NCBI GenBank assembly: GCA_024275045.1
Contig: JAJRZX010000041.1
Span: 1 to 54,177 of the forward strand
Length of the DNA: 54,177 nucleotides
Direction: 5' to 3'
Source: Deltaproteobacteria bacterium
Lineage (GTDB): Bacteria; Desulfobacterota; GWC2-55-46; JADFVP01
Positions within the stretch are counted from its first letter, which is position 1. The number at the start of each line of letters is the position of its first letter. Below, piece by piece: positions 1 through 54,177 of this stretch. The position numbers were made by a program, and so were the translations under genes. The notes beneath the pieces are model-generated. The model was not told the origin of the DNA and did no database searches. It saw nothing but the letters and a program-made list of their open reading frames with translations.

Positions 1-1
1 G

Positions 2-616
2 AAAGACGCATACACCAAAGGGCATTCGCACAGGGTCTCGGCCTACAGCGCGGTTGTGGCAGAGAAGATGGGGTGGGGAAATACCAGAGTAGAGGGCATA
101 AAGGTAGCGGGGCTTCTCCACGACATAGGCAAGATTACGGTGGATAAGACCATAATCAACAAGGCCAGCCCCCTTACAAGCATGGAGTCAAGAGAGCTGA
201 ACTCACACCCCGTAGTGGGTTATGAGATACTCTCGAAGATTCATTTCCCCTGGAAGGGTGTTGCCATGATGACGCGTAACCACCATGAGAAGGTTGACGG
301 CTCCGGGTACCCGGACAGGCTTGAGCGTGATGAGATACCGGCAGGGGCCAGAGTAATGGCCCTTATGGACGCCTTTGACGCCATGACCACGGACAGGCCC
401 TACAGACCGCGTCTCAGCTTCAACGCGGCTATCACCGAGATTAAGACCCATACAGGCACTCAGTTTGAGCCCGCCGCTGTGGTGGCCTTTATGAACGTAA
501 TCCTTGATGAGGTTAACGGCGAGGCCGAGCGGCCCACTATTATGCCGCTCCTTGCAGAGCGCCTTGATTTACAGGAGGTTAGAAACCTTGTAGGGGACTT
601 TGCCGCACGTCTGTGA
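2..616 (+). CDS. HD-GYP domain protein (c-di-GMP phosphodiesterase family), 5'-truncated by window edge
   Basis: Frame is open from base 2 (KDAYTKGHSHRV); motifs LLHDIGK, HHEKVDGSGYP, DAFDAMTTDRPYR. Confidence 0.9.
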   Translation, partial: KDAYTKGHSHRVSAYSAVVAEKMGWGNTRVEGIKVAGLLHDIGKITVDKTIINKASPLTSMESRELNSHPVVGYEILSKIHFPWKGVAMMTRNHHEKVDGSGYPDRLERDEIPAGARVMALMDAFDAMTTDRPYRPRLSFNAAITEIKTHTGTQFEPAAVVAFMNVILDEVNGEAERPTIMPLLAERLDLQEVRNLVGDFAARL

Positions 617-640
617 TTTTTTTTACTAATATGATGATAC

Positions 641-670
641 AAAAAAAGGGCCCTTTAGGGTCCTTTTTTT
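641..670. terminator. Probable bidirectional intrinsic terminator
   Basis: AAAAAAAGGGCCC-TTTA-GGGTCCTTTTTTT hairpin with A and T tracts, just after the HD-GYP stop. Confidence 0.75.
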
Positions 671-994
671 GTCTTCATGGCACTTTTTTGGCGCAGGCTC
701 TCCCCTGTTGTTCTTTCTATACCTGCGCGGCGCAAAAAAACATTGTGGCGGTTTTACAGGCTCACGCCAATCCCATCCTCATTTTTCCAATCATCCCTTG
801 ACCGCGTAAACCTTTCTATATAGAATAATAACTCGGCTTTTCAGCATTTTTGCACGCCCTTCTCAAGACGGTTTTTGGGGCCTATGTGTTATGTATGGGC
901 CGACCTCCACGGGTTGACCTCTTACCTTTCTTTATTGTAATGTTGGTTTTTTCTTTTATTTTAAAAATCTTCTCTTAAATGCGCGGGGTATTTT

Positions 995-2731
995 ATGGCT
1001 ATGAAAAAACGCTGGAAAATAACTCCCCTTGATAAGGCCCTGCAGGATAAGCTGGTTAAGGACCTTGAGATACTTCCCCTTACGGCACGGATACTCATTA
1101 ACAGAGGTCTTGGTGACATCGAGAGGGCTTCTGCTTTTTTACGTCCCGGCCTTGAGGACCTTCACGACCCCTTTCTCTTTAAAGATATGGATAAGGCCGT
1201 CCGCCGCGTGGAGCAGGCCCTTGCAAAAGGCGAGGGCATCGCTGTATGGGGCGATTATGATGTTGACGGCACGAGCTCGGCGGCCCTTATATACCTCTTC
1301 TTTAAATCAATTGGGCACGAGATTCTTACCTATATCCCGGAGAGAAAGTCCGAGGGGTATGGCCTGAACATTGAGGGACTGAAGGGCCTTGGGGCAAAGG
1401 GCGTTAAGGTTGTTATTACAGTGGATTGCGGCACCTCCAACCACGAGGAAATCATTGCCGCAGCAGAGCTTGGTATTGATATTATCGTAACCGACCACCA
1501 TGAGCCCACCTCGCGCGCCCTGCCTGCCTATGCCTTTATAAACCCGCGTCAAGACGGCTGCGCCTTTCCATTTAAGTCCCTTGCAGGCGTTGGTGTGGCC
1601 TTTAATTTTATCATGGCCTTAAGATCAAGGCTTAGAGAGAGCGGTCTCATAGCGGGCAAGGGACCGAACCTCAAGAGGTTTTTTGATCTTGTGGCCATAG
1701 GCACTGTATCTGATATGGTGCCACTTATTGATGAGAACAGGATATTCGTGCGCTACGGGCTTATTGAACTTGGAGAGACAAAAAAACCCGGTCTCATAGC
1801 CCTTAAGAACGTATCCGGGCTGCGCCCCGGGACCCTTGAGACACATCACATTGGTTTTAAGCTTGCCCCTCGAATTAACGCGGCAGGGCGCATCGCACGG
1901 GCCGATAGGGCGCTGCGTATGCTTATAACTGAAAATACCGCCGAGGCCGAGGCAATAGCCCAGGCCATTGATGAGGCCAATACCTCGCGTCGGGAGATGG
2001 AGAGTCACATCCTTGATGAGGCCCTGCTCATGGCCGAGGGCATTCTAAAGGCCGATACAGGGGAGAGGCGCGCAATGGTCCTTGCCTCAGAAAACTGGCA
2101 TGAGGGTGTTATCGGCATTGTTGCCTCAAGGCTTACTGAATCTCTGGGCCTTCCCGTTGTAATGATAGCCCTTGACGGAGAGATGGGACGCGGCTCTGCA
2201 AGGGGTGTTAAGGCATTTAATATTCTTGAGGGCATAAAACATTCATCAGCCTCGCTTATACGGTACGGCGGGCACAGGGCTGCCGCCGGGTTTTCTCTTT
2301 CCCGCGATAAGGTGGGTACCTTTACAGAGCAATTTCTCTCCTATGCCGGAGAGACCCTTACCGCAGAGGACCTTGTCCCGGAGGTAGAGCTTGACGCCGC
2401 TGTCTCGTTAAAAGAGATGAGCCTTCAGGCCATAGCAGAGATAGAGCGTCTTGCCCCTTTTGGCATGGCCAACCGCGAGCCCCTCTTATGTCTTCGCGGT
2501 ACCACTGTTATGGATACAAAAGTAGTGGGGGGCAGGCACCTCAGTTTCAGGCTTACCGAGGACGGTGCCCGGGCCCGCGGCATAGGTTTTGGCATGGCAG
2601 GCATGCAGGGGCTTGGTGGTGCGGGTTTTTCTCTTGCCTTCTCGCCCTACAGGGATACCTGGGGAGGGGCCGTAAAGCCGGGTTTCAGGATACGCGAGGT
2701 ATCAAAGACCTCTGATGTTTTTTCCACATAG
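995..2731 (+). CDS. recJ: Single-stranded DNA exonuclease RecJ
   Basis: GDYDVDG, ITVDCG, TDHH, APRINAAGR, GRGSAR and GGHRAAAG motifs. Confidence 0.97.
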   Translation: MAMKKRWKITPLDKALQDKLVKDLEILPLTARILINRGLGDIERASAFLRPGLEDLHDPFLFKDMDKAVRRVEQALAKGEGIAVWGDYDVDGTSSAALIYLFFKSIGHEILTYIPERKSEGYGLNIEGLKGLGAKGVKVVITVDCGTSNHEEIIAAAELGIDIIVTDHHEPTSRALPAYAFINPRQDGCAFPFKSLAGVGVAFNFIMALRSRLRESGLIAGKGPNLKRFFDLVAIGTVSDMVPLIDENRIFVRYGLIELGETKKPGLIALKNVSGLRPGTLETHHIGFKLAPRINAAGRIARADRALRMLITENTAEAEAIAQAIDEANTSRREMESHILDEALLMAEGILKADTGERRAMVLASENWHEGVIGIVASRLTESLGLPVVMIALDGEMGRGSARGVKAFNILEGIKHSSASLIRYGGHRAAAGFSLSRDKVGTFTEQFLSYAGETLTAEDLVPEVELDAAVSLKEMSLQAIAEIERLAPFGMANREPLLCLRGTTVMDTKVVGGRHLSFRLTEDGARARGIGFGMAGMQGLGGAGFSLAFSPYRDTWGGAVKPGFRIREVSKTSDVFST

Positions 2732-2929
2732 GCGGCCTGGGGCGTGAGAAAGTCCTGGTGTGCATCATGGGGGGGTGCGAGTATAAAAGACCCCTCAGAT
2801 GTTTTCTCTTAAAAACAAGGGACAAAAAAACACCGCGCCTGCCATACTGCTGAGGCAAGAAAAAGACCTCCTTTTAAGAGGATTTTACAGCGATAAAACA
2901 GATTTCGTCAATGAGTAATAAAAAATAGG

Positions 2930-2958
2930 TTGCGCTCTTTATCCTGCTGATATATATT
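2930..2958 (+). promoter_or_regulatory. Putative sigma70 promoter
   Basis: TTGCGC-17 nt-TATATT about 170 nt upstream of the methyltransferase. Confidence 0.45.
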
Positions 2959-3130
2959 AGATAATATCCAAGTGTGCCGACTCCACCCGTAAAGGCTGAG
3001 ACTGAATATCCTTATCTTTGCCTATTTGGTGGACGGATAACTTGTTATCCCTTATATAGCTCTTGTGAATTATGTTGAAAAGAACCGGTATCGGGATTAT
3101 GGCCGGTAAGTTTATTATCTGGAGGAAGAG

Positions 3131-3799
3131 TTGAAGAAAGAAATGTCTATGCAGGAACCCTTTCTGGGAGGAGGGCAGTCATTAGAGATAGAGAGCATCA
3201 AGAAGGTCTACGCGGCTTATTCCAGTGTATATGATATGCTTTTTAAGAGATTTTTTTACCCCAGGATTAGCAACGCAATTACTACAATGGATATAAAACC
3301 CGGCGAGCGCATACTTGATGTAGGCGTGGGAACGGGGCTCTCCATGTCAGTATACCCCAGGCATTGCAAGGTCGTAGGCATAGACCTATCAAGGGAGATG
3401 CTTAAAAAAGCCAAGAAAAAAATAGACGATAACCGCCTTGATAATATAAACGTTCTCAGCATGGACGCCATGAGCGTTGGTTTTGCCGATAACTCTTTTG
3501 ACAAGGTCTTTATCTCACATGTGGTAAGCGTTGTTCCCGACCCATATCGTGTTATGGAAGAGGTAAAGAGGGTCTGCAAAAAAGACGGCGTAGTTGTTGT
3601 GGTGAACCACTTTAAGAGCAAGAATCCTTTTATTGAGATGTGCGAGAAGTGGATGAACCCGCTCTGTAAGAAGATTGGCTGGAGGTCAGACCTCTCCCTT
3701 AACGAGTTTGTGAGAAACGCGGGGCTTAAGGTAACAAAACAGTATATGCTGAAAAAGCTCGACTTCTGGCATATAGTCTTCGCCACAAACGAGAAGTAA
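3131..3799 (+). CDS. Class I SAM methyltransferase, phospholipid N-methyltransferase (Rhodobacter-type PmtA)-like
   Basis: ILDVGVGTG SAM motif, N-terminal Y..YSSVYD..F, VVSVVPDP and VVNHF motifs; GGAGG RBS before TTG. Confidence 0.75.
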   Translation: MKKEMSMQEPFLGGGQSLEIESIKKVYAAYSSVYDMLFKRFFYPRISNAITTMDIKPGERILDVGVGTGLSMSVYPRHCKVVGIDLSREMLKKAKKKIDDNRLDNINVLSMDAMSVGFADNSFDKVFISHVVSVVPDPYRVMEEVKRVCKKDGVVVVVNHFKSKNPFIEMCEKWMNPLCKKIGWRSDLSLNEFVRNAGLKVTKQYMLKKLDFWHIVFATNEK

Positions 3800-4174
3800 G
3801 ACGCGCCCTCCTGGCAGGTTTCGGGGCTGATGGTATGGTGGGGTGATAGGGTAATCTTGCAGGGGCTCTGTTTTCGGGGCTGTACCGCATGGTGCATGCG
3901 CGGTCTTAGAGGGAGATTTTCTCCTGCGGAGTACTCCGGGGGGGTCTAAGCGGGCCTTTTTTTAAAGGAGTTTTTTTCTTCTTACCTCTTCAGGGCTCTT
4001 CTGTGTTGAGGGTTTTTTCCCTCTCACGGTCTTGACTGAATAATTTTTTAATGGCGGGCTCCGGCGCCGTTCTTTCCCTTACTCCGACTGCACCCTCCCT
4101 GTAATGGCCGGAGGTCCTCAGAAACCTTGCAAACCCAAGAGCCTGCAAAATCACTTAAATACAGACTTAAGCTA

Positions 4175-4603
4175 ATGACCACGGCGGACCTTGACGAGGT
4201 TCTCGTTATTGAGAAGGCATCTTTTGCCATGCCGTGGACAAGGGACCAGTTTGAGAGAGAGATAGAGAACCCCATATCCTATCCCTACGCCCTTCATGTT
4301 GAGGGTGAGAACGGCACGAGCTGTATTGGCGCTTATGTGATTTTCTGGATAGTATACGACGAGGCCCATATACTGGACCTTGCCGTTGCCCCGGGGCTGA
4401 GGCGGCGCGGCATAGCCACGTGGCTCTTTAAGAGAGTCATTGATATGTTTCACGAGGCATATGTGGCAGGGGCCTTTCTTGAGGTTAGAAAGTCCAATAC
4501 CGCGGCCATACGGCTTTACAGGAACTTTGGTTTTAAGGAATCCTATGAGCGAAAGCGCTATTACGGCGATGAGGACGCCCTTGTGATGACCCTTGTATTT
4601 TAA
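4175..4603 (+). CDS. rimI: Ribosomal protein S18-alanine N-acetyltransferase
   Basis: IEKASFAMPW, EAHILDLAV, RRRGIA, FLEVRKSN, RKRYY..EDALVM; start placed at ATG 4175 (track starts at 4127). Confidence 0.9.
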   Translation: MTTADLDEVLVIEKASFAMPWTRDQFEREIENPISYPYALHVEGENGTSCIGAYVIFWIVYDEAHILDLAVAPGLRRRGIATWLFKRVIDMFHEAYVAGAFLEVRKSNTAAIRLYRNFGFKESYERKRYYGDEDALVMTLVF

Positions 4604-4637
4604 CTCTTTTGTCTGTGTATGAGGTATTAGACTGAAT

Positions 4638-5468
4638 ATGAAGGCTTTTTCAAGGGCTACGGTCCTTTATAACAGAGAGTCAGAGTGCGGAGCCCGCAGG
4701 CTTGGCCTTAAGCTTAAGGCGGATGGGCTGCGGCCGGGGCATTTTTTTATGCTGCGAAGCCCCAATACCATTGACCCGCTGCTTAGCCGTCCGCTTGGCC
4801 TGTATCGCGTTCTTGATGCCGCGGGAGAGGTTCTTCCCGTGAAGAGGCAGAGCCCTTTTTCGGGCGAGGGTATTGAGTTTCTCTATAACGTCGTGGGCAG
4901 AGGCACTACGCTCCTCTCAGAGAAGCAGCCAGGTGATGAGTTGCAGCTCCTGGGCCCTCTTGGTAATGGTTTTCCCCTGCCGCAGGATTTGGGTACAGAC
5001 AAAGCCATTATGGTAGGCGGGGGCATGGGTATTGTGCCCTTTTACCTTATGGCCGCGCTCTTAAAGGACGGTCTTTTTTTATTCGGGGCAAGAGGCGCCG
5101 CAGATGCCGCTCTTGCTGAAGATTTCTCCGGACTCCCCTGCAGGGTGGAGGTCTCTACGGAAGACGGGAGCGTGGGCGCAAAGGGGCTTGTAACGGCTCT
5201 GCTTGCCAGAGAGTTAACCCCTGACTCACTTGTATATGCCTGCGGCCCTCCGGCTATGCTTAAGGCCGTTGCCGCAATGGCCGCCAGTGCGGGGGCCAGG
5301 TCTTACGTATCCCTGGAAAAGACAATGGCCTGCGGGATAGGGGTATGCCTTGGGTGCGCCGTGAAGATAAAAGCAGAGCACGCCGGGGCGCGGGGACAAT
5401 TGAAAATGGTCTGCTCAGAGGGCCCTGTATTTGATAGCGTCACCATTGACTGGGATGATATTTGCTGA
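4638..5468 (+). CDS. pyrK: Dihydroorotate dehydrogenase electron transfer subunit
   Basis: GPLGNGF, VGGGMG, ACGP, MACGIGVCLGC...VCSEGPVF 2Fe-2S motif; directly upstream of pyrD. Confidence 0.93.
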   Translation: MKAFSRATVLYNRESECGARRLGLKLKADGLRPGHFFMLRSPNTIDPLLSRPLGLYRVLDAAGEVLPVKRQSPFSGEGIEFLYNVVGRGTTLLSEKQPGDELQLLGPLGNGFPLPQDLGTDKAIMVGGGMGIVPFYLMAALLKDGLFLFGARGAADAALAEDFSGLPCRVEVSTEDGSVGAKGLVTALLARELTPDSLVYACGPPAMLKAVAAMAASAGARSYVSLEKTMACGIGVCLGCAVKIKAEHAGARGQLKMVCSEGPVFDSVTIDWDDIC

Positions 5469-5482
5469 GTAAGAGTAAGTGA

Positions 5483-6430
5483 GTGAGTGAAAAAAACTTG
5501 CATATAAAAGAGAACAAAATCGACTCCTCCGTCTCCCTTGGGGGACTGAACCTGAAGAACCCGGTAATGACGGCATCGGGCACCTTTGGTTACGGCCTTG
5601 AGTTTACACCTTTCATGGACCTGGCCTCTCTTGGGGCAATAATAGTAAAGGGACTTTCCTTAAAACCGCGCTGCGGCAACCCTGCACCAAGGATAGCCGA
5701 GACGCCATGCGGTATGCTAAACGCCATAGGGCTGCAGAACATCGGCGTAGATGCTTTTATCAGCGACAAACTGCCCCTTCTCGCAGATATTGATACCCAT
5801 GTCATAGCCAATATCTTTGGCGAGACCGTAGAGCAGTACTGCGAAGTTGCCCGCAGGCTTGAAGACTGCGAGACCGTTAAGGCTGTTGAGATAAATATAT
5901 CATGCCCAAATGTAAAGAGAGGCGGAATCGTCTTCGGGGTAGACCCTGTGGAGGCCGCAAAGGTGGTAAGTACCGTCAAAAAATCTGTAAAGCGCCTTCA
6001 TGTAATGACCAAACTCTCGCCTAATGTAACGGACATAAAGGTAATGGTGCGGGCCGTGGAAGAGGCTGGCACAGACTCCATATCTCTTATAAACACCCTC
6101 TCGGGCATGGCCGTTGATGTTGAGAAGCGAAGCCCACGCCTTGGTACTGTTACGGGCGGTTTGTCAGGCCCTGCCATACGCCCCGTTGCCCTTAAGATGC
6201 TCTGGGAGGCCGCAGGCGTTGCCGCCGTGCCTTTAATCGGGGTAGGCGGTATTACCACTACCCGCGATGCCCTTGAGTTTATCATCGCAGGGGCCGCTGC
6301 CGTGCAGGTTGGTACGGCAAGTTTTATGGACCCCTCTGCCTCGCAATCAGTTGCGCACGGCATAGATGATTACCTTAAGAGGCACTCCATGACCCTCTCC
6401 GAGCTTCGGGGCTCACTCTCTACCCCCTGA
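5483..6430 (+). CDS. pyrD: Dihydroorotate dehydrogenase class 1B catalytic subunit
   Basis: NPVMTASGTFGYG, NAIGLQN, EINISCPNV, KLSPNV, GGLSGPAI. Confidence 0.96.
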   Translation: MSEKNLHIKENKIDSSVSLGGLNLKNPVMTASGTFGYGLEFTPFMDLASLGAIIVKGLSLKPRCGNPAPRIAETPCGMLNAIGLQNIGVDAFISDKLPLLADIDTHVIANIFGETVEQYCEVARRLEDCETVKAVEINISCPNVKRGGIVFGVDPVEAAKVVSTVKKSVKRLHVMTKLSPNVTDIKVMVRAVEEAGTDSISLINTLSGMAVDVEKRSPRLGTVTGGLSGPAIRPVALKMLWEAAGVAAVPLIGVGGITTTRDALEFIIAGAAAVQVGTASFMDPSASQSVAHGIDDYLKRHSMTLSELRGSLSTP

Positions 6431-6474
6431 AGCACCCCCCCCCTCACATCTCACCTTCCCCCACTTTCTTGTAC

Positions 6475-6502
6475 TTGACAGAGGGGGGCTTTATGATAGG
6501 CT
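6475..6502 (+). promoter_or_regulatory. Putative sigma70 promoter for CDGSH gene
   Basis: TTGACA (6475-6480) and extended -10 TGaTAGGCT; GGAGG RBS before ATG 6533. Confidence 0.55.
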
Positions 6503-6532
6503 TTAATTATTAAAAATACAGGAGGTTTTTCT

Positions 6533-6772
6533 ATGAGCGAGCCGGTTATTTTTGCGAAGAAAGCCGTTGTTTTGGAACTTGATAAAGGTACTTACTACTG
6601 GTGCAGCTGCGGCCGCTCTGCGACTCAGCCTTTTTGCGACGGTACTCATAAGGAGCGTGGTGAGTTTGAGCCTGTAGTATTTGAGATAGAAGAGAAAAAA
6701 AAGGTGCCGCTCTGTAACTGCAAAAAAACAGAGGCCCCGCCTTTTTGCGACGGCGCGCATAAAGACCTCTGA
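6533..6772 (+). CDS. Tandem CDGSH 2Fe-2S (NEET/MiNT-like) protein
   Basis: WCSCGRSATQPFCDGTH and LCNCKKTEAPPFCDGAH. Confidence 0.93.
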   Translation: MSEPVIFAKKAVVLELDKGTYYWCSCGRSATQPFCDGTHKERGEFEPVVFEIEEKKKVPLCNCKKTEAPPFCDGAHKDL

Positions 6773-6802
6773 GAATGGGTTTTTTTACCCTCCAGGCTGC
6801 GG

Positions 6803-6830
6803 AGCAGGACAGCTCTGTCCTGCTACTTTT
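6803..6830. terminator. Hairpin/terminator between convergent genes
   Basis: AGCAGGACAG-CT-CTGTCCTGCT followed by ACTTTT. Confidence 0.55.
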
Positions 6831-6858
6831 ATCTTTGGCTTTTTTTAAAAAACACCTA

Positions 6859-8601
6859 TCAGCTTTTTGTTATCATAAGGCTGTCGTGCTTTAAGATTTT
6901 CTGGTTGTATGTCATTAGCAGGGCGCTCTTTTTAAGTATGCCCAGCACCTTCTTTGGATTATCGCGGCTTACTACGGGCAGCGTTGATATCTGCTTACCC
7001 TCGAATATATTAAAGGCCCTCTCGAAGTTATCAAAGGGGCCGATAGTCTCAACATCTCGTGTCATTATCTCACCTGCCACTACAAGCTCGCAGAGGTCTT
7101 TCATCTCAGCCATAATAGGCCTGAGGTCGCTTACGGATAACATGCCGGTAAGCTCTCTTGCCTCGTTAAATACAAGAAAATGCGGGTAATCGCTCTCCTC
7201 TATTCTTAAAATAATCTCCCCAAGCGGTGTTGACTCCATAAGGCTTGGAAAGCTCTTTTCCATGTAATCACCTACACGTATGGAGCGCAGTATGTTTATG
7301 TCCCTGCCGCGTACAAGTTTTATCCCCTTTTTGATGAGTTTCGCCTCGTATATGGAGTGACCCTGTATGGATTGTACGATTACAAGGCTCGCTATGCAGC
7401 TTGTCATAAGGGGCAGTATTATCTGAAAGTCATAGGTAAGCTCGAATATGGTGAATATGGCTGTTATTGGCGCTAATGTGCTGCCGGCCACAACCGCGCC
7501 CATGCCCACAAGGGCGTAGGCCGCAAATGGGGCTACTGTGCCGGGAAATAACGTGTGAGAGAGGATTCCGAAGGCCCCTCCAAGCATGCTTCCAAGGACA
7601 AGCGAGGGCGCGAAGATGCCCCCTGATAGCCCTGAGCCAACAGAGAGGCATGTTGCCAGAAGTTTAAAGATTATCATAAGCAGCATGAGCCCCAGCGCGG
7701 CCTTTGCCGTAAATACAAGGTTCACGGACTCGTACCCCACGCCAAGGACATGGGGCAGCCAGAGGGCGATGAGCCCCACGGCAAAACCTCCAATGGCAGG
7801 GCGTATATATATGGGAATACGAAAGCGGCTGAAGGTGTCCTCAACCCCGGAGGTAAGGCGGATAAAGGCTATGGAGACCCCTCCTGCCATGATGCCGAGG
7901 ATAATATAAAGGGGTATCTCCCAGTAGCTTACAAGGGTGTACTCAGGGACTTGAAACGCAGGCAGTACGCCAAGAAAGTGATATGAGATTACTGTTGCCG
8001 TTATGGAGGATATGGCTATGTGACTGAGGTAGCTTACCTGAAAATCAACGAGGATTATCTCGGCGGCAAAGAGCATGCCCGCCATTGGGGCGTTAAAGGT
8101 GGCGGCTATGCCCGCGGCTGCGCCGCAGGCCAGAAAGACCCGTTTCCACTCAGTGGGCAGCCTGATTATCTGCGCCAGCGAGGAGCCCACGGAGGCCCCT
8201 ATGTGTACAATGGGCCCCTCGCGGCCAACAGAGGCGCCCGTGCCGATGGATATAACTGTGGAGAGCATCTTAAAGAGCGTGGTGCGGTGCCTGATTACCC
8301 CCTCATGGACAATAACCGTCTCTATTACCTCGGGCACACCGGCTCCGCGCGTCTCAGGGGCGAGGAAGGCTATTATGGGGCCTACAAGCAGCCCGCCGCC
8401 GGCAGGTATGAGAAGTTTGAGGTACCAGGGCATGGCATAGGCGGCCTCGATAATATTTGAAGAATCTCCCCAGAAGAGCCCTACCGCGCCTATGAGCAGA
8501 TAACGAAAACCCACGGCAAGGCACCCTGTCACCACCCCTATGAGAACGGCAATGAGGAGCAGGGCCACGATGTTGTCCCTGGGGAATCTTATCTTCAGCA
8601 T
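6859..8601 (-). CDS. CLC anion channel/antiporter with C-terminal CBS pair (copy 1)
   Basis: GAGVPE, GREGP, GAAAGIAATFNAP, GGIFAP, SIYE motifs plus CBS domains. Confidence 0.95.
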   Translation of the reverse strand: MLKIRFPRDNIVALLLIAVLIGVVTGCLAVGFRYLLIGAVGLFWGDSSNIIEAAYAMPWYLKLLIPAGGGLLVGPIIAFLAPETRGAGVPEVIETVIVHEGVIRHRTTLFKMLSTVISIGTGASVGREGPIVHIGASVGSSLAQIIRLPTEWKRVFLACGAAAGIAATFNAPMAGMLFAAEIILVDFQVSYLSHIAISSITATVISYHFLGVLPAFQVPEYTLVSYWEIPLYIILGIMAGGVSIAFIRLTSGVEDTFSRFRIPIYIRPAIGGFAVGLIALWLPHVLGVGYESVNLVFTAKAALGLMLLMIIFKLLATCLSVGSGLSGGIFAPSLVLGSMLGGAFGILSHTLFPGTVAPFAAYALVGMGAVVAGSTLAPITAIFTIFELTYDFQIILPLMTSCIASLVIVQSIQGHSIYEAKLIKKGIKLVRGRDINILRSIRVGDYMEKSFPSLMESTPLGEIILRIEESDYPHFLVFNEARELTGMLSVSDLRPIMAEMKDLCELVVAGEIMTRDVETIGPFDNFERAFNIFEGKQISTLPVVSRDNPKKVLGILKKSALLMTYNQKILKHDSLMITKS

Positions 8602-8796
8602 TGAGGCAGCCTTAAAGAAGTTTTTTTGTTGTCCTGTGCCTTGTATGGTTAAGAAGCGTTAATTCTTATTCCCCTTGTATGGAATGTGGTTGTGTATGGA
8701 GTCTCTCATATTTGCTGTACATGGCCGTGAAATAAAAAAACAGCCCCATTATACAAGAGGGCCGCTTTTCTTCAGGATTATATTCGACCCGCTGCT

Positions 8797-9855
8797 CTAT
8801 GCCAGATCAAGTACGCTTATTTTTCCTGCCAGTGCGCAGGCGATATCCTTAAATGTCTTTGCCTGCTCTGAGTCCGGCTCCAGAAGCACTATGGGTTTAC
8901 CGCAGTCACCGCCCTCGCGCGTCTTAACGTCAAGGGGGAGCTTGCCAAGGAGCGGCACATCGTACCTCTCGCTTGTCTTCTCTCCGCCGCCGTGGCTGAA
9001 TATCTCCGTACTCTCACCGCAGTGGGGGCAGACAAAGAGGCTCATGTTCTCGATAATGCCAAGCACCGGCACCTTGACCTCGGCGAACATCTTTAAGGCG
9101 CGCCGCGCGTCAAGGAGCGCTATGTCCTGAGGCGTAGTGACGATAACCGTCCCTGTAAGCGGGATGGTCTGAACAAGGGTGAGCTGAACATCTCCCGTGC
9201 CCGGCGGAAGGTCTATAATAAGGTAATCAAGCTCGCCCCACTGCACGCCGTTAAGAAACTGCTGAATTAGCTGCATAACAAGGGGGCCCCGCCATATAAG
9301 AGGGGTCTCCTCATCAAGCATAAAACCCACGGAGATGAGCTTTACTCCGTGATTTTCTATTGGTATTAGCTTCTCATCCTCTGTTGCCTCAGGGGCCCGG
9401 TGTATGCCCATCATAAGCGGGATGCTGGGGCCGTAGACATCGGCGTCAAGAAGACCCACTTTCGCTCCTGTACCTGCCAACGCAAGAGCAAGGTTTACGG
9501 CTACCGTGGATTTACCTACGCCGCCCTTTCCGCTGGCAACGGCGATAGTGTTTTTTATCCCGGGTATAGGTGTCTTATCAGGCATTTTTCTGGACTGAGG
9601 CACATCGGCGGTTACGTCTATTTTTACCTCTTTTACGCCCTCTATTCCAAGGGCGGCAGCACGCGCCTGCTCTTCAAGTTCTTTTTTGAGCGGGCAGGCC
9701 GAGGTGGTAAGCACGAGTTTGAAGCTCACGGCAGAGCCGCTAATCTTTATCTCCCGTATCATATTGGCGGATACAAGGTCTTTATTAAGTTCAGGGTCCA
9801 TTACAGAGCTCAGCGCCCCAAGGACCATATCTTCTGTTATATTCTTATCTGTCAC
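8797..9855 (-). CDS. mrp: Mrp/ApbC/NBP35 Fe-S cluster carrier ATPase with N-terminal DUF59
   Basis: VMDPEL (DUF59), SGKGGVGKS, DADVYGPS, DLPPGTGD, ENMS.FVCPHC. Confidence 0.95.
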   Translation of the reverse strand: MTDKNITEDMVLGALSSVMDPELNKDLVSANMIREIKISGSAVSFKLVLTTSACPLKKELEEQARAAALGIEGVKEVKIDVTADVPQSRKMPDKTPIPGIKNTIAVASGKGGVGKSTVAVNLALALAGTGAKVGLLDADVYGPSIPLMMGIHRAPEATEDEKLIPIENHGVKLISVGFMLDEETPLIWRGPLVMQLIQQFLNGVQWGELDYLIIDLPPGTGDVQLTLVQTIPLTGTVIVTTPQDIALLDARRALKMFAEVKVPVLGIIENMSLFVCPHCGESTEIFSHGGGEKTSERYDVPLLGKLPLDVKTREGGDCGKPIVLLEPDSEQAKTFKDIACALAGKISVLDLA

Positions 9856-9997
9856 AGTATAGACCTCTTGTCTGAGGGTTTTTGTAGTTTATATATATCA
9901 AATCGGAGGGGGTAGGGGTGAACTTCACGCAGGACCCATCCTCTGTCCTGTGCCTGTATTCACTTACGAAACCGCCACCGCCCTCTCGGCAGTACCT

Positions 9998-10192
9998 TCA
10001 GAGGGCCTCGTTAATCTCTCTCATAAGGGCCTCAATATCAGCCCCGTCACGAAGCGCAGCTTCCTCGATGCTGACGGCGCCGCCGCAGCACGAATCTATA
10101 TTGAACCTTGTAAAGACTCCGATGGTGGAGGGGTGGAGCCTGATACAATCATTTACCGTAAGGTCGCGCCGCACCACTGTGTCATCACTCAT
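9998..10192 (-). CDS. Stand-alone DUF542/ScdA N-terminal (RIC/YtfE N-domain) protein
   Basis: LTVNDCIRLHPSTIGVFTRFNIDSCCGGAVSIEEAA matches the DxCCGG signature; ATG at 10192 lies 5 nt past the upstream stop. Confidence 0.85.
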   Translation of the reverse strand: MSDDTVVRRDLTVNDCIRLHPSTIGVFTRFNIDSCCGGAVSIEEAALRDGADIEALMREINEAL

Positions 10193-10196
10193 AACC

Positions 10197-10417
10197 TTAA
10201 GTCCTCTTGTTTTTTGGGGACGCAACTACCTCGTTGAGCTCTTTCAGCACCTCTGCCATGTCTACATTATGTATGGTAGAGCCGAAGTAGATGTCTTCCT
10301 TCTCCGCTCCCGGGCAGGTAAAGCACCCGGCGCCAAAGTGTTTTATAAACACCCTGCGCGTCTCGGGATACTTTTCATTACCTCGCCTATGAGCATGTCT
10401 TTTGTAATGCTTGCCAT
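10197..10417 (-). pseudogene. DUF1858-family protein with a 1-nt frameshift (pseudogene or sequencing error); not in the ORF track
   Basis: MASITKDMLIGEVMK in one frame continues as KYPETRRVFIKHFGAGCFTCPGAEKEDIYFGSTIHNVDMAEVLKELNEVV in the -1 frame; the junction ATG AAA AG TAT lacks one A; GGAGG upstream. Confidence 0.8.
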
Positions 10418-10462
10418 GTTTTTTATCTCTGATCCTCCGGCCTGGACTTGTGTCTGAGTCCC

Positions 10463-11275
10463 TTACTTGTTGTCTTCAGGTTTTGGTACCTCACCGGTAC
10501 CGGGCTCTGCGGCAGGAGCAGAAGCCTGCACGGGCTTACTCTCTGTGCCGGCAGCGGCCTCAGCCTTAGGCGGAGTTGTATCCGCTTCTTTTGGAGCCGA
10601 GGTTTTTTCTGTTTTTGTTGCTCCCGAAGACGCAGCAGAAGAGGTCTCTGGTTTGCTCTCTTTTTTTGCCGCCTTCTTTGCCGTTGGCCTGGCCTTGCTT
10701 TTTGCCTTTGCAGCCGGTTTACCGGCCTTTGTTCCTGTTTTATCGGTACTCCTTTCCGTGCTCTTAACCTCTGTCTTTGCCGAAGACTCTGTTTTTTTCG
10801 TCTCCGCGGCCGCGGCGGCGGCAGGGGCTGCCTTTACCGGCGGTTTAGGCTTAGGTCTTACCGGCGGCCTTGGCGGCACCGGTGGCGCGGCCTTTACGGT
10901 CTTAAACATATTTACCGCAAAGAAGAGTATGGATACACCCTCTATAAGTGAGAATATATACAGTATATATCCTCCTCCGCCGGCGGAGCCGATGATTAAC
11001 CAGCCAAAGACCATGCCGATAAGGCCGATATTGGCAAGGTAAAAATGCCACGTGGATAGTCTCTCGCTCCAGAGCGGCTGGCCGCTGAATCTCGGCAGTA
11101 TGTGATAGGCCACTCCGTATATCATCATGGACATCCAGCCCAGGAGGTTGAAGTGTACGTGCATGGGTATGGATGGATAGGCTGCCCCTGTCCAGCTCAT
11201 GCGTATACCCAGCAGCATGGCGAGGACAAAGTAAATCATAGCGGCCCTTATGAACGCTACAGTAATCTTGCTCAT
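10463..11275 (-). CDS. Four-helix membrane protein resembling a fragment of heme-copper oxidase subunit I, with a long Pro/Ala/Lys/Glu/Thr-rich tail
   Basis: HVHFNLLGWMSMMIYGVAYHILPRFSG motif and 4 hydrophobic segments in about the first 125 aa, then low-complexity sequence. Confidence 0.75.
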   Translation of the reverse strand: MSKITVAFIRAAMIYFVLAMLLGIRMSWTGAAYPSIPMHVHFNLLGWMSMMIYGVAYHILPRFSGQPLWSERLSTWHFYLANIGLIGMVFGWLIIGSAGGGGYILYIFSLIEGVSILFFAVNMFKTVKAAPPVPPRPPVRPKPKPPVKAAPAAAAAAETKKTESSAKTEVKSTERSTDKTGTKAGKPAAKAKSKARPTAKKAAKKESKPETSSAASSGATKTEKTSAPKEADTTPPKAEAAAGTESKPVQASAPAAEPGTGEVPKPEDNK

Positions 11276-11304
11276 TTCTCACTTCCTTTTAGCGGTATTT
11301 GCTA

Positions 11305-11508
<204 letters not shown>

Positions 11509-11724
11509 TTACATCTTAATGAAGAGGGCCCTGGCTGGGTTTTCTCCATAGAAGCACCTTTGCAGGTATGCGCTCAGGCACCCCTCAGGACTCTCTTTAC
11601 AAGACAGCGTGGAAGGGGCGTCTGAGTTCGCCGCTTCGTACTCCGTCCCTCTCTTAAAACTCCCATATCGAGACAGCGACCCTGCTTCGTACTCTGTCCG
11701 GTTGCAAAGCCTGCTGACTCTTAT

Positions 11725-11952
11725 TTATGAGGAGCGAACTTCTTTTATCTCGGGGACCTTCTCTTTAATGGCCCTCTCAACGCCCATGGCAAGTGTAATC
11801 TGCGCGCTGGGACAACCTGAGCATGCGCCCTGGAGCTCTACCGTAACTATACCGTTCTCTTCGTCCAGGTCAACAAGCTCTACGTCTCCGCCGTCTGCCT
11901 GCAGGGCCGGACGAATGCCGCTGAGCGCCTCTTCTACTCTCTCTCTTAACAT
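11725..11952 (-). CDS. NifU/Nfu-type Fe-S carrier protein
   Basis: IRPALQADGGDVEL, GACSGCPSA; GGAGG RBS before ATG 11952. Confidence 0.93.
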   Translation of the reverse strand: MLRERVEEALSGIRPALQADGGDVELVDLDEENGIVTVELQGACSGCPSAQITLAMGVERAIKEKVPEIKEVRSS

Positions 11953-12118
11953 GGTATATACCTCCATTTATTTTATACTTAAGTTTATATCATAGAATAT
12001 GACGCTTTCAAGCCTTTTAATATGATTTCTGTCATGGTACTCAATATAAATTTTCATTATTATCCTTTATTTTTAATGCGCTCTGGTCTCTCCGGCCGTG
12101 ATGATAAGGCCGCTCGTC

Positions 12119-12202
12119 TTGACACGGCAGGTATGGCGATGTAAAATAAGCTATGTGGCAGAAAAGAAAGTTCTTGACAAGTGAACTCCGAGACTGTATC
12201 TT
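12119..12202 (+). promoter_or_regulatory. Two tandem sigma70 promoters upstream of the monoheme cytochrome c
   Basis: TTGACA-17-TAAAAT (12119-12147) and TTGACA-17-TATCTT (12174-12202). Confidence 0.65.
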
Positions 12203-12250
12203 TCACGGAAACACTCATTTTAATTTAGCATCTAAAAAGGAGGCATTATT

Positions 12251-12586
12251 ATGCGCAAATTGATCGGGGTTGGTGTAGTTGCATTAGGTCTTGTCTTTGC
12301 CGGTTCAGCTATGGCTAATGACGGGGCTTCGTTATATAAGTCTAAATGTCTTCCCTGCCATGGCGCTGCCGGAGCAGGTACGGCAATGGCTCCCGGCTTT
12401 CAGGGCAGTGCTTTTCTTAAAGGCGCCTCAAAGGCCGATATCGCCGCTGTTATAAAAGACGGCCGCGCAGGAGCACAGAAGAAGTACAAGAAGTTCGCCC
12501 TCTCCATGCCTCCGTGGAAGGCCTCTCTCAAGGACGCTCAGATAGACGCCATCGCTGATTATCTGAAGACCCTCGCTAGCAAGTAA
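12251..12586 (+). CDS. Periplasmic monoheme class I cytochrome c
   Basis: Signal peptide ending AMA, CLPCH, candidate distal Met in SMPPW; AAGGAGG RBS; Lys-rich. Confidence 0.92.
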   Translation: MRKLIGVGVVALGLVFAGSAMANDGASLYKSKCLPCHGAAGAGTAMAPGFQGSAFLKGASKADIAAVIKDGRAGAQKKYKKFALSMPPWKASLKDAQIDAIADYLKTLASK

Positions 12587-12610
12587 GACTTCTCATATCA
12601 TAAGAGTTGC

Positions 12611-12638
12611 AAAAAACCCGGCCTTGGCCGGGTTTTTT
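12611..12638 (+). terminator. Intrinsic terminator
   Basis: AAAAAACCCGGCC-TT-GGCCGGGTTTTTT. Confidence 0.85.
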
Positions 12639-12759
12639 GCTTCTTTTCCCTTACCTGAGCCTTAACCTTTGCCGCTGCACCGCATCATCTTCTATCTCTT
12701 CCATGCGCTAAAGCCCCTCAGAAAGCACCTTGCTGCAGGCAGAAAATATGATTACTTCA

Positions 12760-12788
12760 TTGACAAAGGCGGTAAAATCGATAATAAT
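12760..12788 (+). promoter_or_regulatory. Putative sigma70 promoter
   Basis: TTGACA-17-AATAAT upstream of the activase gene. Confidence 0.5.
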
Positions 12789-12953
12789 TATTTTTCAATA
12801 CAATAAAGTGGATATTCAGGACTTTGCCCGTCTTGAATGTGGCGTTTTTTTCTATGTAAAATTTTATATCAGCACAAATACAAAGGCGCCATAAAAGCCC
12901 TTTAATATAAATATAACCAGATGAGCAGTAAGCCACTCCGCGGGAGGCATGAT

Positions 12954-15900
12954 TTGAGTAAGAAAGATATTATCTATGTAGGTATGGATGTAGGCTCAGT
13001 AAGCGCCGACACTGTTATACTTGATGAGAATAGAAACATTCTTGAAGAACATTATACCAGGACCGAGGGCGAGCCCCTTGAGACATCGCTCACCCTTTTA
13101 AAGGACATTATCTCACGGTACGGTGAGGGCAATATTGCCCTTGTATCCGTTACCGGCGCAGGCGGCAAGCTCATTGCCCCGCTCATCGGCGCAACCTTTA
13201 CCAACGAGGTTATAGCCCAGGCCAGGGCCGTTGAGACATATCACCCAGATGTGAGGACTGTAATCGAGATAGGCGGTCAGGACGCCAAGCTCATATTTTT
13301 GCGCTCTGAAGGCGGCAAGCTCAGCATAGAGGACTTTCAGATGAACTCTGTCTGCGCCGCGGGCACGGGCAGCTTTCTTGACCAGCAGGCCATACGCATG
13401 GGGCTTACCATTGAAGATTTCGGCCTCCTTGCCCTTAAGAGCAAGAACCCGCCGCGTGTAGCCGGACGTTGCAGCGTATTCGCCAAGAGCGATATGATAC
13501 ACCTGCAGCAGATAGCCACCCCTGATTACGATATTATCGCGGGGCTCTGTTACGCTGTTGCCCGTAACTTTAAATCCACAATAGGCAGAGGTAAGGAGTT
13601 TTTCCCTCCTGTATCATTTCAGGGCGGAGTTGCCGCCAACCTTGGCGTAAGAAAGGCCTTTAAAGAGATACTCGAGCTTAGCGATGAGCAGTATATAATC
13701 CCCAAGCATTTTGCCTCCATGGGCGCCCTTGGCGCGGTCTTTAATAACCTTGATAAGCAAAAGGGGCTGGGCGACTTTAAGGGCGTTGCGGCGCTTGAAG
13801 AGTTTATCCGGGGCGGACGCACAAGCGATAAATCCCTTGACAGGCTTGAGAGGCCAACGGGCCACCCCTCCGAGGATACTACAAAGACGGGTTATAAGCT
13901 TACCCCCGGAGAGCGCGTGCCTGCGTACATGGGCATAGACGTTGGCTCTACTTCTACGAACGTCATCCTTATAGACAAGGACATGAAGCTAATCACAAAG
14001 AGCTACCTGCCAACGGCGGGCCGGCCCCTTGATGCCATAAAGAACGGTTTTAATGAGGTATATGAAGAAGTAGGCGACCGCGTCGAGGTTATGGGCGTGG
14101 GCACCACGGGATCGGGTCGCTACCTTGCAGGTGACTTTGTTGGCGCGGATTGTATGCGTAACGAGATTACGGCTCAGGCCGTTGCCGCCGCCGTAATAGA
14201 CCCGAAGGTGGATACCATCTTCGAGATAGGCGGTCAGGATTCCAAGTACATAGCCCTTGACGACAGCGTGGTAGTGGACTTTGAGATGAACAAGGTCTGC
14301 GCCGCGGGCACGGGCAGCTTTCTTGAAGAACAGGCCGAGAGGCTTGGCATAAGCATTAAGGGCGAGTTCAGCGATATGGCCCTTGACTGCACGGCTCCGC
14401 CCTCCATGGGAGAGAGATGCACGGTATTTATCGAGTCTGATATGGTGAACCATCAGCAAAAAGGCGTTGGAAAAGACGGCCTTGTTGCAGGGCTTGCATA
14501 CTCCATTGTCCTTAACTACCTTAACAGGGTTGTAGGGGACAGGCGTATCGGCAACCACATATTCTTCCAGGGCGGCACGGCGGCAAACCTGGCTGTAGTA
14601 GCGGCCTTTGAGAAGGTTACGGGAAAGAAGATTACCGTTCCCGAGCATCACGATGTTACAGGGGCCATAGGTGTAGCCATACTTGCGCTGCAGGAGATGA
14701 AAGAGGGGCAGCGTACGAAGTTCAGCGGTTTTGACCTTGGAAGTAAAAAACACACCATTGATACCTTTGATTGTACGGATTGCTCTAATGTATGTAATAT
14801 CCGTAAAGTCGTAGTAGACGGGTCCAATCCCATTTATTACGGCGGAAGGTGTGATAAGTACGATGTAAAGGACGGGTCCGAGAAAAAGATAGACCTGCCG
14901 GACCTTTATAAGGAGAGGGAAAAGTTCCTCTACGGCACGTACAGGGGAAAGATAGCCGCAAAGGACGCTCCCGTAATTGGTCTACCCAGAATACTCATGA
15001 TGCACGAGCTCTATCCTTTCTGGAAGGCATTCTTTGATACGCTGGGTTTCAGGGTGCAGCTAAGCTCGCCTACGAGTAAAGATATTATAAAAAACGGTCT
15101 TGAGAAGGTAGTCTCTGAGACCTGTTTTCCCGTTAAGGTTTCTCACGGCCATGTTACGGATCTTCTTGAAAAAGGTCTTAAGAAGATATTCCTTCCAAGC
15201 CTTGTTAATATGCCTCCCGCGAGAGAGGGCGATAACCATACGGTCCTCTGCCCTTACATTCAGGCCCTGCCCTATTACATGGAGTCTGCCTTTAAGTTCG
15301 GGGACCTTGACGGCGTGGAGGTAATAAAACCTGTTATTCATTTTAATCAGAGCATGTCCGGCATTAAGAAGGAGTTCGCGGCCCTTGGGCGCACCCTTGG
15401 TAAGTCCAGACGTGATGTGGACAAGGCACTTAAGGCTGCCTTTGGCGCATGGGACGAGTTCCGTGGAAGCCTCATAGCGCGCGGCAAAGAGGTCATGGAC
15501 AGCCTTGATAAAGACACCGTGGCACTTGTCATTGTGGGCAGAGCCTACAATACGGCGGACTCTGGCATTAACCTTGAGCTGCCCAAGAAACTTCGCGAGA
15601 TGGGCACCCTTGCCATACCCTTTGATATGCTGCCCCTTGATTCCGTAATGGATGATGTTATTGCAAAGGATATGTACTGGAAGAGCGGGCAGAGGATTAT
15701 GGGGGTACAGAAGATAACAAGGGATGATAACCGTCTCTTCTCCGTATACCTTACGAATTTTGGCTGCGGCCCGGATTCCCTTATTACGCATTTTTACCGC
15801 GACGCCTCAAAGGGTAAACCCTTCCTTCAGCTTGAGATAGATGAGCACTCAGCAGACGCCGGGGCCATCACCCGCTGCGAGGCCTACCTTGACAGCATCA

Positions 15901-17195
15901 GAAACGTGAGGGACAAGATTCAGAAAGACACAAAGGTTCGCACTGTCCTTGAGAGGACGAATATTAAGAAAAAAATATTCCTTCCCTACATGGCTGATGG
16001 GGCCTACGGCATAGCCGCTGCCTTTGAGGCCTGCGGCGTGGAGGCCGAGGTAATGCCCATGCCAGATGAGGAGAGCCTTACCTGGGGCCGCCGCTATACC
16101 TCTGGGCGTGAGTGTTTTCCCTGTATCGTTACCACAGGCGACATGATGAAGGTCTTGAAGAGAGATGACTTTGACCCCAAGAAGAGCGCCTTTTTTATGC
16201 CCTCGGGCAACGGCCCCTGCAGGTTCGGTCAGTACAACCGTTATCAGCGCCTTATCCTTGATGAGGTAGGTTCAAAGGAGGTTCCAATCTACGCCCCGGA
16301 TCAGGACGGCACCTTTTATAAGGAGCTGGGCATGGTTGGCGGAAATTTCCCGCGCCTTGCATGGTGGGGCATAGTAGCCGTAGATCTCCTTGAAAAACTC
16401 CTTCGTGAGACAAGGCCATACGAGCAGCACGCAGGAGAGACGGAGAAGGTCTACTGGAGCTCTGTCTGGCGGGTATGCGACGCCATACGTGCCAAGCGTT
16501 TCCCTGATAAGGAGATGAAGATAGCAAGAGACGCCTTCAGGATGGTGGCGGTAAAAGACCCCGGCACAAGACCTGTTGTAGGTGTGGTAGGTGAGATATA
16601 TGTGAGAAATAACCGCTTCAGCAACGAGGACCTTGTGCTTAAACTCGAGGCCCTTGGCGCAGAGGTCATGCTTCCCACGGTCTCGGAGTGGATATTCTAC
16701 ACAAACTTCACCTCCAAGAGAAATACCCTGAAGAGAAAAGACTACGGCGACTTTTTGCGTACGGTAACTAATAACTTCTTCCAGCACAAGGACGAGAGAA
16801 AGCTTGAGAAGATAATCGTGGGAGACCTCAGGAGCGGCCATGAGGCAGGCACTGAGGAGATTATCAAGAACGCCGAGCCTTATATACACGATTCCTTTGA
16901 GGGCGAGGCCGTCTTAAGCGTGGGCAAAGCCATTGATTATATCTCTCACGGCGTAAGCGGCATTGTTAATGCCATGCCATTTACCTGTATGCCGGGCACT
17001 GTTGTTAACGCCATGCTCAAAAAACTTCGTGAAGATAACCATAACATTCCGTACCTGAATATGGTCTACGAGGGCATGGAGACGGCCAATACCATTACGC
17101 GTATGGAGGCCTTTGTTCATCAAGCCCATGACTTTAAGTCAAGAGTAGGTGAGAGGGGCAAGAAAGACCACGGTGTAAACAAGGCCGCCGGCTGA
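12954..17195 (+). CDS. Multidomain acyl-CoA dehydratase activase-like protein (two BadF/BadG/BcrA/BcrD ATPase domains, DUF2229 and dehydratase-like C-terminal region)
   Basis: Two copies of GxDVGS...EIGGQD.K...MN.VCAAGTGSFL...RC.VF; ETCFPVKV.HGH, NFGCGPDS, LEIDEH, GPCRFGQY, PFTCMPG; TTG start after GGGAGG (track uses ATG 12921). Confidence 0.9.
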   Translation: MSKKDIIYVGMDVGSVSADTVILDENRNILEEHYTRTEGEPLETSLTLLKDIISRYGEGNIALVSVTGAGGKLIAPLIGATFTNEVIAQARAVETYHPDVRTVIEIGGQDAKLIFLRSEGGKLSIEDFQMNSVCAAGTGSFLDQQAIRMGLTIEDFGLLALKSKNPPRVAGRCSVFAKSDMIHLQQIATPDYDIIAGLCYAVARNFKSTIGRGKEFFPPVSFQGGVAANLGVRKAFKEILELSDEQYIIPKHFASMGALGAVFNNLDKQKGLGDFKGVAALEEFIRGGRTSDKSLDRLERPTGHPSEDTTKTGYKLTPGERVPAYMGIDVGSTSTNVILIDKDMKLITKSYLPTAGRPLDAIKNGFNEVYEEVGDRVEVMGVGTTGSGRYLAGDFVGADCMRNEITAQAVAAAVIDPKVDTIFEIGGQDSKYIALDDSVVVDFEMNKVCAAGTGSFLEEQAERLGISIKGEFSDMALDCTAPPSMGERCTVFIESDMVNHQQKGVGKDGLVAGLAYSIVLNYLNRVVGDRRIGNHIFFQGGTAANLAVVAAFEKVTGKKITVPEHHDVTGAIGVAILALQEMKEGQRTKFSGFDLGSKKHTIDTFDCTDCSNVCNIRKVVVDGSNPIYYGGRCDKYDVKDGSEKKIDLPDLYKEREKFLYGTYRGKIAAKDAPVIGLPRILMMHELYPFWKAFFDTLGFRVQLSSPTSKDIIKNGLEKVVSETCFPVKVSHGHVTDLLEKGLKKIFLPSLVNMPPAREGDNHTVLCPYIQALPYYMESAFKFGDLDGVEVIKPVIHFNQSMSGIKKEFAALGRTLGKSRRDVDKALKAAFGAWDEFRGSLIARGKEVMDSLDKDTVALVIVGRAYNTADSGINLELPKKLREMGTLAIPFDMLPLDSVMDDVIAKDMYWKSGQRIMGVQKITRDDNRLFSVYLTNFGCGPDSLITHFYRDASKGKPFLQLEIDEHSADAGAITRCEAYLDSIRNVRDKIQKDTKVRTVLERTNIKKKIFLPYMADGAYGIAAAFEACGVEAEVMPMPDEESLTWGRRYTSGRECFPCIVTTGDMMKVLKRDDFDPKKSAFFMPSGNGPCRFGQYNRYQRLILDEVGSKEVPIYAPDQDGTFYKELGMVGGNFPRLAWWGIVAVDLLEKLLRETRPYEQHAGETEKVYWSSVWRVCDAIRAKRFPDKEMKIARDAFRMVAVKDPGTRPVVGVVGEIYVRNNRFSNEDLVLKLEALGAEVMLPTVSEWIFYTNFTSKRNTLKRKDYGDFLRTVTNNFFQHKDERKLEKIIVGDLRSGHEAGTEEIIKNAEPYIHDSFEGEAVLSVGKAIDYISHGVSGIVNAMPFTCMPGTVVNAMLKKLREDNHNIPYLNMVYEGMETANTITRMEAFVHQAHDFKSRVGERGKKDHGVNKAAG

Positions 17196-17217
17196 TAAAG
17201 GTTTCTTTTTTTAAAAG

Positions 17218-17311
17218 TTTAGCTGGGCGCAAGGTGTATGTTCAGTGAATCTGCACTTGTTCCCACATTGGTTTTCTTTGTCTTACTTTCTTTTTTCTAA
17301 AAGAAAGTAAG
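17218..17311 (+). repeat. Dispersed hairpin repeat, copy 1
   Basis: CACTTGTTCCCACATTGGTTTTCTTTGTCTTACTTTCTTTT-TTCT-AAAAGAAAGTAAG; related copies at about 19701-19877 and 26534-26628. Confidence 0.75.
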
Positions 17312-17381
17312 AGGATTAAGTATATGAGGGGCGTTAGATGAGGATTTTCTCTCTAACGCCCTTCTCTTATAAAGGGGTCTA

Positions 17382-18437
17382 ATGGATTTATTGGTTTATC
17401 TCTTGGCGGGGCTTTTTCTCGTTGTGCTTTTTATCATTGTCTTTTTTATCGGTAAAAGCCGTTCCTCTAATAGTGCTGAGCGTTATGAGGCATTAAGGAG
17501 CGAGCTTAACACCACCCTTGTATCTCAGATGAGCGAGTTATCAAAGACCGTAAATACTCAGCTCTCTTCTGTAACAAGCCAGTTAAACAGCCATTCGGGT
17601 CAGATTAGCAGCCGCATGGATAATGCCACTCGTATTATGGGTGATGTGAAGCACGACCTTGGCGCGTTATCACGTGTTACATCGGAGCTATCGGATATAG
17701 GCCGTGATATCTCAGGGCTTGGCGATATCCTCGGCGCACCAAAACCCAGGGGCGGACTTGGTGAGTTTATGCTGGCGGATTTGCTGGCAAGTTGCCTGCC
17801 CGCTAAATCCTTTGGCCTTCAGTTTACCTTTAGAAGCGGACGCAGAGTTGATGCCGTGGTAAGACTCTCAGGCGGGCTGCTGCCCGTGGACTCCAAGTTT
17901 CCTCTTGAGAATTTTTCAAGGATTCTCAGTGCCGATAATGATGATGAGAAGAATCGTGCCAAAAAGAAATTTGTCTCTGACTGCCGCTCTCATATTGATA
18001 CCATAGCCGCCGCTTATATCCTGCCAGAGGAGGGCACGCTGGACTTTGCACTTATGTACGTGCCTGCCGAGAATGTTTATTACGAGATGATACTCAGCGG
18101 CGGACTTACAGAGTACGCCTTTGGGAAAAAAGTAATACCTGTATCTCCAAATACCTTTTATCTCTATTTGCAGACCATACTCATGGGGCTTAAGGGTGTG
18201 GAGATAAGTAAGCGTACAAGAGAGATACGAGAGGGCCTTGCGCGCCTTGGCAATGATTTTGAGGACCTTATCCCTGATTTTGATCTTCTTGGCCGCCACC
18301 TTCGTAACGCCGCCGTAAAACACGATGACATGGGGCGCAAGGTGCGGGGTTTTGGTAGCGCCATTAGAGACCTCTCCATGGGAGGTGAAGAAGGCGAGAA
18401 GGAGCCCCATGAAGATAACGGCGATGGAAGACCTTGA
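17382..18437 (+). CDS. rmuC: DNA recombination protein RmuC
   Basis: N-terminal TM and coiled coil; RGGLGEFML, VDSKFP, YILPEEGTLDFALMYVPAE, VSPNT. Confidence 0.93.
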   Translation: MDLLVYLLAGLFLVVLFIIVFFIGKSRSSNSAERYEALRSELNTTLVSQMSELSKTVNTQLSSVTSQLNSHSGQISSRMDNATRIMGDVKHDLGALSRVTSELSDIGRDISGLGDILGAPKPRGGLGEFMLADLLASCLPAKSFGLQFTFRSGRRVDAVVRLSGGLLPVDSKFPLENFSRILSADNDDEKNRAKKKFVSDCRSHIDTIAAAYILPEEGTLDFALMYVPAENVYYEMILSGGLTEYAFGKKVIPVSPNTFYLYLQTILMGLKGVEISKRTREIREGLARLGNDFEDLIPDFDLLGRHLRNAAVKHDDMGRKVRGFGSAIRDLSMGGEEGEKEPHEDNGDGRP

Positions 18438-18480
18438 CCGGATAACCTGTTTATCTTAAGATAAAGAAAACCAATAGCTT

Positions 18481-18637
18481 GTAGGGCGGGCTATGCCAAC
18501 CATAAATATTATCTAACGGGCCTTGTGAAAGCCGTGTAGCTTGGTAGTCTTGTAGGGTGGGCACGGCCCACCAAAAAAAATATCCAATCGGCCTTGTCAA
18601 AGCCTTGTAGGTTGGGTAGTGCGTAGCGCAACCCATC
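18481..18637 (+). repeat. Cluster of three GTAG-type REP-like palindromes
   Basis: GTAGGGCGGGCTATGCCAACC, GTAGGGTGGGCACGGCCCACC and GTAGGTTGGGTAGTGCGTAGCGCAACCCATC, with a repeated linker GGCCTTGT(G/C)AAAGCC(G/T)TGTAG. Confidence 0.8.
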
Positions 18638-18678
18638 AATAATAGCAATCATTTAAAACCACGGAGAATATCAAAAAC

Positions 18679-19698
18679 GTGAAAAAAGAAAAATACAACA
18701 TCGCCGTTGTGGGCGCTACGGGCATGGTAGGTAAGGAAATAGTCAAGATACTCGAAGAGAGGAAATTCCCAGTAGGCGAGCTTCGGCTGCTGGCCTCAAC
18801 TCGAAGCGCCGGAACTGATGCCTACTTTAACGGGAAAAAAGTCTCCGTAAAACTCCTTGATGACGAGACCTTTGAGGATATTGATATAGGGCTATTTAGC
18901 CCTGGGGCGAGCGTATCAAAAATATTCGCACCAAAGGCCGCCGCCGCGGGCTGTGTTGTAGTGGATAATACGAGCCAGTTCCGCATGGACGCTGACGTAC
19001 CTCTTGTGGTGCCCGAGGTCAACCCCGAGGATATTGCCCTCTATACAAAGAAAAATATCATCGCCAACCCCAACTGCTCTACCATACAGATGGTTACGGC
19101 CCTAAAACCCATTCATGACCAATTCGTCATTAAGCGCGTGGTGGTGGCCACGTATCAGGCCGTCTCAGGCGCGGGCAAAGACGCCATGAAGGAGTTATCA
19201 GGACAGGTGCGCAGCCTCTTTAGCATGAAGAGCCCTGAGACAAAAATTTTCTCTCAGCAGATTGCCTTTAATTGTCTGCCCCATATAGACGTCTTTCTTG
19301 AGGACGGCTCCACAAAAGAAGAAGAGAAGATGGTGGAGGAGACAAAAAAGATACTTGATAAAAAAATAAAACTAACGGCCACGGCCGTGCGTGTGCCTGT
19401 ATTCGTTGGCCACTCCGAGGCCGTAAATATAGAGACGAAAAAACCCGTCACCGTGGAAGAGGCCCGCAGCGTGCTTGCCGCGGCTCCCGGTGTAAAGGTA
19501 GTTGACGAGGTTGCCAAGAATGTCTACCCAACGGCCATTGAGGCCTCCGAGGAGGACGAGGTCTTTGTAGGTAGAATCCGCATAGACCCTACCGTGAAGA
19601 ACGGCCTTAATATGTGGATAGTCTCTGATAACCTCAGAAAGGGCGCGGCCCTTAACGCCGTTCAGATTGCCGAGATACTAATAAAGGATTATCTTTAA
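18679..19698 (+). CDS. asd: Aspartate-semialdehyde dehydrogenase
   Basis: AVVGATGMVG, IANPNCST, TYQAVSGAG, RVPVFVGHSE, DNLRKGAALNAVQIAE. Confidence 0.98.
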   Translation: MKKEKYNIAVVGATGMVGKEIVKILEERKFPVGELRLLASTRSAGTDAYFNGKKVSVKLLDDETFEDIDIGLFSPGASVSKIFAPKAAAAGCVVVDNTSQFRMDADVPLVVPEVNPEDIALYTKKNIIANPNCSTIQMVTALKPIHDQFVIKRVVVATYQAVSGAGKDAMKELSGQVRSLFSMKSPETKIFSQQIAFNCLPHIDVFLEDGSTKEEEKMVEETKKILDKKIKLTATAVRVPVFVGHSEAVNIETKKPVTVEEARSVLAAAPGVKVVDEVAKNVYPTAIEASEEDEVFVGRIRIDPTVKNGLNMWIVSDNLRKGAALNAVQIAEILIKDYL

Positions 19699-19700
19699 AG

Positions 19701-19877
19701 GTTTAGCGGGGCGCATATCGCAAGTTCAGCGTGGGAACATCTGCCCCTTTTGGTTTTCTTTGCAGATATTTTTTAAGTGTTAATTTATTCTCTTACCTGC
19801 GCTATATCCCATAAGAGCAGAGGAAGACTGCAGCCCGATCAAAAAACTTTCTTTTTTCCAAAAGAAAGTAAGGGGGT
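19701..19877 (+). repeat. Dispersed hairpin repeat, copy 2 (interrupted by about 80 nt)
   Basis: TTTAGCGGGGCGCA...TTGGTTTTCTTTG...ACTTTCTTTTTTCCAAAAGAAAGTAAGGGGGT. Confidence 0.65.
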
Positions 19878-19893
19878 GAGTCTTTAAAAAAAC

Positions 19894-20631
19894 ATGCGTA
19901 ATATCAGACTTGATTTAGAGTACGAGGGCACACGTTACGTGGGGTGGCAGTATCAGCTTAACGGCCCCTCGGTGCAGGCCGAGGTAATGAGTGTCCTTAA
20001 AAAGATTACCGGCGAGGACGTAAAACTTACGGGGGCGTCTCGCACTGACAGCGGGGTGCATGCCGCGGGGCAGGTGGCCAACTTTTTTACAACCTCGAAG
20101 ATGCCTGCTCTTGAACTGCGGCGCGGCCTTAACGCGCTCCTGCCCGATGATATCGCCGTTCTTGACGCCGCTGACGTGCCTGCTGATTTTGACGCCAGAA
20201 GCGCCTCATCAAAGACATATGTTTACTCTGTGCTTGCAAGGGTAGCGCCTTCGCCCTTAATGAGGCGATTCTCGTGGCATGTTCCATGGCCCATTGATCT
20301 ATCCGCCATGAACGAGGGTGGGGCTTATATGTTGGGACGTAAAGATTTTTCCTCTTTCAGGGCCGCCCGCTCAGATGCCTATCATTCCGTAAGAGAGGTC
20401 TTGTCCGTAAGGATAACTTCAGGGGCCAATGAAGTTATCGCCATAGAGGTGCGGGGCAGGGCGTTCTTGCGTCATATGGTTAGGATAATGGCCGGGACCC
20501 TGGTGGACGTTGGGCTTGGCCGCATACCCCCCTCGGATGTAGAGGCGATAATCTCGGCAAAAGACCGCTCAGCTGCTCCTCGTACTGCCCCTGCCTGCGG
20601 TCTGCTACTTAAAAATATCCGCTACATATAG
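19894..20631 (+). CDS. truA: tRNA pseudouridine(38-40) synthase
   Basis: YEGTRYVGWQ, GASRTDSGVHA, FLRHMVRIMAG, TAPACGL. Confidence 0.97.
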   Translation: MRNIRLDLEYEGTRYVGWQYQLNGPSVQAEVMSVLKKITGEDVKLTGASRTDSGVHAAGQVANFFTTSKMPALELRRGLNALLPDDIAVLDAADVPADFDARSASSKTYVYSVLARVAPSPLMRRFSWHVPWPIDLSAMNEGGAYMLGRKDFSSFRAARSDAYHSVREVLSVRITSGANEVIAIEVRGRAFLRHMVRIMAGTLVDVGLGRIPPSDVEAIISAKDRSAAPRTAPACGLLLKNIRYI

Positions 20632-20738
20632 ATTTTTAACGGCCTTGAATCACCCCTTTTTGGTAGAATAGACTTGAGTTTACAGGTGTGCTGTTGCATA
20701 CTAAAGGGTCTAAGAGACTATTGATTTAAGGGGTAAAG

Positions 20739-21635
20739 ATGGAACTTACACTGGGGCCCATACTCTTTGAGTGGAAGAGGGGCGATGTGCTTCGCTTCTA
20801 CGAGGAGGCGGCACGGATGGACGTTAATACCGTCTATCTCGGAGAGGTGGTCTGCGATAAAAAGAGGGGTCTTTCCCTTGATGATATAAAGGAGACGGCG
20901 GCAATGCTTACAGAGGCCGGTAAGAAGGTGGTTTTATCAAGCCTTGCCGTTATCTCCAATGAGAGAGAGCTTGATATGGCCCGTGGGCTCCTGAGTCTGC
21001 CTTATGCCATTGAGGCCAATGATATGAGTGTATTTAATATGACCGCCGCTAATGAGAGAGAGCTTTACTGCGGCCCTCATATTACGAGTTATAATGTGCC
21101 AAGTATGGAGTTTCTGAGCTCCCTTGGTGTAAAGCGCGTGACCTTTCCCGTGGAGCTATCGGCTGAGTCCGTGAGCTACAATGTAAAGCACACCTCAATG
21201 GAGACCGAGGTCTTTGCCTGGGGCCGAGTACCGCTGGCCTTTTCCTGGAGGTGTTATACCTCAAGGTCCCATGGATTAAGTAAGACCGAGTGTCAGCATA
21301 ACTGTGTGGATTACCCCGATGGCCTTATGATACGCACCATGGATGGTAAACCCATCTTTACCATTAACGGTACCTCAATACTCAGCGCAGCCACGTTATC
21401 GCTTGCCGGCATGACAGAGGAGCTTGGCGCGATGGGTGTGAGCGCGCTTCGTATCTCACCTCAGTCTGAGGGTACGGCAGAGGTGGTAAAGGTTTTTCGG
21501 GAGAGGCTAAATGGTGAGTCTACGGCGACGGAGGCTGAGAAGAGGCTGGAAAAACTCTGCTCAGAGGGCTCGCTCTGCAGCGGCTGGTATCACGGAGGGG
21601 CGGGCATGGCCCCGTTAATACCGCAGAGCGGCTGA
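20739..21635 (+). CDS. ubiV: U32-family Fe-S protein UbiV (O2-independent ubiquinone hydroxylation)
   Basis: LTLGPILFEW...FY...VYLGEVVC(39) N-terminus and PLAFSWRC-x12-C-x3-C reproduce the UbiV cysteine pattern; adjacent to ubiB/E/T. Confidence 0.88.
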   Translation: MELTLGPILFEWKRGDVLRFYEEAARMDVNTVYLGEVVCDKKRGLSLDDIKETAAMLTEAGKKVVLSSLAVISNERELDMARGLLSLPYAIEANDMSVFNMTAANERELYCGPHITSYNVPSMEFLSSLGVKRVTFPVELSAESVSYNVKHTSMETEVFAWGRVPLAFSWRCYTSRSHGLSKTECQHNCVDYPDGLMIRTMDGKPIFTINGTSILSAATLSLAGMTEELGAMGVSALRISPQSEGTAEVVKVFRERLNGESTATEAEKRLEKLCSEGSLCSGWYHGGAGMAPLIPQSG

Positions 21636-21747
21636 TTTTTTACCTGTCCTGCTGAGGCGGGGTATGTGCAGGCTTTTGCCTATCCCGTGATTTTTTGTAG
21701 GCGCACGAGGCGGGGGAGGGGTTAATTATAAATGAGGAGGTTTTGTA

Positions 21748-22158
21748 ATGACAGATATGCTCGATAAGGTCCTGCTTGTTGGCATGGGCCTTGATAAGAA
21801 GATAAAAGAGGTTCTTGAGGACCTGCAAAAACGCGGCGAGAGTGAGGGGAGTGATAATGGGGAGAGCAAAGGCGGGGATAAGGGCGATGAGGGACTTACT
21901 CCGAGGCAGACCGTTGAGAATAAGATAGTTGATGAGGGCACTGCCGTAGTCAAGGAGCTGCTCTCTGTTGTGGATAGCGCCAAGACTCGCATTGAGGAGG
22001 AGCTCTCGGCCAATTCAGGCAAGATTCGCGGTAAGCTCAATGTTGCCGGGGTTGAGGAGATAGAGGTAGTGAAAGAGATGGCTCGTCTTGCAAGGGAAAA
22101 AGTAGATAGCCTGGAAAAGAGGGTTGAAAAACTTGAGTCTCTCTTAAAGAAGAAATAA
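21748..22158 (+). CDS. Coiled-coil accessory protein, UbiK/BMFP-like C-terminus with phasin-like N-terminus
   Basis: C-terminal EEIEVVKEMARLAREKVDSLEKRVEKLE resembles UbiK/BMFP; lies between ubiV and ubiB. Confidence 0.6.
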   Translation: MTDMLDKVLLVGMGLDKKIKEVLEDLQKRGESEGSDNGESKGGDKGDEGLTPRQTVENKIVDEGTAVVKELLSVVDSAKTRIEEELSANSGKIRGKLNVAGVEEIEVVKEMARLAREKVDSLEKRVEKLESLLKKK

Positions 22159-22180
22159 GAGCATGGAGCGCGTGTAAGGT

Positions 22181-23848
22181 ATGGCCACGCAGAGGATAAA
22201 AAATATAAGACGGCTTGTGAGTATAGTTTTTGTACTCGTGCGGTATGGTTTTGGCGGTATCGCGGGACGCATGAGGATAATTCCCTTTATTAACGTCTTT
22301 ACGAGGATATTTTTTACAGGTAAAGGCATGGATGCCCTCTCTGTGCCAAAGAGGATAAGGCTTGTTCTTGAGGACCTTGGCCCCACCTTTGTAAAGCTTG
22401 GTCAGATTGCCTCTACACGGGCCGATGTCTTTCCACCGGAGTGGATAGATGAGTTCAAGAACCTTCAGGATAAGGTGGCACCTGTGCCTTATTCCGCGGT
22501 AAAGGCCGCCGTGGAGAGTGCCCTTGGCGCGCCACTTGAGGATAAGTTCGCCTCTTTTACCGAGACCCCCGTGGCCTCGGCCTCCATTGCGCAGGTACAC
22601 CTTGCCACTCTCCGTGACGGAACCGAAGTGGCCGTTAAGGTAAAACGGCCCGGCATAGGTCCTGTGATTGATGCGGATATGTCTGTCATGCACACCCTTG
22701 CTCATCTTATGGAGAGGTATGTGCAGGGCGCGCGCATGTTCCGTCCCGTGGAGGTAGTGACGGAGTTTGAGAGGGTGATTACAAAGGAGCAGGACCTTTC
22801 CATAGAAGGGGCGAGCATGGAGCGCTTCTCCGCCATCTTCAAGGGCAACAGCGATGTGCAGATACCGCGTGTGTACTGGGATTACTCCAATGCAGACGTG
22901 CTTACAATGGAGAGGATTTACGGGACGCCCATTGACGAGGTGGAGATACTGAGGTCAAAGGGCGTGGATATAAAGAAGGTTGCCGTAAAGGGCGTGGAGC
23001 TCTTTTTCAAGCAGGTCTTTGAGCACGGGATTTTTCACGCGGATCTTCATCCCGGCAATATCTTTGTCCGTGACGACGGCGTTATTATTTATCTGGACTT
23101 TGGCATTGTGGGCCGCCTTGACAGGGGCCTTCGAAAGTACCTGGCAAGCATTCTTTATTATATAGTGCGTAAAGACTACCGCGGCATGGCGCAAGTGCAC
23201 AGGGACATGGGCCTTATAAGCGACAGGGTGAGCCTTGAGGAGTTTGAGGATACGCTGGCTGAGATAACAGAGCCCATATTCGGTAAAACCCTGGAGCGTA
23301 TCAATGTCTCGGGACTGCTTATGAAACTTATTGAGACGGCGCGTCGTTTTGATATGACCCTGCAGCCAAACCTGCTGCTGCTGCAAAAATCCATGGTTAT
23401 TATCGAGGGTGTGGGCAGACAGCTTTACCCTGATGTGAATATGTGGGACGTTGCACGCCCACTGGTATACCGCTGGATGATACGTGAAAAATTTTCACCC
23501 GGCAAGATCGCGGCAAAGGGCGGCCGTGTTGGTGAGGAGATATTAAAGTCAACCCTTGAGCTCCCGGTAAAGCTTAATGACCTGCTCTCAAAGACAGCAG
23601 AAGGCGGGCTTAATGTTGGCTTTACCCATCACGGTCTTGAAGACCTTGTAGGGGGCGTAGAGGGCGCGGGCAGACTCATAGCCGGAGGCATTGTCGTAGC
23701 CTCTCTTGTTATGGCGGGGGCCCTGCTTGCGGCTTTTTCCGGCCCCGGCGCGATACGTATCCTTGGGCTGCCACTTGGCAGCGGAGTGCTTTTTGTTGTC
23801 GCCATAGCAGCGGCCTTCAGGTTTTTTAGAAGGTCCTCCTGCGGGTAG
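22181..23848 (+). CDS. ubiB: UbiB/ABC1 atypical kinase
   Basis: LGPTFVKLGQ, VASASIAQVH, VAVKVKRP, FHADLHPGN, LDFGIVG, QPNLLLLQK..IEGVGRQLYP. Confidence 0.92.
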   Translation: MATQRIKNIRRLVSIVFVLVRYGFGGIAGRMRIIPFINVFTRIFFTGKGMDALSVPKRIRLVLEDLGPTFVKLGQIASTRADVFPPEWIDEFKNLQDKVAPVPYSAVKAAVESALGAPLEDKFASFTETPVASASIAQVHLATLRDGTEVAVKVKRPGIGPVIDADMSVMHTLAHLMERYVQGARMFRPVEVVTEFERVITKEQDLSIEGASMERFSAIFKGNSDVQIPRVYWDYSNADVLTMERIYGTPIDEVEILRSKGVDIKKVAVKGVELFFKQVFEHGIFHADLHPGNIFVRDDGVIIYLDFGIVGRLDRGLRKYLASILYYIVRKDYRGMAQVHRDMGLISDRVSLEEFEDTLAEITEPIFGKTLERINVSGLLMKLIETARRFDMTLQPNLLLLQKSMVIIEGVGRQLYPDVNMWDVARPLVYRWMIREKFSPGKIAAKGGRVGEEILKSTLELPVKLNDLLSKTAEGGLNVGFTHHGLEDLVGGVEGAGRLIAGGIVVASLVMAGALLAAFSGPGAIRILGLPLGSGVLFVVAIAAAFRFFRRSSCG

Positions 23849-23860
23849 CAATAGCGGCTG

Positions 23861-23869
23861 TGCTATAAT
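23861..23869 (+). promoter_or_regulatory. Extended -10 element before ubiE
   Basis: TGCTATAAT 22 nt upstream of the ubiE ATG. Confidence 0.45.
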
Positions 23870-23891
23870 AAAAAAAGGGCCTTATAAAAAT

Positions 23892-24650
23892 ATGGAAGAT
23901 AAGAGAGTGGAAAAGACAACTCATTTCGGTACTCGTATAGTGCCTGAAGCAGAGAAAGAAGGGCTTGTACGCGAGGTCTTTGATACTGTGGCAGGTAAAT
24001 ACGACCTTATGAACGACCTCATGAGCATGGGTACTCACAGGCTCTGGAAGAGGGGCCTTGCCGCTGAGACACTTCTTCGCCCCGGCCAGAGCGCACTTGA
24101 TGTTGCCGGCGGCACCGGTGATATTGCCCTGCTAATGGCCGGTCAGGTAGGGGCCTCGGGGCACGTGGTAGTCTATGATATTAACGGAGAGATGCTTAAA
24201 GAGGGCAAAAAAAAGTGCATTGACAGAGGTTTTTTAAAGGGGCTGGATTTTGTCCAGGGCAACGGCGAGTCCATCTCTTTTCCTGATAATACCTTTCACG
24301 CCGTTACCGTGGGGTTTGGCATACGCAATGTAACTCACCTTGAGAGGGCCTTTGCCGAGATGACCCGTGTGGTAAAACCCGGCGGAAGGGTCATATGCCT
24401 TGAGTTCTCGCATGTGAAAAACCCGCTCTTGAAAAAGCTCTATGATGTTTATTCCTTCTCATTTATCCCGGCTGTGGGTGAGTCCATTACAGGTAACCGC
24501 GATGCGTATGTTTATCTCCCTGAATCAATAAGGCAGTTTCCAACTCAAGAGCGTCTGCGTGAGATAATGCTCTCCGCAGGGCTCTGGAAGGTACGGTACA
24601 AGAATATATTCGGCGGTATAGCCGCCCTGCATATAGGCATAAAAGTATGA
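23892..24650 (+). CDS. ubiE: Ubiquinone/menaquinone C-methyltransferase
   Basis: TTHFG, VFDTVAGKYDLMNDLMSMG.HRLWK, LDVAGGTGD, FGIRNVT, YLPESIRQFP. Confidence 0.95.
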   Translation: MEDKRVEKTTHFGTRIVPEAEKEGLVREVFDTVAGKYDLMNDLMSMGTHRLWKRGLAAETLLRPGQSALDVAGGTGDIALLMAGQVGASGHVVVYDINGEMLKEGKKKCIDRGFLKGLDFVQGNGESISFPDNTFHAVTVGFGIRNVTHLERAFAEMTRVVKPGGRVICLEFSHVKNPLLKKLYDVYSFSFIPAVGESITGNRDAYVYLPESIRQFPTQERLREIMLSAGLWKVRYKNIFGGIAALHIGIKV

Positions 24651-24663
24651 AGAGGTTTTTTTC

Positions 24664-25101
24664 ATGGATGAAGCCGTAAATAATAAGAAGGCCGTGGAAG
24701 AGAGGCTTAAAAAGACCTGCAAAAAGGCGACGAGGCTTTTATTAAAGGCCACGCCCCTTGTCTTTGAGGGCCTTGCCGTTGGTGCGGTATTATCGGCTAT
24801 GATAACGCGTAACCCCGAGCTTGGCGCCCGTCTTGGCGAACTTGACGGCAAGGTCTTTTTTTTCGAGGCCACGGATATCGGCAGAGGGTTTTTTCTCCAT
24901 ATAACTGATGGGCAGATAAAGGTGGTGCTTCATATGAGCGGCGCGCCTGATGTTACCATGAGAGGGGATGTTACGGTGCTCATGGATGTGCTTGCGGGGC
25001 GCGTAGACCCTGATACTGTTTTTTTCTCACGGAAACTGGAGATAGAGGGAGATACGGCTACGGCCATACACTTTAAGAATATACTGGCAAGTTTTTATTG
25101 A
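24664..25101 (+). CDS. ubiT: SCP2-domain ubiquinone accessory factor, UbiT-like
   Basis: C-terminal VDPDTVFFSRKLEIEGDT...FKN matches the UbiT DPDTLFFxRRLxIEGDT motif; no UbiJ-type C-terminal coiled coil. Confidence 0.82.
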   Translation: MDEAVNNKKAVEERLKKTCKKATRLLLKATPLVFEGLAVGAVLSAMITRNPELGARLGELDGKVFFFEATDIGRGFFLHITDGQIKVVLHMSGAPDVTMRGDVTVLMDVLAGRVDPDTVFFSRKLEIEGDTATAIHFKNILASFY

Positions 25102-25332
25102 GAGGGGGGCTTTGTGCCTGTGCTTCTCACCCAGCCACTCATCTGTGCTTAATTGTTTTTTTACGGCATTTATCTTGTTCTTTTCTCTTTGGACCTCTCC
25201 CTGATGGTTTTATATGTTGGCAATAAAAGCGTGAAGTCCGCTCTCTTTGGCGGCGCCTGTATAGGCGGCTTTGCACCAAATAAATTCTTGACCTTAAGAA
25301 GGAAAAGACATTAAATAACAAGAGGTGAGCTC

Positions 25333-26049
25333 TTGAAGGCCCGGGTAATAAAAAGGCTTCGCAGCGCCTCTTCTCCGCTATTTATGACAGGGGCGGGGAT
25401 AAGCGCCGAGAGCGGTCTGCCCACTTTTAGAGGTAAGGACGGGCTATGGAGAGGGGCAAGCCCTGAGGAGTTGGCAACACCGCAGGCCTTTGGCCGAGAC
25501 CCTCTGCGTGTCTGGCAGTGGTATGACTGGAGACGGGGGCTTATATCAAGAGTATCTCCAACGGCGGCCCATATGGCCATGGCCGGGTTTCGAACACGGG
25601 CGGGCCGTGAGGTCCCCGTAATCACGCAGAACGTAGACGGCCTGCATCAGAGCGCGGGGAGTTCACATGTTTTAGAGCTGCACGGCTCCATATGGAGACT
25701 TCGGTGTGTACGCTGCGGAGTTGAGGTGCAGGACAGGGTTACGGGGTTAAGTGAGGTGCCGCTCTGTGAGTGCGGAGGTTTGCTGAGGCCCGCTGTGGTC
25801 TGGTTTGGCGAGTTGCTTCCGGAGGACGTTTTTTCAGAGGCTCTGGAACTTGCGAGAGGGTCTGATTTTGTAATGGTAGTTGGCACATCAGGGGTGGTTC
25901 AGCCGGCTGCCTCGCTTGTGAATATCGCAAGGGAGGGCAACGCCTTTATCGTAGAGGTAAACCCCGAGGAGACGTGTCTTGGCAGATTAGCGGATATATC
26001 TTTTCATGAGGCGGCAGGGGATATTGTTGCCGAACTTTTACAGGTGTAG
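25333..26049 (+). CDS. cobB: NAD-dependent protein deacylase (sirtuin)
   Basis: TGAGISAESGLPTFRG, ITQNVDGLH, ELHGS, CxxC..CxC zinc site, RPAVVWFGE, VGTSG.VQPAA. Confidence 0.95.
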   Translation: MKARVIKRLRSASSPLFMTGAGISAESGLPTFRGKDGLWRGASPEELATPQAFGRDPLRVWQWYDWRRGLISRVSPTAAHMAMAGFRTRAGREVPVITQNVDGLHQSAGSSHVLELHGSIWRLRCVRCGVEVQDRVTGLSEVPLCECGGLLRPAVVWFGELLPEDVFSEALELARGSDFVMVVGTSGVVQPAASLVNIAREGNAFIVEVNPEETCLGRLADISFHEAAGDIVAELLQV

Positions 26050-26097
26050 CGGGGATTAATAATTACTAACTTTGCATAGTACAGAGAGGAGGGAGCT

Positions 26098-26523
26098 GTG
26101 AAGGTTTTTTCAGAGTCCATCAGAATTACTACAAGCCGTCTGCGTGAGGACATTAATATTACAGAGCGTGTTGCTGATATTGTTAAGGAGAGCGGCATTC
26201 GCGACGGCATGGCCCTTATCTCAGTACCTCATACTACTGTGAGTATTTATATAAATTACGGAGACAAAGGTCTTGAAGAGGACCTTAATAATATTCTTGA
26301 TGAGATGGCCCCGGGTGACAGGTCTTATAAACACGGCACCGGTGGTTACGGCAGTAACGCGCCTGCGCATATCAAGTCTCTGCTCCTTGGCCGCGGAATA
26401 ACTCTCCCGGTTACAAGAGGCGTCTGCGCCCTTGGTCAGTGGCAGACCATATATTTTTCAGAGTTCGGCGGTCCAAGGCCGAGGCTCATATCCGTAAAAG
26501 TCATGGGCCTTACAGGCTCGTAG
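26098..26523 (+). CDS. YjbQ/UPF0047 family protein
   Basis: VPHTT, NAPAHIKSLLLG, LGQWQTIYFSEFGGPRPR. Confidence 0.9.
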   Translation: MKVFSESIRITTSRLREDINITERVADIVKESGIRDGMALISVPHTTVSIYINYGDKGLEEDLNNILDEMAPGDRSYKHGTGGYGSNAPAHIKSLLLGRGITLPVTRGVCALGQWQTIYFSEFGGPRPRLISVKVMGLTGS

Positions 26524-26533
26524 GTTTTGTTTC

Positions 26534-26628
26534 GTAGGAGACAAGTGGTATGTGTAATGCACTGACACTCGTCCCCATATGGGTTTTCTTTATCTTACTT
26601 TCTTTTTTCCAAAAGAAAGTAAGGGGGT
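26534..26628 (+). repeat. Dispersed hairpin repeat, copy 3
   Basis: GTAGGAGACAAGTG...CACTCGTCCCCATATGGGTTTTCTTTATCTTACTTTCTTTT-TTCC-AAAAGAAAGTAAGGGGGT. Confidence 0.75.
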
Positions 26629-26635
26629 TTTGTTT

Positions 26636-27214
26636 ATGAGGGTTGTAGCCGGGTCTTTAAGGGGCCGTCCTTTAAAGGGTTTTAAGGGAAGCCTCATAAG
26701 GCCCACCTCTGACAGGGTAAAGGAGGCGATATTCAACGTCCTATCGTCTCGCGGTTTTTTTTCCTCTTCGCCTCATGTCTTGGATCTTTACGCGGGAACC
26801 GGCGCCCTTGGCATAGAGGCACTCAGCCGCGCCGCGGCTGAGGTTGTTTTTGTAGACTCAAGCCATATGGCGGTAAGGCTTATAAGGAAAAACACTGATA
26901 AGCTCGGGGTTCTTGATAAGGCTGTAATTATACATGACGAATCGGTACGCGCCATAAAGGGTCTTGTAAGAAGAGGCGCACTCTTTGATATTATATTCAT
27001 GGACCCGCCCTATGATTCGGCATTGATCGAATCTACACTTGGTGCGGCTGCCCCGGTTCTTGCTCCAGGTGGCCTGATTGTGGCCGAGGCACCAAAGGGC
27101 CTTGTTGTTGAGGCAGGCAGGAGCGGTTTTACGGAGTTGGACAGGAGGGTATACGGAGATACCTCTGTATTTTATTTTGAGAAGGATGAAGGCAGGGATG
27201 AGGGAGATGCGTGA
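26636..27214 (+). CDS. rsmD: 16S rRNA m2G966 methyltransferase
   Basis: MRVVAG..RGR, RPTSDRVKEAIFN, LDLYAGTGALGIEALSR, MDPPY; upstream of coaD; start placed at ATG 26636. Confidence 0.94.
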   Translation: MRVVAGSLRGRPLKGFKGSLIRPTSDRVKEAIFNVLSSRGFFSSSPHVLDLYAGTGALGIEALSRAAAEVVFVDSSHMAVRLIRKNTDKLGVLDKAVIIHDESVRAIKGLVRRGALFDIIFMDPPYDSALIESTLGAAAPVLAPGGLIVAEAPKGLVVEAGRSGFTELDRRVYGDTSVFYFEKDEGRDEGDA

Positions 27215-27696
27215 GAGGTAAGATAGCCATATATCCGGGGACCTTTGACCCTGTGACGCTGGGTCATATTGATCTGATAAAGAGGGGGCTGAGGCTCTTT
27301 GATGGTCTTATCGTGGCCGTAGCCGGCAACTCCACAAAGGATACTCTTTTTAATGCAGAGGAGCGCCTTGCCATGCTTCGGGCTGAGACAGAGGGATTAA
27401 GCGGCGTAGAGGTTGAGTCCTTTAACAGCCTGCTTGTGGATTACGCGCAAGAGCGCGGGGTGGGTACGATTATCCGCGGTTTAAGGGTAATCTCTGACTT
27501 TGAGTACGAGTTTCAGATGGCCCTTACCAACAGAAAGCTTGCCGCAAAGGTAGAGACGGTATTTATGATGACATCAGAGAATTACGCTTCAATAAGTTCG
27601 AGGTTTATAAAAGACATAGCCAGGCTCGGCGGAGATGTCTCCCACTTTGTCACCCCTGCGGTGGCGGCGAGGTTAAAGGAAAAATACAGCCTATGA
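27211..27696 (+). CDS. coaD: Phosphopantetheine adenylyltransferase
   Basis: YPGTFDPVTLGH, RGLRVISDFEYEFQMA, ISSR. Confidence 0.97.
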   Translation: MRGKIAIYPGTFDPVTLGHIDLIKRGLRLFDGLIVAVAGNSTKDTLFNAEERLAMLRAETEGLSGVEVESFNSLLVDYAQERGVGTIIRGLRVISDFEYEFQMALTNRKLAAKVETVFMMTSENYASISSRFIKDIARLGGDVSHFVTPAVAARLKEKYSL

Positions 27697-28892
27697 AGAT
27701 AAAGATATCAGATAGAATAGCAGGTCTCAGCGAGTCCGTTACCCTTGCCATTACCGCGAGGGCAAAGGCCATGAAGGCAGCAGGCAAGGACGTAATCGGT
27801 TTTGGCGCAGGAGAGCCTGATTTTGATACCCCCGCCAATATCAGCGCCGCCGCGGTAAGGGCCATAAACGAGGGGCGTACAAGATACACCCCTGTTGGCG
27901 GCATACCTGAGCTGAAGTGCGCTATCATAAATAAATTCAGCCTTGATAACGCCTTGAACTACAGCCCCGATGAGGTGGTGGTATCCTGCGGGGCCAAGCA
28001 CTCTCTGTATAATTTATTCCAGAGTATTCTCAACCCCGGAGATGAGGTGGTCATACCCTCGCCATACTGGGTTAGCTACCCGGCTGTCGTCTCTCTTACC
28101 GGGGCAAAGCCTGTAATACTACGCACCTCGGCAGAGAGGGGTTTTAAGGTAAACCCTGATGAGCTTCGCTCTGTTGTTACGGATAAGACAAGGGCCTTTA
28201 TCATCAACAGCCCCTCAAACCCCACGGGCTGCCTTTATACAGAGGCAGAACTCCGCGGCCTTGCGGAGGTGGCGTGTGAGAAGGATATACTCATAGTCTC
28301 AGATGAGATATACGAGAAACTCTGCTACGGGGGCAGTGCCGCTCCTTCCATTGCCTCAGTATCGGCAGAGGTAAAGGCACGCACCGTGGTTGTGAACGGC
28401 GTATCAAAGGCCTATGCCATGACGGGCTGGCGCATAGGTTATGCCGCAGGGCCGGTGGAGATAATAAAGGCCATGTCAAAACTTCAGTCCCAGTCCACCT
28501 CCAACCCCGCCTCCATCAGCCAGTGGGCTGCGGTAGAGGCCATAAGCGGGGGCCAGGATACGGTTGATGTCATGGTGGCTGAGTTTACAAAGAGAAGGGA
28601 CGTTATTGTAGAGGGGCTTCGGGCCATACCCGGCATTACCTGCAACTCCCCTGAAGGGGCTTTTTATGTATTCGCGGATTTTTCAGGTCTTTACGGCAGA
28701 AGCTCGGGAGACGGGCCCATAAACAACTCCCTTGATATGGCGGGATACCTCCTGGAAGACGCGGGCCTTGCCCTTGTGCCGGGCTCTGCTTTTGGCGAAG
28801 ACAAGTTCCTGAGGCTCTCCTTCGCTACCTCCATGGATAATATCACAGGGGGCCTGAAGAGGCTTGGCGCGGCTCTTGGCAAGCTAAGCTGA
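27693..28892 (+). CDS. PLP-dependent aspartate aminotransferase (class I/II)
   Basis: GAGEPDF, NSPSNPTG, SDEIYE, NGVSKAYAMTGWRIGY. Confidence 0.93.
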   Translation: MKIKISDRIAGLSESVTLAITARAKAMKAAGKDVIGFGAGEPDFDTPANISAAAVRAINEGRTRYTPVGGIPELKCAIINKFSLDNALNYSPDEVVVSCGAKHSLYNLFQSILNPGDEVVIPSPYWVSYPAVVSLTGAKPVILRTSAERGFKVNPDELRSVVTDKTRAFIINSPSNPTGCLYTEAELRGLAEVACEKDILIVSDEIYEKLCYGGSAAPSIASVSAEVKARTVVVNGVSKAYAMTGWRIGYAAGPVEIIKAMSKLQSQSTSNPASISQWAAVEAISGGQDTVDVMVAEFTKRRDVIVEGLRAIPGITCNSPEGAFYVFADFSGLYGRSSGDGPINNSLDMAGYLLEDAGLALVPGSAFGEDKFLRLSFATSMDNITGGLKRLGAALGKLS

Positions 28893-29059
28893 GAAAGGGG
28901 CGCACGGCCTATGGGTTTTAGGAGTGCGGCAGGGGTTTGTCCTTGAAGTTGGGGTCATGGACCTGATGTAATAAGACCCTGTGAGCGGGGCTCTTGTTTT
29001 ACGATTTTTTTGTGCGCCCTTATAATATCTTTCTCTATACGTTACTTGTCGTTCTACCG

Positions 29060-29608
29060 TTAAACTTTCTCGCTGAAAATATCCGCCTCAAAGATGAATA
29101 TATTAACGTCCTCAGTCCAGCAGCCAGGCGCAAGCCCTGCCTTCATGCAGGTATGCTCAAGGAATGTCTCACGGTCAAAGTTATTTTCCGTTGCAACCTG
29201 CGGCAGCAGCACCCCTCTTGCGTAACCCTTCTCTATAAAAATTCCGTGGCGTCCAACCTCTATCTCGCTTACATCTTTAATCTTCCTCATGGCACTGAGT
29301 ACGGATATCTCAATGTGAATATTCGGCAGCTCTTCAAGCGTGAGAGGCGTAAAGCGGGGGTCGCTGAAGGCGGCGGAGTGTGCCATCTCTATTATATTCT
29401 CATAGAGGGGCAGCTCTGATGTGAAGTTGCCGATGCAACCCCTTAAGTGGTGGTTCTTATGCAGGGTGACAAATAGGCCGAGGCGTGCCTGCAGTGCGCT
29501 GCCCTCAGGTATTTTTACGGCTTTATAGTCCTCGCCGTTTAATGCGCTTGAAATCGCGGTTCTGGCAATAGAGAGCGCCAGTCTTTTCTCGTCTTCAGTA
29601 AGGGGCAT
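29060..29608 (-). CDS. AmmeMemoRadiSam system protein A (AMMECR1 family)
   Basis: GLFVTL...LRGCIG, AAFSDPRF, EISVLS, GVLLPQVA, TCMKAGL. Confidence 0.92.
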   Translation of the reverse strand: MPLTEDEKRLALSIARTAISSALNGEDYKAVKIPEGSALQARLGLFVTLHKNHHLRGCIGNFTSELPLYENIIEMAHSAAFSDPRFTPLTLEELPNIHIEISVLSAMRKIKDVSEIEVGRHGIFIEKGYARGVLLPQVATENNFDRETFLEHTCMKAGLAPGCWTEDVNIFIFEADIFSEKV

Positions 29609-29682
29609 CTTTAAAAATCCTTTGAGTTTTTTATGTCCATAGATTATCATATAATATTACATCAAAACAGCCTTTATAAGGA

Positions 29683-30615
29683 GTGCGGACCGTGAGAGAG
29701 GGCGTAGAAGAACTGATTGGGGAGATTAAGGCCCTTCTAAAAGAAAAAAACGCCTTAATGCTCGCCCATAATTATCAGAGAGACGAGATACAGGCCATAG
29801 CTGATATTACCGGTGATTCACTTGCCTTAAGTCAGGCCGCGGCGGACTCAGATGCCGATATAATAGTCTTTTGCGGCGTACACTTTATGGCTGAGAGCGC
29901 CGCTATACTGGCGCCTGAAAAAAAGGTCATTCTGCCCCGTTACGACGCTGGGTGCCCAATGGCGGATATGATAACCGCGGAGCAGCTTCAGGTGGAGATA
30001 GACAAGAGGCCGGGCGTTCCTGTTGTGGCCTATGTAAATACAAGCGCAGCGGTAAAGGCCCTCAGTTACATATGCTGCACCTCTGCCAATGCCGCTCATG
30101 TAGTTGATTCCCTTACCGCCGAGTCTGTGTATATGATACCCGACAGAAACCTCAGCGAGTACGTATCGCATCATACGAAGAAAAAAATGGAGTGGTGGGA
30201 CGGGTACTGCCCCACACATGAGAGGCTCACCCTTGCCCATATACTGCAAGTAAGAGCGGAGAACCCGGGAAGCGTATTTGTCTGCCACCCCGAGTGCACC
30301 CCTGAGGTCATTGATAACGCTGATTACGTCTGCTCCACCTCGGGCATGTACAAGTTCGCACGCGAGACTGAGGCAAAGACCATTATCGTTGGTACGGAGC
30401 TGGGCATACTTTACAGACTTAAAAAAGAAAACCCCGGGAAAAAATTCATCATCCCCTCAGAGGGTCTCATATGCCCCAATATGAAGCTCACCAACCTTGA
30501 GGACGTGCTGGAGAGCCTCTCTGAGGAAAAAAACATAGTCACCGTGCCGGAAGAGGTGAGAGTTAAGGCAATAGCGTCCCTTGAGAGGATGTTGGCCGTA
30601 CCGCGCGATTATTGA
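29683..30615 (+). CDS. nadA: Quinolinate synthase
   Basis: [44 protein letters not shown]. Confidence 0.97.
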
Positions 30616-30657
30616 TCCTTTAGCAGACAGATACATACGGGAGCAAGAGGTGCAGAT

Positions 30658-31026
30658 ATGGCCAAGACAACAATAACCTACCGGAACACTCTTGACCTTA
30701 AGAGCAAAGGCAGGTGGCAGCCCGTTAAGGGCCTTGAGGGTATGGTGGAAGAGCTCACCCTTGGTATGGATGATAAAACAGGCGAGTATACGCGTTTGAC
30801 GCGTTTTGAACCAGGCGCCGATACCGCGGCCTTTGGCGGCAAGAGCCATACTTATCCCGAAGAGGTCTTTATTGTGAGCGGACGCCTCTATGACAGGGCC
30901 TTTCAGATGTGGCTTGAGACAGGTTGTTACGCGTCCCGTCCCCCCGGCGAGGTGCATGGCCCGTTCAGGATAGAGCAGGGCTGTGTTGTACTTGAAGTTT
31001 CTTTTCCAAATAAGACCAACGAGTAG
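30658..31026 (+). CDS. ChrR-like cupin domain protein
   Basis: TRLTRFEPG, HTYPEEVFIVSG, YASRPPGEVHGPF. Confidence 0.8.
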   Translation: MAKTTITYRNTLDLKSKGRWQPVKGLEGMVEELTLGMDDKTGEYTRLTRFEPGADTAAFGGKSHTYPEEVFIVSGRLYDRAFQMWLETGCYASRPPGEVHGPFRIEQGCVVLEVSFPNKTNE

Positions 31027-31279
31027 TCATGGCCGCCGCCTCATGCGCCCATGAGGGTGTGCTTTGAAATCTTGCCTCTATCCCAGCTTTATGTTATATA
31101 TTTAAAGTTACATGTAAGTCCGTTCTTCTTTGAGCTTACCTTTTTAAAAGATAAATTGTTCCCTGTCTCTTGAGAGTGATATGCACCTTGCGCCTTTTTA
31201 CGGACGCGCCATGTCATCTTATATTGTAAAATACAGAGACCCTCTCGGCAATTGACGTAATAAGCGAGGATTAATAGAG

Positions 31280-33040
31280 TTGGCAACCGCTCTTAAAGAT
31301 TTTTTTGTGAGGATTACAGGGCCCAAGAGTCCTCTGTCTTTTATCTCTTCATCGGCTAAATCCATGCTCGTGCTCTCGGCCATCGTGGGCGTTGGCGCAG
31401 GGCTTGCCGCTGTTTTCTTCCGCTGGATGCTGGATTTTTTCCACGTCTTTTTTTTCGTCACCCTGTACGGCTGGCTCTCTTTTATGGGGCCCTATGCCGT
31501 TATTATCATCCCAGCCATCGGTGCGGTGCTCTTTGGCCCCATTATATACTTCTTTGCCCGTGAGGCAAAGGGCCACGGCGTGCCGGAGGTAATGCTGGCC
31601 ATGGAGCGCGACGGCGGCAGGATAAGGCCAAGGGTGGCCCTTGTAAAGTCACTTGCCTCATCACTCTGCATAGGTTCGGGAGGTTCTGCCGGCAGAGAAG
31701 GCCCTGTTGTGCAGCTGGGCTCCGCGCTGGGCTCAACCCTTGGGCAAATCTTTCACCTTAAAGACGAGAAGGTGAAAAACCTCGTGGCATGCGGTGCGGC
31801 AGCGGGCATTGCCGCCACCTTTAACGCTCCCATAGGCGGGCTTTTCTTCGCGCTGGAGGTAATCCTCAGAGATTTTTCTACACGCAGAATCGGCAACGTC
31901 GTCATCGCATCGGTGACCGCAAGCGTTGTGGCAAAGATACTGCTTGGCAGCGAACACTTCATAACAGCCCCGGCCTACTCCATAAACAGCCCCGTGGAGC
32001 TGCTCTTTTATATTGCCCTCGGTCTTATTATCGCTCCCATTGCCATTCTTTTTGTACGGTCTTTATACAAGTTCGAGGACATCTTCGATAGCCTGAAAAC
32101 GCACGACCTTGTTAAACCCGTTATCGGCGCCCTTGCCCTTGGAGTTATCGGGCTCTTTTTCCCGCAGGTCTTCGGCGTTGGTTATGAGAACATCGAGGGG
32201 GCCGTAAACGCCACTATGCTTTTTCATGTAATTCTCATCCTCGTCCCCCTTAAGATGTTGGCCGTATGTTTCACCCTTGGCAGCGGCGGATCAGGCGGGG
32301 TCTTTGCCCCTTCTCTTGTTATGGGCTCCCTTGTTGGCGGGGCCTTTGGCATGATACTCTCCTTTGTCTTTCCCGGCCTCGGCATAGAGCCAGGTGCCTA
32401 TGCACTTGTGGGCATGGCGGCTTTTTTTGCAGGCTCGGCCCATGCGCCCATGGCGGCATTCCTTATTATGTTTGAGCTTACAGGTGATTATCTCATAATA
32501 CTGCCACTCATGTTGGCCGTTACCATTACCACGGCGTTTTCCGAGAAGCTTCACCGTGAGTCCATATACACGCTTAAACTCATAAGGCGCGGCATCAATA
32601 TAAAGAAAGAACGGGTGCGCGATATTATGGAGAGTATTAAGATAGGGGAAATCCTCGGCAAGATGGGGGCCTCAGTGCTGCCCTCGGCCCCTATTGATGA
32701 GATTATTGAGCTTGTGGAAAAAGAAAATCGCGCAAGTCTTACCGTTGTTGACAGTGACGGAGAGTATCACGGCCTTATAACCATTGACGCTATTATAACG
32801 CTGCTTCGGCACAGCGAGTCTCTGCAGTATGTTGTGGTTGCAGGGGATATCGCCAAAAATGTACCCTGTATCGCAGAGTCGGCCTCTCTTAAAGAGGCGA
32901 TGAAGAGCCTTGTGGAGAGCGGCATGGATATCCTGCCGGTTGTAAGAAAGGTGGATGACGGGACAAAACTTACGGGCACCATCTCCAAACACGATCTGCT
33001 AAGCGCGTACAGGCGAGAGGTCTCTGTGCGAAGAGGGTAG
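31280..33040 (+). CDS. CLC anion channel/antiporter with CBS pair (copy 2)
   Basis: GHGVPE, GREGP, GAAAGIAATFNAP, GGVFAP, SIYT, CBS domains. Confidence 0.95.
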   Translation: MATALKDFFVRITGPKSPLSFISSSAKSMLVLSAIVGVGAGLAAVFFRWMLDFFHVFFFVTLYGWLSFMGPYAVIIIPAIGAVLFGPIIYFFAREAKGHGVPEVMLAMERDGGRIRPRVALVKSLASSLCIGSGGSAGREGPVVQLGSALGSTLGQIFHLKDEKVKNLVACGAAAGIAATFNAPIGGLFFALEVILRDFSTRRIGNVVIASVTASVVAKILLGSEHFITAPAYSINSPVELLFYIALGLIIAPIAILFVRSLYKFEDIFDSLKTHDLVKPVIGALALGVIGLFFPQVFGVGYENIEGAVNATMLFHVILILVPLKMLAVCFTLGSGGSGGVFAPSLVMGSLVGGAFGMILSFVFPGLGIEPGAYALVGMAAFFAGSAHAPMAAFLIMFELTGDYLIILPLMLAVTITTAFSEKLHRESIYTLKLIRRGINIKKERVRDIMESIKIGEILGKMGASVLPSAPIDEIIELVEKENRASLTVVDSDGEYHGLITIDAIITLLRHSESLQYVVVAGDIAKNVPCIAESASLKEAMKSLVESGMDILPVVRKVDDGTKLTGTISKHDLLSAYRREVSVRRG

Positions 33041-33189
33041 TCATCTGCCGCCCCCCCCCCCTCTGTATCTCCCTGCTATTATACATGCGCAGTTCCCGTG
33101 CAGGTGCTGCGGATAAATACTTTACTCTTAAGGTAAAGGAGACGCGCCGCCTCCCCCTCTAAAGCTTCATTATAAAATCAATTCTATTC

Positions 33190-33218
33190 TTGACAAAGGC
33201 ATTGATATTTTATATCAT
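33190..33218 (+). promoter_or_regulatory. Sigma70 promoter of the act operon with an overlapping palindromic operator
   Basis: TTGACA-17-TATCAT; perfect inverted repeat TGATAT-TTT-ATATCA at 33203-33217 overlaps the -10. Confidence 0.65.
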
Positions 33219-33412
33219 CCCACAAACAGTTATACTTTTTATGATTTAATGCCTTGCCGTTGCACTCCTTTTCCATAGTCCGCAAAAAATTAGCGGAAGG
33301 GAGAATCGTCTGCGAAACTCATCGTAGGGCTTTTAGTTATCGCAGGGTTGTATTGCAGCATGAGGCAAGGGTAAGGATAGACTCTTATAACTCTATTTAA
33401 GAAGCTACGTCC

Positions 33413-33925
33413 ATGATCCTGAAAAAACTCGTCATATTGGCGGCAGTATTTTTCGTGGCCTTTGTCATAGGCTACGGCATTGATGCCGCTCTTCGCACGG
33501 ATCTTGATCCTGTGCAGCCCATAAAATTCAGCCATAAGATACATGCAGGCACAAACGAGATACCGTGTCAGTTCTGCCATATTTACGCCGAGAGGTCCCG
33601 TGTCTCCGGTGTGCCTAATGTGCAGCGCTGCATGGGGTGCCACAAGATTATTAAGACAGAGAGCCCTGAGATAAAGAAACTCACGGCATACTGGGATAAA
33701 AGAGAACCAATTCCGTGGACAAAAGTACATAATCTCCCCGATTATGTCTACTTCCCCCACAAAAGGCATATAAGGGCAGGGCGTAAATGCGCTGATTGCC
33801 ACGGCGACATCGCTTCCATGGACAGGGTAAGACGCGTCTCCTCTTTGCAGATGGGGTGGTGCCTGCAATGCCACAAGAAGTACGATGTTAAGAACGGTCA
33901 GGCATGCTGGACCTGTCACATATAA
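33413..33925 (+). CDS. actA: Pentaheme cytochrome c, ActA/QrcA-type
   Basis: N-terminal TM, QPIKFSHKIHAG, five CxxCH (CQFCH, CMGCH, CADCH, CLQCH, CWTCH), LPDYVYFPH. Confidence 0.9.
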   Translation: MILKKLVILAAVFFVAFVIGYGIDAALRTDLDPVQPIKFSHKIHAGTNEIPCQFCHIYAERSRVSGVPNVQRCMGCHKIIKTESPEIKKLTAYWDKREPIPWTKVHNLPDYVYFPHKRHIRAGRKCADCHGDIASMDRVRRVSSLQMGWCLQCHKKYDVKNGQACWTCHI

Positions 33926-34110
33926 GGCGTGGGGGGTAGTTGCGGGTGCGGGGAGCCTTGTCTAAGACGGGCAGCTAAAGGGGCCGGGGCGATACGGTTG
34001 GGGATGAGTTAGCAAGGGGAGTGAGGATCAGGGGAGGCTTTAAGGTCTGTCTGTAACGGGTCAGTGAGAGAGAAGGGCCTTTAAATATACAGTTTTTTAT
34101 CGGACAAAAG

Positions 34111-36411
34111 ATGAAACGTAGAGATTTTCTAAAATATATCGGAGTGGGCGGCGCAGGCGTAGTTCTCGGCGGGGTTTTTGGCAAGATCTCAAGGCCGCCG
34201 GGTGCAAAGCTTATCCCCTACCTTATCCCGCCTGAGGATATTATCCCCGGCGTGGGGGCATGGTATTCCAGCCTCTGCACGCAGTGCCCTGCGGGCTGCG
34301 GCACCGTGGTAAAGGTCATGGACGGCAGGGCCAAGAAGGTAGAGGGCAACCCTCTGCATCCGGTGAACAAGGGAAAGCTCTGCGCAAGGGGGCAGGCAGG
34401 TCTTCAGGCCCTATATAACCCGGATCGCATAAAGGCGCCCATGAAGAGAAAGGGCACCCGCGGTAACGGCAAGCCCGGAGAATTTGAAGAAATATCATGG
34501 GAGCGGGCATTAAAGATTCTTTCCGCCAATATTAAGGACCTCTCAGATAAGGGCGAGGCAGAGGGGGTTTATCTCCGTACCAATACAGTTCGCGGTCATC
34601 TGGATAAGCTTTTTGGCGGATTCATGGAGAGCCTTGGTTCACCCAATTACAGCCAGTACGAGCTCTATGATTACAGGAGCCTGCGTTTTGCCAATAAGGC
34701 GGCCTTTGCCATTGACGCCATACCTCATTACGATATTGCCAACGCCTCCATGGTACTCTCCTTTGGGGCTGATTTTAACAGCACCTGGATATCTCCGGTT
34801 AACTACGGTTATGCTTACGGCGAGATGCGCCAGGGCAGCGGAGTAAGAGGCAGGCTCGTTCATGTGGAGCCGCGTATGTCCCTCACCGGCGCCAATGCCG
34901 ATGAGTGGGTGCCCATAAGGCCGGGTACAGAGGGCATCTTCGCCCTCTCCATAGCATACGCGATTCTGGACGCCGGGCTTTATTCCGGTAAGGACGTGGC
35001 AAAGTGGAAGACAGCCCTTGCGGGTTTTTCCCCATCAGCTACGGCAAGGACAACAGATGTGGCCGCAGCAAGGACGCTTAAGCTTGCAAAGGAGTTTGCC
35101 GCAGCTGAGAGGCCCCTTGCCATAGGCGGAGAGGTTGTTGCAGGTTATGATAACGGCGTAAGCAGCCTGCTTGCCGTAAATATATTAAATTACCTCGGCG
35201 GCGGCACCGGCGCTAAAGGCGGTATCATACCTAACCCTGATGAGCTCTTTTTTGCCGACGGCACTCAAGAGATGGACTTTGAGAGAGGCATCGCGGGTTT
35301 TGTTAAAGACGCGGCCTCCTCAAAAGTTAAAGTCCTTATGCTTCATAACACAAATCCGCTCTTTACCACCTCGCCGAAACTCGGCCTGGAGCTTGCGCTT
35401 AAAAAAGTGCCCTTTATATGCGCCATGACATCTTTTATGGATGAGACCTCGGCCATGGCCGACCTTATCCTGCCCCTGCATACCTCTTTTGAGGAGTGGG
35501 GCGATGACTTTACCAATCCTGCCGTGGGCGCGCCTGTGGCTACTCTCATGCAGCCCGTTGTAAGCCCTGTCTTTAATACCAGGGGGGCGGGAGACATCTT
35601 CGTGGCGCTTGCCAGCGCTATTGGCGGTAAAGTGGCCGAGGACCACCACTGGATGAGTTATGCCGAGTATCTCCGTGCGGCCTGGAATGATTTATATGAT
35701 AAGAACGCTGAGATCTCACGCGGAACCCTTACCTTTGACGGGTTCTGGAACAAGCTTCTGCAGGAGGGCGGCTGGTGGAAGAAGGCCGTTAATCCGTCTG
35801 GAGTTAAGGCCCTTTCAACTACGCCTAAAAAGGTGGGCAAGGGGCTCTTCGCCAAACCTGCCAAGTTTGCCGGCAAGATGTCTGATTATCCCCTCTACCT
35901 TATGCTCTACCCTCAGGCAGGGCACCTTGACGGGCGCGGGGCTAACCTGCCCTGGCTCCAGGAGCTGCCCGACCCCATTACCACGGTGGTTTGGGGAAGC
36001 TGGGTAGAGATAAACCCCGTAACAGCAAAGCAGCTTGGCTTTAAAGAAGGCGATAAGGTAAGGATTGAGTCCCCCTATGGTTCCATCAAGGCATTTGTCT
36101 TTCCATACGCCGGGATCAGGCCCGATACAGTGGCCCTCCCCATAGGGCAGGGACACAAGCTCTACGGCAGGTACGCCAAGGGCCGCGGTGTTAACCCCAT
36201 TGAGATAATTCCCGCTGTGGCGGATAAAGACTCCGGTGCCATGGCCCTTAACTGCACACGCGTGAAGGTAGAGCACTCCGGAGGCTCGGGACGCCTTGTT
36301 AAGATTGAGCCCACGGCCAAGGAGCACGGCAAGCCCACTCAGCACGGCAGGCCCATTGTGCAGACTATTACCAGCCGCGAGTATAAAAGACTTAAAAAGG
36401 AGACTACATAA
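34111..36411 (+). CDS. Molybdopterin-oxidoreductase-like subunit of alternative complex III (ActB1/QrcB-like), Tat-exported
   Basis: MKRRDFLK Tat motif, IPYLIPPEDIIPG, CTQCPAGC-x27-C, ANLPWLQELPDP.T..W. Confidence 0.88.
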   Translation: MKRRDFLKYIGVGGAGVVLGGVFGKISRPPGAKLIPYLIPPEDIIPGVGAWYSSLCTQCPAGCGTVVKVMDGRAKKVEGNPLHPVNKGKLCARGQAGLQALYNPDRIKAPMKRKGTRGNGKPGEFEEISWERALKILSANIKDLSDKGEAEGVYLRTNTVRGHLDKLFGGFMESLGSPNYSQYELYDYRSLRFANKAAFAIDAIPHYDIANASMVLSFGADFNSTWISPVNYGYAYGEMRQGSGVRGRLVHVEPRMSLTGANADEWVPIRPGTEGIFALSIAYAILDAGLYSGKDVAKWKTALAGFSPSATARTTDVAAARTLKLAKEFAAAERPLAIGGEVVAGYDNGVSSLLAVNILNYLGGGTGAKGGIIPNPDELFFADGTQEMDFERGIAGFVKDAASSKVKVLMLHNTNPLFTTSPKLGLELALKKVPFICAMTSFMDETSAMADLILPLHTSFEEWGDDFTNPAVGAPVATLMQPVVSPVFNTRGAGDIFVALASAIGGKVAEDHHWMSYAEYLRAAWNDLYDKNAEISRGTLTFDGFWNKLLQEGGWWKKAVNPSGVKALSTTPKKVGKGLFAKPAKFAGKMSDYPLYLMLYPQAGHLDGRGANLPWLQELPDPITTVVWGSWVEINPVTAKQLGFKEGDKVRIESPYGSIKAFVFPYAGIRPDTVALPIGQGHKLYGRYAKGRGVNPIEIIPAVADKDSGAMALNCTRVKVEHSGGSGRLVKIEPTAKEHGKPTQHGRPIVQTITSREYKRLKKETT

Positions 36412-37170
36412 GTGTCCGGTGTGATAGATAAGATAAAAGAGCGCCTCAAGGACTTCAGGAGGCCCGGTTATTATAAGGAGTTCGATCACCACTACGCCAT
36501 TGTCATTGACGTGGACAGGTGCAACGGATGCGAGGCATGCGTGGTATCCTGTTACGCAGAGAACAACCTGCCCGTTGTAGGCGAGCAGGGCTGTGAGGAC
36601 AACAGGGTATTTAACTGGCTCCGGATAGAGCGCTACATTGAGGGCGAGTACCCTGATGTGAAGGTCAAATTCATCCCCGTAATGTGCCAGCAGTGCGACG
36701 CCGCTCCATGTGAGATAGGTTGCCCGGTTTACGCCACCTATCACAATCAGGACGGGCTTAATGTGCAGGTCTACAACCGCTGCGTGGGTACCTTTACCTG
36801 CGCCACATACTGCCCTTATGATGTGAGGCGTTTTAACTGGTTCAGCTACAAATGGGATAAACCCCTTGATGAGCAGCTGAACCCCGATGTTACGGTACGC
36901 GAGATGGGTGTTATGGAAAAATGCACCTTCTGCATCCAGAGAATAAGAGGCGTCAACGATAAGGCCAAGGACGGGAAGAGAAAGGTAAAGGACGGCGAGA
37001 TTCAGACCGCGTGCGCCCAGTCCTGTCCCACCGGGGCCATTACATTTGGAGATTTAATGGACCCCGAGAGTAAGGTCTCAAAACTGGCGGCAAGCAAGCG
37101 CGGGTATAAGCTCTTTGAGAACCTTGAGACCAAACCATCTGTCATCTACCTGAAAAGGGTAATGGATTAA
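36412..37170 (+). CDS. Fe-S subunit of alternative complex III (ActB2/QrcC-like)
   Basis: CNGCEAC..C, CQQC..PC..CP, RCVGTFTC..CPY (Thr for Cys, [3Fe-4S] type), MEKCTFC; AAGGAG RBS before GTG. Confidence 0.9.
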   Translation: MSGVIDKIKERLKDFRRPGYYKEFDHHYAIVIDVDRCNGCEACVVSCYAENNLPVVGEQGCEDNRVFNWLRIERYIEGEYPDVKVKFIPVMCQQCDAAPCEIGCPVYATYHNQDGLNVQVYNRCVGTFTCATYCPYDVRRFNWFSYKWDKPLDEQLNPDVTVREMGVMEKCTFCIQRIRGVNDKAKDGKRKVKDGEIQTACAQSCPTGAITFGDLMDPESKVSKLAASKRGYKLFENLETKPSVIYLKRVMD

Positions 37171-38555
37171 TGTCTAATAACGAGTCCAAGAGGGTTATAC
37201 CATACAGCGAAGTTAACGACGACGTACTTCGCACCATGACCAAGACAGGCCCGGGCTACTACGTGGCCCTTGTGGTCTGCTTTTTACTTGCCGCAGGGCT
37301 CTGGGGCGGCGCGTGGTTTTATCAGATTTACGTAGGTCAGGGAGTCTCCGGGCTGCAGACCCCGGCTTTCTGGGGCATCTATATCGCCAACTTCATCTTC
37401 TGGATAGGTATCAGCCATTCGGGCACCCTGCTATCTGCCATTCTATTCATAACGCAGACCCCGTGGCGTAGATCTATTTACCGAAGCGCCGAGGCCATGA
37501 CGTTTTTCTCCGTTATGACGGCGGCTATCTTTATCTTTGTTCATATGGGCAGACCCTGGAATTTTTACTGGACCATGCCGTATCCCAACCAGCGGCTCCT
37601 CTGGGTGAACTTCCTCTCTCCCCTTATGTTTGATGTTCTTGCCATCAGCACATATGCCACGTCTTCCATGATATTCCTTTACTTCGGTTCAATACCGGAT
37701 CTTGCCGCCGTAAGGGACAGGACCACAGGCTGGAGAAGAGAGTTCTACGGATGGCTCTCTCTGGGCTGGAGAGGTACGGACGCGGAGTGGCACTGGCTTA
37801 ATAAGGCATACGGCTTCTTCGCAGTCTTTATTATCCCACTTGCCGTATCCGTGCACTCCATTGTCTCATGGGACCTTGCCCTCTCCATGGTGCCGGCCCT
37901 TAATAAGACGATATTCGCCCCGTACTTTGTTGTTGGAGCCATATACTCGGGCTCCGCGGCTATTGTTACCCTTATGATATTTGTGAGAAAGTTCCTTAAG
38001 GTGGAGAAATACATCACCATCGACCACCTCTCAAAGCTCTGCATGCTCCTTCTTGTAATGTCCCTTATATGGAGCTATATCAACGTCATGGAGGTCTTTA
38101 CGGGTTGGTACGCCAATACCAATTATGAGAATGAGGCCATGATCTACCGTATGTTCAAGAGCCCCATTGCTATTATATACTGGCTCATGATAGCGACAAA
38201 CACTGTTGCGCCTCTCTTCCTTATGTTTAGAAGCATAAGAAGGTGCGTGCCTATAATATTTTTCATATCCATCGGTATAAACGTGGGCATGTGGATAGAG
38301 AGGTATCTTCTCGTTGTATCCACTCTGCCGAGAAAGTACTTCCCCTTCATGTGGAACAGTTATCTGCCGAGCCTTGCGGAAATATCCATGACAGTGGGCT
38401 CGTTCTTTTTCTTTGCCGTATTATTTCTGCTCTTTATTAAACTATGGCCCAGTATCTCTATCTACGAGGTTAAGGAAGATATAGGGATACCCAGGAAAAA
38501 GCCTCATACAAAGGAAATGGATCATGAAGATGGCTCCCCTACTTGGTATATATAA
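37170..38555 (+). CDS. actC: NrfD/PsrC-family quinol-binding subunit ActC
   Basis: WGIYIANFIFWIGISHSGTLLSAIL, HMGRPW, SPLMFD, SVHSIVSWD, PYFVVGAIYSG, GMWIERY. Confidence 0.92.
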   Translation: MSNNESKRVIPYSEVNDDVLRTMTKTGPGYYVALVVCFLLAAGLWGGAWFYQIYVGQGVSGLQTPAFWGIYIANFIFWIGISHSGTLLSAILFITQTPWRRSIYRSAEAMTFFSVMTAAIFIFVHMGRPWNFYWTMPYPNQRLLWVNFLSPLMFDVLAISTYATSSMIFLYFGSIPDLAAVRDRTTGWRREFYGWLSLGWRGTDAEWHWLNKAYGFFAVFIIPLAVSVHSIVSWDLALSMVPALNKTIFAPYFVVGAIYSGSAAIVTLMIFVRKFLKVEKYITIDHLSKLCMLLLVMSLIWSYINVMEVFTGWYANTNYENEAMIYRMFKSPIAIIYWLMIATNTVAPLFLMFRSIRRCVPIIFFISIGINVGMWIERYLLVVSTLPRKYFPFMWNSYLPSLAEISMTVGSFFFFAVLFLLFIKLWPSISIYEVKEDIGIPRKKPHTKEMDHEDGSPTWYI

Positions 38556-39057
38556 GCACGCCGATACCATGATGGAAGCGGCCGACAAGCTGCAGAACAC
38601 GGGGTATGAGGTGACGCTGTTCTCGCCTGTGCCGCTGGGCCATGAGCCCGAGTACAGCGCCGTTCAGCAGCGCCATAATTATGTGCGCTACTTTACCCTC
38701 TTCGGCGGGGTAGCAGGTTTTATCTTCGGTATTTTGCTTACTCTGGGCACGGCCGTTATGTATATACTTCCAAGGGGCGGAAAACCGGTCTTTGCCATGA
38801 CACCAACCCTGCTTATCTCTTACGAGACAGCCATACTCTTTGGTGTTCTCTGGACCTTAATGGGTTTTCTTGTTATCGCAAAGCTACCCTATTACGGGAA
38901 AGACAGGCTGTACGACCCTGTGGTTAATGTAGATGGTTTTGGTCTTCTTGTTGATGGAATCCGTGATGATATGTACGATGTGGTCGAGGGGGTACTCAGA
39001 GAATTCGGGGCCCACGAGGTTAGACTCCTTACACGCGGGATAGAAGAAGAGGCTTGA
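38524..39057 (+). CDS. actD: ActD (DUF3341) membrane subunit
   Basis: FSPVPL, two TM helices, GGKP...P...YE..ILF; follows actC. Confidence 0.85.
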   Translation: MKMAPLLGIYKHADTMMEAADKLQNTGYEVTLFSPVPLGHEPEYSAVQQRHNYVRYFTLFGGVAGFIFGILLTLGTAVMYILPRGGKPVFAMTPTLLISYETAILFGVLWTLMGFLVIAKLPYYGKDRLYDPVVNVDGFGLLVDGIRDDMYDVVEGVLREFGAHEVRLLTRGIEEEA

Positions 39058-39578
39058 TGAAAACTCTAAGGATAATTATATTGGGCACTCTTATGGCCCT
39101 TATTGCGCCGGCCATGGCTCATGCATGGCCCTGGTCCTGGGATATGTACCACCAGAAAAATCACAGGGCACAGGAAGAGCCGGCGCCCAAGCAGCCCGAG
39201 GGTATTGTAAACACAGAGGGTAAACCCTTCTTTGCCAATGACAGGGTGGAGTCCTCGGCCATTAAAAGTCCCGTTGCACCTGATGCCGCCTCCATAAAAA
39301 GAGGACGTAAAATGTACAGGACATATTGCCTGCCCTGTCACGGCGCAACAGGGCACGGAGACGGGCTTGTAGGTATAAAGTACATACCTCCAACGGACCT
39401 TACCATGGATTATGTTCAGAATAAACTGGACGGAGATATCTTCTATACCATTACCAACGGCGGTCTGGCTGTCATGCCTTCTTACAGGGACTCAGTATCA
39501 AAGACGGACAGGTGGCATATAATAAATTATATCAAGCACGGTCTAACCAGCGAAAAGACGGCGAAGAAAGATGAATAA
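39054..39578 (+). CDS. actE: Monoheme cytochrome c ActE
   Basis: Signal peptide, DMYHQ, YCLPCHG..G.GDG, DGDIFYTITNG, MPSY, DRWHIINYI. Confidence 0.88.
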   Translation: MMKTLRIIILGTLMALIAPAMAHAWPWSWDMYHQKNHRAQEEPAPKQPEGIVNTEGKPFFANDRVESSAIKSPVAPDAASIKRGRKMYRTYCLPCHGATGHGDGLVGIKYIPPTDLTMDYVQNKLDGDIFYTITNGGLAVMPSYRDSVSKTDRWHIINYIKHGLTSEKTAKKDE

Positions 39579-40752
39579 ATACGGCTTCAGGTCCATGTTA
39601 CTACCGGTCCTCCTTATAATTCTGGCAAATGCTATCTTTACCTTTGCCTATGTGGCCTCAACCAATAGCGAGAGTCAGACCCTCTGGGGGCTGCTGGCTG
39701 TTAATTATCTCTTTTTTCTCGGCCTTACTCAGACAGGCATTATCTTCTCCACTATCATGCGTGTGGCAAAATCCACATGGGCCACTTATTTCAACCGTCT
39801 CGGAGAGATACTCACGCTTGCCACTTTGCCTGTTGCCGTTATAGGCTTTCTGGTGCTTTTTTACGGCGGAGCAGAGCATCTTTTCTACTGGATGGGCGCT
39901 CACGGCGGCGAGGCCGCAGGTCACGGAGGCGGCGAGATGAGCCCCTGGCTTAACAAAAACTTTTTCCTCTGGAGATACGTAGCCACAATGGTGCCGTTTT
40001 ATTTCCTGAGCTACCTGTACTTTCGCGGCAGCCGCGCTGAAGAGACTCACAGAGAGGTGCCGAATTGTCTTAGAGTAAAGATGAGTTTTCTCGGCGGTTT
40101 TATTATGTTCTTCTACGTCTTTGCCAATACCAATCTGGCCTGGGACTTTGCCATGATGAACATCCCCCACTGGGAGAGCACAATATTTCCCGGTTACTAC
40201 TGGGTGGGTAATCTCCTCGTAGGCCCGGCTTTTCTCTTTATACTTGCCCGTGTATTTATCGGCAGAAGACCCGGCGTACCTTTTGACCTTGATTACATCG
40301 AGCCTATGGGTAAGCTGCTCATGGGTTTCACCCTGACGTGGATATACATGTTCTGGTCTCAGCACATAGTCATGTGGTACCCTGAGCTCTCGCACAGGTA
40401 CGGCCCTCTCCTTGAGAGGATGAGCGGAAACTATCTCCTTGTTTTCGTGGCCATGATGCTGGCCTTATTTATCATTCCATTCTTTATGCTTGTATTCCGC
40501 AGGATAAAACTTACTGTCTTCGGCCTTACCACAGTGGCTGTTATATTATGTTTTGGTATGTGGCTGAACCGTTACCTCATGATTATACCCACCTACTCCG
40601 ACGGCTCTACACCAACGCTTGGGACTTATGTCAATATATCCCTTGCCCTGGGTTTTATTTCCGCGGCCCTGCTCTCTCTTATATGTTTTTTCAGGCTTTT
40701 TCCCGACGTTACCATAAGAGCGAAAGGCGCAGCCCCATCCAAGGGGCATTGA
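39571..40752 (+). CDS. actF: ActF membrane subunit (NrfD paralog)
   Basis: About 10 TM segments, PWLNKNFF, WDFAMMNIPHWESTIF, W.YMFWSQHIVMWY; last gene of the act operon. Confidence 0.85.
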   Translation: MNKYGFRSMLLPVLLIILANAIFTFAYVASTNSESQTLWGLLAVNYLFFLGLTQTGIIFSTIMRVAKSTWATYFNRLGEILTLATLPVAVIGFLVLFYGGAEHLFYWMGAHGGEAAGHGGGEMSPWLNKNFFLWRYVATMVPFYFLSYLYFRGSRAEETHREVPNCLRVKMSFLGGFIMFFYVFANTNLAWDFAMMNIPHWESTIFPGYYWVGNLLVGPAFLFILARVFIGRRPGVPFDLDYIEPMGKLLMGFTLTWIYMFWSQHIVMWYPELSHRYGPLLERMSGNYLLVFVAMMLALFIIPFFMLVFRRIKLTVFGLTTVAVILCFGMWLNRYLMIIPTYSDGSTPTLGTYVNISLALGFISAALLSLICFFRLFPDVTIRAKGAAPSKGH

Positions 40753-40938
40753 AGAGTGCGTACTTTACGGGAGTCTGAAGGCTGTACTATCTGTATTTTA
40801 CAGCTCTGATTACAGCGCGGCGTGAGCAGAGTGGGATGAATTAATACCTTTTAAAATAAAGAGGCCGTACTTCGCAGGCACTCTTCAAAGGGTTGTAATA
40901 AAAACCCCTGAAATAAGGCGAAATGGCCTTAATAAGTC

Positions 40939-40967
40939 TTGACACCAAAGTTAGCTTTTAGTAATAT
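40939..40967 (+). promoter_or_regulatory. Sigma70 promoter of stand-alone atpE
   Basis: TTGACA-17-TAATAT, followed by AAGGAGG RBS before ATG 41042. Confidence 0.65.
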
Positions 40968-41041
40968 TTAGCCTCATAAAACAATATCAACCCTCTCTAC
41001 GACAGAGATGGTGCGGAAACCTTAAGGAGGGAAAATCTGTT

Positions 41042-41407
41042 ATGAAAAAGAGTTTAATATTTTTACCGGCACTGGCCCTTTTAACGCTCGTACTCGTACC
41101 TGATGTATGGGCCGAGGGAGCCGAAGGCGCGCATCAGGCCGCGGGTAACGCAAAGATACTGTTCTTTACAGGCGTAGGCATGGCCGCGGCAATAGGTATG
41201 GCCATTGCTTCCTTTGGTACCGGTCTTGGTAAGGGTAACGCCGTAAGAGGCGCTGTTGAAGGAATCGCAAGAAACCCCGGCGCATCGGGTAAGATTCTCT
41301 CAACACTGCTTATCGGTCTTGCCATGATAGAGTCCCTTGCCATATACACTCTCGTCATAGCCCTCATACTTCTCTTCGCTAACCCTTTCCTCGGATTAAT
41401 CGGCTAA
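41042..41407 (+). CDS. atpE: F-type ATP synthase subunit c with N-terminal signal-like extension, orphan copy
   Basis: GxGxG helix, EGIARNP loop, [11 protein letters not shown] with carboxylate Glu97, LFANPF end. Confidence 0.95.
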
Positions 41408-41449
41408 AGGCCGCAGATGAACGGGTGAGTCAAGGTGTATGAGTCAAAG

Positions 41450-41490
41450 GGGGAGTGAGGGAAAACGGGGAGTGAGGGAAAAGGGGGAGC
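41450..41490 (+). repeat. Short G/A-rich tandem repeat
   Basis: GGGGAGTGAGGGAAAA at 41450-41465 and 41467-41482, then a partial third copy. Confidence 0.7.
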
Positions 41491-41666
41491 AGTAGAAGGT
41501 AATATAAGGCGTTTTGTGGTGGGGGGAGGGGAGCAAGGATGTACAGGGGCATTGGTACACTCACTCAAGGGTGGGGGCAAAGCCGAACGAGTCATCGCTC
41601 TCTTAACACAGCGCTCTGATTATCAGTACCACATACTTTGTTCTGTTTTTTTTGAAAATATATGAG

Positions 41667-41699
41667 AAGGCTCTGTCATCTGAGGCAGGGCCTTTTTTT
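41667..41699. terminator. Hairpin terminator between convergent genes
   Basis: AAGGCTCTGTC-ATCTGA-GGCAGGGCCTTTTTTT. Confidence 0.6.
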
Positions 41700-42588
41700 A
41701 GTGGCCTTTAAGCAGGACTTCCTCTATCTCTGTCTCCCGCTCACTGTCTACGGCAACCTTATGATTAAACTCCAGAAAACTCTCTCTGGTTATCTTAAGT
41801 CTGTATATGCCGGGCTTTAAGTAAAGGCGCTGCGGGCTAAGCCCGTAGTATATACCGTTAAGGTAGATCTTTGCCCTTTCAGGCTCAGTCGTGATACTTA
41901 GTACTCCCCTTGAAATCTTCTGATGATTATCCGCTCTTGTCTCTATCGCAAAACTCTTATTGCCGTATGAACTTTGCCCTGACTCTCTATCTCTTAAGGC
42001 AAGCTCAGTACGGGTGAGGGCTTTTTTTATAACTTTTTCAAGAGACGCGGAGATATATTTTTTGATGCTCCTTCTGGAATCACCGGATACGCCTGCGTAT
42101 CTGCTCTCTGATATATCGACAATTCCGCTACAAATATTTACGTTACTGCCAACCCTCTTAAACTCCATGTACAGAGTTATATTAATCCTGTCTTTTGAGG
42201 CAATCTCAAGGTGAAACTTTTGCAGCTCTGTCTTTAGTTCATACTCGATTTTTTTTTTACCAGAGCTCTCTGCCACGGTGAATCCACCACGGGTAAACCC
42301 GGCAATCATGGCCTCGTGTACTGCCACGGCAGGGTTTTCTGATAAGATAAGCTCATTACCTGATATATTAACTACCGTGGAGCGAAGTTCGCCTATCTTA
42401 TTTATATTATTTATTGCACCGCGGCTGTCTTGCACCGGTGCGATGTATATGGAGAGTCCGTTTTTATTCTCAGGCACGGGTGCGTTCTTTGAAGGTGTAT
42501 AGGCATACTGCAGCGGTGCGCCGCAGCCGAATGCAAGGGCGCTTAAGATGATTAAGAGGTAAATATTGCTGTATACTCTGTTTTTCAT
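41698..42588 (-). CDS. Lipoprotein with YajG-like region and C-terminal PEGA domain
   Basis: Lipobox LAFGC; C-terminal LSITTEPERAKIYLNG.YYG.SP..L.LKPG.Y.LKI (PEGA). Confidence 0.75.
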   Translation of the reverse strand: MKNRVYSNIYLLIILSALAFGCGAPLQYAYTPSKNAPVPENKNGLSIYIAPVQDSRGAINNINKIGELRSTVVNISGNELILSENPAVAVHEAMIAGFTRGGFTVAESSGKKKIEYELKTELQKFHLEIASKDRINITLYMEFKRVGSNVNICSGIVDISESRYAGVSGDSRRSIKKYISASLEKVIKKALTRTELALRDRESGQSSYGNKSFAIETRADNHQKISRGVLSITTEPERAKIYLNGIYYGLSPQRLYLKPGIYRLKITRESFLEFNHKVAVDSERETEIEEVLLKGH

Positions 42589-42791
42589 TCTCTTCCCAAA
42601 AGCTATGTTAGTGCCAGTAAGAAGGGGACAGGCCGAGGCGCTTACATGAAACTCTTGCCTCTATCTGTCCCCCTTTTTTCTTTTCCCCTTCAACCCTTTG
42701 CCCCAATTCTCTTAAAGAGCCTAAGCGCCCCTTTTGTCCATATTACCCTTGCTTTTAAGTACCCATTGCCTCTTTGAACCTGCCCTGTACC

Positions 42792-44018
42792 TTAAAAGGC
42801 AGCGAAGATCATTAAGGTTGTAAGCTGGTCTCCGTTGGCCAATTCGTTATTGGCAGGGATATCAAAGAAGTCACCTGAGTTAAAGCTGTGGTTTACCTGC
42901 AGCTCGAAGTTCTGTGCCAGCAGGAAGGTTGCGCCCACTGTTACGGCGGACTCTGTGCTTGGACCTATGGCCCCGGAGTTACCATCGCGGTAACCCGCTG
43001 CAACGGTGACTCTTCCCGGCAGTACACCAACCTCGGCAAGTACAGACCAGGCTCTCTTGTCACCGGGGTTGCTGTTGAAAATATTCATGGGTTCGTTTGC
43101 TGTTGAGCCCTGGGCCTCGGCATAGTTAAGATAGATACCAATTGGCAGGCTCAGTATAGAGCCCTGGGCCTGCGCGTCCAAGGCCCAGCCTCTGGCGCTC
43201 TCGCGTGTGCCGTTGCCGAGTTTTGTTGTGCCCAGAAAGAGCTGACCTCCTGCGGCAAGGTCCCAGCCCGCAAGTGTACGTGTGCCCACAAGGCGCAGGT
43301 ACTGGAGGAAGGGCCCTGAGTCAGAGGTGCCCGCCTCAGGCTGCCATGGAGTAAAACTAAAGTAGCCCGTGTTGTGAGAGGCCACAAAGGCTACGCCCTG
43401 CGCCGCGTGTTTCAGACCTACGTATTGAATGGCTGAGATCTCGGCCTTATGTTCAAGGACGCGTATATTGGCTACTGCCCCGGTGTTGAGCAGCTCAAAG
43501 GCAAACTGCGGGCCAAGACCGGCCGTGGCAAAGGGGACAACGCTAAAGTGAGCGCTCTTTACATCAAAGCCTATAGGTGCCTTGAAGTTAGCGAACATGG
43601 AGCTGCCGGAGTCTGCCATCTGCCCCTCAAGGAGAAAGCCGATGCGTTCGCCGATGCGCCCGGCGAGAAAGAGCGCGGCCTCATCTGGAAACTGTAACTC
43701 ACCCTTATTGGTACCCGAGTCGTTCACGTCTCCATTGGTCTTCTGAAAACGTACCTTTGTAACTATGGAAGCGTTCAGAGTTGCCGGCAGGGAGAGGAGA
43801 TCGCCTTCCACAAGGCTCTGGCCCCCTACCATGGTAAAGCCGTTTGCCTTAAAGACCCTGCCAAAGGCGTTAAGGCTCGGGTAGTGCTGGTAGTGACAGG
43901 TATTGCATGCCATACCCGTCTGTCTTGCAAAAGAAGGGATAGCCCAGGAGACATCAGGCCATAGAGATAGGATCGTCAGCATAATCGCGGTGAAGGTAAA
44001 AAAGATGAACTTTTTCAT
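42792..44018 (-). CDS. cyc2: Cyc2-type fused monoheme cytochrome-porin (candidate outer-membrane Fe(II) oxidase)
   Basis: Signal peptide, then AIPSFARQTGMACNTCHYQHYPSLNAFGRVFKANGF (PxFARQT, CxxCH, PxLxxFG), amphipathic beta-strand body and C-terminal Phe. Confidence 0.88.
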   Translation of the reverse strand: MKKFIFFTFTAIMLTILSLWPDVSWAIPSFARQTGMACNTCHYQHYPSLNAFGRVFKANGFTMVGGQSLVEGDLLSLPATLNASIVTKVRFQKTNGDVNDSGTNKGELQFPDEAALFLAGRIGERIGFLLEGQMADSGSSMFANFKAPIGFDVKSAHFSVVPFATAGLGPQFAFELLNTGAVANIRVLEHKAEISAIQYVGLKHAAQGVAFVASHNTGYFSFTPWQPEAGTSDSGPFLQYLRLVGTRTLAGWDLAAGGQLFLGTTKLGNGTRESARGWALDAQAQGSILSLPIGIYLNYAEAQGSTANEPMNIFNSNPGDKRAWSVLAEVGVLPGRVTVAAGYRDGNSGAIGPSTESAVTVGATFLLAQNFELQVNHSFNSGDFFDIPANNELANGDQLTTLMIFAAF

Positions 44019-44265
44019 GATACCTCCTTGTTCATATGTGTCTCTCTTGACGGTAGGTGTCTGGCGGGCTGTGGATGCGAAAAGTTGTTGGGACTAAATG
44101 GCACAAAGGTCATGCCATACTTAATATTAATATAAATATCGGTTCTTTTGAGAAGGACTTTAATTATGAATGCTCTCGCTGGGCCTAACCTTAGATATTG
44201 ACAGTATGGTGGTTTTTTGTTTTGATATAAGTCCAGCAGGAAACCACCTCGCTCTCTTTTATATT

Positions 44266-44352
44266 GCCCGAGTGGCGGAACTGGTAGACGCACGGGACTT
44301 AAAATCCCGAGTCTTAACGGACGTGCCGGTTCGACCCCGGCCTCGGGCACCA
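44266..44352 (+). tRNA. tRNA-Leu (anticodon TAA)
   Basis: GCCCGAG/CTCGGGC acceptor stem, D-loop GGTAGAC, anticodon loop CTTAAAA, long variable arm, GGTTCGAC T-loop, encoded CCA. Confidence 0.96.
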
Positions 44353-44933
44353 TCTTTTCTTAATACTTTATACAGACCTGCAAAGTGATTGAAGGTTGCT
44401 CTTGCTTGCGCAGCTTGCACAGTGGCAGCGGCTCACGTCATGCGTACCTGTTCACTATTTCGGTTTAAAATAATTAAAAGCTTATAAATAACAATTCGTT
44501 AGCTGCTAAAGTATCTCCTTCGTCAGGCACCCTCCGGTCTCTTGAAAATCCATACCGATTGAGCCCGTGCACAAGCTCCCGGCATTGGGCGCTTATATTG
44601 CATTAAATTGTTTTCTTATATCAGGGCATGTGCTGTTACACATGCATAGATAGCTTGCGCTAAAAGCTTTAATCTGGTAATATAAAAAACACGTATCCTC
44701 TTGTGGGGTACGTAGCTGTATATCTTCTTGTAACCCTAAATACCTCAAACAACAATCAGGTGCCTTACCTCCGTAGTTTTTCCCTCACCGGATATTAACT
44801 GCCGATATTCCTGTACAGGCGATGAGCTGTTGTGAAAATTATGCCGGTGCCGGTCATGGAAGTTAATCACATAAGACATCTTTAAATATTTTCAGTGGTT
44901 TTAACGAACAGGCAACCTTGATGAGGTCTTCCC

Positions 44934-46352
44934 TTGGCCATTGCAAAATCCGTAGAAAAACTTCTGGTACGGTATAAGAGTTTTTTTCCCTATATACATG
45001 CGCTCATGTTTCTTGTTTTCGGGGCATTGATCTTTATCCCTGCCTTTCTGCCCTTTCCGGGAGATGAGGCCACGATTGGGAATAATTTTACACTCTTCGC
45101 CAGATTTGCCGTCTGGGGGCTATGGTTCCCCTTGATGCTGGTCTCGGTTATATTCTTTGGCAGGCTCTGGTGCGGGCTTTTATGTCCGCAGGGAGCGCTT
45201 AGCGAGTTTATGAGCCGATGGGGGCTAAACAGGCACGTGCCAAAGTGGATGCGTAGGGCATGGATACCCATAGCGGCATTTTTGGTAATAACCATTACCG
45301 GCAAGCTTCTTGGTGTAGACGAGTTTCCGCTGGGTACCTTTGAGATACTCGGGACCACTATGGTGCTCGCGGCCATTGTGGGGTTTTTATATGTAAGGGG
45401 CATGAGGCCCTGGTGCCGCTATCTCTGTCCCATTGGGGCGCTGCTTGGAGTGTTCTCACGTATGGGAGCGGTAAGTTTTGAGAGAACTGAAGACCATGGT
45501 GAGGCCGCAGCAGAGAGACGAAGAGAGGGATGGGATAGAAGGGGCAAGAGTGAGAATTCTTACAGAGGGCCTGAGCGGCGAAAGTGTCATAGAAGAACCA
45601 ATATATGTCCCACATTTATAAACCCCAATACAAAGGCTGCCAGTTCACACTGCATTGAATGTTTTAAATGCGTTAATAAGGATAACCAACCGTACTCACT
45701 TCACCTTAAGCTCAGGCGCCCGGGTGTGGAGATTGAGGAGATAGAGAAAAGGGATCCCAACAGGTGGGAGGTTATATTCCTCTTCGCGGCTACTGGTCTG
45801 GGGCTTGGTGATTTTCACAGCGAGGCGGGCACTTTCTTTGCAAAGTACACGGCTGCGCTGGGCACGCTCCTTGGCAAACTTGGCCTTGCCGAACTCATGG
45901 GCAGAAGCGGGCCGCGGTGGCTCATGATGAATTACCCTGAATACGGCGAGGTGCTCACGTGGTCAGACTCTGTAGCTTTAATAACATTCATCACCGCGTT
46001 CATGCTTGGCGTACTGTTTATCTTATACGCACTTACCGCTACCTCGGCCTTTATCCTTGATAAGTACAGGGATAACCTGGCCCTGGGTTATCTTTACGCT
46101 CCCATTGCTCTGGTCTCCCTTGTGGTGGGTGTTGGCGGGGTAATCTTCAGTACCCCCGATGTTTTTGGTTTAAGCGAGAGCGTGGTCCACGTTGCGGAGG
46201 CTGCAACCTTTGCGCTTGGAGGGCTGTGGAGTCTATACCTTGCCCTTAAGCTTACGGCCCATGCCTCTGCGGCACGTCAGGCCATGGCAATGGCTCCAAA
46301 CCTCCTTGGCATCACGGTGGTAGCTTTTCTGTGGTTTCAGGTACTTTTTTAG
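44934..46352 (+). CDS. Membrane polyferredoxin of the NapH/FtrD family
   Basis: NNFTLFA.F..WGLW.P, GRLWCGLLCPQGALSE, RPWCRYLCPIG, CPT...CIECFKC; many TM helices. Start codon uncertain. Confidence 0.8.
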   Translation: MAIAKSVEKLLVRYKSFFPYIHALMFLVFGALIFIPAFLPFPGDEATIGNNFTLFARFAVWGLWFPLMLVSVIFFGRLWCGLLCPQGALSEFMSRWGLNRHVPKWMRRAWIPIAAFLVITITGKLLGVDEFPLGTFEILGTTMVLAAIVGFLYVRGMRPWCRYLCPIGALLGVFSRMGAVSFERTEDHGEAAAERRREGWDRRGKSENSYRGPERRKCHRRTNICPTFINPNTKAASSHCIECFKCVNKDNQPYSLHLKLRRPGVEIEEIEKRDPNRWEVIFLFAATGLGLGDFHSEAGTFFAKYTAALGTLLGKLGLAELMGRSGPRWLMMNYPEYGEVLTWSDSVALITFITAFMLGVLFILYALTATSAFILDKYRDNLALGYLYAPIALVSLVVGVGGVIFSTPDVFGLSESVVHVAEAATFALGGLWSLYLALKLTAHASAARQAMAMAPNLLGITVVAFLWFQVLF

Positions 46353-46413
46353 GTCTATAATCTTACTCCTTTTAAACTCTGCTGTAGGTGCGCATGCGTG
46401 CCTTCTCCTTTTG

Positions 46414-46447
46414 TAAAGTGCCCGAGACCATGGTCTCGGGCACTTTA
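46414..46447. repeat. Perfect 34-bp palindrome
   Basis: TAAAGTGCCCGAGACCA|TGGTCTCGGGCACTTTA. Confidence 0.9.
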
Positions 46448-46785
46448 ACTCTCACCCCCTTTTTTACCTGCAAATGCCCACTTCTTCGTAAGACAGAACA
46501 CTCTGCCAGACAGTGGTAAAATAAAAAAATCCGTGTAAAAACACCGGTGCTTTACGGATTATAAGACCTTGAAGTAATCCTCCTGGATTTTTTTCTCCTC
46601 TTTTACGCAGGGCTTGCTGCGTTTTTTTCCGGCATAAACAAAGGTCCTGTAAGTATATGATATTTCAGGTGAAACCCCGTGGCCATCTCTGCTTATGCCC
46701 GGTTTTTTAAATAAAAACAGTACTTTTAAGAGCCAACTTGTCTTAAATTATCACCTTTTATTTTGTTTTTTTCCTCTCCAAACCT

Positions 46786-46794
46786 TGCTATAAT
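46786..46794 (+). promoter_or_regulatory. Extended -10 element upstream of the NrfC/NrfD module
   Basis: TGCTATAAT; inverted repeat AAGCATA-N12-TATGCTT follows at 46824-46849. Confidence 0.45.
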
Positions 46795-46999
46795 TCAAAG
46801 TACAGAATTAGGGCAATGTACAAAAGCATATATCTTGAATTGTATGCTTCAGGGGGTACGGGGTTTTTGGCGGCATGTACGGGGCCTGAACTCTCTCGCA
46901 AAGGCTCTCAAAGGGTACTGAGTTTTATCTCCCTGTATTATGAGGTTCTGTGGTACCGCAGGTGGTGCGAGGTTTTTTAAGCATAAGGAGGGGGATCAT

Positions 47000-47311
47000 A
47001 TGGCTGAGTGTAAAGACAAACCCGTTGAATCTGTAGATAAGAGCTTGAGTAATAAGTTGGAAAAAAATATGACGAGGCGTAGTTTTATTAAGAGCACCGT
47101 GGTTGCCGGGCTCGCAGTTGCCGGCGGAGCCGCGGTAGCTAAAAAAACAATGCAGGCGGTTCTGAAGGAGGACACCAAAAAACTCTACAGAGCGGATGAG
47201 CTGGGTGTTGAGCGTACCTGGAAAGACAGAAAGTTTGAACTCATGAGCAAGAACGAGAAGGCAGAGATGGTCTCCGCTCTTATTGACTCTTATGAATCGG
47301 TAAAAAAATAA
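47000..47311 (+). CDS. Small protein with twin-arginine-like signal, unknown function
   Basis: AAGGAGGGG RBS before ATG 47000; MTRRSFIKS followed by a hydrophobic segment. Confidence 0.75.
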   Translation: MAECKDKPVESVDKSLSNKLEKNMTRRSFIKSTVVAGLAVAGGAAVAKKTMQAVLKEDTKKLYRADELGVERTWKDRKFELMSKNEKAEMVSALIDSYESVKK

Positions 47312-47355
47312 GCGCGTTTTCTGTAATATCAATAATATCAGCGGAAGAGGTTTTC

Positions 47356-48369
47356 ATGACAAAAGAGAATAAAAAGGGACCAGAGACTGATTCTCCAGGG
47401 GCAGGGAAACGCCGTAAGTTCCTTAAGGATATGGGTAAAGTTGGTATTGCCGCGGCCATACTCGGAGCCACCGAGGGGCTCTCGGCAAAGGAAGCCGATG
47501 CGCGTACAACATGGGCCGAGTACTTTCAGAAGAACTACAGGCTTATGACGGATGATGAGAAGAAAGAGGCCATCGCACGGCTTGAGGAAAGGTACACTGA
47601 GGAGTTCAAAAAAAATGTCACTGTAGACGATACTCCGGCCATGGAAGGGGTGCTCTTTGGCATGGCCCTTAATATCCAGAAGTGCATTGGGTGCAGAAGG
47701 TGCGTTTACGGCTGTGTTAAGGAGAACAACCAGTCACGCTCTGAGAAACAGATTCAGTGGATAAGGGTTATTGAGATGGAGAAGGGGAGCTTTTCTCCCA
47801 AAAAGCTGCAGGATGGAAATATTCAGACAGGGGCCTTTGCCGGAGAGAATGCCGGTGTTACCCTTGAGGGAGAGCACTACTACGAGCCTCCCCGTGTCCC
47901 GGAAAAAGGGCATTTTTACTTCCCCATAGCCTGTATGCAGTGTGAAAAACCCCCCTGTGTCAAGGTCTGTCCGGCGCGCACAACATACCGTGAGCCCGAC
48001 GGCGTAGTTGTTATCGACTACAACTGGTGTATTGGTTGCAGGATGTGCATTACCGCATGTCCGTACTGGGCAAGGCGCTTTAACTGGGGTACGCCTGAAC
48101 TGCCCACAGAAGAGCTTAATCCCGTGACCCACTATCTGGGAAACCGTCCAAGGATGATGGGGGTAGCAGAGAAGTGCACCTTCTGTCTACAGAGGACAAG
48201 AAAAGGCAGGTTCACGGCATGCGTTGAGGCCTGTCCCGTGGGAGCCCGCAAGTTTGGCAACCTTCTCGACCCTGAGAGCGAGGTGCGCAAAGTTATAGAG
48301 AAAAAGAGGGTCTTCAGGCTGAAAGCTGAGCTAAATACATACCCTAAATTCTTTTATTTTATAGATTAA
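47356..48369 (+). CDS. Tat-exported 4x[4Fe-4S] subunit (NrfC/PsrB/DsrO family)
   Basis: KRRKFLK, CIGCRRC..C, CMQCEKPPCVKVCP, CIGCRMCITACPY, EKCTFC..ACVEACP. Confidence 0.9.
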   Translation: MTKENKKGPETDSPGAGKRRKFLKDMGKVGIAAAILGATEGLSAKEADARTTWAEYFQKNYRLMTDDEKKEAIARLEERYTEEFKKNVTVDDTPAMEGVLFGMALNIQKCIGCRRCVYGCVKENNQSRSEKQIQWIRVIEMEKGSFSPKKLQDGNIQTGAFAGENAGVTLEGEHYYEPPRVPEKGHFYFPIACMQCEKPPCVKVCPARTTYREPDGVVVIDYNWCIGCRMCITACPYWARRFNWGTPELPTEELNPVTHYLGNRPRMMGVAEKCTFCLQRTRKGRFTACVEACPVGARKFGNLLDPESEVRKVIEKKRVFRLKAELNTYPKFFYFID

Positions 48370-48378
48370 GAGGTGTAA

Positions 48379-50415
48379 GTGAGAAATATTCTTAGATTCG
48401 CCGTAGATGTTTTGCTCTATGCCTTCACGGGCGGCTCAAAGCTCTTTTACATATGGCTTGGCTTTCTCTCTGTTCTGGCCCTGATGATGATTTACGGTTC
48501 CTACCTGCAGACCGTAAACGGCATGGTGGTTACCAACTACAACGACCAGGTCAGCTGGGGCATATACGAAGCGCAGTTTATCTTTCTTGTAGGTGTGGCC
48601 GCCGCCGCCGTGACGATAATCTTCCCGGCATATGTCTATAAACACAAGTATATGAAAAATCTTGTGATTATAGGCGAGCTGCTGGCCATCTCATCTATCT
48701 ACATGGTCCTGCTTTTTATCATGCTTCACATGGGCAGACCTGACAGGCTCTGGCACATGATGCCTATTGTGGGTATCTTTAATTTTCCAAACTCCATACT
48801 CGCATGGGACGTAATGGTAGTTAACGGCTACTTTTTTATCAATGTCACAGCCGCATTCTACTACCTCTATACAAAGTACCGGGGCAGGGAACTGAATATG
48901 ACCTTTTACAAACCCCTTGTCTACCTCTCCATTGTCTGGGCCGTCTCTATTCATACGGTTACGGCATTTCTCATAAGCACGCTGCCGGCCAGACCCATGT
49001 GGTACAACTCCATAATGCCCATAAAGTTTATAACCACGGCCTTTGCTGCCGGCCCGTCCATGATAATCATCGCCTTTCTTATCATCAGAAAGGTAACAAG
49101 GCTGAAGATCGAGGACAAGGCTATTGATATGCTCTCCCAGATTATAGCCTGGTCCTTAACTATAGTTATTTTTCTGGGGCTATCGGAGGTTGTTACAGAG
49201 CTCTATCATGTTACAGAGCACTCTTTCTCTCTGCAGTATCTGATATTCGGACATGAGAGTTTCAGAGGTCTGGTGCTGTGGTACAGGTCTGCCGTAATCC
49301 TGCTGCTCTTCTCTTTTGTGATATTTATTATTCCACAGCTCAGGAAGAGCCGTACCTTCTGGCTGCCCATCGCCTGCGTGGCCACATTCGTGGGTATCTG
49401 GATAGATAAGGGCATGGGCCTTGTGGTGCCTGCCTTCATACCAAGCCCTATCGGTGAGTTCTCGGAGTATACGCCTTCAATGATAGAGATAATCAATGTC
49501 CTTGGTGTCTGGGCAACGGGGTTATTTCTCTTTACCGTTATGACGAGGGTGGCCATAGGCATTGCCTCGGGGGATCTGAGACACCAGCCCAGGGAAATGT
49601 GGCGCCTCTCGTCTCAATGGAAGAGCAGGGGCAAGGCGCTGTATAAAAACCTTGTGGTGGCCGCTGTTCTTTTTTCTGCCGCCTGCTTTGCCTTGCCTGC
49701 GATAGCTACCGCTAAGCATGGAGACGCAGAGTCCATTGTGACTGAAGAGCCCTCGGAGTGTTTTGAGAGCAGAGAGGTCTACTCAACAAGGCAGAGAAGA
49801 GAGATAGCCCCCGGTGTCTCAAATATAAAGTGCTCGAAGACCACAGGGGCGGTGCTCTGGTTCGGAGACCCTTTTGACGGTACTGTGCCCATGGGAGATA
49901 TGCCCGTAGAGGGCGCCTACTCGCATGAAGAGGCGGTGATTAAGCCAAGGACAAAGCAGCTCCACTGGTACATGCCCTGTACCAGCTGCCACAATGGTGA
50001 GGCCGTTCCTTATCCCAAGAGTAAGGAGCCTCGTCTGCTCACCATGCACACTGATATAGTGGGCAACTCCCTGAGCCTGCAGCACGGCAGGGGGGCCATA
50101 TGGTGTCTGGATTGTCATAACGCCAGGAACAGGGATTACCTTATTGATCACCGCGGTAAGAAAATAAGTTTTAACCAGCCTCAGAGGCTCTGCGGAAAGT
50201 GTCACGGTCAGATCTACGGCGACTGGAGGCTGGGAATACACGGTAAAAGGATAGGCGAGTGGTCCAGCGGGGCCAAGAAGAGATGGTGGGTCTGTACGGA
50301 ATGTCATAACCCGCATCTGGTGCAGGTAAAGAGGTTTGAGCCCATTAAACCCGAGCCCAGACCGGATTACCCGCGTACAAGGACCAAGGCCGATTATGAG
50401 AACGGCAAACATTGA
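48379..50415 (+). CDS. NrfD/DsrP-family membrane subunit fused in frame to a tetraheme cytochrome c
   Basis: VSWGIY, HMGRPDRLWH, SILAWD, SIHTVTAF, WIDKGMG in about the first 400 aa; CTSCH, CLDCH, CGKCH and CTECH in the C-terminal part. Confidence 0.88.
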   Translation: MRNILRFAVDVLLYAFTGGSKLFYIWLGFLSVLALMMIYGSYLQTVNGMVVTNYNDQVSWGIYEAQFIFLVGVAAAAVTIIFPAYVYKHKYMKNLVIIGELLAISSIYMVLLFIMLHMGRPDRLWHMMPIVGIFNFPNSILAWDVMVVNGYFFINVTAAFYYLYTKYRGRELNMTFYKPLVYLSIVWAVSIHTVTAFLISTLPARPMWYNSIMPIKFITTAFAAGPSMIIIAFLIIRKVTRLKIEDKAIDMLSQIIAWSLTIVIFLGLSEVVTELYHVTEHSFSLQYLIFGHESFRGLVLWYRSAVILLLFSFVIFIIPQLRKSRTFWLPIACVATFVGIWIDKGMGLVVPAFIPSPIGEFSEYTPSMIEIINVLGVWATGLFLFTVMTRVAIGIASGDLRHQPREMWRLSSQWKSRGKALYKNLVVAAVLFSAACFALPAIATAKHGDAESIVTEEPSECFESREVYSTRQRREIAPGVSNIKCSKTTGAVLWFGDPFDGTVPMGDMPVEGAYSHEEAVIKPRTKQLHWYMPCTSCHNGEAVPYPKSKEPRLLTMHTDIVGNSLSLQHGRGAIWCLDCHNARNRDYLIDHRGKKISFNQPQRLCGKCHGQIYGDWRLGIHGKRIGEWSSGAKKRWWVCTECHNPHLVQVKRFEPIKPEPRPDYPRTRTKADYENGKH

Positions 50416-50634
50416 CCGCGCCTCCATATCGGGAAAGGGCTTCTTTGATTCCCCGGTTAAGAGGTGTATACGGTTGTGTGCTGTTTTTTGCGTGAAGGCC
50501 GTTATTTTCTAATACTTTCGTCTGATTGAGTTGTTTTCAAGACATGATTGACAGCTGACGGCTTAAGGTTATATCCGAACTTGCCGTCTCTGCTTCTCTG
50601 CATTTATGTATAACTCTTACATTTATATCCTGTG

Positions 50635-50681
50635 ATAACCCCAGAGGGCTCCGTGCAAACCGCGGAGCCCTCTGAGGTTAT
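50635..50681. repeat. Long stem-loop (19-bp stem, one mismatch)
   Basis: ATAACCCCAGAGGGCTCCG-TGCAAACCG-CGGAGCCCTCTGAGGTTAT. Confidence 0.75.
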
Positions 50682-50858
50682 ATGAACAAAGTCACTTCAC
50701 AAAGAGCGGGTATTCAGCTACACTATGAGCTGTTGAGGTGCGGGGTGAGACGGCTGTGAATCTTGGCACGGAAGACTAACTGTGGCTGCTGCGGGTTATC
50801 TGATTTCGCTAAAACGTCTAACGCCCCTTGAAATCGAGTATGAGGTCTTGAAAGTATT

Positions 50859-51932
50859 ATGAAAAAGAGCGGTTACAGGTTTTATGAGATTGATTTTTTG
50901 CGTTTTTTCGCAGCGCTCATGGTTGTATTTTTTCATTATACATTTAGAGGTTATGCCGCGGATAGCAAGTCTGTGCTGTATTTTCCCTACCTGGGAGAGG
51001 TATTTCGCTACGGATATCTTGGTGTCTCATTATTCTTCATGATTAGCGGTTATGTCATCCTCATGTCTGCCTATAACAAAAAAAGTTCGGAGTTCATTAT
51101 ATCCAGAATCGTCCGTTTGTATCCTGCCTATTGGTTTGCCGTTACACTTACATTTATCAGCATTATGGTTATTGGCGGCGTAAGATATCGTGCTGATCTA
51201 TACCAGTACATATTGAACCTCACAATGATGCACAGGTACATAGGCGTTACCTCGTTAGACGGTGTGTACTGGACGCTTATGGTTGAGATGAAGTTTTATC
51301 TCCTCATAGCCATTATTATTTTCATGAAGCAGATTCATAATATAAAGTCGTTTCTCGGTTTATGGATGGTCTTAACGCTTGTCCTCATAAAGTACAATAT
51401 CAGTTATCTGGGAATATTCTTAATTCCCGCGTCCAGTTCTCTTTTTATTGCAGGGGCGTATTTTTATCTCATATACAGAGAGGGGATAAGTCTGTACAAA
51501 GTATCCATAATCGCTGTCTCTTTTATTGTAACGGCTTACATTGGTTTATGGGAGATGCGAAGATTTTACATGCACTATCATGTGGTGCTGAATGCCTATG
51601 TGATTCTCTCAATAATAGCGTCATTTTATCTTATCTTTTTCATGATCGCTCTCAGGAAAACCCAATTTATCAATAGCAGAAAATTTGTTGTATTAGGGGT
51701 GCTGACATACCCTCTGTACTTAATTCACCAGAATATTGGTTTTATGATCTTTAATTATCTTGGTCCCTACGGGCTTAATAAATATGTGATACTCTCTCTG
51801 GTCTTGGCGCTTATGCTGGCAGCGGCGCATGTGATTCATAAGCAGATTGAGAAAAGATACTCAGCGCCTCTTGCCGGGTCTTTGTTTAAATTAGTAGGCG
51901 GAGCGAGTAAGGTTAGGGGCGGCACCGGCTGA
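50859..51932 (+). CDS. Acyltransferase-3 (OafA/YrhL) membrane O-acyltransferase
   Basis: IDFLRFFAALMVVFFHY, GVSLFFMISGYVI, SRIVRLYPAYW, WTLMVEMKFY, YPLYLIH. Confidence 0.92.
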   Translation: MKKSGYRFYEIDFLRFFAALMVVFFHYTFRGYAADSKSVLYFPYLGEVFRYGYLGVSLFFMISGYVILMSAYNKKSSEFIISRIVRLYPAYWFAVTLTFISIMVIGGVRYRADLYQYILNLTMMHRYIGVTSLDGVYWTLMVEMKFYLLIAIIIFMKQIHNIKSFLGLWMVLTLVLIKYNISYLGIFLIPASSSLFIAGAYFYLIYREGISLYKVSIIAVSFIVTAYIGLWEMRRFYMHYHVVLNAYVILSIIASFYLIFFMIALRKTQFINSRKFVVLGVLTYPLYLIHQNIGFMIFNYLGPYGLNKYVILSLVLALMLAAAHVIHKQIEKRYSAPLAGSLFKLVGGASKVRGGTG

Positions 51933-52296
51933 GCTGAAGAGGTATCCCTGAGGCCGAGGCAGTGTGTATATAGCCTGCGCTGCGTAATACCGCACTCATC
52001 CTGTATAAGAGTGTGAACGGGTTTTATACATATCTGCCATCTATTATCTATCGCATGTCTTTGTGTGGTTTTTTTAAGTCTGAAAGACCGTCACAAATAA
52101 GCTCTCTTTTTTTTCTTTATTGCTTCTTCGTACCCCCCCCCTATCTTAACTCAATTTTACACGTAACTTTTTTATACCTTGAATTCATCTGCCTGAGAAC
52201 CGCGCTCTTTTACGGCCCTGCGAAACGTCCCACGCTTACAGGGGGGTGAATTTTTGCGTCTTCAGGGGGTTAAGGATTGGATGTAAGGCGGGGAGC

Positions 52297-52312
52297 TGGC
52301 ATAATTTTTGCT
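52297..52312 (+). promoter_or_regulatory. Sigma54 (-24/-12) promoter upstream of the pilin genes
   Basis: TGGCATAATTTTTGCT with exact GG-N10-GC spacing, about 100 nt before the first prepilin. Confidence 0.75.
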
Positions 52313-52409
52313 ATTTATTAAAGTTTATGCGCTTGCCTGCGTAATAGTATTTAGGGGCTGAGTATTTAAAATTTTTAGAATAAAAGGGGTGAGAAGTTAA
52401 ATATTGTAA

Positions 52410-53006
52410 ATGGAGAGGATAATGTTACGGAATGAGAGAGGCTTTACCCTTGTGGAGCTTGCCATTGTGCTGGTCATAATCGGGCTGCTTCTGGGCGGAA
52501 TATTAAAAGGGCAGGAGCTTATCAAGAACGCGAGGATTAAGAAGGTTTACTCGGCGCAGAGCGAGGTTGTTGCCGCGCTTTATACCTATGTTGACAGGTA
52601 CGGAAAAGAGCCCGGTGATGACAACAGGGCAAGTGCCCGCTGGAACGGGGCGGTCAACGGCAACGATGACGGCAGGATAAATGTTCTTACTACCAACTGC
52701 GGCGGCAGCTCAAAGGATGAGTCCTGTCAGGCATGGCAGCACATGCGTCTTGCAGGCATACTTGCCGGAGACCCCAACGTGGCCATAAACCCAGATAACG
52801 CCTTTGGAGGTAAGATTGCCATAGGCCATCTTACAGTACAGGGACTCAACGCGCTCTGGGTGGGCATGACGAACATACCCTTTGATATTGCCCGCATACT
52901 TGATGATAAGTACGATGACGGCAATTATAAGACCGGGCCTATCAGGGGCTCAGGTGATTATACCTCTGCAAAGACCGGAACCTTTACGGTTTACTTTCAG
53001 TTTTAA
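52410..53006 (+). CDS. Prepilin-type (type IV pilin/T2SS pseudopilin) protein
   Basis: RG|FTLVELAIVLVIIGLLLGG class III signal with Glu at +5; start may be ATG 52422. Confidence 0.9.
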   Translation: MERIMLRNERGFTLVELAIVLVIIGLLLGGILKGQELIKNARIKKVYSAQSEVVAALYTYVDRYGKEPGDDNRASARWNGAVNGNDDGRINVLTTNCGGSSKDESCQAWQHMRLAGILAGDPNVAINPDNAFGGKIAIGHLTVQGLNALWVGMTNIPFDIARILDDKYDDGNYKTGPIRGSGDYTSAKTGTFTVYFQF

Positions 53007-53255
53007 GCAAAGCGGTTAAGGCATCCGGATTTAAAACAAAGGTGTGGCCTAAATACATGTGGCAAGGGTGATGGGGGTAGGGGTAGAGCTTAAGGTTGTA
53101 TAAGCGGTCTGGGCGGGTTGAGTCTGACCATAGTCTAAGGGCGGTAGTGGGAGAGAGACCAATGGCAAGTGATGAGTTTTTACCGGATGTATAAAATATT
53201 TCTCCGCGAATACGCAGTGTTTGTCTTTGGCAAGGGCAGGAAGTATGGGGGAATA

Positions 53256-54177
53256 ATGATTTTTAAGAATAATGACACAAGGGGGTTCACCCTTGTTGAG
53301 ATGGCCATAATACTGATGATACTCGGTGTTCTCGTAAGTGTGGGAGCAGGTATGATGGGAGCGCTTACAAAGAGGCTGAAACTTAATGAGACAAGAGAGG
53401 CCGTAAAGAACGCCTCAGAGAGTATTATTGGTTTTACAACGGTAAATAGAAGTATCCCAAAACCAGAAAAATTTACATCTGCTGTTACGGCTGCCAGAGA
53501 CTCATGGGCCAAGGCCCTTTATTATATTCCCGCCCCTTTTATTACAACGGACTCCATCTGCGGGAGAAAGACTACGGGGCTGGCTCTAAGTCTATGCCCC
53601 GACAAATCCTGTGCCGCACCAACTCAGACCATTGCTGACGTTGCTTATGTAATAATCAGCGGCGGAGAGAATTTTAATATTCAGACGGCCCTTACCCGTG
53701 GAGTTGTAAAGGTATACGATGTGGGCATTGGGCCTCTTGATGATTATGCCGCGGATATGAGCAGGAGTGAACCCTACGATGATGTGGTGAGGTGGAGTAC
53801 GTTATACGAGCTCAGGGTTAAGGCCGGGTGTACGGGGCAGCAGATGAGGATAATTAATAAAGACCTGCCATCGGCGGTTAATAAGGATAATTATTTTGCC
53901 GAGGTCTTTGCTGACGGTGGAGTGCCTTTTCTCACTGGCGGTAAGTACCGCTGGTGCGTGGAGACACGGGTACAGACAATTCATGCGCATACGGCTAAAA
54001 CGCCTGTAACTCCGGTGCAGGGCAAACCCACGAAGCATGGCAAGCAGCCGCACTATCACTCGACAAAACATCACACGACAAAACATCACACGACAAAACA
54101 TCACACGACCAAGGCATGGCTTAAGACAAAACCCTCGAAGATACTTGTGGATAAAAACTGTATGGGCCTTGCAGAGA
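53256..54177 (+). CDS. Large prepilin-type protein, 3'-truncated by window edge (not in ORF track)
   Basis: Hand translation MIFKNNDTRG|FTLVEMAIILMILGVLVSVG...; frame stays open to base 54177. Confidence 0.88.
   Translation, partial: MIFKNNDTRGFTLVEMAIILMILGVLVSVGAGMMGALTKRLKLNETREAVKNASESIIGFTTVNRSIPKPEKFTSAVTAARDSWAKALYYIPAPFITTDSICGRKTTGLALSLCPDKSCAAPTQTIADVAYVIISGGENFNIQTALTRGVVKVYDVGIGPLDDYAADMSRSEPYDDVVRWSTLYELRVKAGCTGQQMRIINKDLPSAVNKDNYFAEVFADGGVPFLTGGKYRWCVETRVQTIHAHTAKTPVTPVQGKPTKHGKQPHYHSTKHHTTKHHTTKHHTTKAWLKTKPSKILVDKNCMGLAE
54061..54109 (+). repeat. 15-bp in-frame tandem repeat encoding (TKHHT)n
   Basis: CGACAAAACATCACA x3 plus a partial copy; peptide HYHSTKHHTTKHHTTKHHTTK. Confidence 0.92.

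Follow-up and report, generated by a model that had tools for sequence, protein, structure and literature searches.

The window, as we call the whole 54,177-nucleotide stretch of DNA that was analysed, contains five open reading frames between positions 20739 and 25101, all on the plus strand:

ubiV, 20739..21635, + strand: 298 aa; predicted U32-family [4Fe-4S] subunit of an O2-independent ring hydroxylase
ubiK-like, 21748..22158, + strand: 136 aa; C-terminal BMFP coiled-coil domain with ~55 additional N-terminal residues
ubiB, 22181..23848, + strand: 555 aa; ABC1/UbiB atypical kinase-like accessory protein
ubiE, 23892..24650, + strand: 252 aa; quinone-ring C-methyltransferase
ubiT, 24664..25101, + strand: 145 aa; lipid-binding SCP2 protein, accessory factor in the O2-independent pathway

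The successive intergenic gaps are 112, 22, 43 and 13 nt. Gene identities were judged from NCBIfam and Pfam profile scores against curated cut-offs, and these scores and coordinates confirm the initial annotation, which described five co-oriented genes with UbiV, UbiK-like, UbiB, UbiE and UbiT features. UbiB scored 515.4 bits on TIGR01982 (cut-off 487.55) and 269 bits on PF03109. UbiT reached 78.2 bits on NF047962 (cut-off 46.9) versus 22.3 bits on the UbiJ model (cut-off 275), and shares 31% identity with E. coli UbiT over 115 residues. UbiE matched PF01209 with 268.9 bits and the UbiE/MenG subfamily model TIGR01934 with 256.7 bits (cut-off 158.35). It surpassed the cut-off of this subfamily model only and remained below every equivalog, including the best UbiE equivalog (320 versus 351) and the methyl-plastoquinone methylase MpqE, NF052510 (279.3 versus 335).

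The product of the second gene matched PF04380 (BMFP) at residues 57-130 with 39.7 bits (cut-off 37.2) and the UbiK equivalog NF047835 with 16.3 bits (cut-off 100). Since it passes only the Pfam BMFP model and not the UbiK equivalog, we refer to it as UbiK-like. In most related loci such a gene occupies the position between ubiV and ubiB, with 29-65% identity, and an orthologue failed to complement E. coli according to excerpts of PMC13386864 (bioRxiv 2025-09-17; mSystems July 2026), on which all statements citing that study are based. A scan of positions 20500-25450 for promoters and terminators was uninformative, with four promoter-like and four terminator-like sites versus 4.5 and 5.1 expected from shuffles.

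Pathway genes elsewhere in the genome

The genome assembly comprises 156 contigs and is 99.24% complete by marker genes, with an estimated contamination of 1.99%. Further pathway genes were located on other contigs:

ubiU, contig C116, 4208-5224, - strand: UbiU, NF047963 451.5 bits versus a cut-off of 440
chorismate lyase-ubiA-ubiD cluster, contig C132: the contig ends inside ubiD

UbiU is 52% identical to its E. coli counterpart, and its residues C176/C183/C200/C240 align with C169/C176/C193/C232 of the latter; excerpts of PMC6747719 report a four-cysteine [4Fe-4S] motif in both UbiU and UbiV of E. coli. UbiA scored 298.3 bits on TIGR01474 (cut-off 275.45) and UbiX 215 bits (cut-off 108.9), and the partial ubiD product, cut at the contig end, had 4-hydroxy-3-polyprenylbenzoate decarboxylase as its best model. 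A sequence shared by the regions ahead of ubiU and ubiD was considered as a ubi-specific regulatory motif and rejected, as it is a copy of a dispersed intergenic repeat of this genome. This repeat occurs in tandem ahead of ubiU and not at ubiV.

No Ubi flavin hydroxylase of the UbiH type scored above cut-off in the genome, the top match being a geranylgeranyl reductase, and COQ7 was found in none of 11 genomes including the window's host, so that the proposal of an exclusively O2-independent pathway in the initial annotation holds. MqnA and MqnD had no match in the genome, MenD above cut-off was found in none of the 11 genomes, and a MenA-like prenyltransferase on contig C79 matched weakly (134.5 bits versus 277). 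The genome thus does not show the combination named in the initial annotation as contrary to its reading, namely menaquinone synthesis only and no ubiA, ubiG or ubiU: ubiA and ubiU are present above their cut-offs, and MqnA/D and MenD were not found. No second SCP2-domain gene was found besides ubiT anywhere in the genome, which indicates that UbiJ is lacking, as had been noted from the window.

Host, gene order and alternative explanations

As a comparison set we used the 80 nearest UbiV loci, whose hosts are given by the record titles of their submitters. These titles name Thermodesulfobacteriota, Deltaproteobacteria or unclassified bacterium MAGs, together with two Proteobacteria and six Nitrospirae/Nitrospirota. 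The order ubiV, ubiK-like, ubiB, ubiE, ubiT on one strand was found in 41 of all 80 loci and, when the count was limited to the 53 loci with at least 4400 nt from the start of ubiV to the end of the locus, in 40; the remaining 13 of these 53 depart from it. The five-gene arrangement is not due to chance. The gene ubiU immediately precedes ubiV in 19 of the 80 loci, and is on a separate contig in the window's genome. In 30 of the 80 loci ubiV is flanked by asd and truA, with asd 68-87% identical; the presence of these housekeeping genes places the cluster in the lineage's own chromosome. From the record titles and the identical gene order we infer that the host belongs to the class GWC2-55-46. 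UbiV was detected in all 13 sampled genomes of the host's class.

The non-Pseudomonadota host suspected in the initial annotation is consistent with the titles of most of the nearest loci and with the shared asd and truA flanks. It is very improbable that this host is an artefact of a Pseudomonadota contaminant contig or a very recent transfer. Although two of the 80 related loci carry the title 'Proteobacteria bacterium' and the bin has the contamination estimate given above, the cluster is located on a contig of 54 kb, where its neighbours asd and truA are ordered as in 30 loci from this MAG lineage, with the asd identities and the occurrence of UbiV in all sampled genomes of the class described above; identity to E. 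coli UbiV amounts to only 31%, and the class falls outside extant Pseudomonadota in the trees of PMC13386864. Even less credible is the explanation that the U32 protein is an RNA hydroxylase similar to TrhP or RlhA and a mere neighbour of quinone genes. U32 proteins have one fold in common, and weak matches exist to TrhP (24 bits) and to E. coli RlhA (24% identity over 152 residues), but the TrhP cut-off is 534 bits, whereas the UbiV equivalog NF047965 was exceeded (306.8 bits versus 275). In a quick tree with a single Pseudomonadota reference and long branches, the protein was positioned within the UbiV clade, which was split at 100 SH-aLRT from the side containing UbiU and E. coli TrhP and RlhA; the grouping with RlhA or TrhP that the initial annotation had considered as a counter-indication was thus not found. 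The operon position of ubiV with ubiK, ubiB, ubiE and ubiT is conserved as well. The 31% identity to E. coli UbiV was measured over 300 residues, and the cysteine pattern first noticed in the window (C39...C-x12-C-x3-C) is real: it fits the four-cysteine [4Fe-4S] motif CXnCX12CX3C, and C39, C172, C185 and C189 are invariant across 40 aligned homologues and align with C39/C180/C193/C197 of E. coli UbiV, which excerpts of PMC6747719 describe as [4Fe-4S] ligands by mutagenesis.

UbiG above cut-off was not found in the assembly (best score 52.7 bits versus 102.95). Considering this result in a genome of such high completeness, and the 279 bits of UbiE on the MpqE model, the organism might make another benzoquinone, plastoquinone-like or with a non-methoxylated ring, with the UbiG O-methyltransferase truly absent. 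We regard this as improbable, because UbiG is encoded above cut-off by 38 of 41 relatives, including all eight same-genus genomes, and adjoins ubiD in five of the six loci examined. In a same-genus genome ubiG directly follows ubiD, while contig C132 of the window's genome breaks inside ubiD and contig C13 starts ~0.8 kb beyond ubiG. A real loss of ubiG was therefore rejected, and the relatives and the contig break suggest that its place falls in the assembly gap between C132 and C13. Its absence here appears to be an assembly artefact like that in one MAG of PMC13386864, which is described as having no ubiG and a ubiD at the contig edge. The score of UbiE below the MpqE cut-off (279 versus 335), together with UbiG in the relatives, indicates a ubiquinone-type rather than a methyl-plastoquinone-type pathway.

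Proposed pathway and relation to known systems

We propose, with a probability of roughly 90%, that the five genes represent the V-K-B-E-T locus of a complete and exclusively O2-independent ubiquinone pathway in an uncultured Desulfobacterota-type host of the GWC2-55-46 kind. The reading in the initial annotation, a divergent and possibly O2-independent-only quinone pathway, is thereby supported, as none of the three observations that it listed as contrary was made. Based on homology with E. coli and with complemented orthologues, chorismate lyase would produce 4-hydroxybenzoate, which UbiA would prenylate and UbiD with UbiX would then decarboxylate. Three ring hydroxyls would be inserted without O2 by the UbiU-UbiV pair, each subunit probably carrying one [4Fe-4S] cluster on four cysteines, while the SCP2 cavity of UbiT would hold the lipid intermediates in place of UbiJ. 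UbiE would supply the C-methyl group and UbiG two O-methyl groups, with putative assistance by UbiB and the UbiK-like protein. The organism of the window probably produces ubiquinone, judging from its gene content, whereas the link to electrons from Fe(II) suggested in the initial annotation is conjectural.

In E. coli, ubiE-ubiJ-ubiB are presumably located apart from ubiT, ubiU and ubiV, and ubiT is divergent from ubiU-ubiV, whereas here ubiT is co-oriented downstream of ubiV. The system described in excerpts of Pelosi et al. 2019 (PMC6747719) resembles the present one in that UbiU and UbiV each have a four-cysteine [4Fe-4S] motif and UbiT has an SCP2 domain. The E. coli system additionally includes the O2-dependent hydroxylases UbiI, UbiH and UbiF as well as UbiJ as an accessory factor; neither such hydroxylases nor UbiJ were found in the window's genome. 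Magnetococcia are given in PMC13386864 as the only other case in which ubiK, ubiB and ubiE are intermingled with ubiT, ubiU and ubiV; likened here by that description only, they are a Pseudomonadota lineage, unlike the window's host.

The closest counterpart is the pathway reported in PMC13386864 for nine MAGs of the Desulfobacterota class GWC2-55-46, which have ubiVKBET and ubiCADG loci and only the O2-independent route; when genes of one MAG were expressed in E. coli ubi mutants, all but ubiK brought back UQ8. The window's genome shares ubiVKBET, the chorismate lyase-ubiA-ubiD cluster with ubiG expected next, and the lack of O2-dependent hydroxylases and menaquinone pathways; the host MAG is similar, and nothing essential differs from the pathway as excerpted. 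Our interpretation is thus right but not new, because the same loci and lineage are reported there, and the hope in the initial annotation that the arrangement was unreported proved wrong, as the ubiVKBET order was already described.

Distribution beyond the class and significance

UbiV, UbiG and UbiT occur together in at least two further families, which the taxonomy of the search tool assigns to other classes of the same phylum, so non-Pseudomonadota ubiquinone makers may exceed the one reported class. Homologous prenyltransferase, decarboxylase and C-methyltransferase steps also exist in the pathway by which Nitrospirota make methyl-plastoquinone (Elling et al. 2025, PMC11874023), and the ring C1 hydroxylase of that pathway has no assigned enzyme according to two papers. 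A minority of Nitrospirota MAGs encode ubiU-ubiV-ubiT alongside MpqE and without UbiG, in two species directly behind chorismate lyase-ubiA-ubiD. These Nitrospirota are without the UbiH-family flavin monooxygenase carried by most other MpqE-bearing Nitrospirota. This pairing of UbiU-UbiV-UbiT with MpqE may be new. We tentatively suggest, at somewhat less than even odds, that the UbiU-UbiV-UbiT module carries out ring C1 hydroxylation for methyl-plastoquinone without O2 and is not confined to ubiquinone makers; for the aerobic reaction, the candidate would be the UbiH-family flavin enzyme. Positional replacement of the flavin monooxygenase by UbiU-UbiV-UbiT was dropped as an idea, as the surroundings of the best-matching flavin monooxygenase in four Nitrospirota genomes, covered over ~10 kb on the upstream side and 1.3-2.4 kb on the downstream side, contained no ubiA, ubiD or FGE-like gene.

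For a long time, the presence of ubiquinone was taken to indicate Pseudomonadota and life with oxygen. Whether the ancestral pathway needed O2 is a question to which a complete, O2-independent-only pathway in a lineage that is sister to sulfate reducers is relevant. This argument is already in print with experiments, and the window adds one genome and wider counts to it rather than a discovery. The by-product in Nitrospirota matters more, since it offers a concrete candidate, open to testing, for the hydroxylase that methyl-plastoquinone synthesis still lacks.

The ubiVKBET cluster and the rest of the pathway

The five open reading frames that the initial annotation had placed at 20739-25101 are present there, all on the plus strand and with gaps of 13–112 nt. 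Profile models identified UbiV (NF047965, 306.8 against a cut-off of 275), UbiB (TIGR01982, 515.4 against 487.55), UbiT (NF047962, 78.2 against 46.9) and, at the subfamily level only, UbiE (TIGR01934, 256.7 against 158.35). For this UbiE no UbiE or MenG equivalog reached its cut-off, and the model for MpqE, the C-methyltransferase of the methyl-plastoquinone pathway, scored 279 against 335. Because the second gene passed Pfam BMFP alone (39.7 against 37.2) and failed the UbiK equivalog (16.3 against 100), it is called UbiK-like. A quick maximum-likelihood analysis of 110 U32 sequences places the U32 protein of the window inside the UbiV clade, together with its E. coli counterpart, whose branch is very long. 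The RNA hydroxylases TrhP and RlhA of E. coli lie opposite that clade and outside the UbiU clade (split with 100 SH-aLRT), and the protein is thus UbiV, as had been claimed. The cysteine pattern described for it is also real: all of 40 aligned homologues keep C39, C172, C185 and C189, and the E. coli UbiV residues that correspond to these four, C39, C180, C193 and C197, are given in the accessible text of PMC6747719 as cluster ligands established by mutagenesis.

In several related loci a CGGC-domain gene (PF08821) is located between ubiB and ubiE; none is found there in the window.

CGGC-domain genes in related loci
L047:11013-11447, 84.5 bits for PF08821 in a profile scan
L022:11035-11532, L030:11307-11741 and L061:11141-11611, judged by eye from the first residues

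The genome (2.28 Mb in 156 contigs, with estimates of 99.24% completeness and 1.99% contamination) carries further pathway genes on other contigs. UbiU, encoded on contig C116, scored 451.5 against a cut-off of 440, shares 52% identity with its E. coli counterpart and has four cysteines that align with the ligands of the latter. On C132, a chorismate pyruvate-lyase-like gene, ubiA (TIGR01474, 298.3 against 275.45) and ubiD are consecutive, the contig end falling within ubiD, and ubiX is present on C83. No UbiH/F/I-type hydroxylase was found in the genome, the best match being a geranylgeranyl reductase, nor were MqnA and MqnD; COQ7 was found in none of 11 genomes, this one among them, and MenD above its cut-off in 0 of 11. 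A weak MenA-like prenyltransferase on C79 remained under all cut-offs. No second SCP2 gene was found in the genome, which leaves UbiT as the only one and therefore no UbiJ, bearing out the absence of ubiJ noted previously.

The genome encodes heme O synthase and has three COX1-family matches, one of which (443 bits) adjoins the heme O synthase gene on C45; the organism is thus probably able to respire O2 and yet would make its quinone without O2. On contig C31, positions 1034-6093 (minus strand) hold two neighbouring open reading frames for very large multihaem cytochromes, with 25 and 21 CxxCH motifs in 1077 and 599 residues, respectively.

Other redox genes in the window
33413-40752, plus strand, Alternative-Complex-III-like gene row: pentahaem cytochrome c, molybdopterin-oxidoreductase-family subunit and three NrfD-type membrane subunits
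42792-44018, minus strand, 407-residue open reading frame with one CxxCH motif and no Pfam family
47356-48369, plus strand, 4Fe-4S dicluster protein, preceding the NrfD-tetrahaem fusion
48379-50415, plus strand, NrfD-type membrane subunit fused to a C-terminal cytochrome domain with four CxxCH motifs (tetrahaem)

The Alternative-Complex-III-like row, some 8 kb further downstream than the ubi cluster, is a likely oxidase for the quinol form of the quinone that this organism would make, and the NrfD-tetrahaem fusion with its 4Fe-4S dicluster protein is predicted to be a further quinone-linked module. The look-alikes of the 407-residue protein retrieved with a language model are unnamed 'porin family' proteins of 410–450 residues; as a lead only, it could be a Cyc2-type fused cytochrome-porin, and it probably prompted the mention of Fe(II) in the initial annotation. 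Elsewhere in the window, 12921-17195 (plus strand) encodes a protein of 1424 residues in which two BadF/BcrA-type ATPase domains are fused to a DUF2229 CoA-enzyme-activase domain, a type of fusion typical of anaerobes.

Predicted position of ubiG

UbiG above its cut-off was not found in the genome (best score 52.7 against 102.95). It was found in 38 of the 41 genomes of the relatives set, the others being this genome itself, G014 and G037, and in all eight same-genus genomes. In five of six ubiG loci of relatives ubiD lies beside ubiG. Two same-genus stretches are collinear with C132 as far as its final bases, within ubiD, and in one of these two our contig C13 begins about 0.8 kb past the end of ubiG. 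Taken together, the UbiG counts of the relatives, the ubiD-ubiG adjacency and the collinearity with C132 and C13 argue strongly against a true loss and predict that ubiG lies in a gap of the assembly about 2 kb long. A dispersed intergenic repeat occurs in three tandem copies upstream of ubiU (C116:5225-5452) and in one copy upstream of ubiD (C132:3568-3678), and is absent before the ubiV of the window. The copies before ubiU and ubiD terminate in a short hairpin and a ribosome-binding site, with contig breaks nearby, and such repeats may have caused the assembly break near ubiD.

Published precedent and distribution within the phylum

'Global distribution of isoprenoid quinones across Bacteria' (PMC13386864; bioRxiv 17 September 2025, mSystems 1 July 2026) reports, in its accessible text, nine MAGs of the Desulfobacterota class GWC2-55-46 with ubiA, B, C, D, E, G, K, X, T, U and V, no menaquinone pathway, and two conserved loci common to them, ubiCADG and ubiVKBET. 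According to the same text, UQ8 in the corresponding E. coli mutants increased with the genes of one MAG, ubiK excepted; the Ubi proteins form a sister branch to those of Pseudomonadota; and the pathway, the first for ubiquinone to be reported outside Pseudomonadota, favours an ancestral route independent of O2. One MAG mentioned there lacks ubiG and has a contig boundary at ubiD, an artefact of the kind seen in our genome. Gene order and MAG titles suggest that our genome belongs to this class. The O2-independent ubiquinone pathway proposed in the initial annotation is correct, but, judging from the available part of PMC13386864, was anticipated in full; the feature is real and was correctly interpreted, and such a case had been described before.

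The nearest UbiV proteins (55–79% identity), where a source is named, come from a 'Thermodesulfobacteriota bacterium' or 'Deltaproteobacteria bacterium', which agrees with the non-Pseudomonadota host suspected earlier. A scan with one genome per species gave 80 UbiV loci, from MAGs titled Thermodesulfobacteriota or Deltaproteobacteria, some unclassified, two Proteobacteria, one Desulfuromonadales and six Nitrospirae/Nitrospirota, the last at 39–41% identity. The order V-K-B-E-T on one strand was present in 40 of the 53 loci with room for the full cluster (at least 4400 nt past the ubiV start), and in 41 of all 80. Immediately upstream of ubiV is truA in 30/80 loci and ubiU in 19/80.

Among 401 genomes sampled evenly across the phylum, UbiV matched (E <= 1e-40) in 26: our genome, each of the 13 others sampled within its class, and 12 of the 387 that belong to other classes. 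UbiG above cut-off occurred in six of these 12 and UbiT in nine.

UbiV-bearing families assigned to other classes
Family f15 (G045, G089, G125, G158), UbiG 4/4, UbiT 4/4
Family f32 (G063, G103, G138, G170), UbiG 2/4, UbiT 3/4
Family f31, UbiG 0/2, UbiT 0/2
Families f35 and f111, one genome each, UbiG 0/2, UbiT 2/2

UbiV, UbiG and UbiT are thus jointly present in families (f15, f32) assigned to other classes, and PMC13386864, in its accessible text, names a single class. This wider spread may be the true range or may reflect a difference in taxonomy release; the other-class assignment may be only an effect of a release newer than the published one.

UbiU, UbiV and UbiT in Nitrospirota

Five of the loci titled Nitrospirae/Nitrospirota carry ubiU-ubiV-ubiT.

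Nitrospirota loci
L091, L092 and L093, approximately 6990-9240, ubiU-ubiV(-ubiT)
L094:2141-9484, and L096 with the same layout, one co-oriented cluster: chorismate lyase, ubiA, ubiD, two FGE/EgtB-C-like genes, then ubiU-ubiV-ubiT

The ubiA of the latter layout scored 299.8 against 275.45, and L094 scored 412 against 440 for UbiU, 274.2 against 275 for UbiV and 56.3 against 46.9 for UbiT. The four UbiV cysteines are conserved in all five loci. In their five genomes neither UbiG above cut-off nor a UbiH-family flavin monooxygenase, the O2-dependent type, was found, and MpqE exceeded its cut-off in each (356–380 against 335), compared with none of 14 control genomes.

An even sample of 251 Nitrospirota genomes contained MpqE above cut-off in 85, a UbiV-like match (E <= 1e-40) in 12, of which 11 were MpqE-positive, and a UbiH-family flavin monooxygenase (E <= 1e-20) in 76, every one under the family cut-off. 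The flavin enzyme was present in 67 of 74 MpqE-positive genomes without UbiV and in one of 11 with UbiV, a contrast that may rest on very few events because the genomes, for which completeness figures are absent, are kin. A flavin enzyme in the same operon position as UbiU-V-T was not borne out in four Nitrospirota genomes. The C1 hydroxylation of methyl-plastoquinone is called 'unresolved' in PMC11874023, which never mentions UbiU, V or T, and candidates for it are described as lacking in the accessible text of PMC12998194; the available portions of PMC13386864, PMC10411912 and PMC12998194 contain no link of UbiU/V/T to Nitrospirota quinones. From gene content and gene order, we propose UbiU-UbiV-UbiT of Nitrospirota as a candidate O2-independent hydroxylase for methyl-plastoquinone.

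Follow-up and report, generated by a model that had tools for sequence, protein, structure and literature searches.

A Cyc2/PEGA-lipoprotein operon beside a complete ACIII operon, and an adjoining strain-specific redox segment, in a nitrate-respiring deep-branching bacterium

We analyzed a stretch of 54,177 nucleotides (the window) by open reading frame calls and Pfam and NCBIfam scans, together with its genome (G000), related genomes (31 in the set) and 80 named loci. The nearest named relatives of the host are 'Thermodesulfobacteriota bacterium' MAGs, in agreement with the Desulfobacterota-like host proposed in a preliminary description of this DNA. The candidate electron-transport genes make up five elements, all of them where that description had placed them: the ACIII operon with its seven genes, atpE, a porin-cytochrome of the Cyc2 type, a polyferredoxin (Fer4_5), and a NrfC and NrfD::tetraheme pair. 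Features that it did not include are a PEGA lipoprotein gene, a tRNA-Leu(taa), a small TAT-signal protein and the standing of atpE as the only c-subunit gene. The region consists of two different things, namely a conserved left block (33.2-44.4 kb), which is typical of the family, and a strain-specific right segment.

The ACIII genes are all on the forward strand, and 5' of the first of them lies a promoter-like site (33190..33218, +; TTGACA-17-TATCAT), a pattern match alone, with 11 of 12 positions matching in a consensus scan; its start coincides with position 33190, at which the preliminary description began the region. The operon comprises actA (33413..33925, +), coding for a pentaheme cytochrome c anchored in the membrane by its N-terminus (five CXXCH; Pfam Cytochrome_C7/CIII); actB1 (34111..36411, +), for a TAT-exported molybdopterin-oxidoreductase-like protein (Pfam Molybdopterin, Molybdop_Fe4S4 and Molydop_binding); actB2 (36412..37170, +), for a poly-[4Fe-4S] subunit (Pfam Fer4_11 and Fer4_7); actC (37170..38555, +), for an NrfD-type quinone-site membrane subunit (PF03916, 80.9 bits); actD (38524..39057, +; PF11821 ActD, 97.7 bits against a cut-off of 25.7); actE (39054..39578, +), for a monoheme cytochrome c (one CXXCH; Pfam Cytochrome_CBB3, 41.9 bits); and actF (39571..40752, +), for a second NrfD-like membrane subunit, which scores 25.3 bits with PF03916, slightly below the cut-off of 25.8, and cross-matches ActC at 22-26% identity (tblastn). 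ACIII is single-copy in the genome.

The subunits A-F, their canonical order, the Pfam signature of ActD, the pentaheme ActA and the monoheme ActE are all shared with the known ACIII of Rhodothermus marinus (6F0K), Flavobacterium johnsoniae (6BTM), Roseiflexus (6LOD) and Chloroflexus (8K9E), whose ActC chains are the PDB matches of the window's ActC (6f0k_C with E 1.1e-106, 6lod_C, 8k9e_C and 6btm_C; E 1e-97 to 1e-107). Unlike in known ACIII, ActB is divided over two genes, B1 and B2, and the operon is followed by atpE rather than by oxidase genes. Moreover, ActB1 scores higher with ArrA (209 bits) than with the ACIII ActB 6btm_B (138 bits), and retains at its N-terminus the C-x2-C-x3-C...C cluster motif, which all six family loci examined have; where B1 has the four cysteines of this [4Fe-4S] site, the aligned rows of 6btm_B and 8k9e_B have other residues. 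In ArrA and PsrA the molybdenum ligand is a cysteine; at that position B1 has no aligned cysteine. The best NCBIfam models for ActA, ActB1 and ActB2 are QrcA, QrcB and QrcC of the Qrc menaquinone reductase (QrcABCD) of sulfate reducers, with which the operon shares the module logic of a multiheme, a Mo-pterin-like, an FeS and an NrfD protein. However, every one of these scores is below its cut-off (105 vs 180, 321.6 vs 440 and 229.7 vs 400 bits, respectively), the sole NCBIfam match of ActC is DsrP (66 bits vs 350), with no QrcD match among those listed, and the operon adds ActD, ActE and ActF to what is, by its name, a four-subunit complex.

The atpE gene (41042..41407, +) codes for an F-type ATP synthase c subunit (PF00137, 54.8 bits; TIGR01260, 55.4 bits vs a cut-off of 43.95) with a signal-peptide-like N-terminal extension of ~45 residues. 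The preliminary description counted it as an 'orphan' within the redox set; it is the single PF00137 match in G000, and hence simply the sole housekeeping c-subunit gene of the assembly, with atpB located on contig C84.

Convergent to the act operon and atpE is a two-gene operon that opens with cyc2 (42792..44018, -), coding for a 408-residue fused monoheme cytochrome-porin with one CXXCH, a candidate Fe(II) oxidase. Under the Cyc2 sequence criteria given in the available text of PMC8406198, the published regular expression matches from residue 26, covering AXPXFAR[Q/K][T/Y], CXXCH and PXL. An AlphaFold2 model (pLDDT 88.5, pTM 0.85) has about 16 long strands, and its Foldseek matches are porins, including OprP (2o4v) and OprO (4rjw). 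Its motifs, length, heme count and fold make the protein a genuine member of the Cyc2 family, as the preliminary description had it. A signal peptide, the single CXXCH, the two further motifs, a length of >365 residues and the porin barrel are shared with Cluster 1 (Mariprofundus ferrooxydans Cyc2PV-1, Gallionellaceae, Chlorobi and 'Ca. Ferristratum'/DTB120), and full-length identity to Chlorobium, Sideroxydans, Gallionella and Ferrigenium loci is 33-42%. In a tree of 92 rows, built without Cluster 2 or 3 reference sequences, the window's protein falls in an 8-row family clade (SH-aLRT 100) nested in a clade of 19 rows, which also includes Deltaproteobacteria/Nitrospirae MAGs as well as a Chlorobium and neighbors a 52-row group of mostly Gallionellaceae. 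These affinities suggest that it belongs to Cluster 1, to which DTB120 Cyc2 is assigned in the available parts of two papers. The presence of cyc2 in DTB120-type bacteria has already been published. Unlike in Cluster 1 systems, no cyc1-like gene adjoins the window's cyc2.

Directly 3' of cyc2, the second gene of this operon (41698..42588, -) codes for a PEGA-domain outer-membrane lipoprotein (PF08308, 47.1 bits); this gene, paired with cyc2, has not previously been remarked on. The lipobox cysteine of the lipoprotein, Cys22, is kept by all 12 aligned homologues. Matches occur once per genome in 19 of the 31 genomes, and in 17 of these 19 the gene is directly 3' of the Cyc2 match; the Cyc2-bearing relatives G024 and G028 have no match to the lipoprotein at E <= 1e-10. 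Among the 80 named loci, it is directly 3' of cyc2 in 11 and somewhere in the locus in 18, including L016 with the operon order cyc2-diheme-diheme-lipoprotein; most Gallionellaceae loci, in contrast to the window's clade, have no such gene beside cyc2. The model of the lipoprotein is of moderate quality (pLDDT 78.4, pTM 0.58), and the predicted fold of its N-domain resembles lipoproteins associated with outer-membrane barrels, namely DUF330, PqiC (8q2c), PelC (5t0z/5t10) and CsgG (4uv2), with matches also to 2iqi (TMt 0.67) and to a chain of the LptDE structure 8h1s. It shares the lipobox cysteine with PelC, PqiC, LptE, CsgG and DUF330, but sequence identity to them is just 8-15% and the C-terminal PEGA domain is an addition.

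Three genera of the family share the order nadA-clc-actAB1B2CDEF-atpE-(lipoprotein<-cyc2)-tRNA-Leu. The tRNA-Leu(taa) (44266..44352, +; ARAGORN) forms the boundary at which the conserved block gives way to a variable spot; the same tRNA adjoins cyc2 in G006, G007, G010 and G011. Thus, the synteny envisaged in the preliminary description holds for ACIII-atpE-cyc2, kept in G003, G006, G007, G008, G010 and G011, and fails for the genes to its right. In these six genomes and G000, which amount to 7 of the 13 genomes having both genes, cyc2 and actD share a contig, with 3.7-4.5 kb between them; in G001 a 3.4-kb contig carries atpE-PEGA-cyc2.

Elsewhere in the genome, NarG, NarH, NarI and CoxB are all above cut-offs and there are four COX1-family matches; an aa3-type oxidase and a NOR-like oxidase are present. 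The class-I cytochrome c domain has 10 matches, 9 of them above the cut-off, several in small ORFs of 116-132 residues. UbiV, UbiB, UbiT and UbiU are above their cut-offs in the genome, in which MqnA/D were not found and no UbiG match exceeds its cut-off; the quinone pool is probably ubiquinone-type. Cytochrome b was not found in G000, but where its gene would be expected the assembly is interrupted, between contigs C43 and C93; at the matching site six congeners and G011 carry Rieske, cytochrome b and cytochrome c genes. As this site is a gap, ACIII cannot be called the only complex III. The co-occurrence of cyc2 with narGHI and a NOR-like oxidase is the same inventory as that published for the DTB120 'Ca. 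Ferristratum' (available text of PMC8114936), which fits the DTB120-type host raised earlier as one possibility.

We consider it fairly probable that the conserved ACIII/atpE/cyc2-lipoprotein block comprises an Fe(II)-oxidation route and that the right segment is separate from it. Cyc2, in which a monoheme cytochrome is joined to a porin of the 16-strand type, would most likely oxidize dissolved Fe(II) at the cell surface. The PEGA lipoprotein is its proposed outer-membrane partner, which would serve as a plug or scaffold or help in assembly. Its electrons might pass to small periplasmic monoheme cytochromes c and thence downhill to the aa3-type or NOR-like oxidase. Alternatively, in an uphill branch, these cytochromes could drive ACIII backwards, with proton-motive force spent to reduce the probably ubiquinone-type pool, which would then feed NarGHI and complex I. 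We regard the route from Fe(II) via Cyc2, periplasmic cytochrome c, ACIII and quinone to Nar as plausible.

There is, however, an appreciable if lesser chance that the arrangement is a positional coincidence: in a heterotroph that respires nitrate/oxygen, ACIII would run only forwards, from quinol via cytochrome c to the aa3 oxidase or NOR, atpE would be simply an ATP synthase gene, the adjacency of cyc2 would be inherited core-genome order devoid of any mechanistic link, and any electrons from Cyc2 would reach only the terminal oxidases. Given that ACIII and atpE have housekeeping roles and one copy each, and that the block also retains nadA and clc, adjacency within one family may indeed reflect inherited gene order instead of a functional link. 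Consistent with this, cyc2 and actD are on separate contigs in G029 and G030 (two other families, outside f1), seven Cyc2-bearing relatives (G002, G018, G019, G021, G024, G025 and G028) have no ActD match, five ActD-bearing ones lack a full Cyc2 match, and the congeners also possess a bc complex. Furthermore, meta-omics of Zetaproteobacteria judged ACIII dispensable and weakly expressed (available text of PMC7029218), and 'Ca. Ferristratum' is described, in the available account, as a heterotroph without autotrophy genes. Against it stands an independent ACIII-cyc2 neighborhood in three of the 80 named loci (L045, L052 and L067), all betaproteobacterial, with ACIII operons 2.2-2.9 kb upstream of tandem cyc2 genes. 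The electron source of NarGHI is quinol; therefore, any Fe(II)-to-nitrate coupling like that published for the lineage would need electron entry into the quinone pool.

It is unlikely that the Cyc2 homologue and its lipoprotein serve a role other than energy-yielding Fe(II) oxidation, such as to detoxify Fe(II), to acquire iron, or to take up electrons from other extracellular substrates or donate electrons to them. The paper that sets out the Cyc2 criteria urges verification for homologues in organisms not known as iron oxidizers (available text of PMC8406198), the heterotrophy described for the lineage applies here too, and the clade that has the lipoprotein partner is made up of uncultured MAGs of Deltaproteobacteria/Nitrospirae type. 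Nevertheless, every Cyc2 family motif is intact, Cluster 1 is the best validated cluster, and Fe(II) addition raised cyc2 and narG transcripts of 'Ca. Ferristratum', as given in the available text of PMC8114936.

The segment at about 44.4-52.3 kb is a strain-specific insert in a variable, rearrangement-prone spot after tRNA-Leu. Its first redox gene (44934..46352, +) codes for an accessory membrane polyferredoxin (Fer4_5, NapH/CcoG-like; PF12801, 47.1 bits), which matches the NapH and CcoG models weakly, far under their cut-offs, and is found in 4 of the 31 genomes and 1 of the 8 congeners. An operon follows, coding for a small TAT-signal protein (46940..47311, +; RRSFIK motif), with no family match in the Pfam and NCBIfam scans and 67% identical in the operon copy of G010; a NrfC/DsrO-like periplasmic poly-FeS protein (47356..48369, +; Pfam Fer4_11, 71.3 bits); and a NrfD/DsrP-like membrane protein with a quinone site, whose C-terminal part is a fused tetraheme cytochrome c (48379..50415, +; PF03916, 124.1 bits; four CXXCH). 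The latter two score slightly below the cut-offs of their DsrO (187.2 vs 200 bits) and DsrP (341.2 vs 350) models, and a TAT-exported poly-FeS protein, an NrfD-type membrane protein and a multiheme cytochrome also make up DsrOP of DsrMKJOP and NrfBCD/Cbc-type modules, from which the window's module differs in its fused heme domain and extra small TAT protein. DsrA was above the cut-off in none of 13 genomes. The Cbc complexes of Geobacter are a further comparison case, and the operon may be a second quinone:periplasmic-cytochrome module.

The fused gene occurs in none of the 8 congeners. The fusion is also present in G012 and in G010, in which it lies on contig C18 and cyc2 on contig C20; in eight genomes of other families (G015, G018, G019, G021, G022, G023, G025 and G028) NrfD and the tetraheme domain match as separate stretches, and in G018, G021 and G028 the module adjoins a cytochrome b gene, not cyc2. 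The NrfD homologue of F. straubiae is just 24% identical, over residues 169-341. Hence, the full version of the preliminary description, by which the polyferredoxin and the NrfCD-tetraheme module belong with all the rest of the 17 kb to one co-evolved Fe(II)-oxidation island, is highly improbable and already largely refuted by synteny, even though all its genes code for redox proteins inside 17 kb. The last sizeable gene of the insert, an acyltransferase (50859..51932, +; PF01757, 95.8 bits), precedes pilin-like genes, which in G007 and G005 occur without it and with the flanks joined differently; in G007 the tRNA-Leu is followed by an IS remnant and then directly by the pilin-like genes.

We observed that the cyc2 gene of the window (42792-44018, minus strand), coding for a 408-aa monoheme protein, is followed 204 bp downstream by a gene for a PEGA-domain lipoprotein (41698-42588, minus strand) that was absent from the preliminary description of this region. 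A profile of 12 homologues of this lipoprotein recovers exactly one match per genome in 19 of 31 genomes (that of the window, G000, and 30 relatives), and in 17 of these 19 the lipoprotein gene comes immediately after the Cyc2 match, in the same orientation; in the remaining two (G018 and G019) the lipoprotein and Cyc2 matches are on separate short contigs. The Cyc2-bearing genomes G024 and G028 show no match to the profile at E <= 1e-10. Among 80 named Cyc2 loci, from a search limited to one genome for each species, the lipoprotein gene immediately follows cyc2 in 11 and occurs somewhere in 18, with loci of the Rhodocyclales type placing one or two diheme cytochrome genes between the two. One such betaproteobacterial operon (L016, 9986-13895) reads cyc2, diheme c, diheme c, PEGA lipoprotein, an arrangement that, as judged from gene order, ties the lipoprotein to periplasmic cytochromes too. 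The near-obligate pairing of cyc2 with the lipoprotein gene is the most useful new point of this analysis.

The lipobox cysteine is common to all 12 aligned lipoproteins, and the predicted structure (pLDDT 78.4) joins an N-terminal domain resembling DUF330, PqiC, PelC, CsgG and LptE-type lipoproteins to a C-terminal PEGA sandwich. Lipoproteins of the PelC, PqiC, CsgG and LptE kind act with outer-membrane barrels. Our literature search found no paper tying Cyc2 to a PEGA protein or a partner lipoprotein. The pairing suggests a candidate for a missing component of the Cyc2 system. We tentatively raise the possibility, which we hold to be rather unlikely at present, that Cyc2 and a dedicated lipoprotein with PelC/LptE-like and PEGA domains would form a two-protein outer-membrane device in a large Cyc2 clade, rather than a stand-alone porin-cytochrome, and that in the window's family, with its three genera of conserved gene order, this device would also be wired via a reverse-running alternative complex III (ACIII) to an anaerobically made ubiquinone pool. 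The clade in question would comprise the window's order, many MAGs of the Deltaproteobacteria, Nitrospirae and Nitrospinota type, and some Rhodocyclales. Were this reading true, Fe(II) oxidation could couple enzymatically to nitrate reduction by NarGHI. Apart from this reading, taking the paired lipoprotein into account could help both to express Cyc2 in other hosts and to refine surveys based on marker genes.

The porin-cytochrome had earlier been taken for a Cyc2-type protein, and all the published sequence and fold criteria that we checked identify it as a member of that family. Those given in PMC8406198 include a signal peptide, one CXXCH, the motif AXPXFAR[Q/K][T/Y] before the heme site and PXL four residues after it; they further include a length of at least 365 aa and a 16-strand porin with an OprO/OprP-like beta-barrel. 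In the window protein the hydrophobic N-terminus, read from the translation, ends in ...SWA before residue 27, as fits a signal peptide; CXXCH occurs exactly once, as in all 92 sequences of our tree; the whole-motif expression (AXPXFAR[Q/K][T/Y]-CXXCH-PXL) matches from residue 26, as it does in 76 of the 92; and the length of 408 aa exceeds the minimum. The AlphaFold2 model, computed from a 47-row alignment (pLDDT 88.5, pTM 0.85), displays a helix at residues 2-18 followed by a low-confidence linker, and approximately 16 long strands, counted by eye from DSSP, behind a short helical heme domain. Foldseek searches initiated with it retrieved porins only, with probability 1.00, among which OprP ranked 6th (TMq 0.52) and OprO 25th (TMq 0.55), the structures also named by the authors of the Cyc2 criteria (PMC8406198).

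The family is large, with 1106 matches among 8000 scored candidates and 1838 representatives at E <= 0.001, and among the matches listed all those with a source name are annotated 'hypothetical'. The closest of the 80 named loci is that of an 'uncultured Thermodesulfobacteriota bacterium' (75% identity), followed by MAGs of Deltaproteobacteria and Nitrospirae (~46-54%), Chlorobium (42%), and Gallionellaceae, Sideroxydans and Ferrigenium straubiae (33-39%). A quick maximum-likelihood tree was computed from 92 rows, with no Cluster 2 or 3 references among them; in it the window protein groups with its own family in a clade of 8 rows (SH-aLRT 100), nested in a 19-row clade with Deltaproteobacteria/Nitrospirae MAGs and Chlorobium, which in turn adjoins a 52-row group comprised mostly of Gallionellaceae. 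Where PMC8114936 and PMC9769843 deal with the Cyc2 of the DTB120 type ('Ca. Ferristratum'), they place it in Cluster 1, at a tree position like that of the window protein. From the tree with Gallionellaceae and Chlorobium loci and this published placement, we infer that the window's Cyc2 is probably a Cluster 1 member; the earlier guess of a Desulfobacterota-like host, possibly of the DTB120 type, was likewise a good one.

The ACIII operon runs from actA (33413-33925) through actB1 (34111-36411), actB2 (36412-37170), actC (37170-38555), actD (38524-39057) and actE (39054-39578) to actF (39571-40752). ActD bears its own Pfam signature, PF11821 (97.7 bits; cut-off 25.7); the heme motifs, five CXXCH in ActA and one in ActE, are canonical for ACIII; and ActC, of the NrfD family, aligns with the solved ActC chains of Rhodothermus, Roseiflexus, Chloroflexus and Flavobacterium with E-values of 1e-97 to 1e-107 (1.1e-106 for 6f0k_C, 8.7e-97 for 6btm_C). 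ActF scores 25.3 bits with PF03916, just under the cut-off of 25.8, and its position and 22-26% cross-match to ActC fit a second NrfD-like subunit. ActB is present as two genes, B1 with Mo-pterin-like (molybdopterin-oxidoreductase) domains and a TAT signal, and B2 with the FeS domain. ActB1 matches 6btm_B, 8k9e_B, 6lod_B and 6f0k_B, and its match to ArrA is stronger (209 bits vs 138 bits for ActB). It retains the N-terminal Fe-S site cysteines (C-x2-C-x3-C...C), as do all six family loci examined, whereas the aligned 6btm_B and 8k9e_B rows lack them; the residue aligned with the cysteine of ArrA/PsrA that we take to be the Mo ligand is not a cysteine. ActB1 could represent a stage midway from the catalytic Mo enzymes to ACIII. 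The Qrc menaquinone reductase provides the top NCBIfam models for ActA, B1 and B2, yet all three proteins score below its equivalog cut-offs (QrcA 105 vs 180, QrcB 321.6 vs 440, QrcC 229.7 vs 400). The window also codes for two CLC-type chloride channels with CBS domains (6859-8601, minus strand; 31280-33040, plus strand), the latter directly upstream of the act operon, a position kept in relatives.

Across the 30 relatives and G000, Cyc2 matches are found in 25 genomes and ActD matches in 18 (G000 counted in both). The distance between cyc2 and actD is 3.7-4.5 kb on a single contig in G000, G003, G006, G007 and G008, all of one genus, and in G010 and G011 of two further genera; the full order established by tblastn is nadA-clc-actA..F-atpE-lipoprotein-cyc2, with no tblastn match to atpE in G011. 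In G001, G004, G012 and G014 the genes are spread over separate short contigs, with a 3.4-kb contig of G001 retaining the order atpE-lipoprotein-cyc2. In G029 and G030, which belong to other families, cyc2 and the ActD gene lie on different long contigs. Hence, the ACIII-cyc2 linkage is real but family-restricted, and the housekeeping neighbors nadA and clc are conserved together with it. Limited independent support from outside the family comes from three betaproteobacterial loci (L045, L052 and L067) in which an ACIII operon precedes tandem cyc2 genes at a distance of 2.2-2.9 kb; from their N-termini, we presume the intervening genes in L045 and L067 to be sspA/sspB.

The preliminary description had read ACIII, atpE, Cyc2, a polyferredoxin and an NrfCD-tetraheme module as a possible Fe(II)-oxidation chain. 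Every gene it named was recovered by ORF listing and Pfam/NCBIfam scans, and its observation is thus confirmed, while its interpretation is partly supported: the ACIII-atpE-cyc2 order is kept within the family, but the polyferredoxin and the NrfCD module do not belong to the conserved unit. The product of atpE (41042-41407) scores above the cut-off of the curated c-subunit model TIGR01260 (55.4 bits vs 43.95) and matches PF00137 (54.8 bits); it is the sole c-subunit gene in G000, with atpB far away on contig C84, and its location after actF is kept in relatives. We regard it as a bystander instead of a part of the chain. Its product bears a signal-peptide-like N-terminal extension of ~45 residues.

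G000 (2.28 Mb, 99.2% complete) codes for NarG, NarH, NarI and CoxB, all of which score above their cut-offs; CoxA scores 569 bits, under its cut-off of 670.75, and a NOR-like COX1-family gene and NuoG are also present. In the comparison set, narG is found at E <= 1e-50 in 23 of 31. All three NrfD-family genes of G000 are in the window. Its class-I cytochrome c domain matches number 10, 9 of them over the cut-off, and include several small ORFs (116-132 aa), one at window positions 12251-12586 (plus strand), where the gene codes for a 111-aa monoheme cytochrome c. Near it, a 270-aa ORF (10463-11275, minus strand) matches a heme-copper oxidase subunit I model at positions 343-405 only. Positions 12921-17195 of the window code for a 1424-aa protein of the CoA-enzyme activase type, which combines two BcrAD/BadFG ATPase stretches with a DUF2229 domain. 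In G000 no cytochrome b turned up, and in 6 of the 8 congeners and in G011 it is present; given that the end of contig C43 and the start of C93 flank the exact site of the Rieske/cytochrome b/cytochrome c genes of G007, the expected site is an assembly gap, and the non-detection does not establish absence. At this site the congener genes code for a Rieske protein, a cytochrome b of 577 aa carrying a c1-like tail and a diheme c (G007:C7:7219-10492).

An oxygen-independent ubiquinone-synthesis cluster occupies window positions 20739-25101, with ubiV, a BMFP-family gene that we take to be ubiK, ubiB, ubiE and ubiT; UbiV, UbiB and UbiT score over NCBIfam cut-offs, the BMFP-family gene and UbiE were recognized by Pfam, and UbiU is encoded outside the window (G000:C116:4220-5200). 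No MqnA/D was found in G000, nor any UbiG above the cut-off. To our knowledge UbiTUV is restricted to Pseudomonadota, and if this holds the cluster is unexpected in a lineage labelled Thermodesulfobacteriota.

By its family membership, Cyc2 would oxidize Fe(II) at the outer membrane and pass electrons to periplasmic monoheme cytochromes, which might deliver them to the aa3-type or NOR-like oxidases or, alternatively, uphill via ACIII to the quinone pool. Since NarGHI draws its electrons from the quinone pool and needs quinol, a route from Cyc2 to that pool is the missing step, and the redox potentials are such that a ubiquinone-type pool would keep the uphill step small. The enzymatic coupling of Fe(II) oxidation to nitrate reduction within one organism is a long-standing question, for which this lineage offers a compact candidate route in its conserved ACIII beside cyc2 and its genes for oxygen-independent ubiquinone synthesis. 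ACIII has been proposed for neutrophilic iron oxidizers, and published statements on it argue both ways. DTB120 'Ca. Ferristratum' is presented in PMC8114936 as among the few candidates for such single-organism coupling; the main text of that paper makes no mention of 'ACIII', 'alternative complex III' or 'quinone'.

Beyond cyc2 lies a tRNA-Leu(taa) gene (44266-44352), which, like the gene for a small TAT-signal protein (46940-47311), had escaped the preliminary description; it is followed by genes for a Fer4_5 polyferredoxin (44934-46352), an NrfC-like protein (47356-48369) and an NrfD protein fused to a 4-CXXCH cytochrome (48379-50415). The NrfD::tetraheme protein is found in 14 of the 31 genomes, yet in none of the 8 congeners, and the polyferredoxin in 4 of the 31. 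In G010, the operon for the small TAT protein, NrfC and NrfD::tetraheme (67, 83 and 79% identical) is on contig C18, and cyc2 on C20. In G007, cyc2 is followed by tRNA-Leu, an IS3-type transposase remnant, two pilin-like genes that are the counterpart of window 52.3-54.0 kb, type II secretion/pilus genes and the Rieske/cytochrome b/diheme c genes; in G005, the polyferredoxin gene is followed by the pilin-like genes, with NrfCD absent between. This patchiness and these layouts indicate that window 44.4-52.3 kb is inserted DNA at a variable spot, next to a tRNA-Leu that is itself conserved, and the region after tRNA-Leu is a rearrangement hot spot. The G007 remnant (L096 12746-13360) stands straight after tRNA-Leu; at this point the window carries a non-coding stretch of 580 bp (44353-44933), followed by the insert. 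G004 and G005 show further differences past cyc2. We rejected an integrated island, and speak of a variable spot, because no att-like direct repeat of the tRNA-Leu end was found downstream and the insert has no integrase gene. By synteny, both the polyferredoxin and the NrfCD module are accessory at the level of the strain and lie outside the conserved unit.

The polyferredoxin can be assigned at the family level, with Fer4_5 alone above its cut-off (NapH 30.2 vs 234, CcoG 24.9 vs 316.7). Eight genomes from other families (G015, G018, G019, G021, G022, G023, G025 and G028) give two distinct matches, one to the NrfD part and one to the heme part; in G018, G021 and G028 these adjoin a cytochrome b gene, which suggests a larger combined cluster there. 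The unfused NrfC-NrfD-tetraheme genes beside cytochrome b are located at L098 (G028:C1:303000-318000), G021:C20 and G018:C173, and in G028 a 196-aa ORF and a monoheme c gene lie between or beside them. The window module scores just below the DsrMKJOP cut-offs (DsrO 187.2 vs 200, DsrP 341.2 vs 350), and DsrA is above its cut-off in none of 13 genomes, G000 among them. The Fe(II)/nitrate-induced complex of Ferrigenium straubiae has an architecture in common with the window module but is not close kin, and the idea that the two are one complex was rejected, as just a 24%-identical NrfD stretch was found between them. A role for the module as substitute for a lost bc complex was dropped, as the bc site is an assembly gap. 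At the contig end, a 15-nt tandem repeat (three overlapping 28-nt copies, 54055-54112) lies inside the second pilin-like gene.

Follow-up and report, generated by a model that had tools for sequence, protein, structure and literature searches.

A vertically kept cyc2 gene of predicted Cluster 1 type and its conserved neighborhood in an uncultured lineage related to sulfate reducers

The cyc2 locus and its neighbors

The window, which is the whole stretch of 54,177 nucleotides that we analyzed, carries a cyc2 gene for a predicted fused monoheme cytochrome c-porin (Table 1). The open reading frame listing gave an ATG start on the minus strand and a protein of 408 amino acids whose N terminus is MKKFIFFTFTAIMLTILSLWPDVSWAIPSFARQTGMACNTCHYQHYPSLNAFGRVFKANGFTM and whose C terminus is ...TTLMIFAAF. 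The frame given by the initial annotation, including both of its ends and the final Phe, was therefore confirmed. The gene is present in one copy in the host genome, which is 99.24% complete.

Table 1. Coordinates of cyc2, its parts, and its neighbors within the window
Feature	Position	Strand	Basis
Alternative complex III-like operon (ACIII)	33413..40752	+	Pfam and NCBIfam matches
Lone ATP-synthase subunit c-like gene, flanked by ACIII and the PEGA gene	41042..41407	+	PF00137, 54.8 bits
PEGA lipoprotein gene (LptE/PqiC/PelC-like N-terminal domain, C-terminal PEGA)	41698..42588	-	PEGA PF08308, 47 bits
cyc2 (predicted fused monoheme cytochrome c-porin, 408 aa, Cluster 1 type)	42792..44018	-	ORF, homologues, tree, HMM scores, AF2
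Predicted porin barrel, from about residue 63 to residue 408, ending in Phe	42795..43832	-	AF2 model, DSSP strands 69-407
Heme-binding motif block A26-I-P-S-F-A-R-Q-T34, G-M-A, C38-N-T-C-H42, Y-Q-H-Y, P47-S-L49	43872..43943	-	Sequence
Putative signal peptide, about residues 1-26	43941..44018	-	Hydrophobic core and S-W-A before I27, read from sequence
Shine-Dalgarno GGAGG, 4 nt ahead of the cyc2 ATG	44023..44027	-	Sequence
tRNA-Leu(taa), divergent, 247 nt upstream of cyc2	44266..44352	+	ARAGORN

We compared the surroundings of cyc2 with those in 14 loci of relatives. The tRNA-Leu(taa), which is the single tRNA that ARAGORN found within the window, adjoined cyc2 in 11 of these loci, spread over two families, and a PEGA lipoprotein gene, which in the window is situated 203 nt downstream of cyc2, lay downstream in 11/14. 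The ACIII operon encodes a pentaheme ActA/QrcA-like protein, a molybdopterin-like ActB1, an FeS ActB2, an NrfD-type ActC, ActD, a monoheme ActE, and an NrfD-type ActF; it was found at about 5 kb or less from cyc2 in 5/14 loci, and the ATP-synthase subunit c-like gene kept its position in 6/14. The conserved synteny of cyc2 with the PEGA lipoprotein and with alternative complex III is a new observation.

The PEGA lipoprotein has an invariant lipobox cysteine (Cys22), and its fold matched DUF330 (2iqi), PqiC (8q2c), PelC, and LptE. A word-based search yielded eight homologous proteins, and an HMM built from the PEGA lipoproteins of the host lineage had a match at just one of 80 Cyc2 loci with flanking sequence from other taxa, namely, a locus from Rhodocyclales (L053). 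A search for literature linking Cyc2 with PEGA returned nothing relevant, and PMC10654088 held nothing on the host lineage or on neighbors of cyc2. A complex prediction with Cyc2 residues 26 to 408 and lipoprotein residues 22 to 296 scored 0.00, with the mark at 0.32, and speaks neither for nor against an interaction. We regard the lipoprotein as a candidate accessory protein of Cyc2.

Family, fold, and cluster of the encoded protein

To place the protein, we used the family criteria and motif definition of Keffer et al. 2021 (PMC8406198). The AxPxFAR[Q/K][T/Y] element occurs as AIPSFARQT, 3 residues N-terminal of the only CxxCH (C38-N-T-C-H42), the PxL element occurs as P47-S-L49, 4 residues C-terminal of it, and the length of 408 amino acids compares with a required length of at least 365. 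R32, C38, C41, H42, and P47 were invariant among 93 aligned homologues, and a strict pattern for the motif matched 202/270 collected proteins, with the 3-residue spacing to CxxCH in all 202 of them. On sequence comparison, the similarity of Cyc2 to its homologues lies far beyond chance, with 1106 proteins at an E value of ≤1e-3 among 8000 candidates scored and, in a library of 1.84 billion, 1838 representatives at the same threshold, 145 of these at ≤1e-30. The protein matched no model in Pfam or NCBIfam, and its best match by sequence in the PDB was a chance match (E = 1.8).

The AF2 model of Cyc2 (pLDDT 93.0, pTM 0.88) comprises a small helical heme segment and a barrel, with an N-terminal helix at residues 2 to 19 followed by a low-confidence linker. 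DSSP assigned 19 strand segments to residues 69 to 407, some of them split, which is compatible with 16 strands. When the model was compared with the PDB by Foldseek, 259 matches were obtained at an E value of ≤0.001, with 16-strand outer membrane porins at the top; among the matches listed, OprO (4rjw, TMq 0.55) and OprP (2o4v, TMq 0.53) had the highest TMq. Both of these Pseudomonas aeruginosa porins were also named as templates for Cyc2 in PMC8406198. They have the barrel fold in common with Cyc2 at 8 to 10% identity but, unlike Cyc2, have no heme segment. The initial annotation had called the gene cyc2 and had named structure prediction of the barrel as a check; the call was borne out by all of the published sequence criteria and by the porin fold predicted.

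We next considered the cluster, with Cluster 1 defined after McAllister et al. 2020. IQ-TREE recovered a 33-row clade (SH-aLRT 99) that unites the window Cyc2 with Cluster 1 anchors and includes the Zetaproteobacteria isolates M. ferrinatatus, M. aestuarium, and M. micogutta as well as L. ochracea and a Nitrosomonadales MAG, in a sample that holds no named Gallionellaceae isolate and no Chlorobium ferrooxidans or Leptospirillum sequence. FastTree gave the same three Cyc2 clades. With surrogate HMMs made from 120 Zetaproteobacteria-type sequences plus 1 from L. ochracea (Cluster 1), 21 rows (Cluster 2), and 42 rows (Cluster 3), the window Cyc2 scored 254.6, 92.6, and 94.2 bits, respectively. 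Of the Cluster 1 anchors, 102/121 had the motif CxxCH[FY]Q, which was seen in no row of Cluster 2 (0/21) or Cluster 3 (0/42), and the histidine that follows it in CxxCH-[FY]-Q-H occurred in 117/120 members of the window's nearest family versus 0/121 Zetaproteobacteria anchors.

Genome counts gave a further view of the two types. A window-type query (L028) had matches in 117 of 133 Zetaproteobacteria-class genomes at an E value of ≤1e-5 and in 99/133 at ≤1e-30, and a FARKY-type query had matches in 40/133; according to published work, Cluster 1 occurs in all Zetaproteobacteria OTUs and Cluster 3 in fewer (PMC7029218). The 90% cluster of protein P0166 contains L. ochracea proteins, and L. ochracea has a cluster 1 cyc2 (PMC11412304). 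A first reading of the window type as Cluster 3 was dropped because of these Zetaproteobacteria genome counts and the L. ochracea cluster membership.

It is very improbable that the protein is a Cluster 3 or unclassified cytochrome-porin whose likeness to Cluster 1 is superficial. An AU test in which the window's 12-row subclade was constrained together with 13 Cluster 3 rows gave a delta lnL of 21.5 and a p value of 0.055, so that this grouping was not formally rejected. However, the well-supported clade shared with the Cluster 1 anchors, the agreement of FastTree, the difference in HMM score, and the motifs all speak against it, since neither FARQT nor CxxCH[FY]Q was seen in any of the 42 Cluster 3 rows, of which 38 have FARKY. 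With the AU result as its caveat, the description of the protein as Cluster 1-like in the initial annotation, which had suggested phylogeny as a check, was upheld by the tree, the surrogate HMMs, and the motif counts. We consider this sequence-based call solid at the family and cluster levels.

Cyc2PV-1 from Mariprofundus ferrooxydans and Cyc2TAG1_1 from Ghiorsea bivora, Cluster 1 proteins that have been tested biochemically (PMC8406198, PMC13692758), have their architecture, motif, and major clade in common with the window Cyc2, including a predicted 16-strand barrel and an N-terminal heme c segment. Lengths are similar (residues 23 to 389 in the Cyc2TAG1_1 construct versus 408 amino acids here), and the window Cyc2 is only 26 to 30% identical to the five Zetaproteobacteria rows of the homologue alignment. 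The Cluster 2 Cyc2 of Acidithiobacillus ferrooxidans is also a fused monoheme cytochrome-porin, with FARQT before CxxCH (as seen in the Acidithiobacillus sp. locus L025). In contrast to the window protein, Cluster 2 forms its own clade (SH-aLRT 100), continues after CxxCH with T-x-[FY]-P-[EQ]-L and a 3-residue spacer, has [FY]Q in 0/21 rows, and is longer (474 amino acids in L025). Cluster 3, which holds the Leptospirillum Cyt572 group and the second Zetaproteobacteria type, has the same overall architecture, but its Zetaproteobacteria members have 457 to 473 amino acids and lie on the opposite side of the tree.

Distribution and inheritance of cyc2

Among 61 related genomes, cyc2 was found in 43, including 7/8 from the same genus, 11/14 from family f1, and 19/21 from family f8, and Cyc2 identity dropped with kinship from 88 to 74% within the genus to about 50% within the order. 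Because the tRNA-Leu(taa)-cyc2 pair recurs in most of the relatives' loci and identity tracks kinship, cyc2 is an old resident. The tRNA-Leu(taa) is a conserved synteny partner and not an integration scar. The initial annotation had taken the adjacent tRNA-Leu as compatible with horizontal acquisition, a suggestion that the recurrence of the pair across two families and the spread of cyc2 over 43 genomes contradict. A recent acquisition at this tRNA would fit the adjacency itself, the G+C content of cyc2 (54.7% versus 49.9% for the genome), and the extensive horizontal transfer in Cyc2 trees generally (PMC12442345), but it is refuted for practical purposes by the distribution and kinship pattern, by the shared tRNA neighbor, and by flanks that consist of core respiratory genes and in which no integrase or repeat was seen. 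An ancient transfer of cyc2 into the ancestor of the order is possible.

Possible electron routes from Cyc2

The host genome encodes NarGHJI with NarK (NarG, 1408 bits), an aa3 cytochrome c oxidase operon, a norCBQD-like cluster, UbiV, and many periplasmic c-type cytochromes. No cytochrome b, DsrA, RuBisCO, or CODH/ACS was found in the host genome; an ATP-citrate-lyase-like two-gene locus is present, and autotrophy is therefore not excluded. By comparison, M. ferrooxydans and G. bivora grow as aerobic autotrophs by the CBB cycle and have bc1 and cbb3, in contrast to the ACIII, aa3, and Nar of the window host. Among the relatives, narG was matched in 33/43 cyc2-positive versus 12/18 cyc2-negative genomes, with no clear association, and had no match in three same-genus genomes that carry cyc2. 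ActD was found in 27/43 cyc2-positive versus 6/18 cyc2-negative relatives, which is a loose tie.

By analogy, Fe(II) oxidation by the host, as proposed in the initial annotation, is plausible, and the electron transport genes of the host would suit it. What this analysis supports is the family and cluster to which Cyc2 belongs, its predicted fold, its conservation, its vertical transmission within the lineage, and the occurrence of the remaining components in the genome. The best explanation, which we hold to be fairly probable, is that a Cluster 1 Cyc2 oxidizes Fe2+ and passes electrons either to aa3 or, via ACIII and ubiquinone, to NarGHI. Cyc2 would be an outer membrane beta-barrel porin with an N-terminal segment of 35 residues carrying one c-type heme, and dissolved Fe2+ would, by analogy with the Cluster 1 proteins of M. 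ferrooxydans PV-1 and G. bivora, be oxidized at this heme in the barrel. The electron would then move to periplasmic c-type cytochromes. From there, it could reach the aa3 oxidase in the presence of O2, or it could pass from cytochrome c through the neighboring ACIII to ubiquinone and, from ubiquinone, to the nitrate reductase NarGHI. In this scheme, we infer that the substrate is Fe(II), which way the electrons flow, which periplasmic carriers take them up, and what ACIII does. Counting against the scheme are the looseness of the ties of cyc2 to narG and ActD among relatives and the published judgment that ACIII is dispensable for Fe oxidation in Zetaproteobacteria (PMC7029218).

A genuine Cyc2 could also serve another partner, such as Mn(II), reduced humics, or a soluble shuttle, or could take part in outward, metal-reducing electron transfer; we consider this unlikely. 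The host encodes multiheme cytochromes with 25, 21, 11, 7, and 6 hemes, several c7-type triheme domains, and DmsE-like repeats, and since the 25-, 21-, and 11-heme and c7-type triheme forms are typical of metal reducers, other roles in extracellular electron transfer are conceivable. Cluster 1 furthermore includes organisms never shown to oxidize iron, sulfur oxidizers among them (PMC12442345), and the presence of cyc2 among relatives does not track that of narG. Against this, Fe(II) oxidation is the sole function demonstrated for Cluster 1 proteins (PMC8406198, PMC13692758), cyc2 of Candidatus Ferristratum rose in expression after Fe(II) addition (PMC8114936), and the multiheme genes of the host do not lie beside cyc2 but on other contigs.

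The preferred reading can be extended to a facultatively autotrophic, nitrate- and O2-respiring Fe(II) oxidizer, an extension that we find doubtful. Here, cyc2, the LptE/PqiC-like PEGA lipoprotein, and ACIII would form one conserved functional unit, with the lipoprotein as an outer membrane accessory subunit of Cyc2. ACIII, the only complex III-type enzyme found, would run in reverse and deliver Fe(II) electrons to ubiquinone and NarGHI, and carbon would be fixed by a reductive TCA cycle with the ATP-citrate lyase. To our knowledge, an accessory lipoprotein subunit has been described for no Cyc2.

Improbable in our judgment is the use of Cyc2 as a protective or ancillary valve that oxidizes Fe(II) without energy gain in a heterotroph respiring nitrate or oxygen, which might in this way, for example, confine Fe(II) oxidation to the cell exterior during nitrite production. 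Candidatus Ferristratum was described as a heterotroph with optional Fe(II) oxidation (PMC8114936), and the lack of RuBisCO and CODH/ACS in the host genome points the same way. However, the ATP-citrate-lyase-like locus speaks against a valve, and the conserved position of cyc2 beside ACIII suggests integration into the respiratory chain.

The oxidation of Fe2+ for respiration, which we favor, has a close published counterpart. Candidatus Ferristratum (DTB120; McAllister et al. 2021, PMC8114936) was proposed to be a nitrate-reducing iron oxidizer with a Cluster 1 Cyc2; like the window host it is uncultured, and its nearest relatives are Desulfobacterota. Its MAGs contain Cluster 1 cyc2, narGH, and cNOR, with coxAB in one MAG, a set that the narGHJI, norCBQD-like, and aa3 genes of our host resemble, and both cyc2 and narG were expressed after Fe(II) addition. 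Its Cyc2 was reported there as nearest to Gallionellaceae, and the window subclade adjoins a betaproteobacterial subclade. The paper reports no autotrophy genes for Candidatus Ferristratum, whereas our host has the ATP-citrate-lyase-like locus, and its main text nowhere uses the term "alternative complex III," whereas the host has ACIII beside cyc2. The branch to which the window cyc2 belongs has already been described from relatives of sulfate reducers that respire nitrate, and the gene is typical of it.

Taken as a whole, cyc2 has long resided in this uncultured relative of the sulfate reducers, a lineage that respires nitrate and oxygen, and it has been passed on vertically there. No better marker gene than cyc2 is available for neutrophilic iron oxidation, and it is often over-read. 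We know of no unambiguous bacterial isolate for the niche of anaerobic, nitrate-dependent iron oxidation. The vertical inheritance of cyc2 in the host lineage strengthens the published proposal that such organisms occupy this niche, and the fixed neighborhood of tRNA-Leu, PEGA lipoprotein, and ACIII provides concrete candidates for the path by which electrons from Cyc2 could reach quinones in the host lineage.

The cyc2 gene and its assignment to Cluster 1

The candidate cyc2 gene, with the ribosome-binding site GGAGG ahead of its ATG, is single-copy in the 2.28-Mb genome. The initial annotation had given its coordinates, length, terminal Phe and tRNA-Leu neighbour correctly. The product contains one CxxCH within a haem block reading A26-I-P-S-F-A-R-Q-T34, C38-N-T-C-H42 and P47-S-L49, in which R32, C38, C41, H42 and P47 are invariant across 93 aligned homologues. 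In the excerpt of Keffer et al. 2021 (PMC8406198; here and below, cited papers are represented by excerpts), Cyc2 is defined by a signal peptide, one CxxCH, an upstream AxPxFAR[Q/K][T/Y], PxL four residues after CxxCH, a minimum length of 365 residues, and a porin body for which OprO/OprP served as models. Motif block, spacing, length and porin-like model agree with this definition and thus bear out the Cyc2 identity first proposed. Neither Pfam nor NCBIfam held a model matching the protein, and a sequence search against solved structures gave no match; homologues at E <= 1e-3 numbered 1106 proteins among 8000 candidates scored and 1838 representatives in a 1.84-billion library. Structure prediction likewise points to a porin-like beta-barrel: an AlphaFold2 model on the 93-homologue alignment (pLDDT 93.0, pTM 0.88) shows a short helical segment at the N-terminus, after which strands span residues 69-407, and Foldseek against the PDB returned outer-membrane porins, with the highest query-normalised TM-scores among the matches listed for OprO (4rjw, 0.55) and OprP (2o4v, 0.53).

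Published cluster names were tied to clades through our own anchors: Zetaproteobacteria prevalence, protein lengths and Leptothrix ochracea. Scanning genome contigs with the pattern PxFAR[QK]-x4-CxxCH gave at least 120 named loci, at least 80 of them with flanks; an ORF carried the motif in 119 of 120 loci among the matches listed. A FastTree of 88 full-length rows fell into three clades, one marked by FARKY (42 rows), one containing Acidithiobacillus sp. (21) and that of the window protein (25), with Zetaproteobacteria in both the first and the last. Of 133 Zetaproteobacteria-class genomes, 117 had a match to a window-type query (L028) at E <= 1e-5, and 99 (counted from the table) at E <= 1e-30, the threshold at which 40 had a match to a FARKY-type query (L003); McAllister et al. 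2020 (PMC7029218) place Cluster 1 in all Zetaproteobacteria OTUs and Cluster 3 in fewer. For Ghiorsea bivora, the Cluster 1 protein was modelled over residues 23-389 (PMC13692758), a span that agrees with the window type (385-430 aa) but not with the FARKY type (455-485 aa). The 90% cluster of P0166, a homologue in the window protein's clade, includes L. ochracea proteins, and PMC11412304 reports cluster 1 cyc2 in L. ochracea MAGs and nothing but cluster 2 in their relatives. By these anchors, Cluster 1 corresponds to the window protein's clade, Cluster 2 to the one with Acidithiobacillus and Cluster 3 to the one marked by FARKY; reading the window type as Cluster 3 was dropped on the same grounds.

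In an IQ-TREE quick search (LG+C20+F+G4 PMSF, 56 rows), the window protein fell in a 33-row clade (SH-aLRT 99) shared with L. ochracea, a Nitrosomonadales MAG and Zetaproteobacteria, among them three Mariprofundus isolates; support was 100 for Cluster 2 and 80 for Cluster 3. Within the 33-row clade it belongs to a subclade (12 rows, support 89) whose MAGs carry the labels Thermodesulfobacteriota, Deltaproteobacteria and Nitrospirae and which adjoins a betaproteobacterial subclade, not Zetaproteobacteria. On HMMs built from the three anchor groups with this subclade excluded, the protein scored 254.6 bits for Cluster 1 against 92.6 for Cluster 2 and 94.2 for Cluster 3. CxxCH-[FY]-Q is present in 102 of 121 Cluster 1 anchors and in 118 of 120 members of the window protein's nearest family, but in none of the 21 Cluster 2 or 42 Cluster 3 rows; 38 of those 42 Cluster 3 rows have FARKY. 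Of the CxxCH-[FY]-QH form offered as the Cluster 1 mark, the [FY]Q part therefore held in our sample, and the His part failed, being missing from the Zetaproteobacteria anchors. However, in an AU test the log-likelihood fell by 21.5 units when the subclade was constrained to group with the Cluster 3 rows (p = 0.055, just short of rejection), a result that counts against the evidence from tree, HMM and motif. Given this caveat, the sequence comparisons support placing the window protein in the Cyc2 family and Cluster 1, as initially annotated. PMC12442345 likewise includes Deltaproteobacteria and Nitrospirae sequences in Cluster 1.

Elsewhere, two Cluster-1-type cyc2 genes lie in tandem ~3.3 kb apart in a Zetaproteobacteria MAG (L079, on a contig shared with L080), and genome G031 has two equal-scoring copies 2.2 kb apart.

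Coordinates of features (G000, the window's own genome, with C-numbers for its contigs; L161 and L162, stretches cut from it)
Feature	Sequence	Position	Strand	Remarks
cyc2	window	42792..44018	-	ORF, 408 aa; N-terminus MKKFIFFTFTAIMLTILSLWPDVSWAIPSFARQTGMACNTCHYQHYPSLNAFGRVFKANGFTM; C-terminus ...MIFAAF
tRNA-Leu(taa)	window	44266..44352	+	sole tRNA of window; divergent, 247 nt upstream of cyc2
cyc2-PEGA spacer	window	42589-42791	-	203 nt; inverted repeat GGGGACAG ... CTGTCCCC, then T-rich stretch
PEGA lipoprotein	window	41698-42588	-	follows cyc2
ATP-synthase subunit c-like gene	window	41042-41407	+	solitary; between ACIII operon and PEGA gene
Alternative complex III (ACIII)	window	33413..40752	+	
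Ubi cluster	window	20739-25101	+	UbiV (307 bits), UbiB/ABC1, UbiE, SCP2
Second quinone-linked module	window	44934-50415	+	beyond tRNA
COX1-like short fragment	window	10463-11290	-	36 bits, profile positions 299-405; one in-frame TGA
Monohaem cytochrome c, 188 aa	G000:C32	16374-16940 (L162:8375-8941)	-	abuts narG start, in narGHJI operon
Large multihaem cytochromes	G000:C31	1034-6093	-	25 and 21 CxxCH proteins side by side
Large multihaem cytochromes	G000:C111	720-6438	+	11-haem protein with neighbours of 4, 4, 6 haems
ATP-citrate-lyase-like pair	G000:C21	10241-14303 (L161:3242-7304)		421 aa and 917 aa
Tandem cyc2 copies	L079	4914-6128; ~8200-8714		Zetaproteobacteria MAG

Inheritance and neighbourhood of cyc2

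Across related genomes, cyc2 is present in 43 of 61 (G000 counted): 7/8 in the same genus, where the sole genome lacking it is 57% complete, and 11/14, 19/21 and 8/17 in families f1, f8 and f2. Cyc2 identity declines as kinship becomes more distant: 88-74% at genus level, 67-49% at family level and ~50% at order level. The tRNA-Leu(taa) adjoins cyc2 in 11 of 14 relatives' loci (f1, f8), so the pairing is old synteny rather than the mark of an insertion, and we reject it as an indication of the horizontal acquisition with which it had been called compatible. The G+C content of cyc2 (54.7% versus 49.9% for the genome) is a weak transfer signal alone. The lineage nevertheless likely acquired cyc2 by an ancient transfer, because the subclade sits among proteobacterial sequences and because of what PMC12442345 reports on Cyc2 generally.

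A PEGA-domain lipoprotein gene lies downstream of cyc2 in 11/14 relatives' loci (f1, f2, f8), and the ACIII operon within about 5 kb in 5/14. Outside the lineage, the lipoprotein was near cyc2 in 1 of 80 flanked loci among the matches listed (one Rhodocyclales MAG). Its lipobox Cys22 is invariant and an SRYAGVSGxSR stretch is conserved; in the same relative it is 58% identical where Cyc2 is 86%, indicating that the lipoprotein evolves faster. In the model of the lipoprotein (pLDDT 81.6), a PEGA beta-sandwich comes after an N-terminal domain similar to DUF330/PqiC, PelC, LptE and the CsgG N-domain. DUF330/PqiC, PelC, LptE and CsgG are outer-membrane lipoproteins. The PEGA protein is a candidate accessory of Cyc2 in the outer membrane; our literature search returned no paper connecting Cyc2 with PEGA. 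The inverted repeat in the spacer could be an attenuator or partial terminator. The subunit c-like gene occupies the same position in 6/14 relatives' loci, with no other ATP synthase genes seen beside it.

Respiratory genes and a proposed electron route

The genome (completeness 99.24%, contamination 1.99%) carries an operon for an aa3-type cytochrome c oxidase that includes CtaA and CtaB; a second, norCBQD-like haem-copper oxidase flanked by cytochrome c, a MoxR-type ATPase and a VWA protein; and narK with narGHJI (NarG 1408 bits, cut-off 1084; NarH 673 bits). DsrA gave no hit above cut-off in the genome, and RuBisCO, CdhC, cytochrome b and cd1 nitrite reductase were not found there. Because no cytochrome b was found, the ACIII beside cyc2 is the only complex-III-type enzyme found in the genome. 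The first protein of the ATP-citrate-lyase-like pair contains ATP-grasp and Citrate_bind domains; the second contains CoA_binding and Succ_CoA_lig, with a weak citrate-synthase tail.

Candidate c-type cytochromes number 42, with up to 25 haems. The DmsE-like and c7-type repeats of those on C31 and C111 suggest additional extracellular electron-transfer capacity. The 188-aa cytochrome beside narG matched no family and could link periplasmic cytochromes with Nar. For this lineage, a relative of sulfate reducers, the Ubi cluster suggests that ubiquinone is made independently of oxygen. The second quinone-linked module, in this genome without DsrA above cut-off, contains a membrane FeS protein resembling NapH/CcoG and a small unknown ORF, together with an FeS protein like DsrO (187 bits against a cut-off of 200) and an NrfD protein like DsrP (341 bits against a cut-off of 350) that is fused to a tetrahaem cytochrome. 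The COX1-like fragment may be a pseudogene remnant, or its TGA may encode selenocysteine; in 3/14 relatives' loci, tRNA-SeC genes are located close to cyc2.

In the route that we propose, Fe2+ would be oxidised at the haem of the Cyc2 barrel, and periplasmic cytochromes, monohaem or c7-type, would take up the electrons. These would then follow one branch to the aa3 oxidase or another, through ACIII running towards quinone, to ubiquinone and NarGHI. From this gene content, Fe(II) oxidation by the host, which the initial annotation had inferred, is plausible. A tight module is another matter: narG occurs in 33/43 cyc2-positive and 12/18 cyc2-negative relatives, and ActD in 27/43 and 6/18, counts that are descriptive only because kin are not independent. 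Together with the judgement that ACIII is dispensable for Fe oxidation in Zetaproteobacteria (PMC7029218), these count against such a module.

Candidatus Ferristratum, of the DTB120 lineage nearest Desulfobacterota, has a Cluster 1 Cyc2 forming its own clade beside Gallionellaceae and Chlorobi, along with narGH, cNOR and, in one MAG, coxAB (McAllister et al. 2021, PMC8114936). Its cyc2 and narG are expressed in situ and following Fe(II) addition, and those authors propose a nitrate-reducing iron oxidiser. The window's genome shares this core set but has the ATP-citrate-lyase-like pair, whereas the Ca. Ferristratum MAGs are said in the excerpted text to be without autotrophy genes. Taken together with the Deltaproteobacteria and Nitrospirae members of Cluster 1, the shared core set makes the present case, as far as these excerpts go, a further example of a kind already described.
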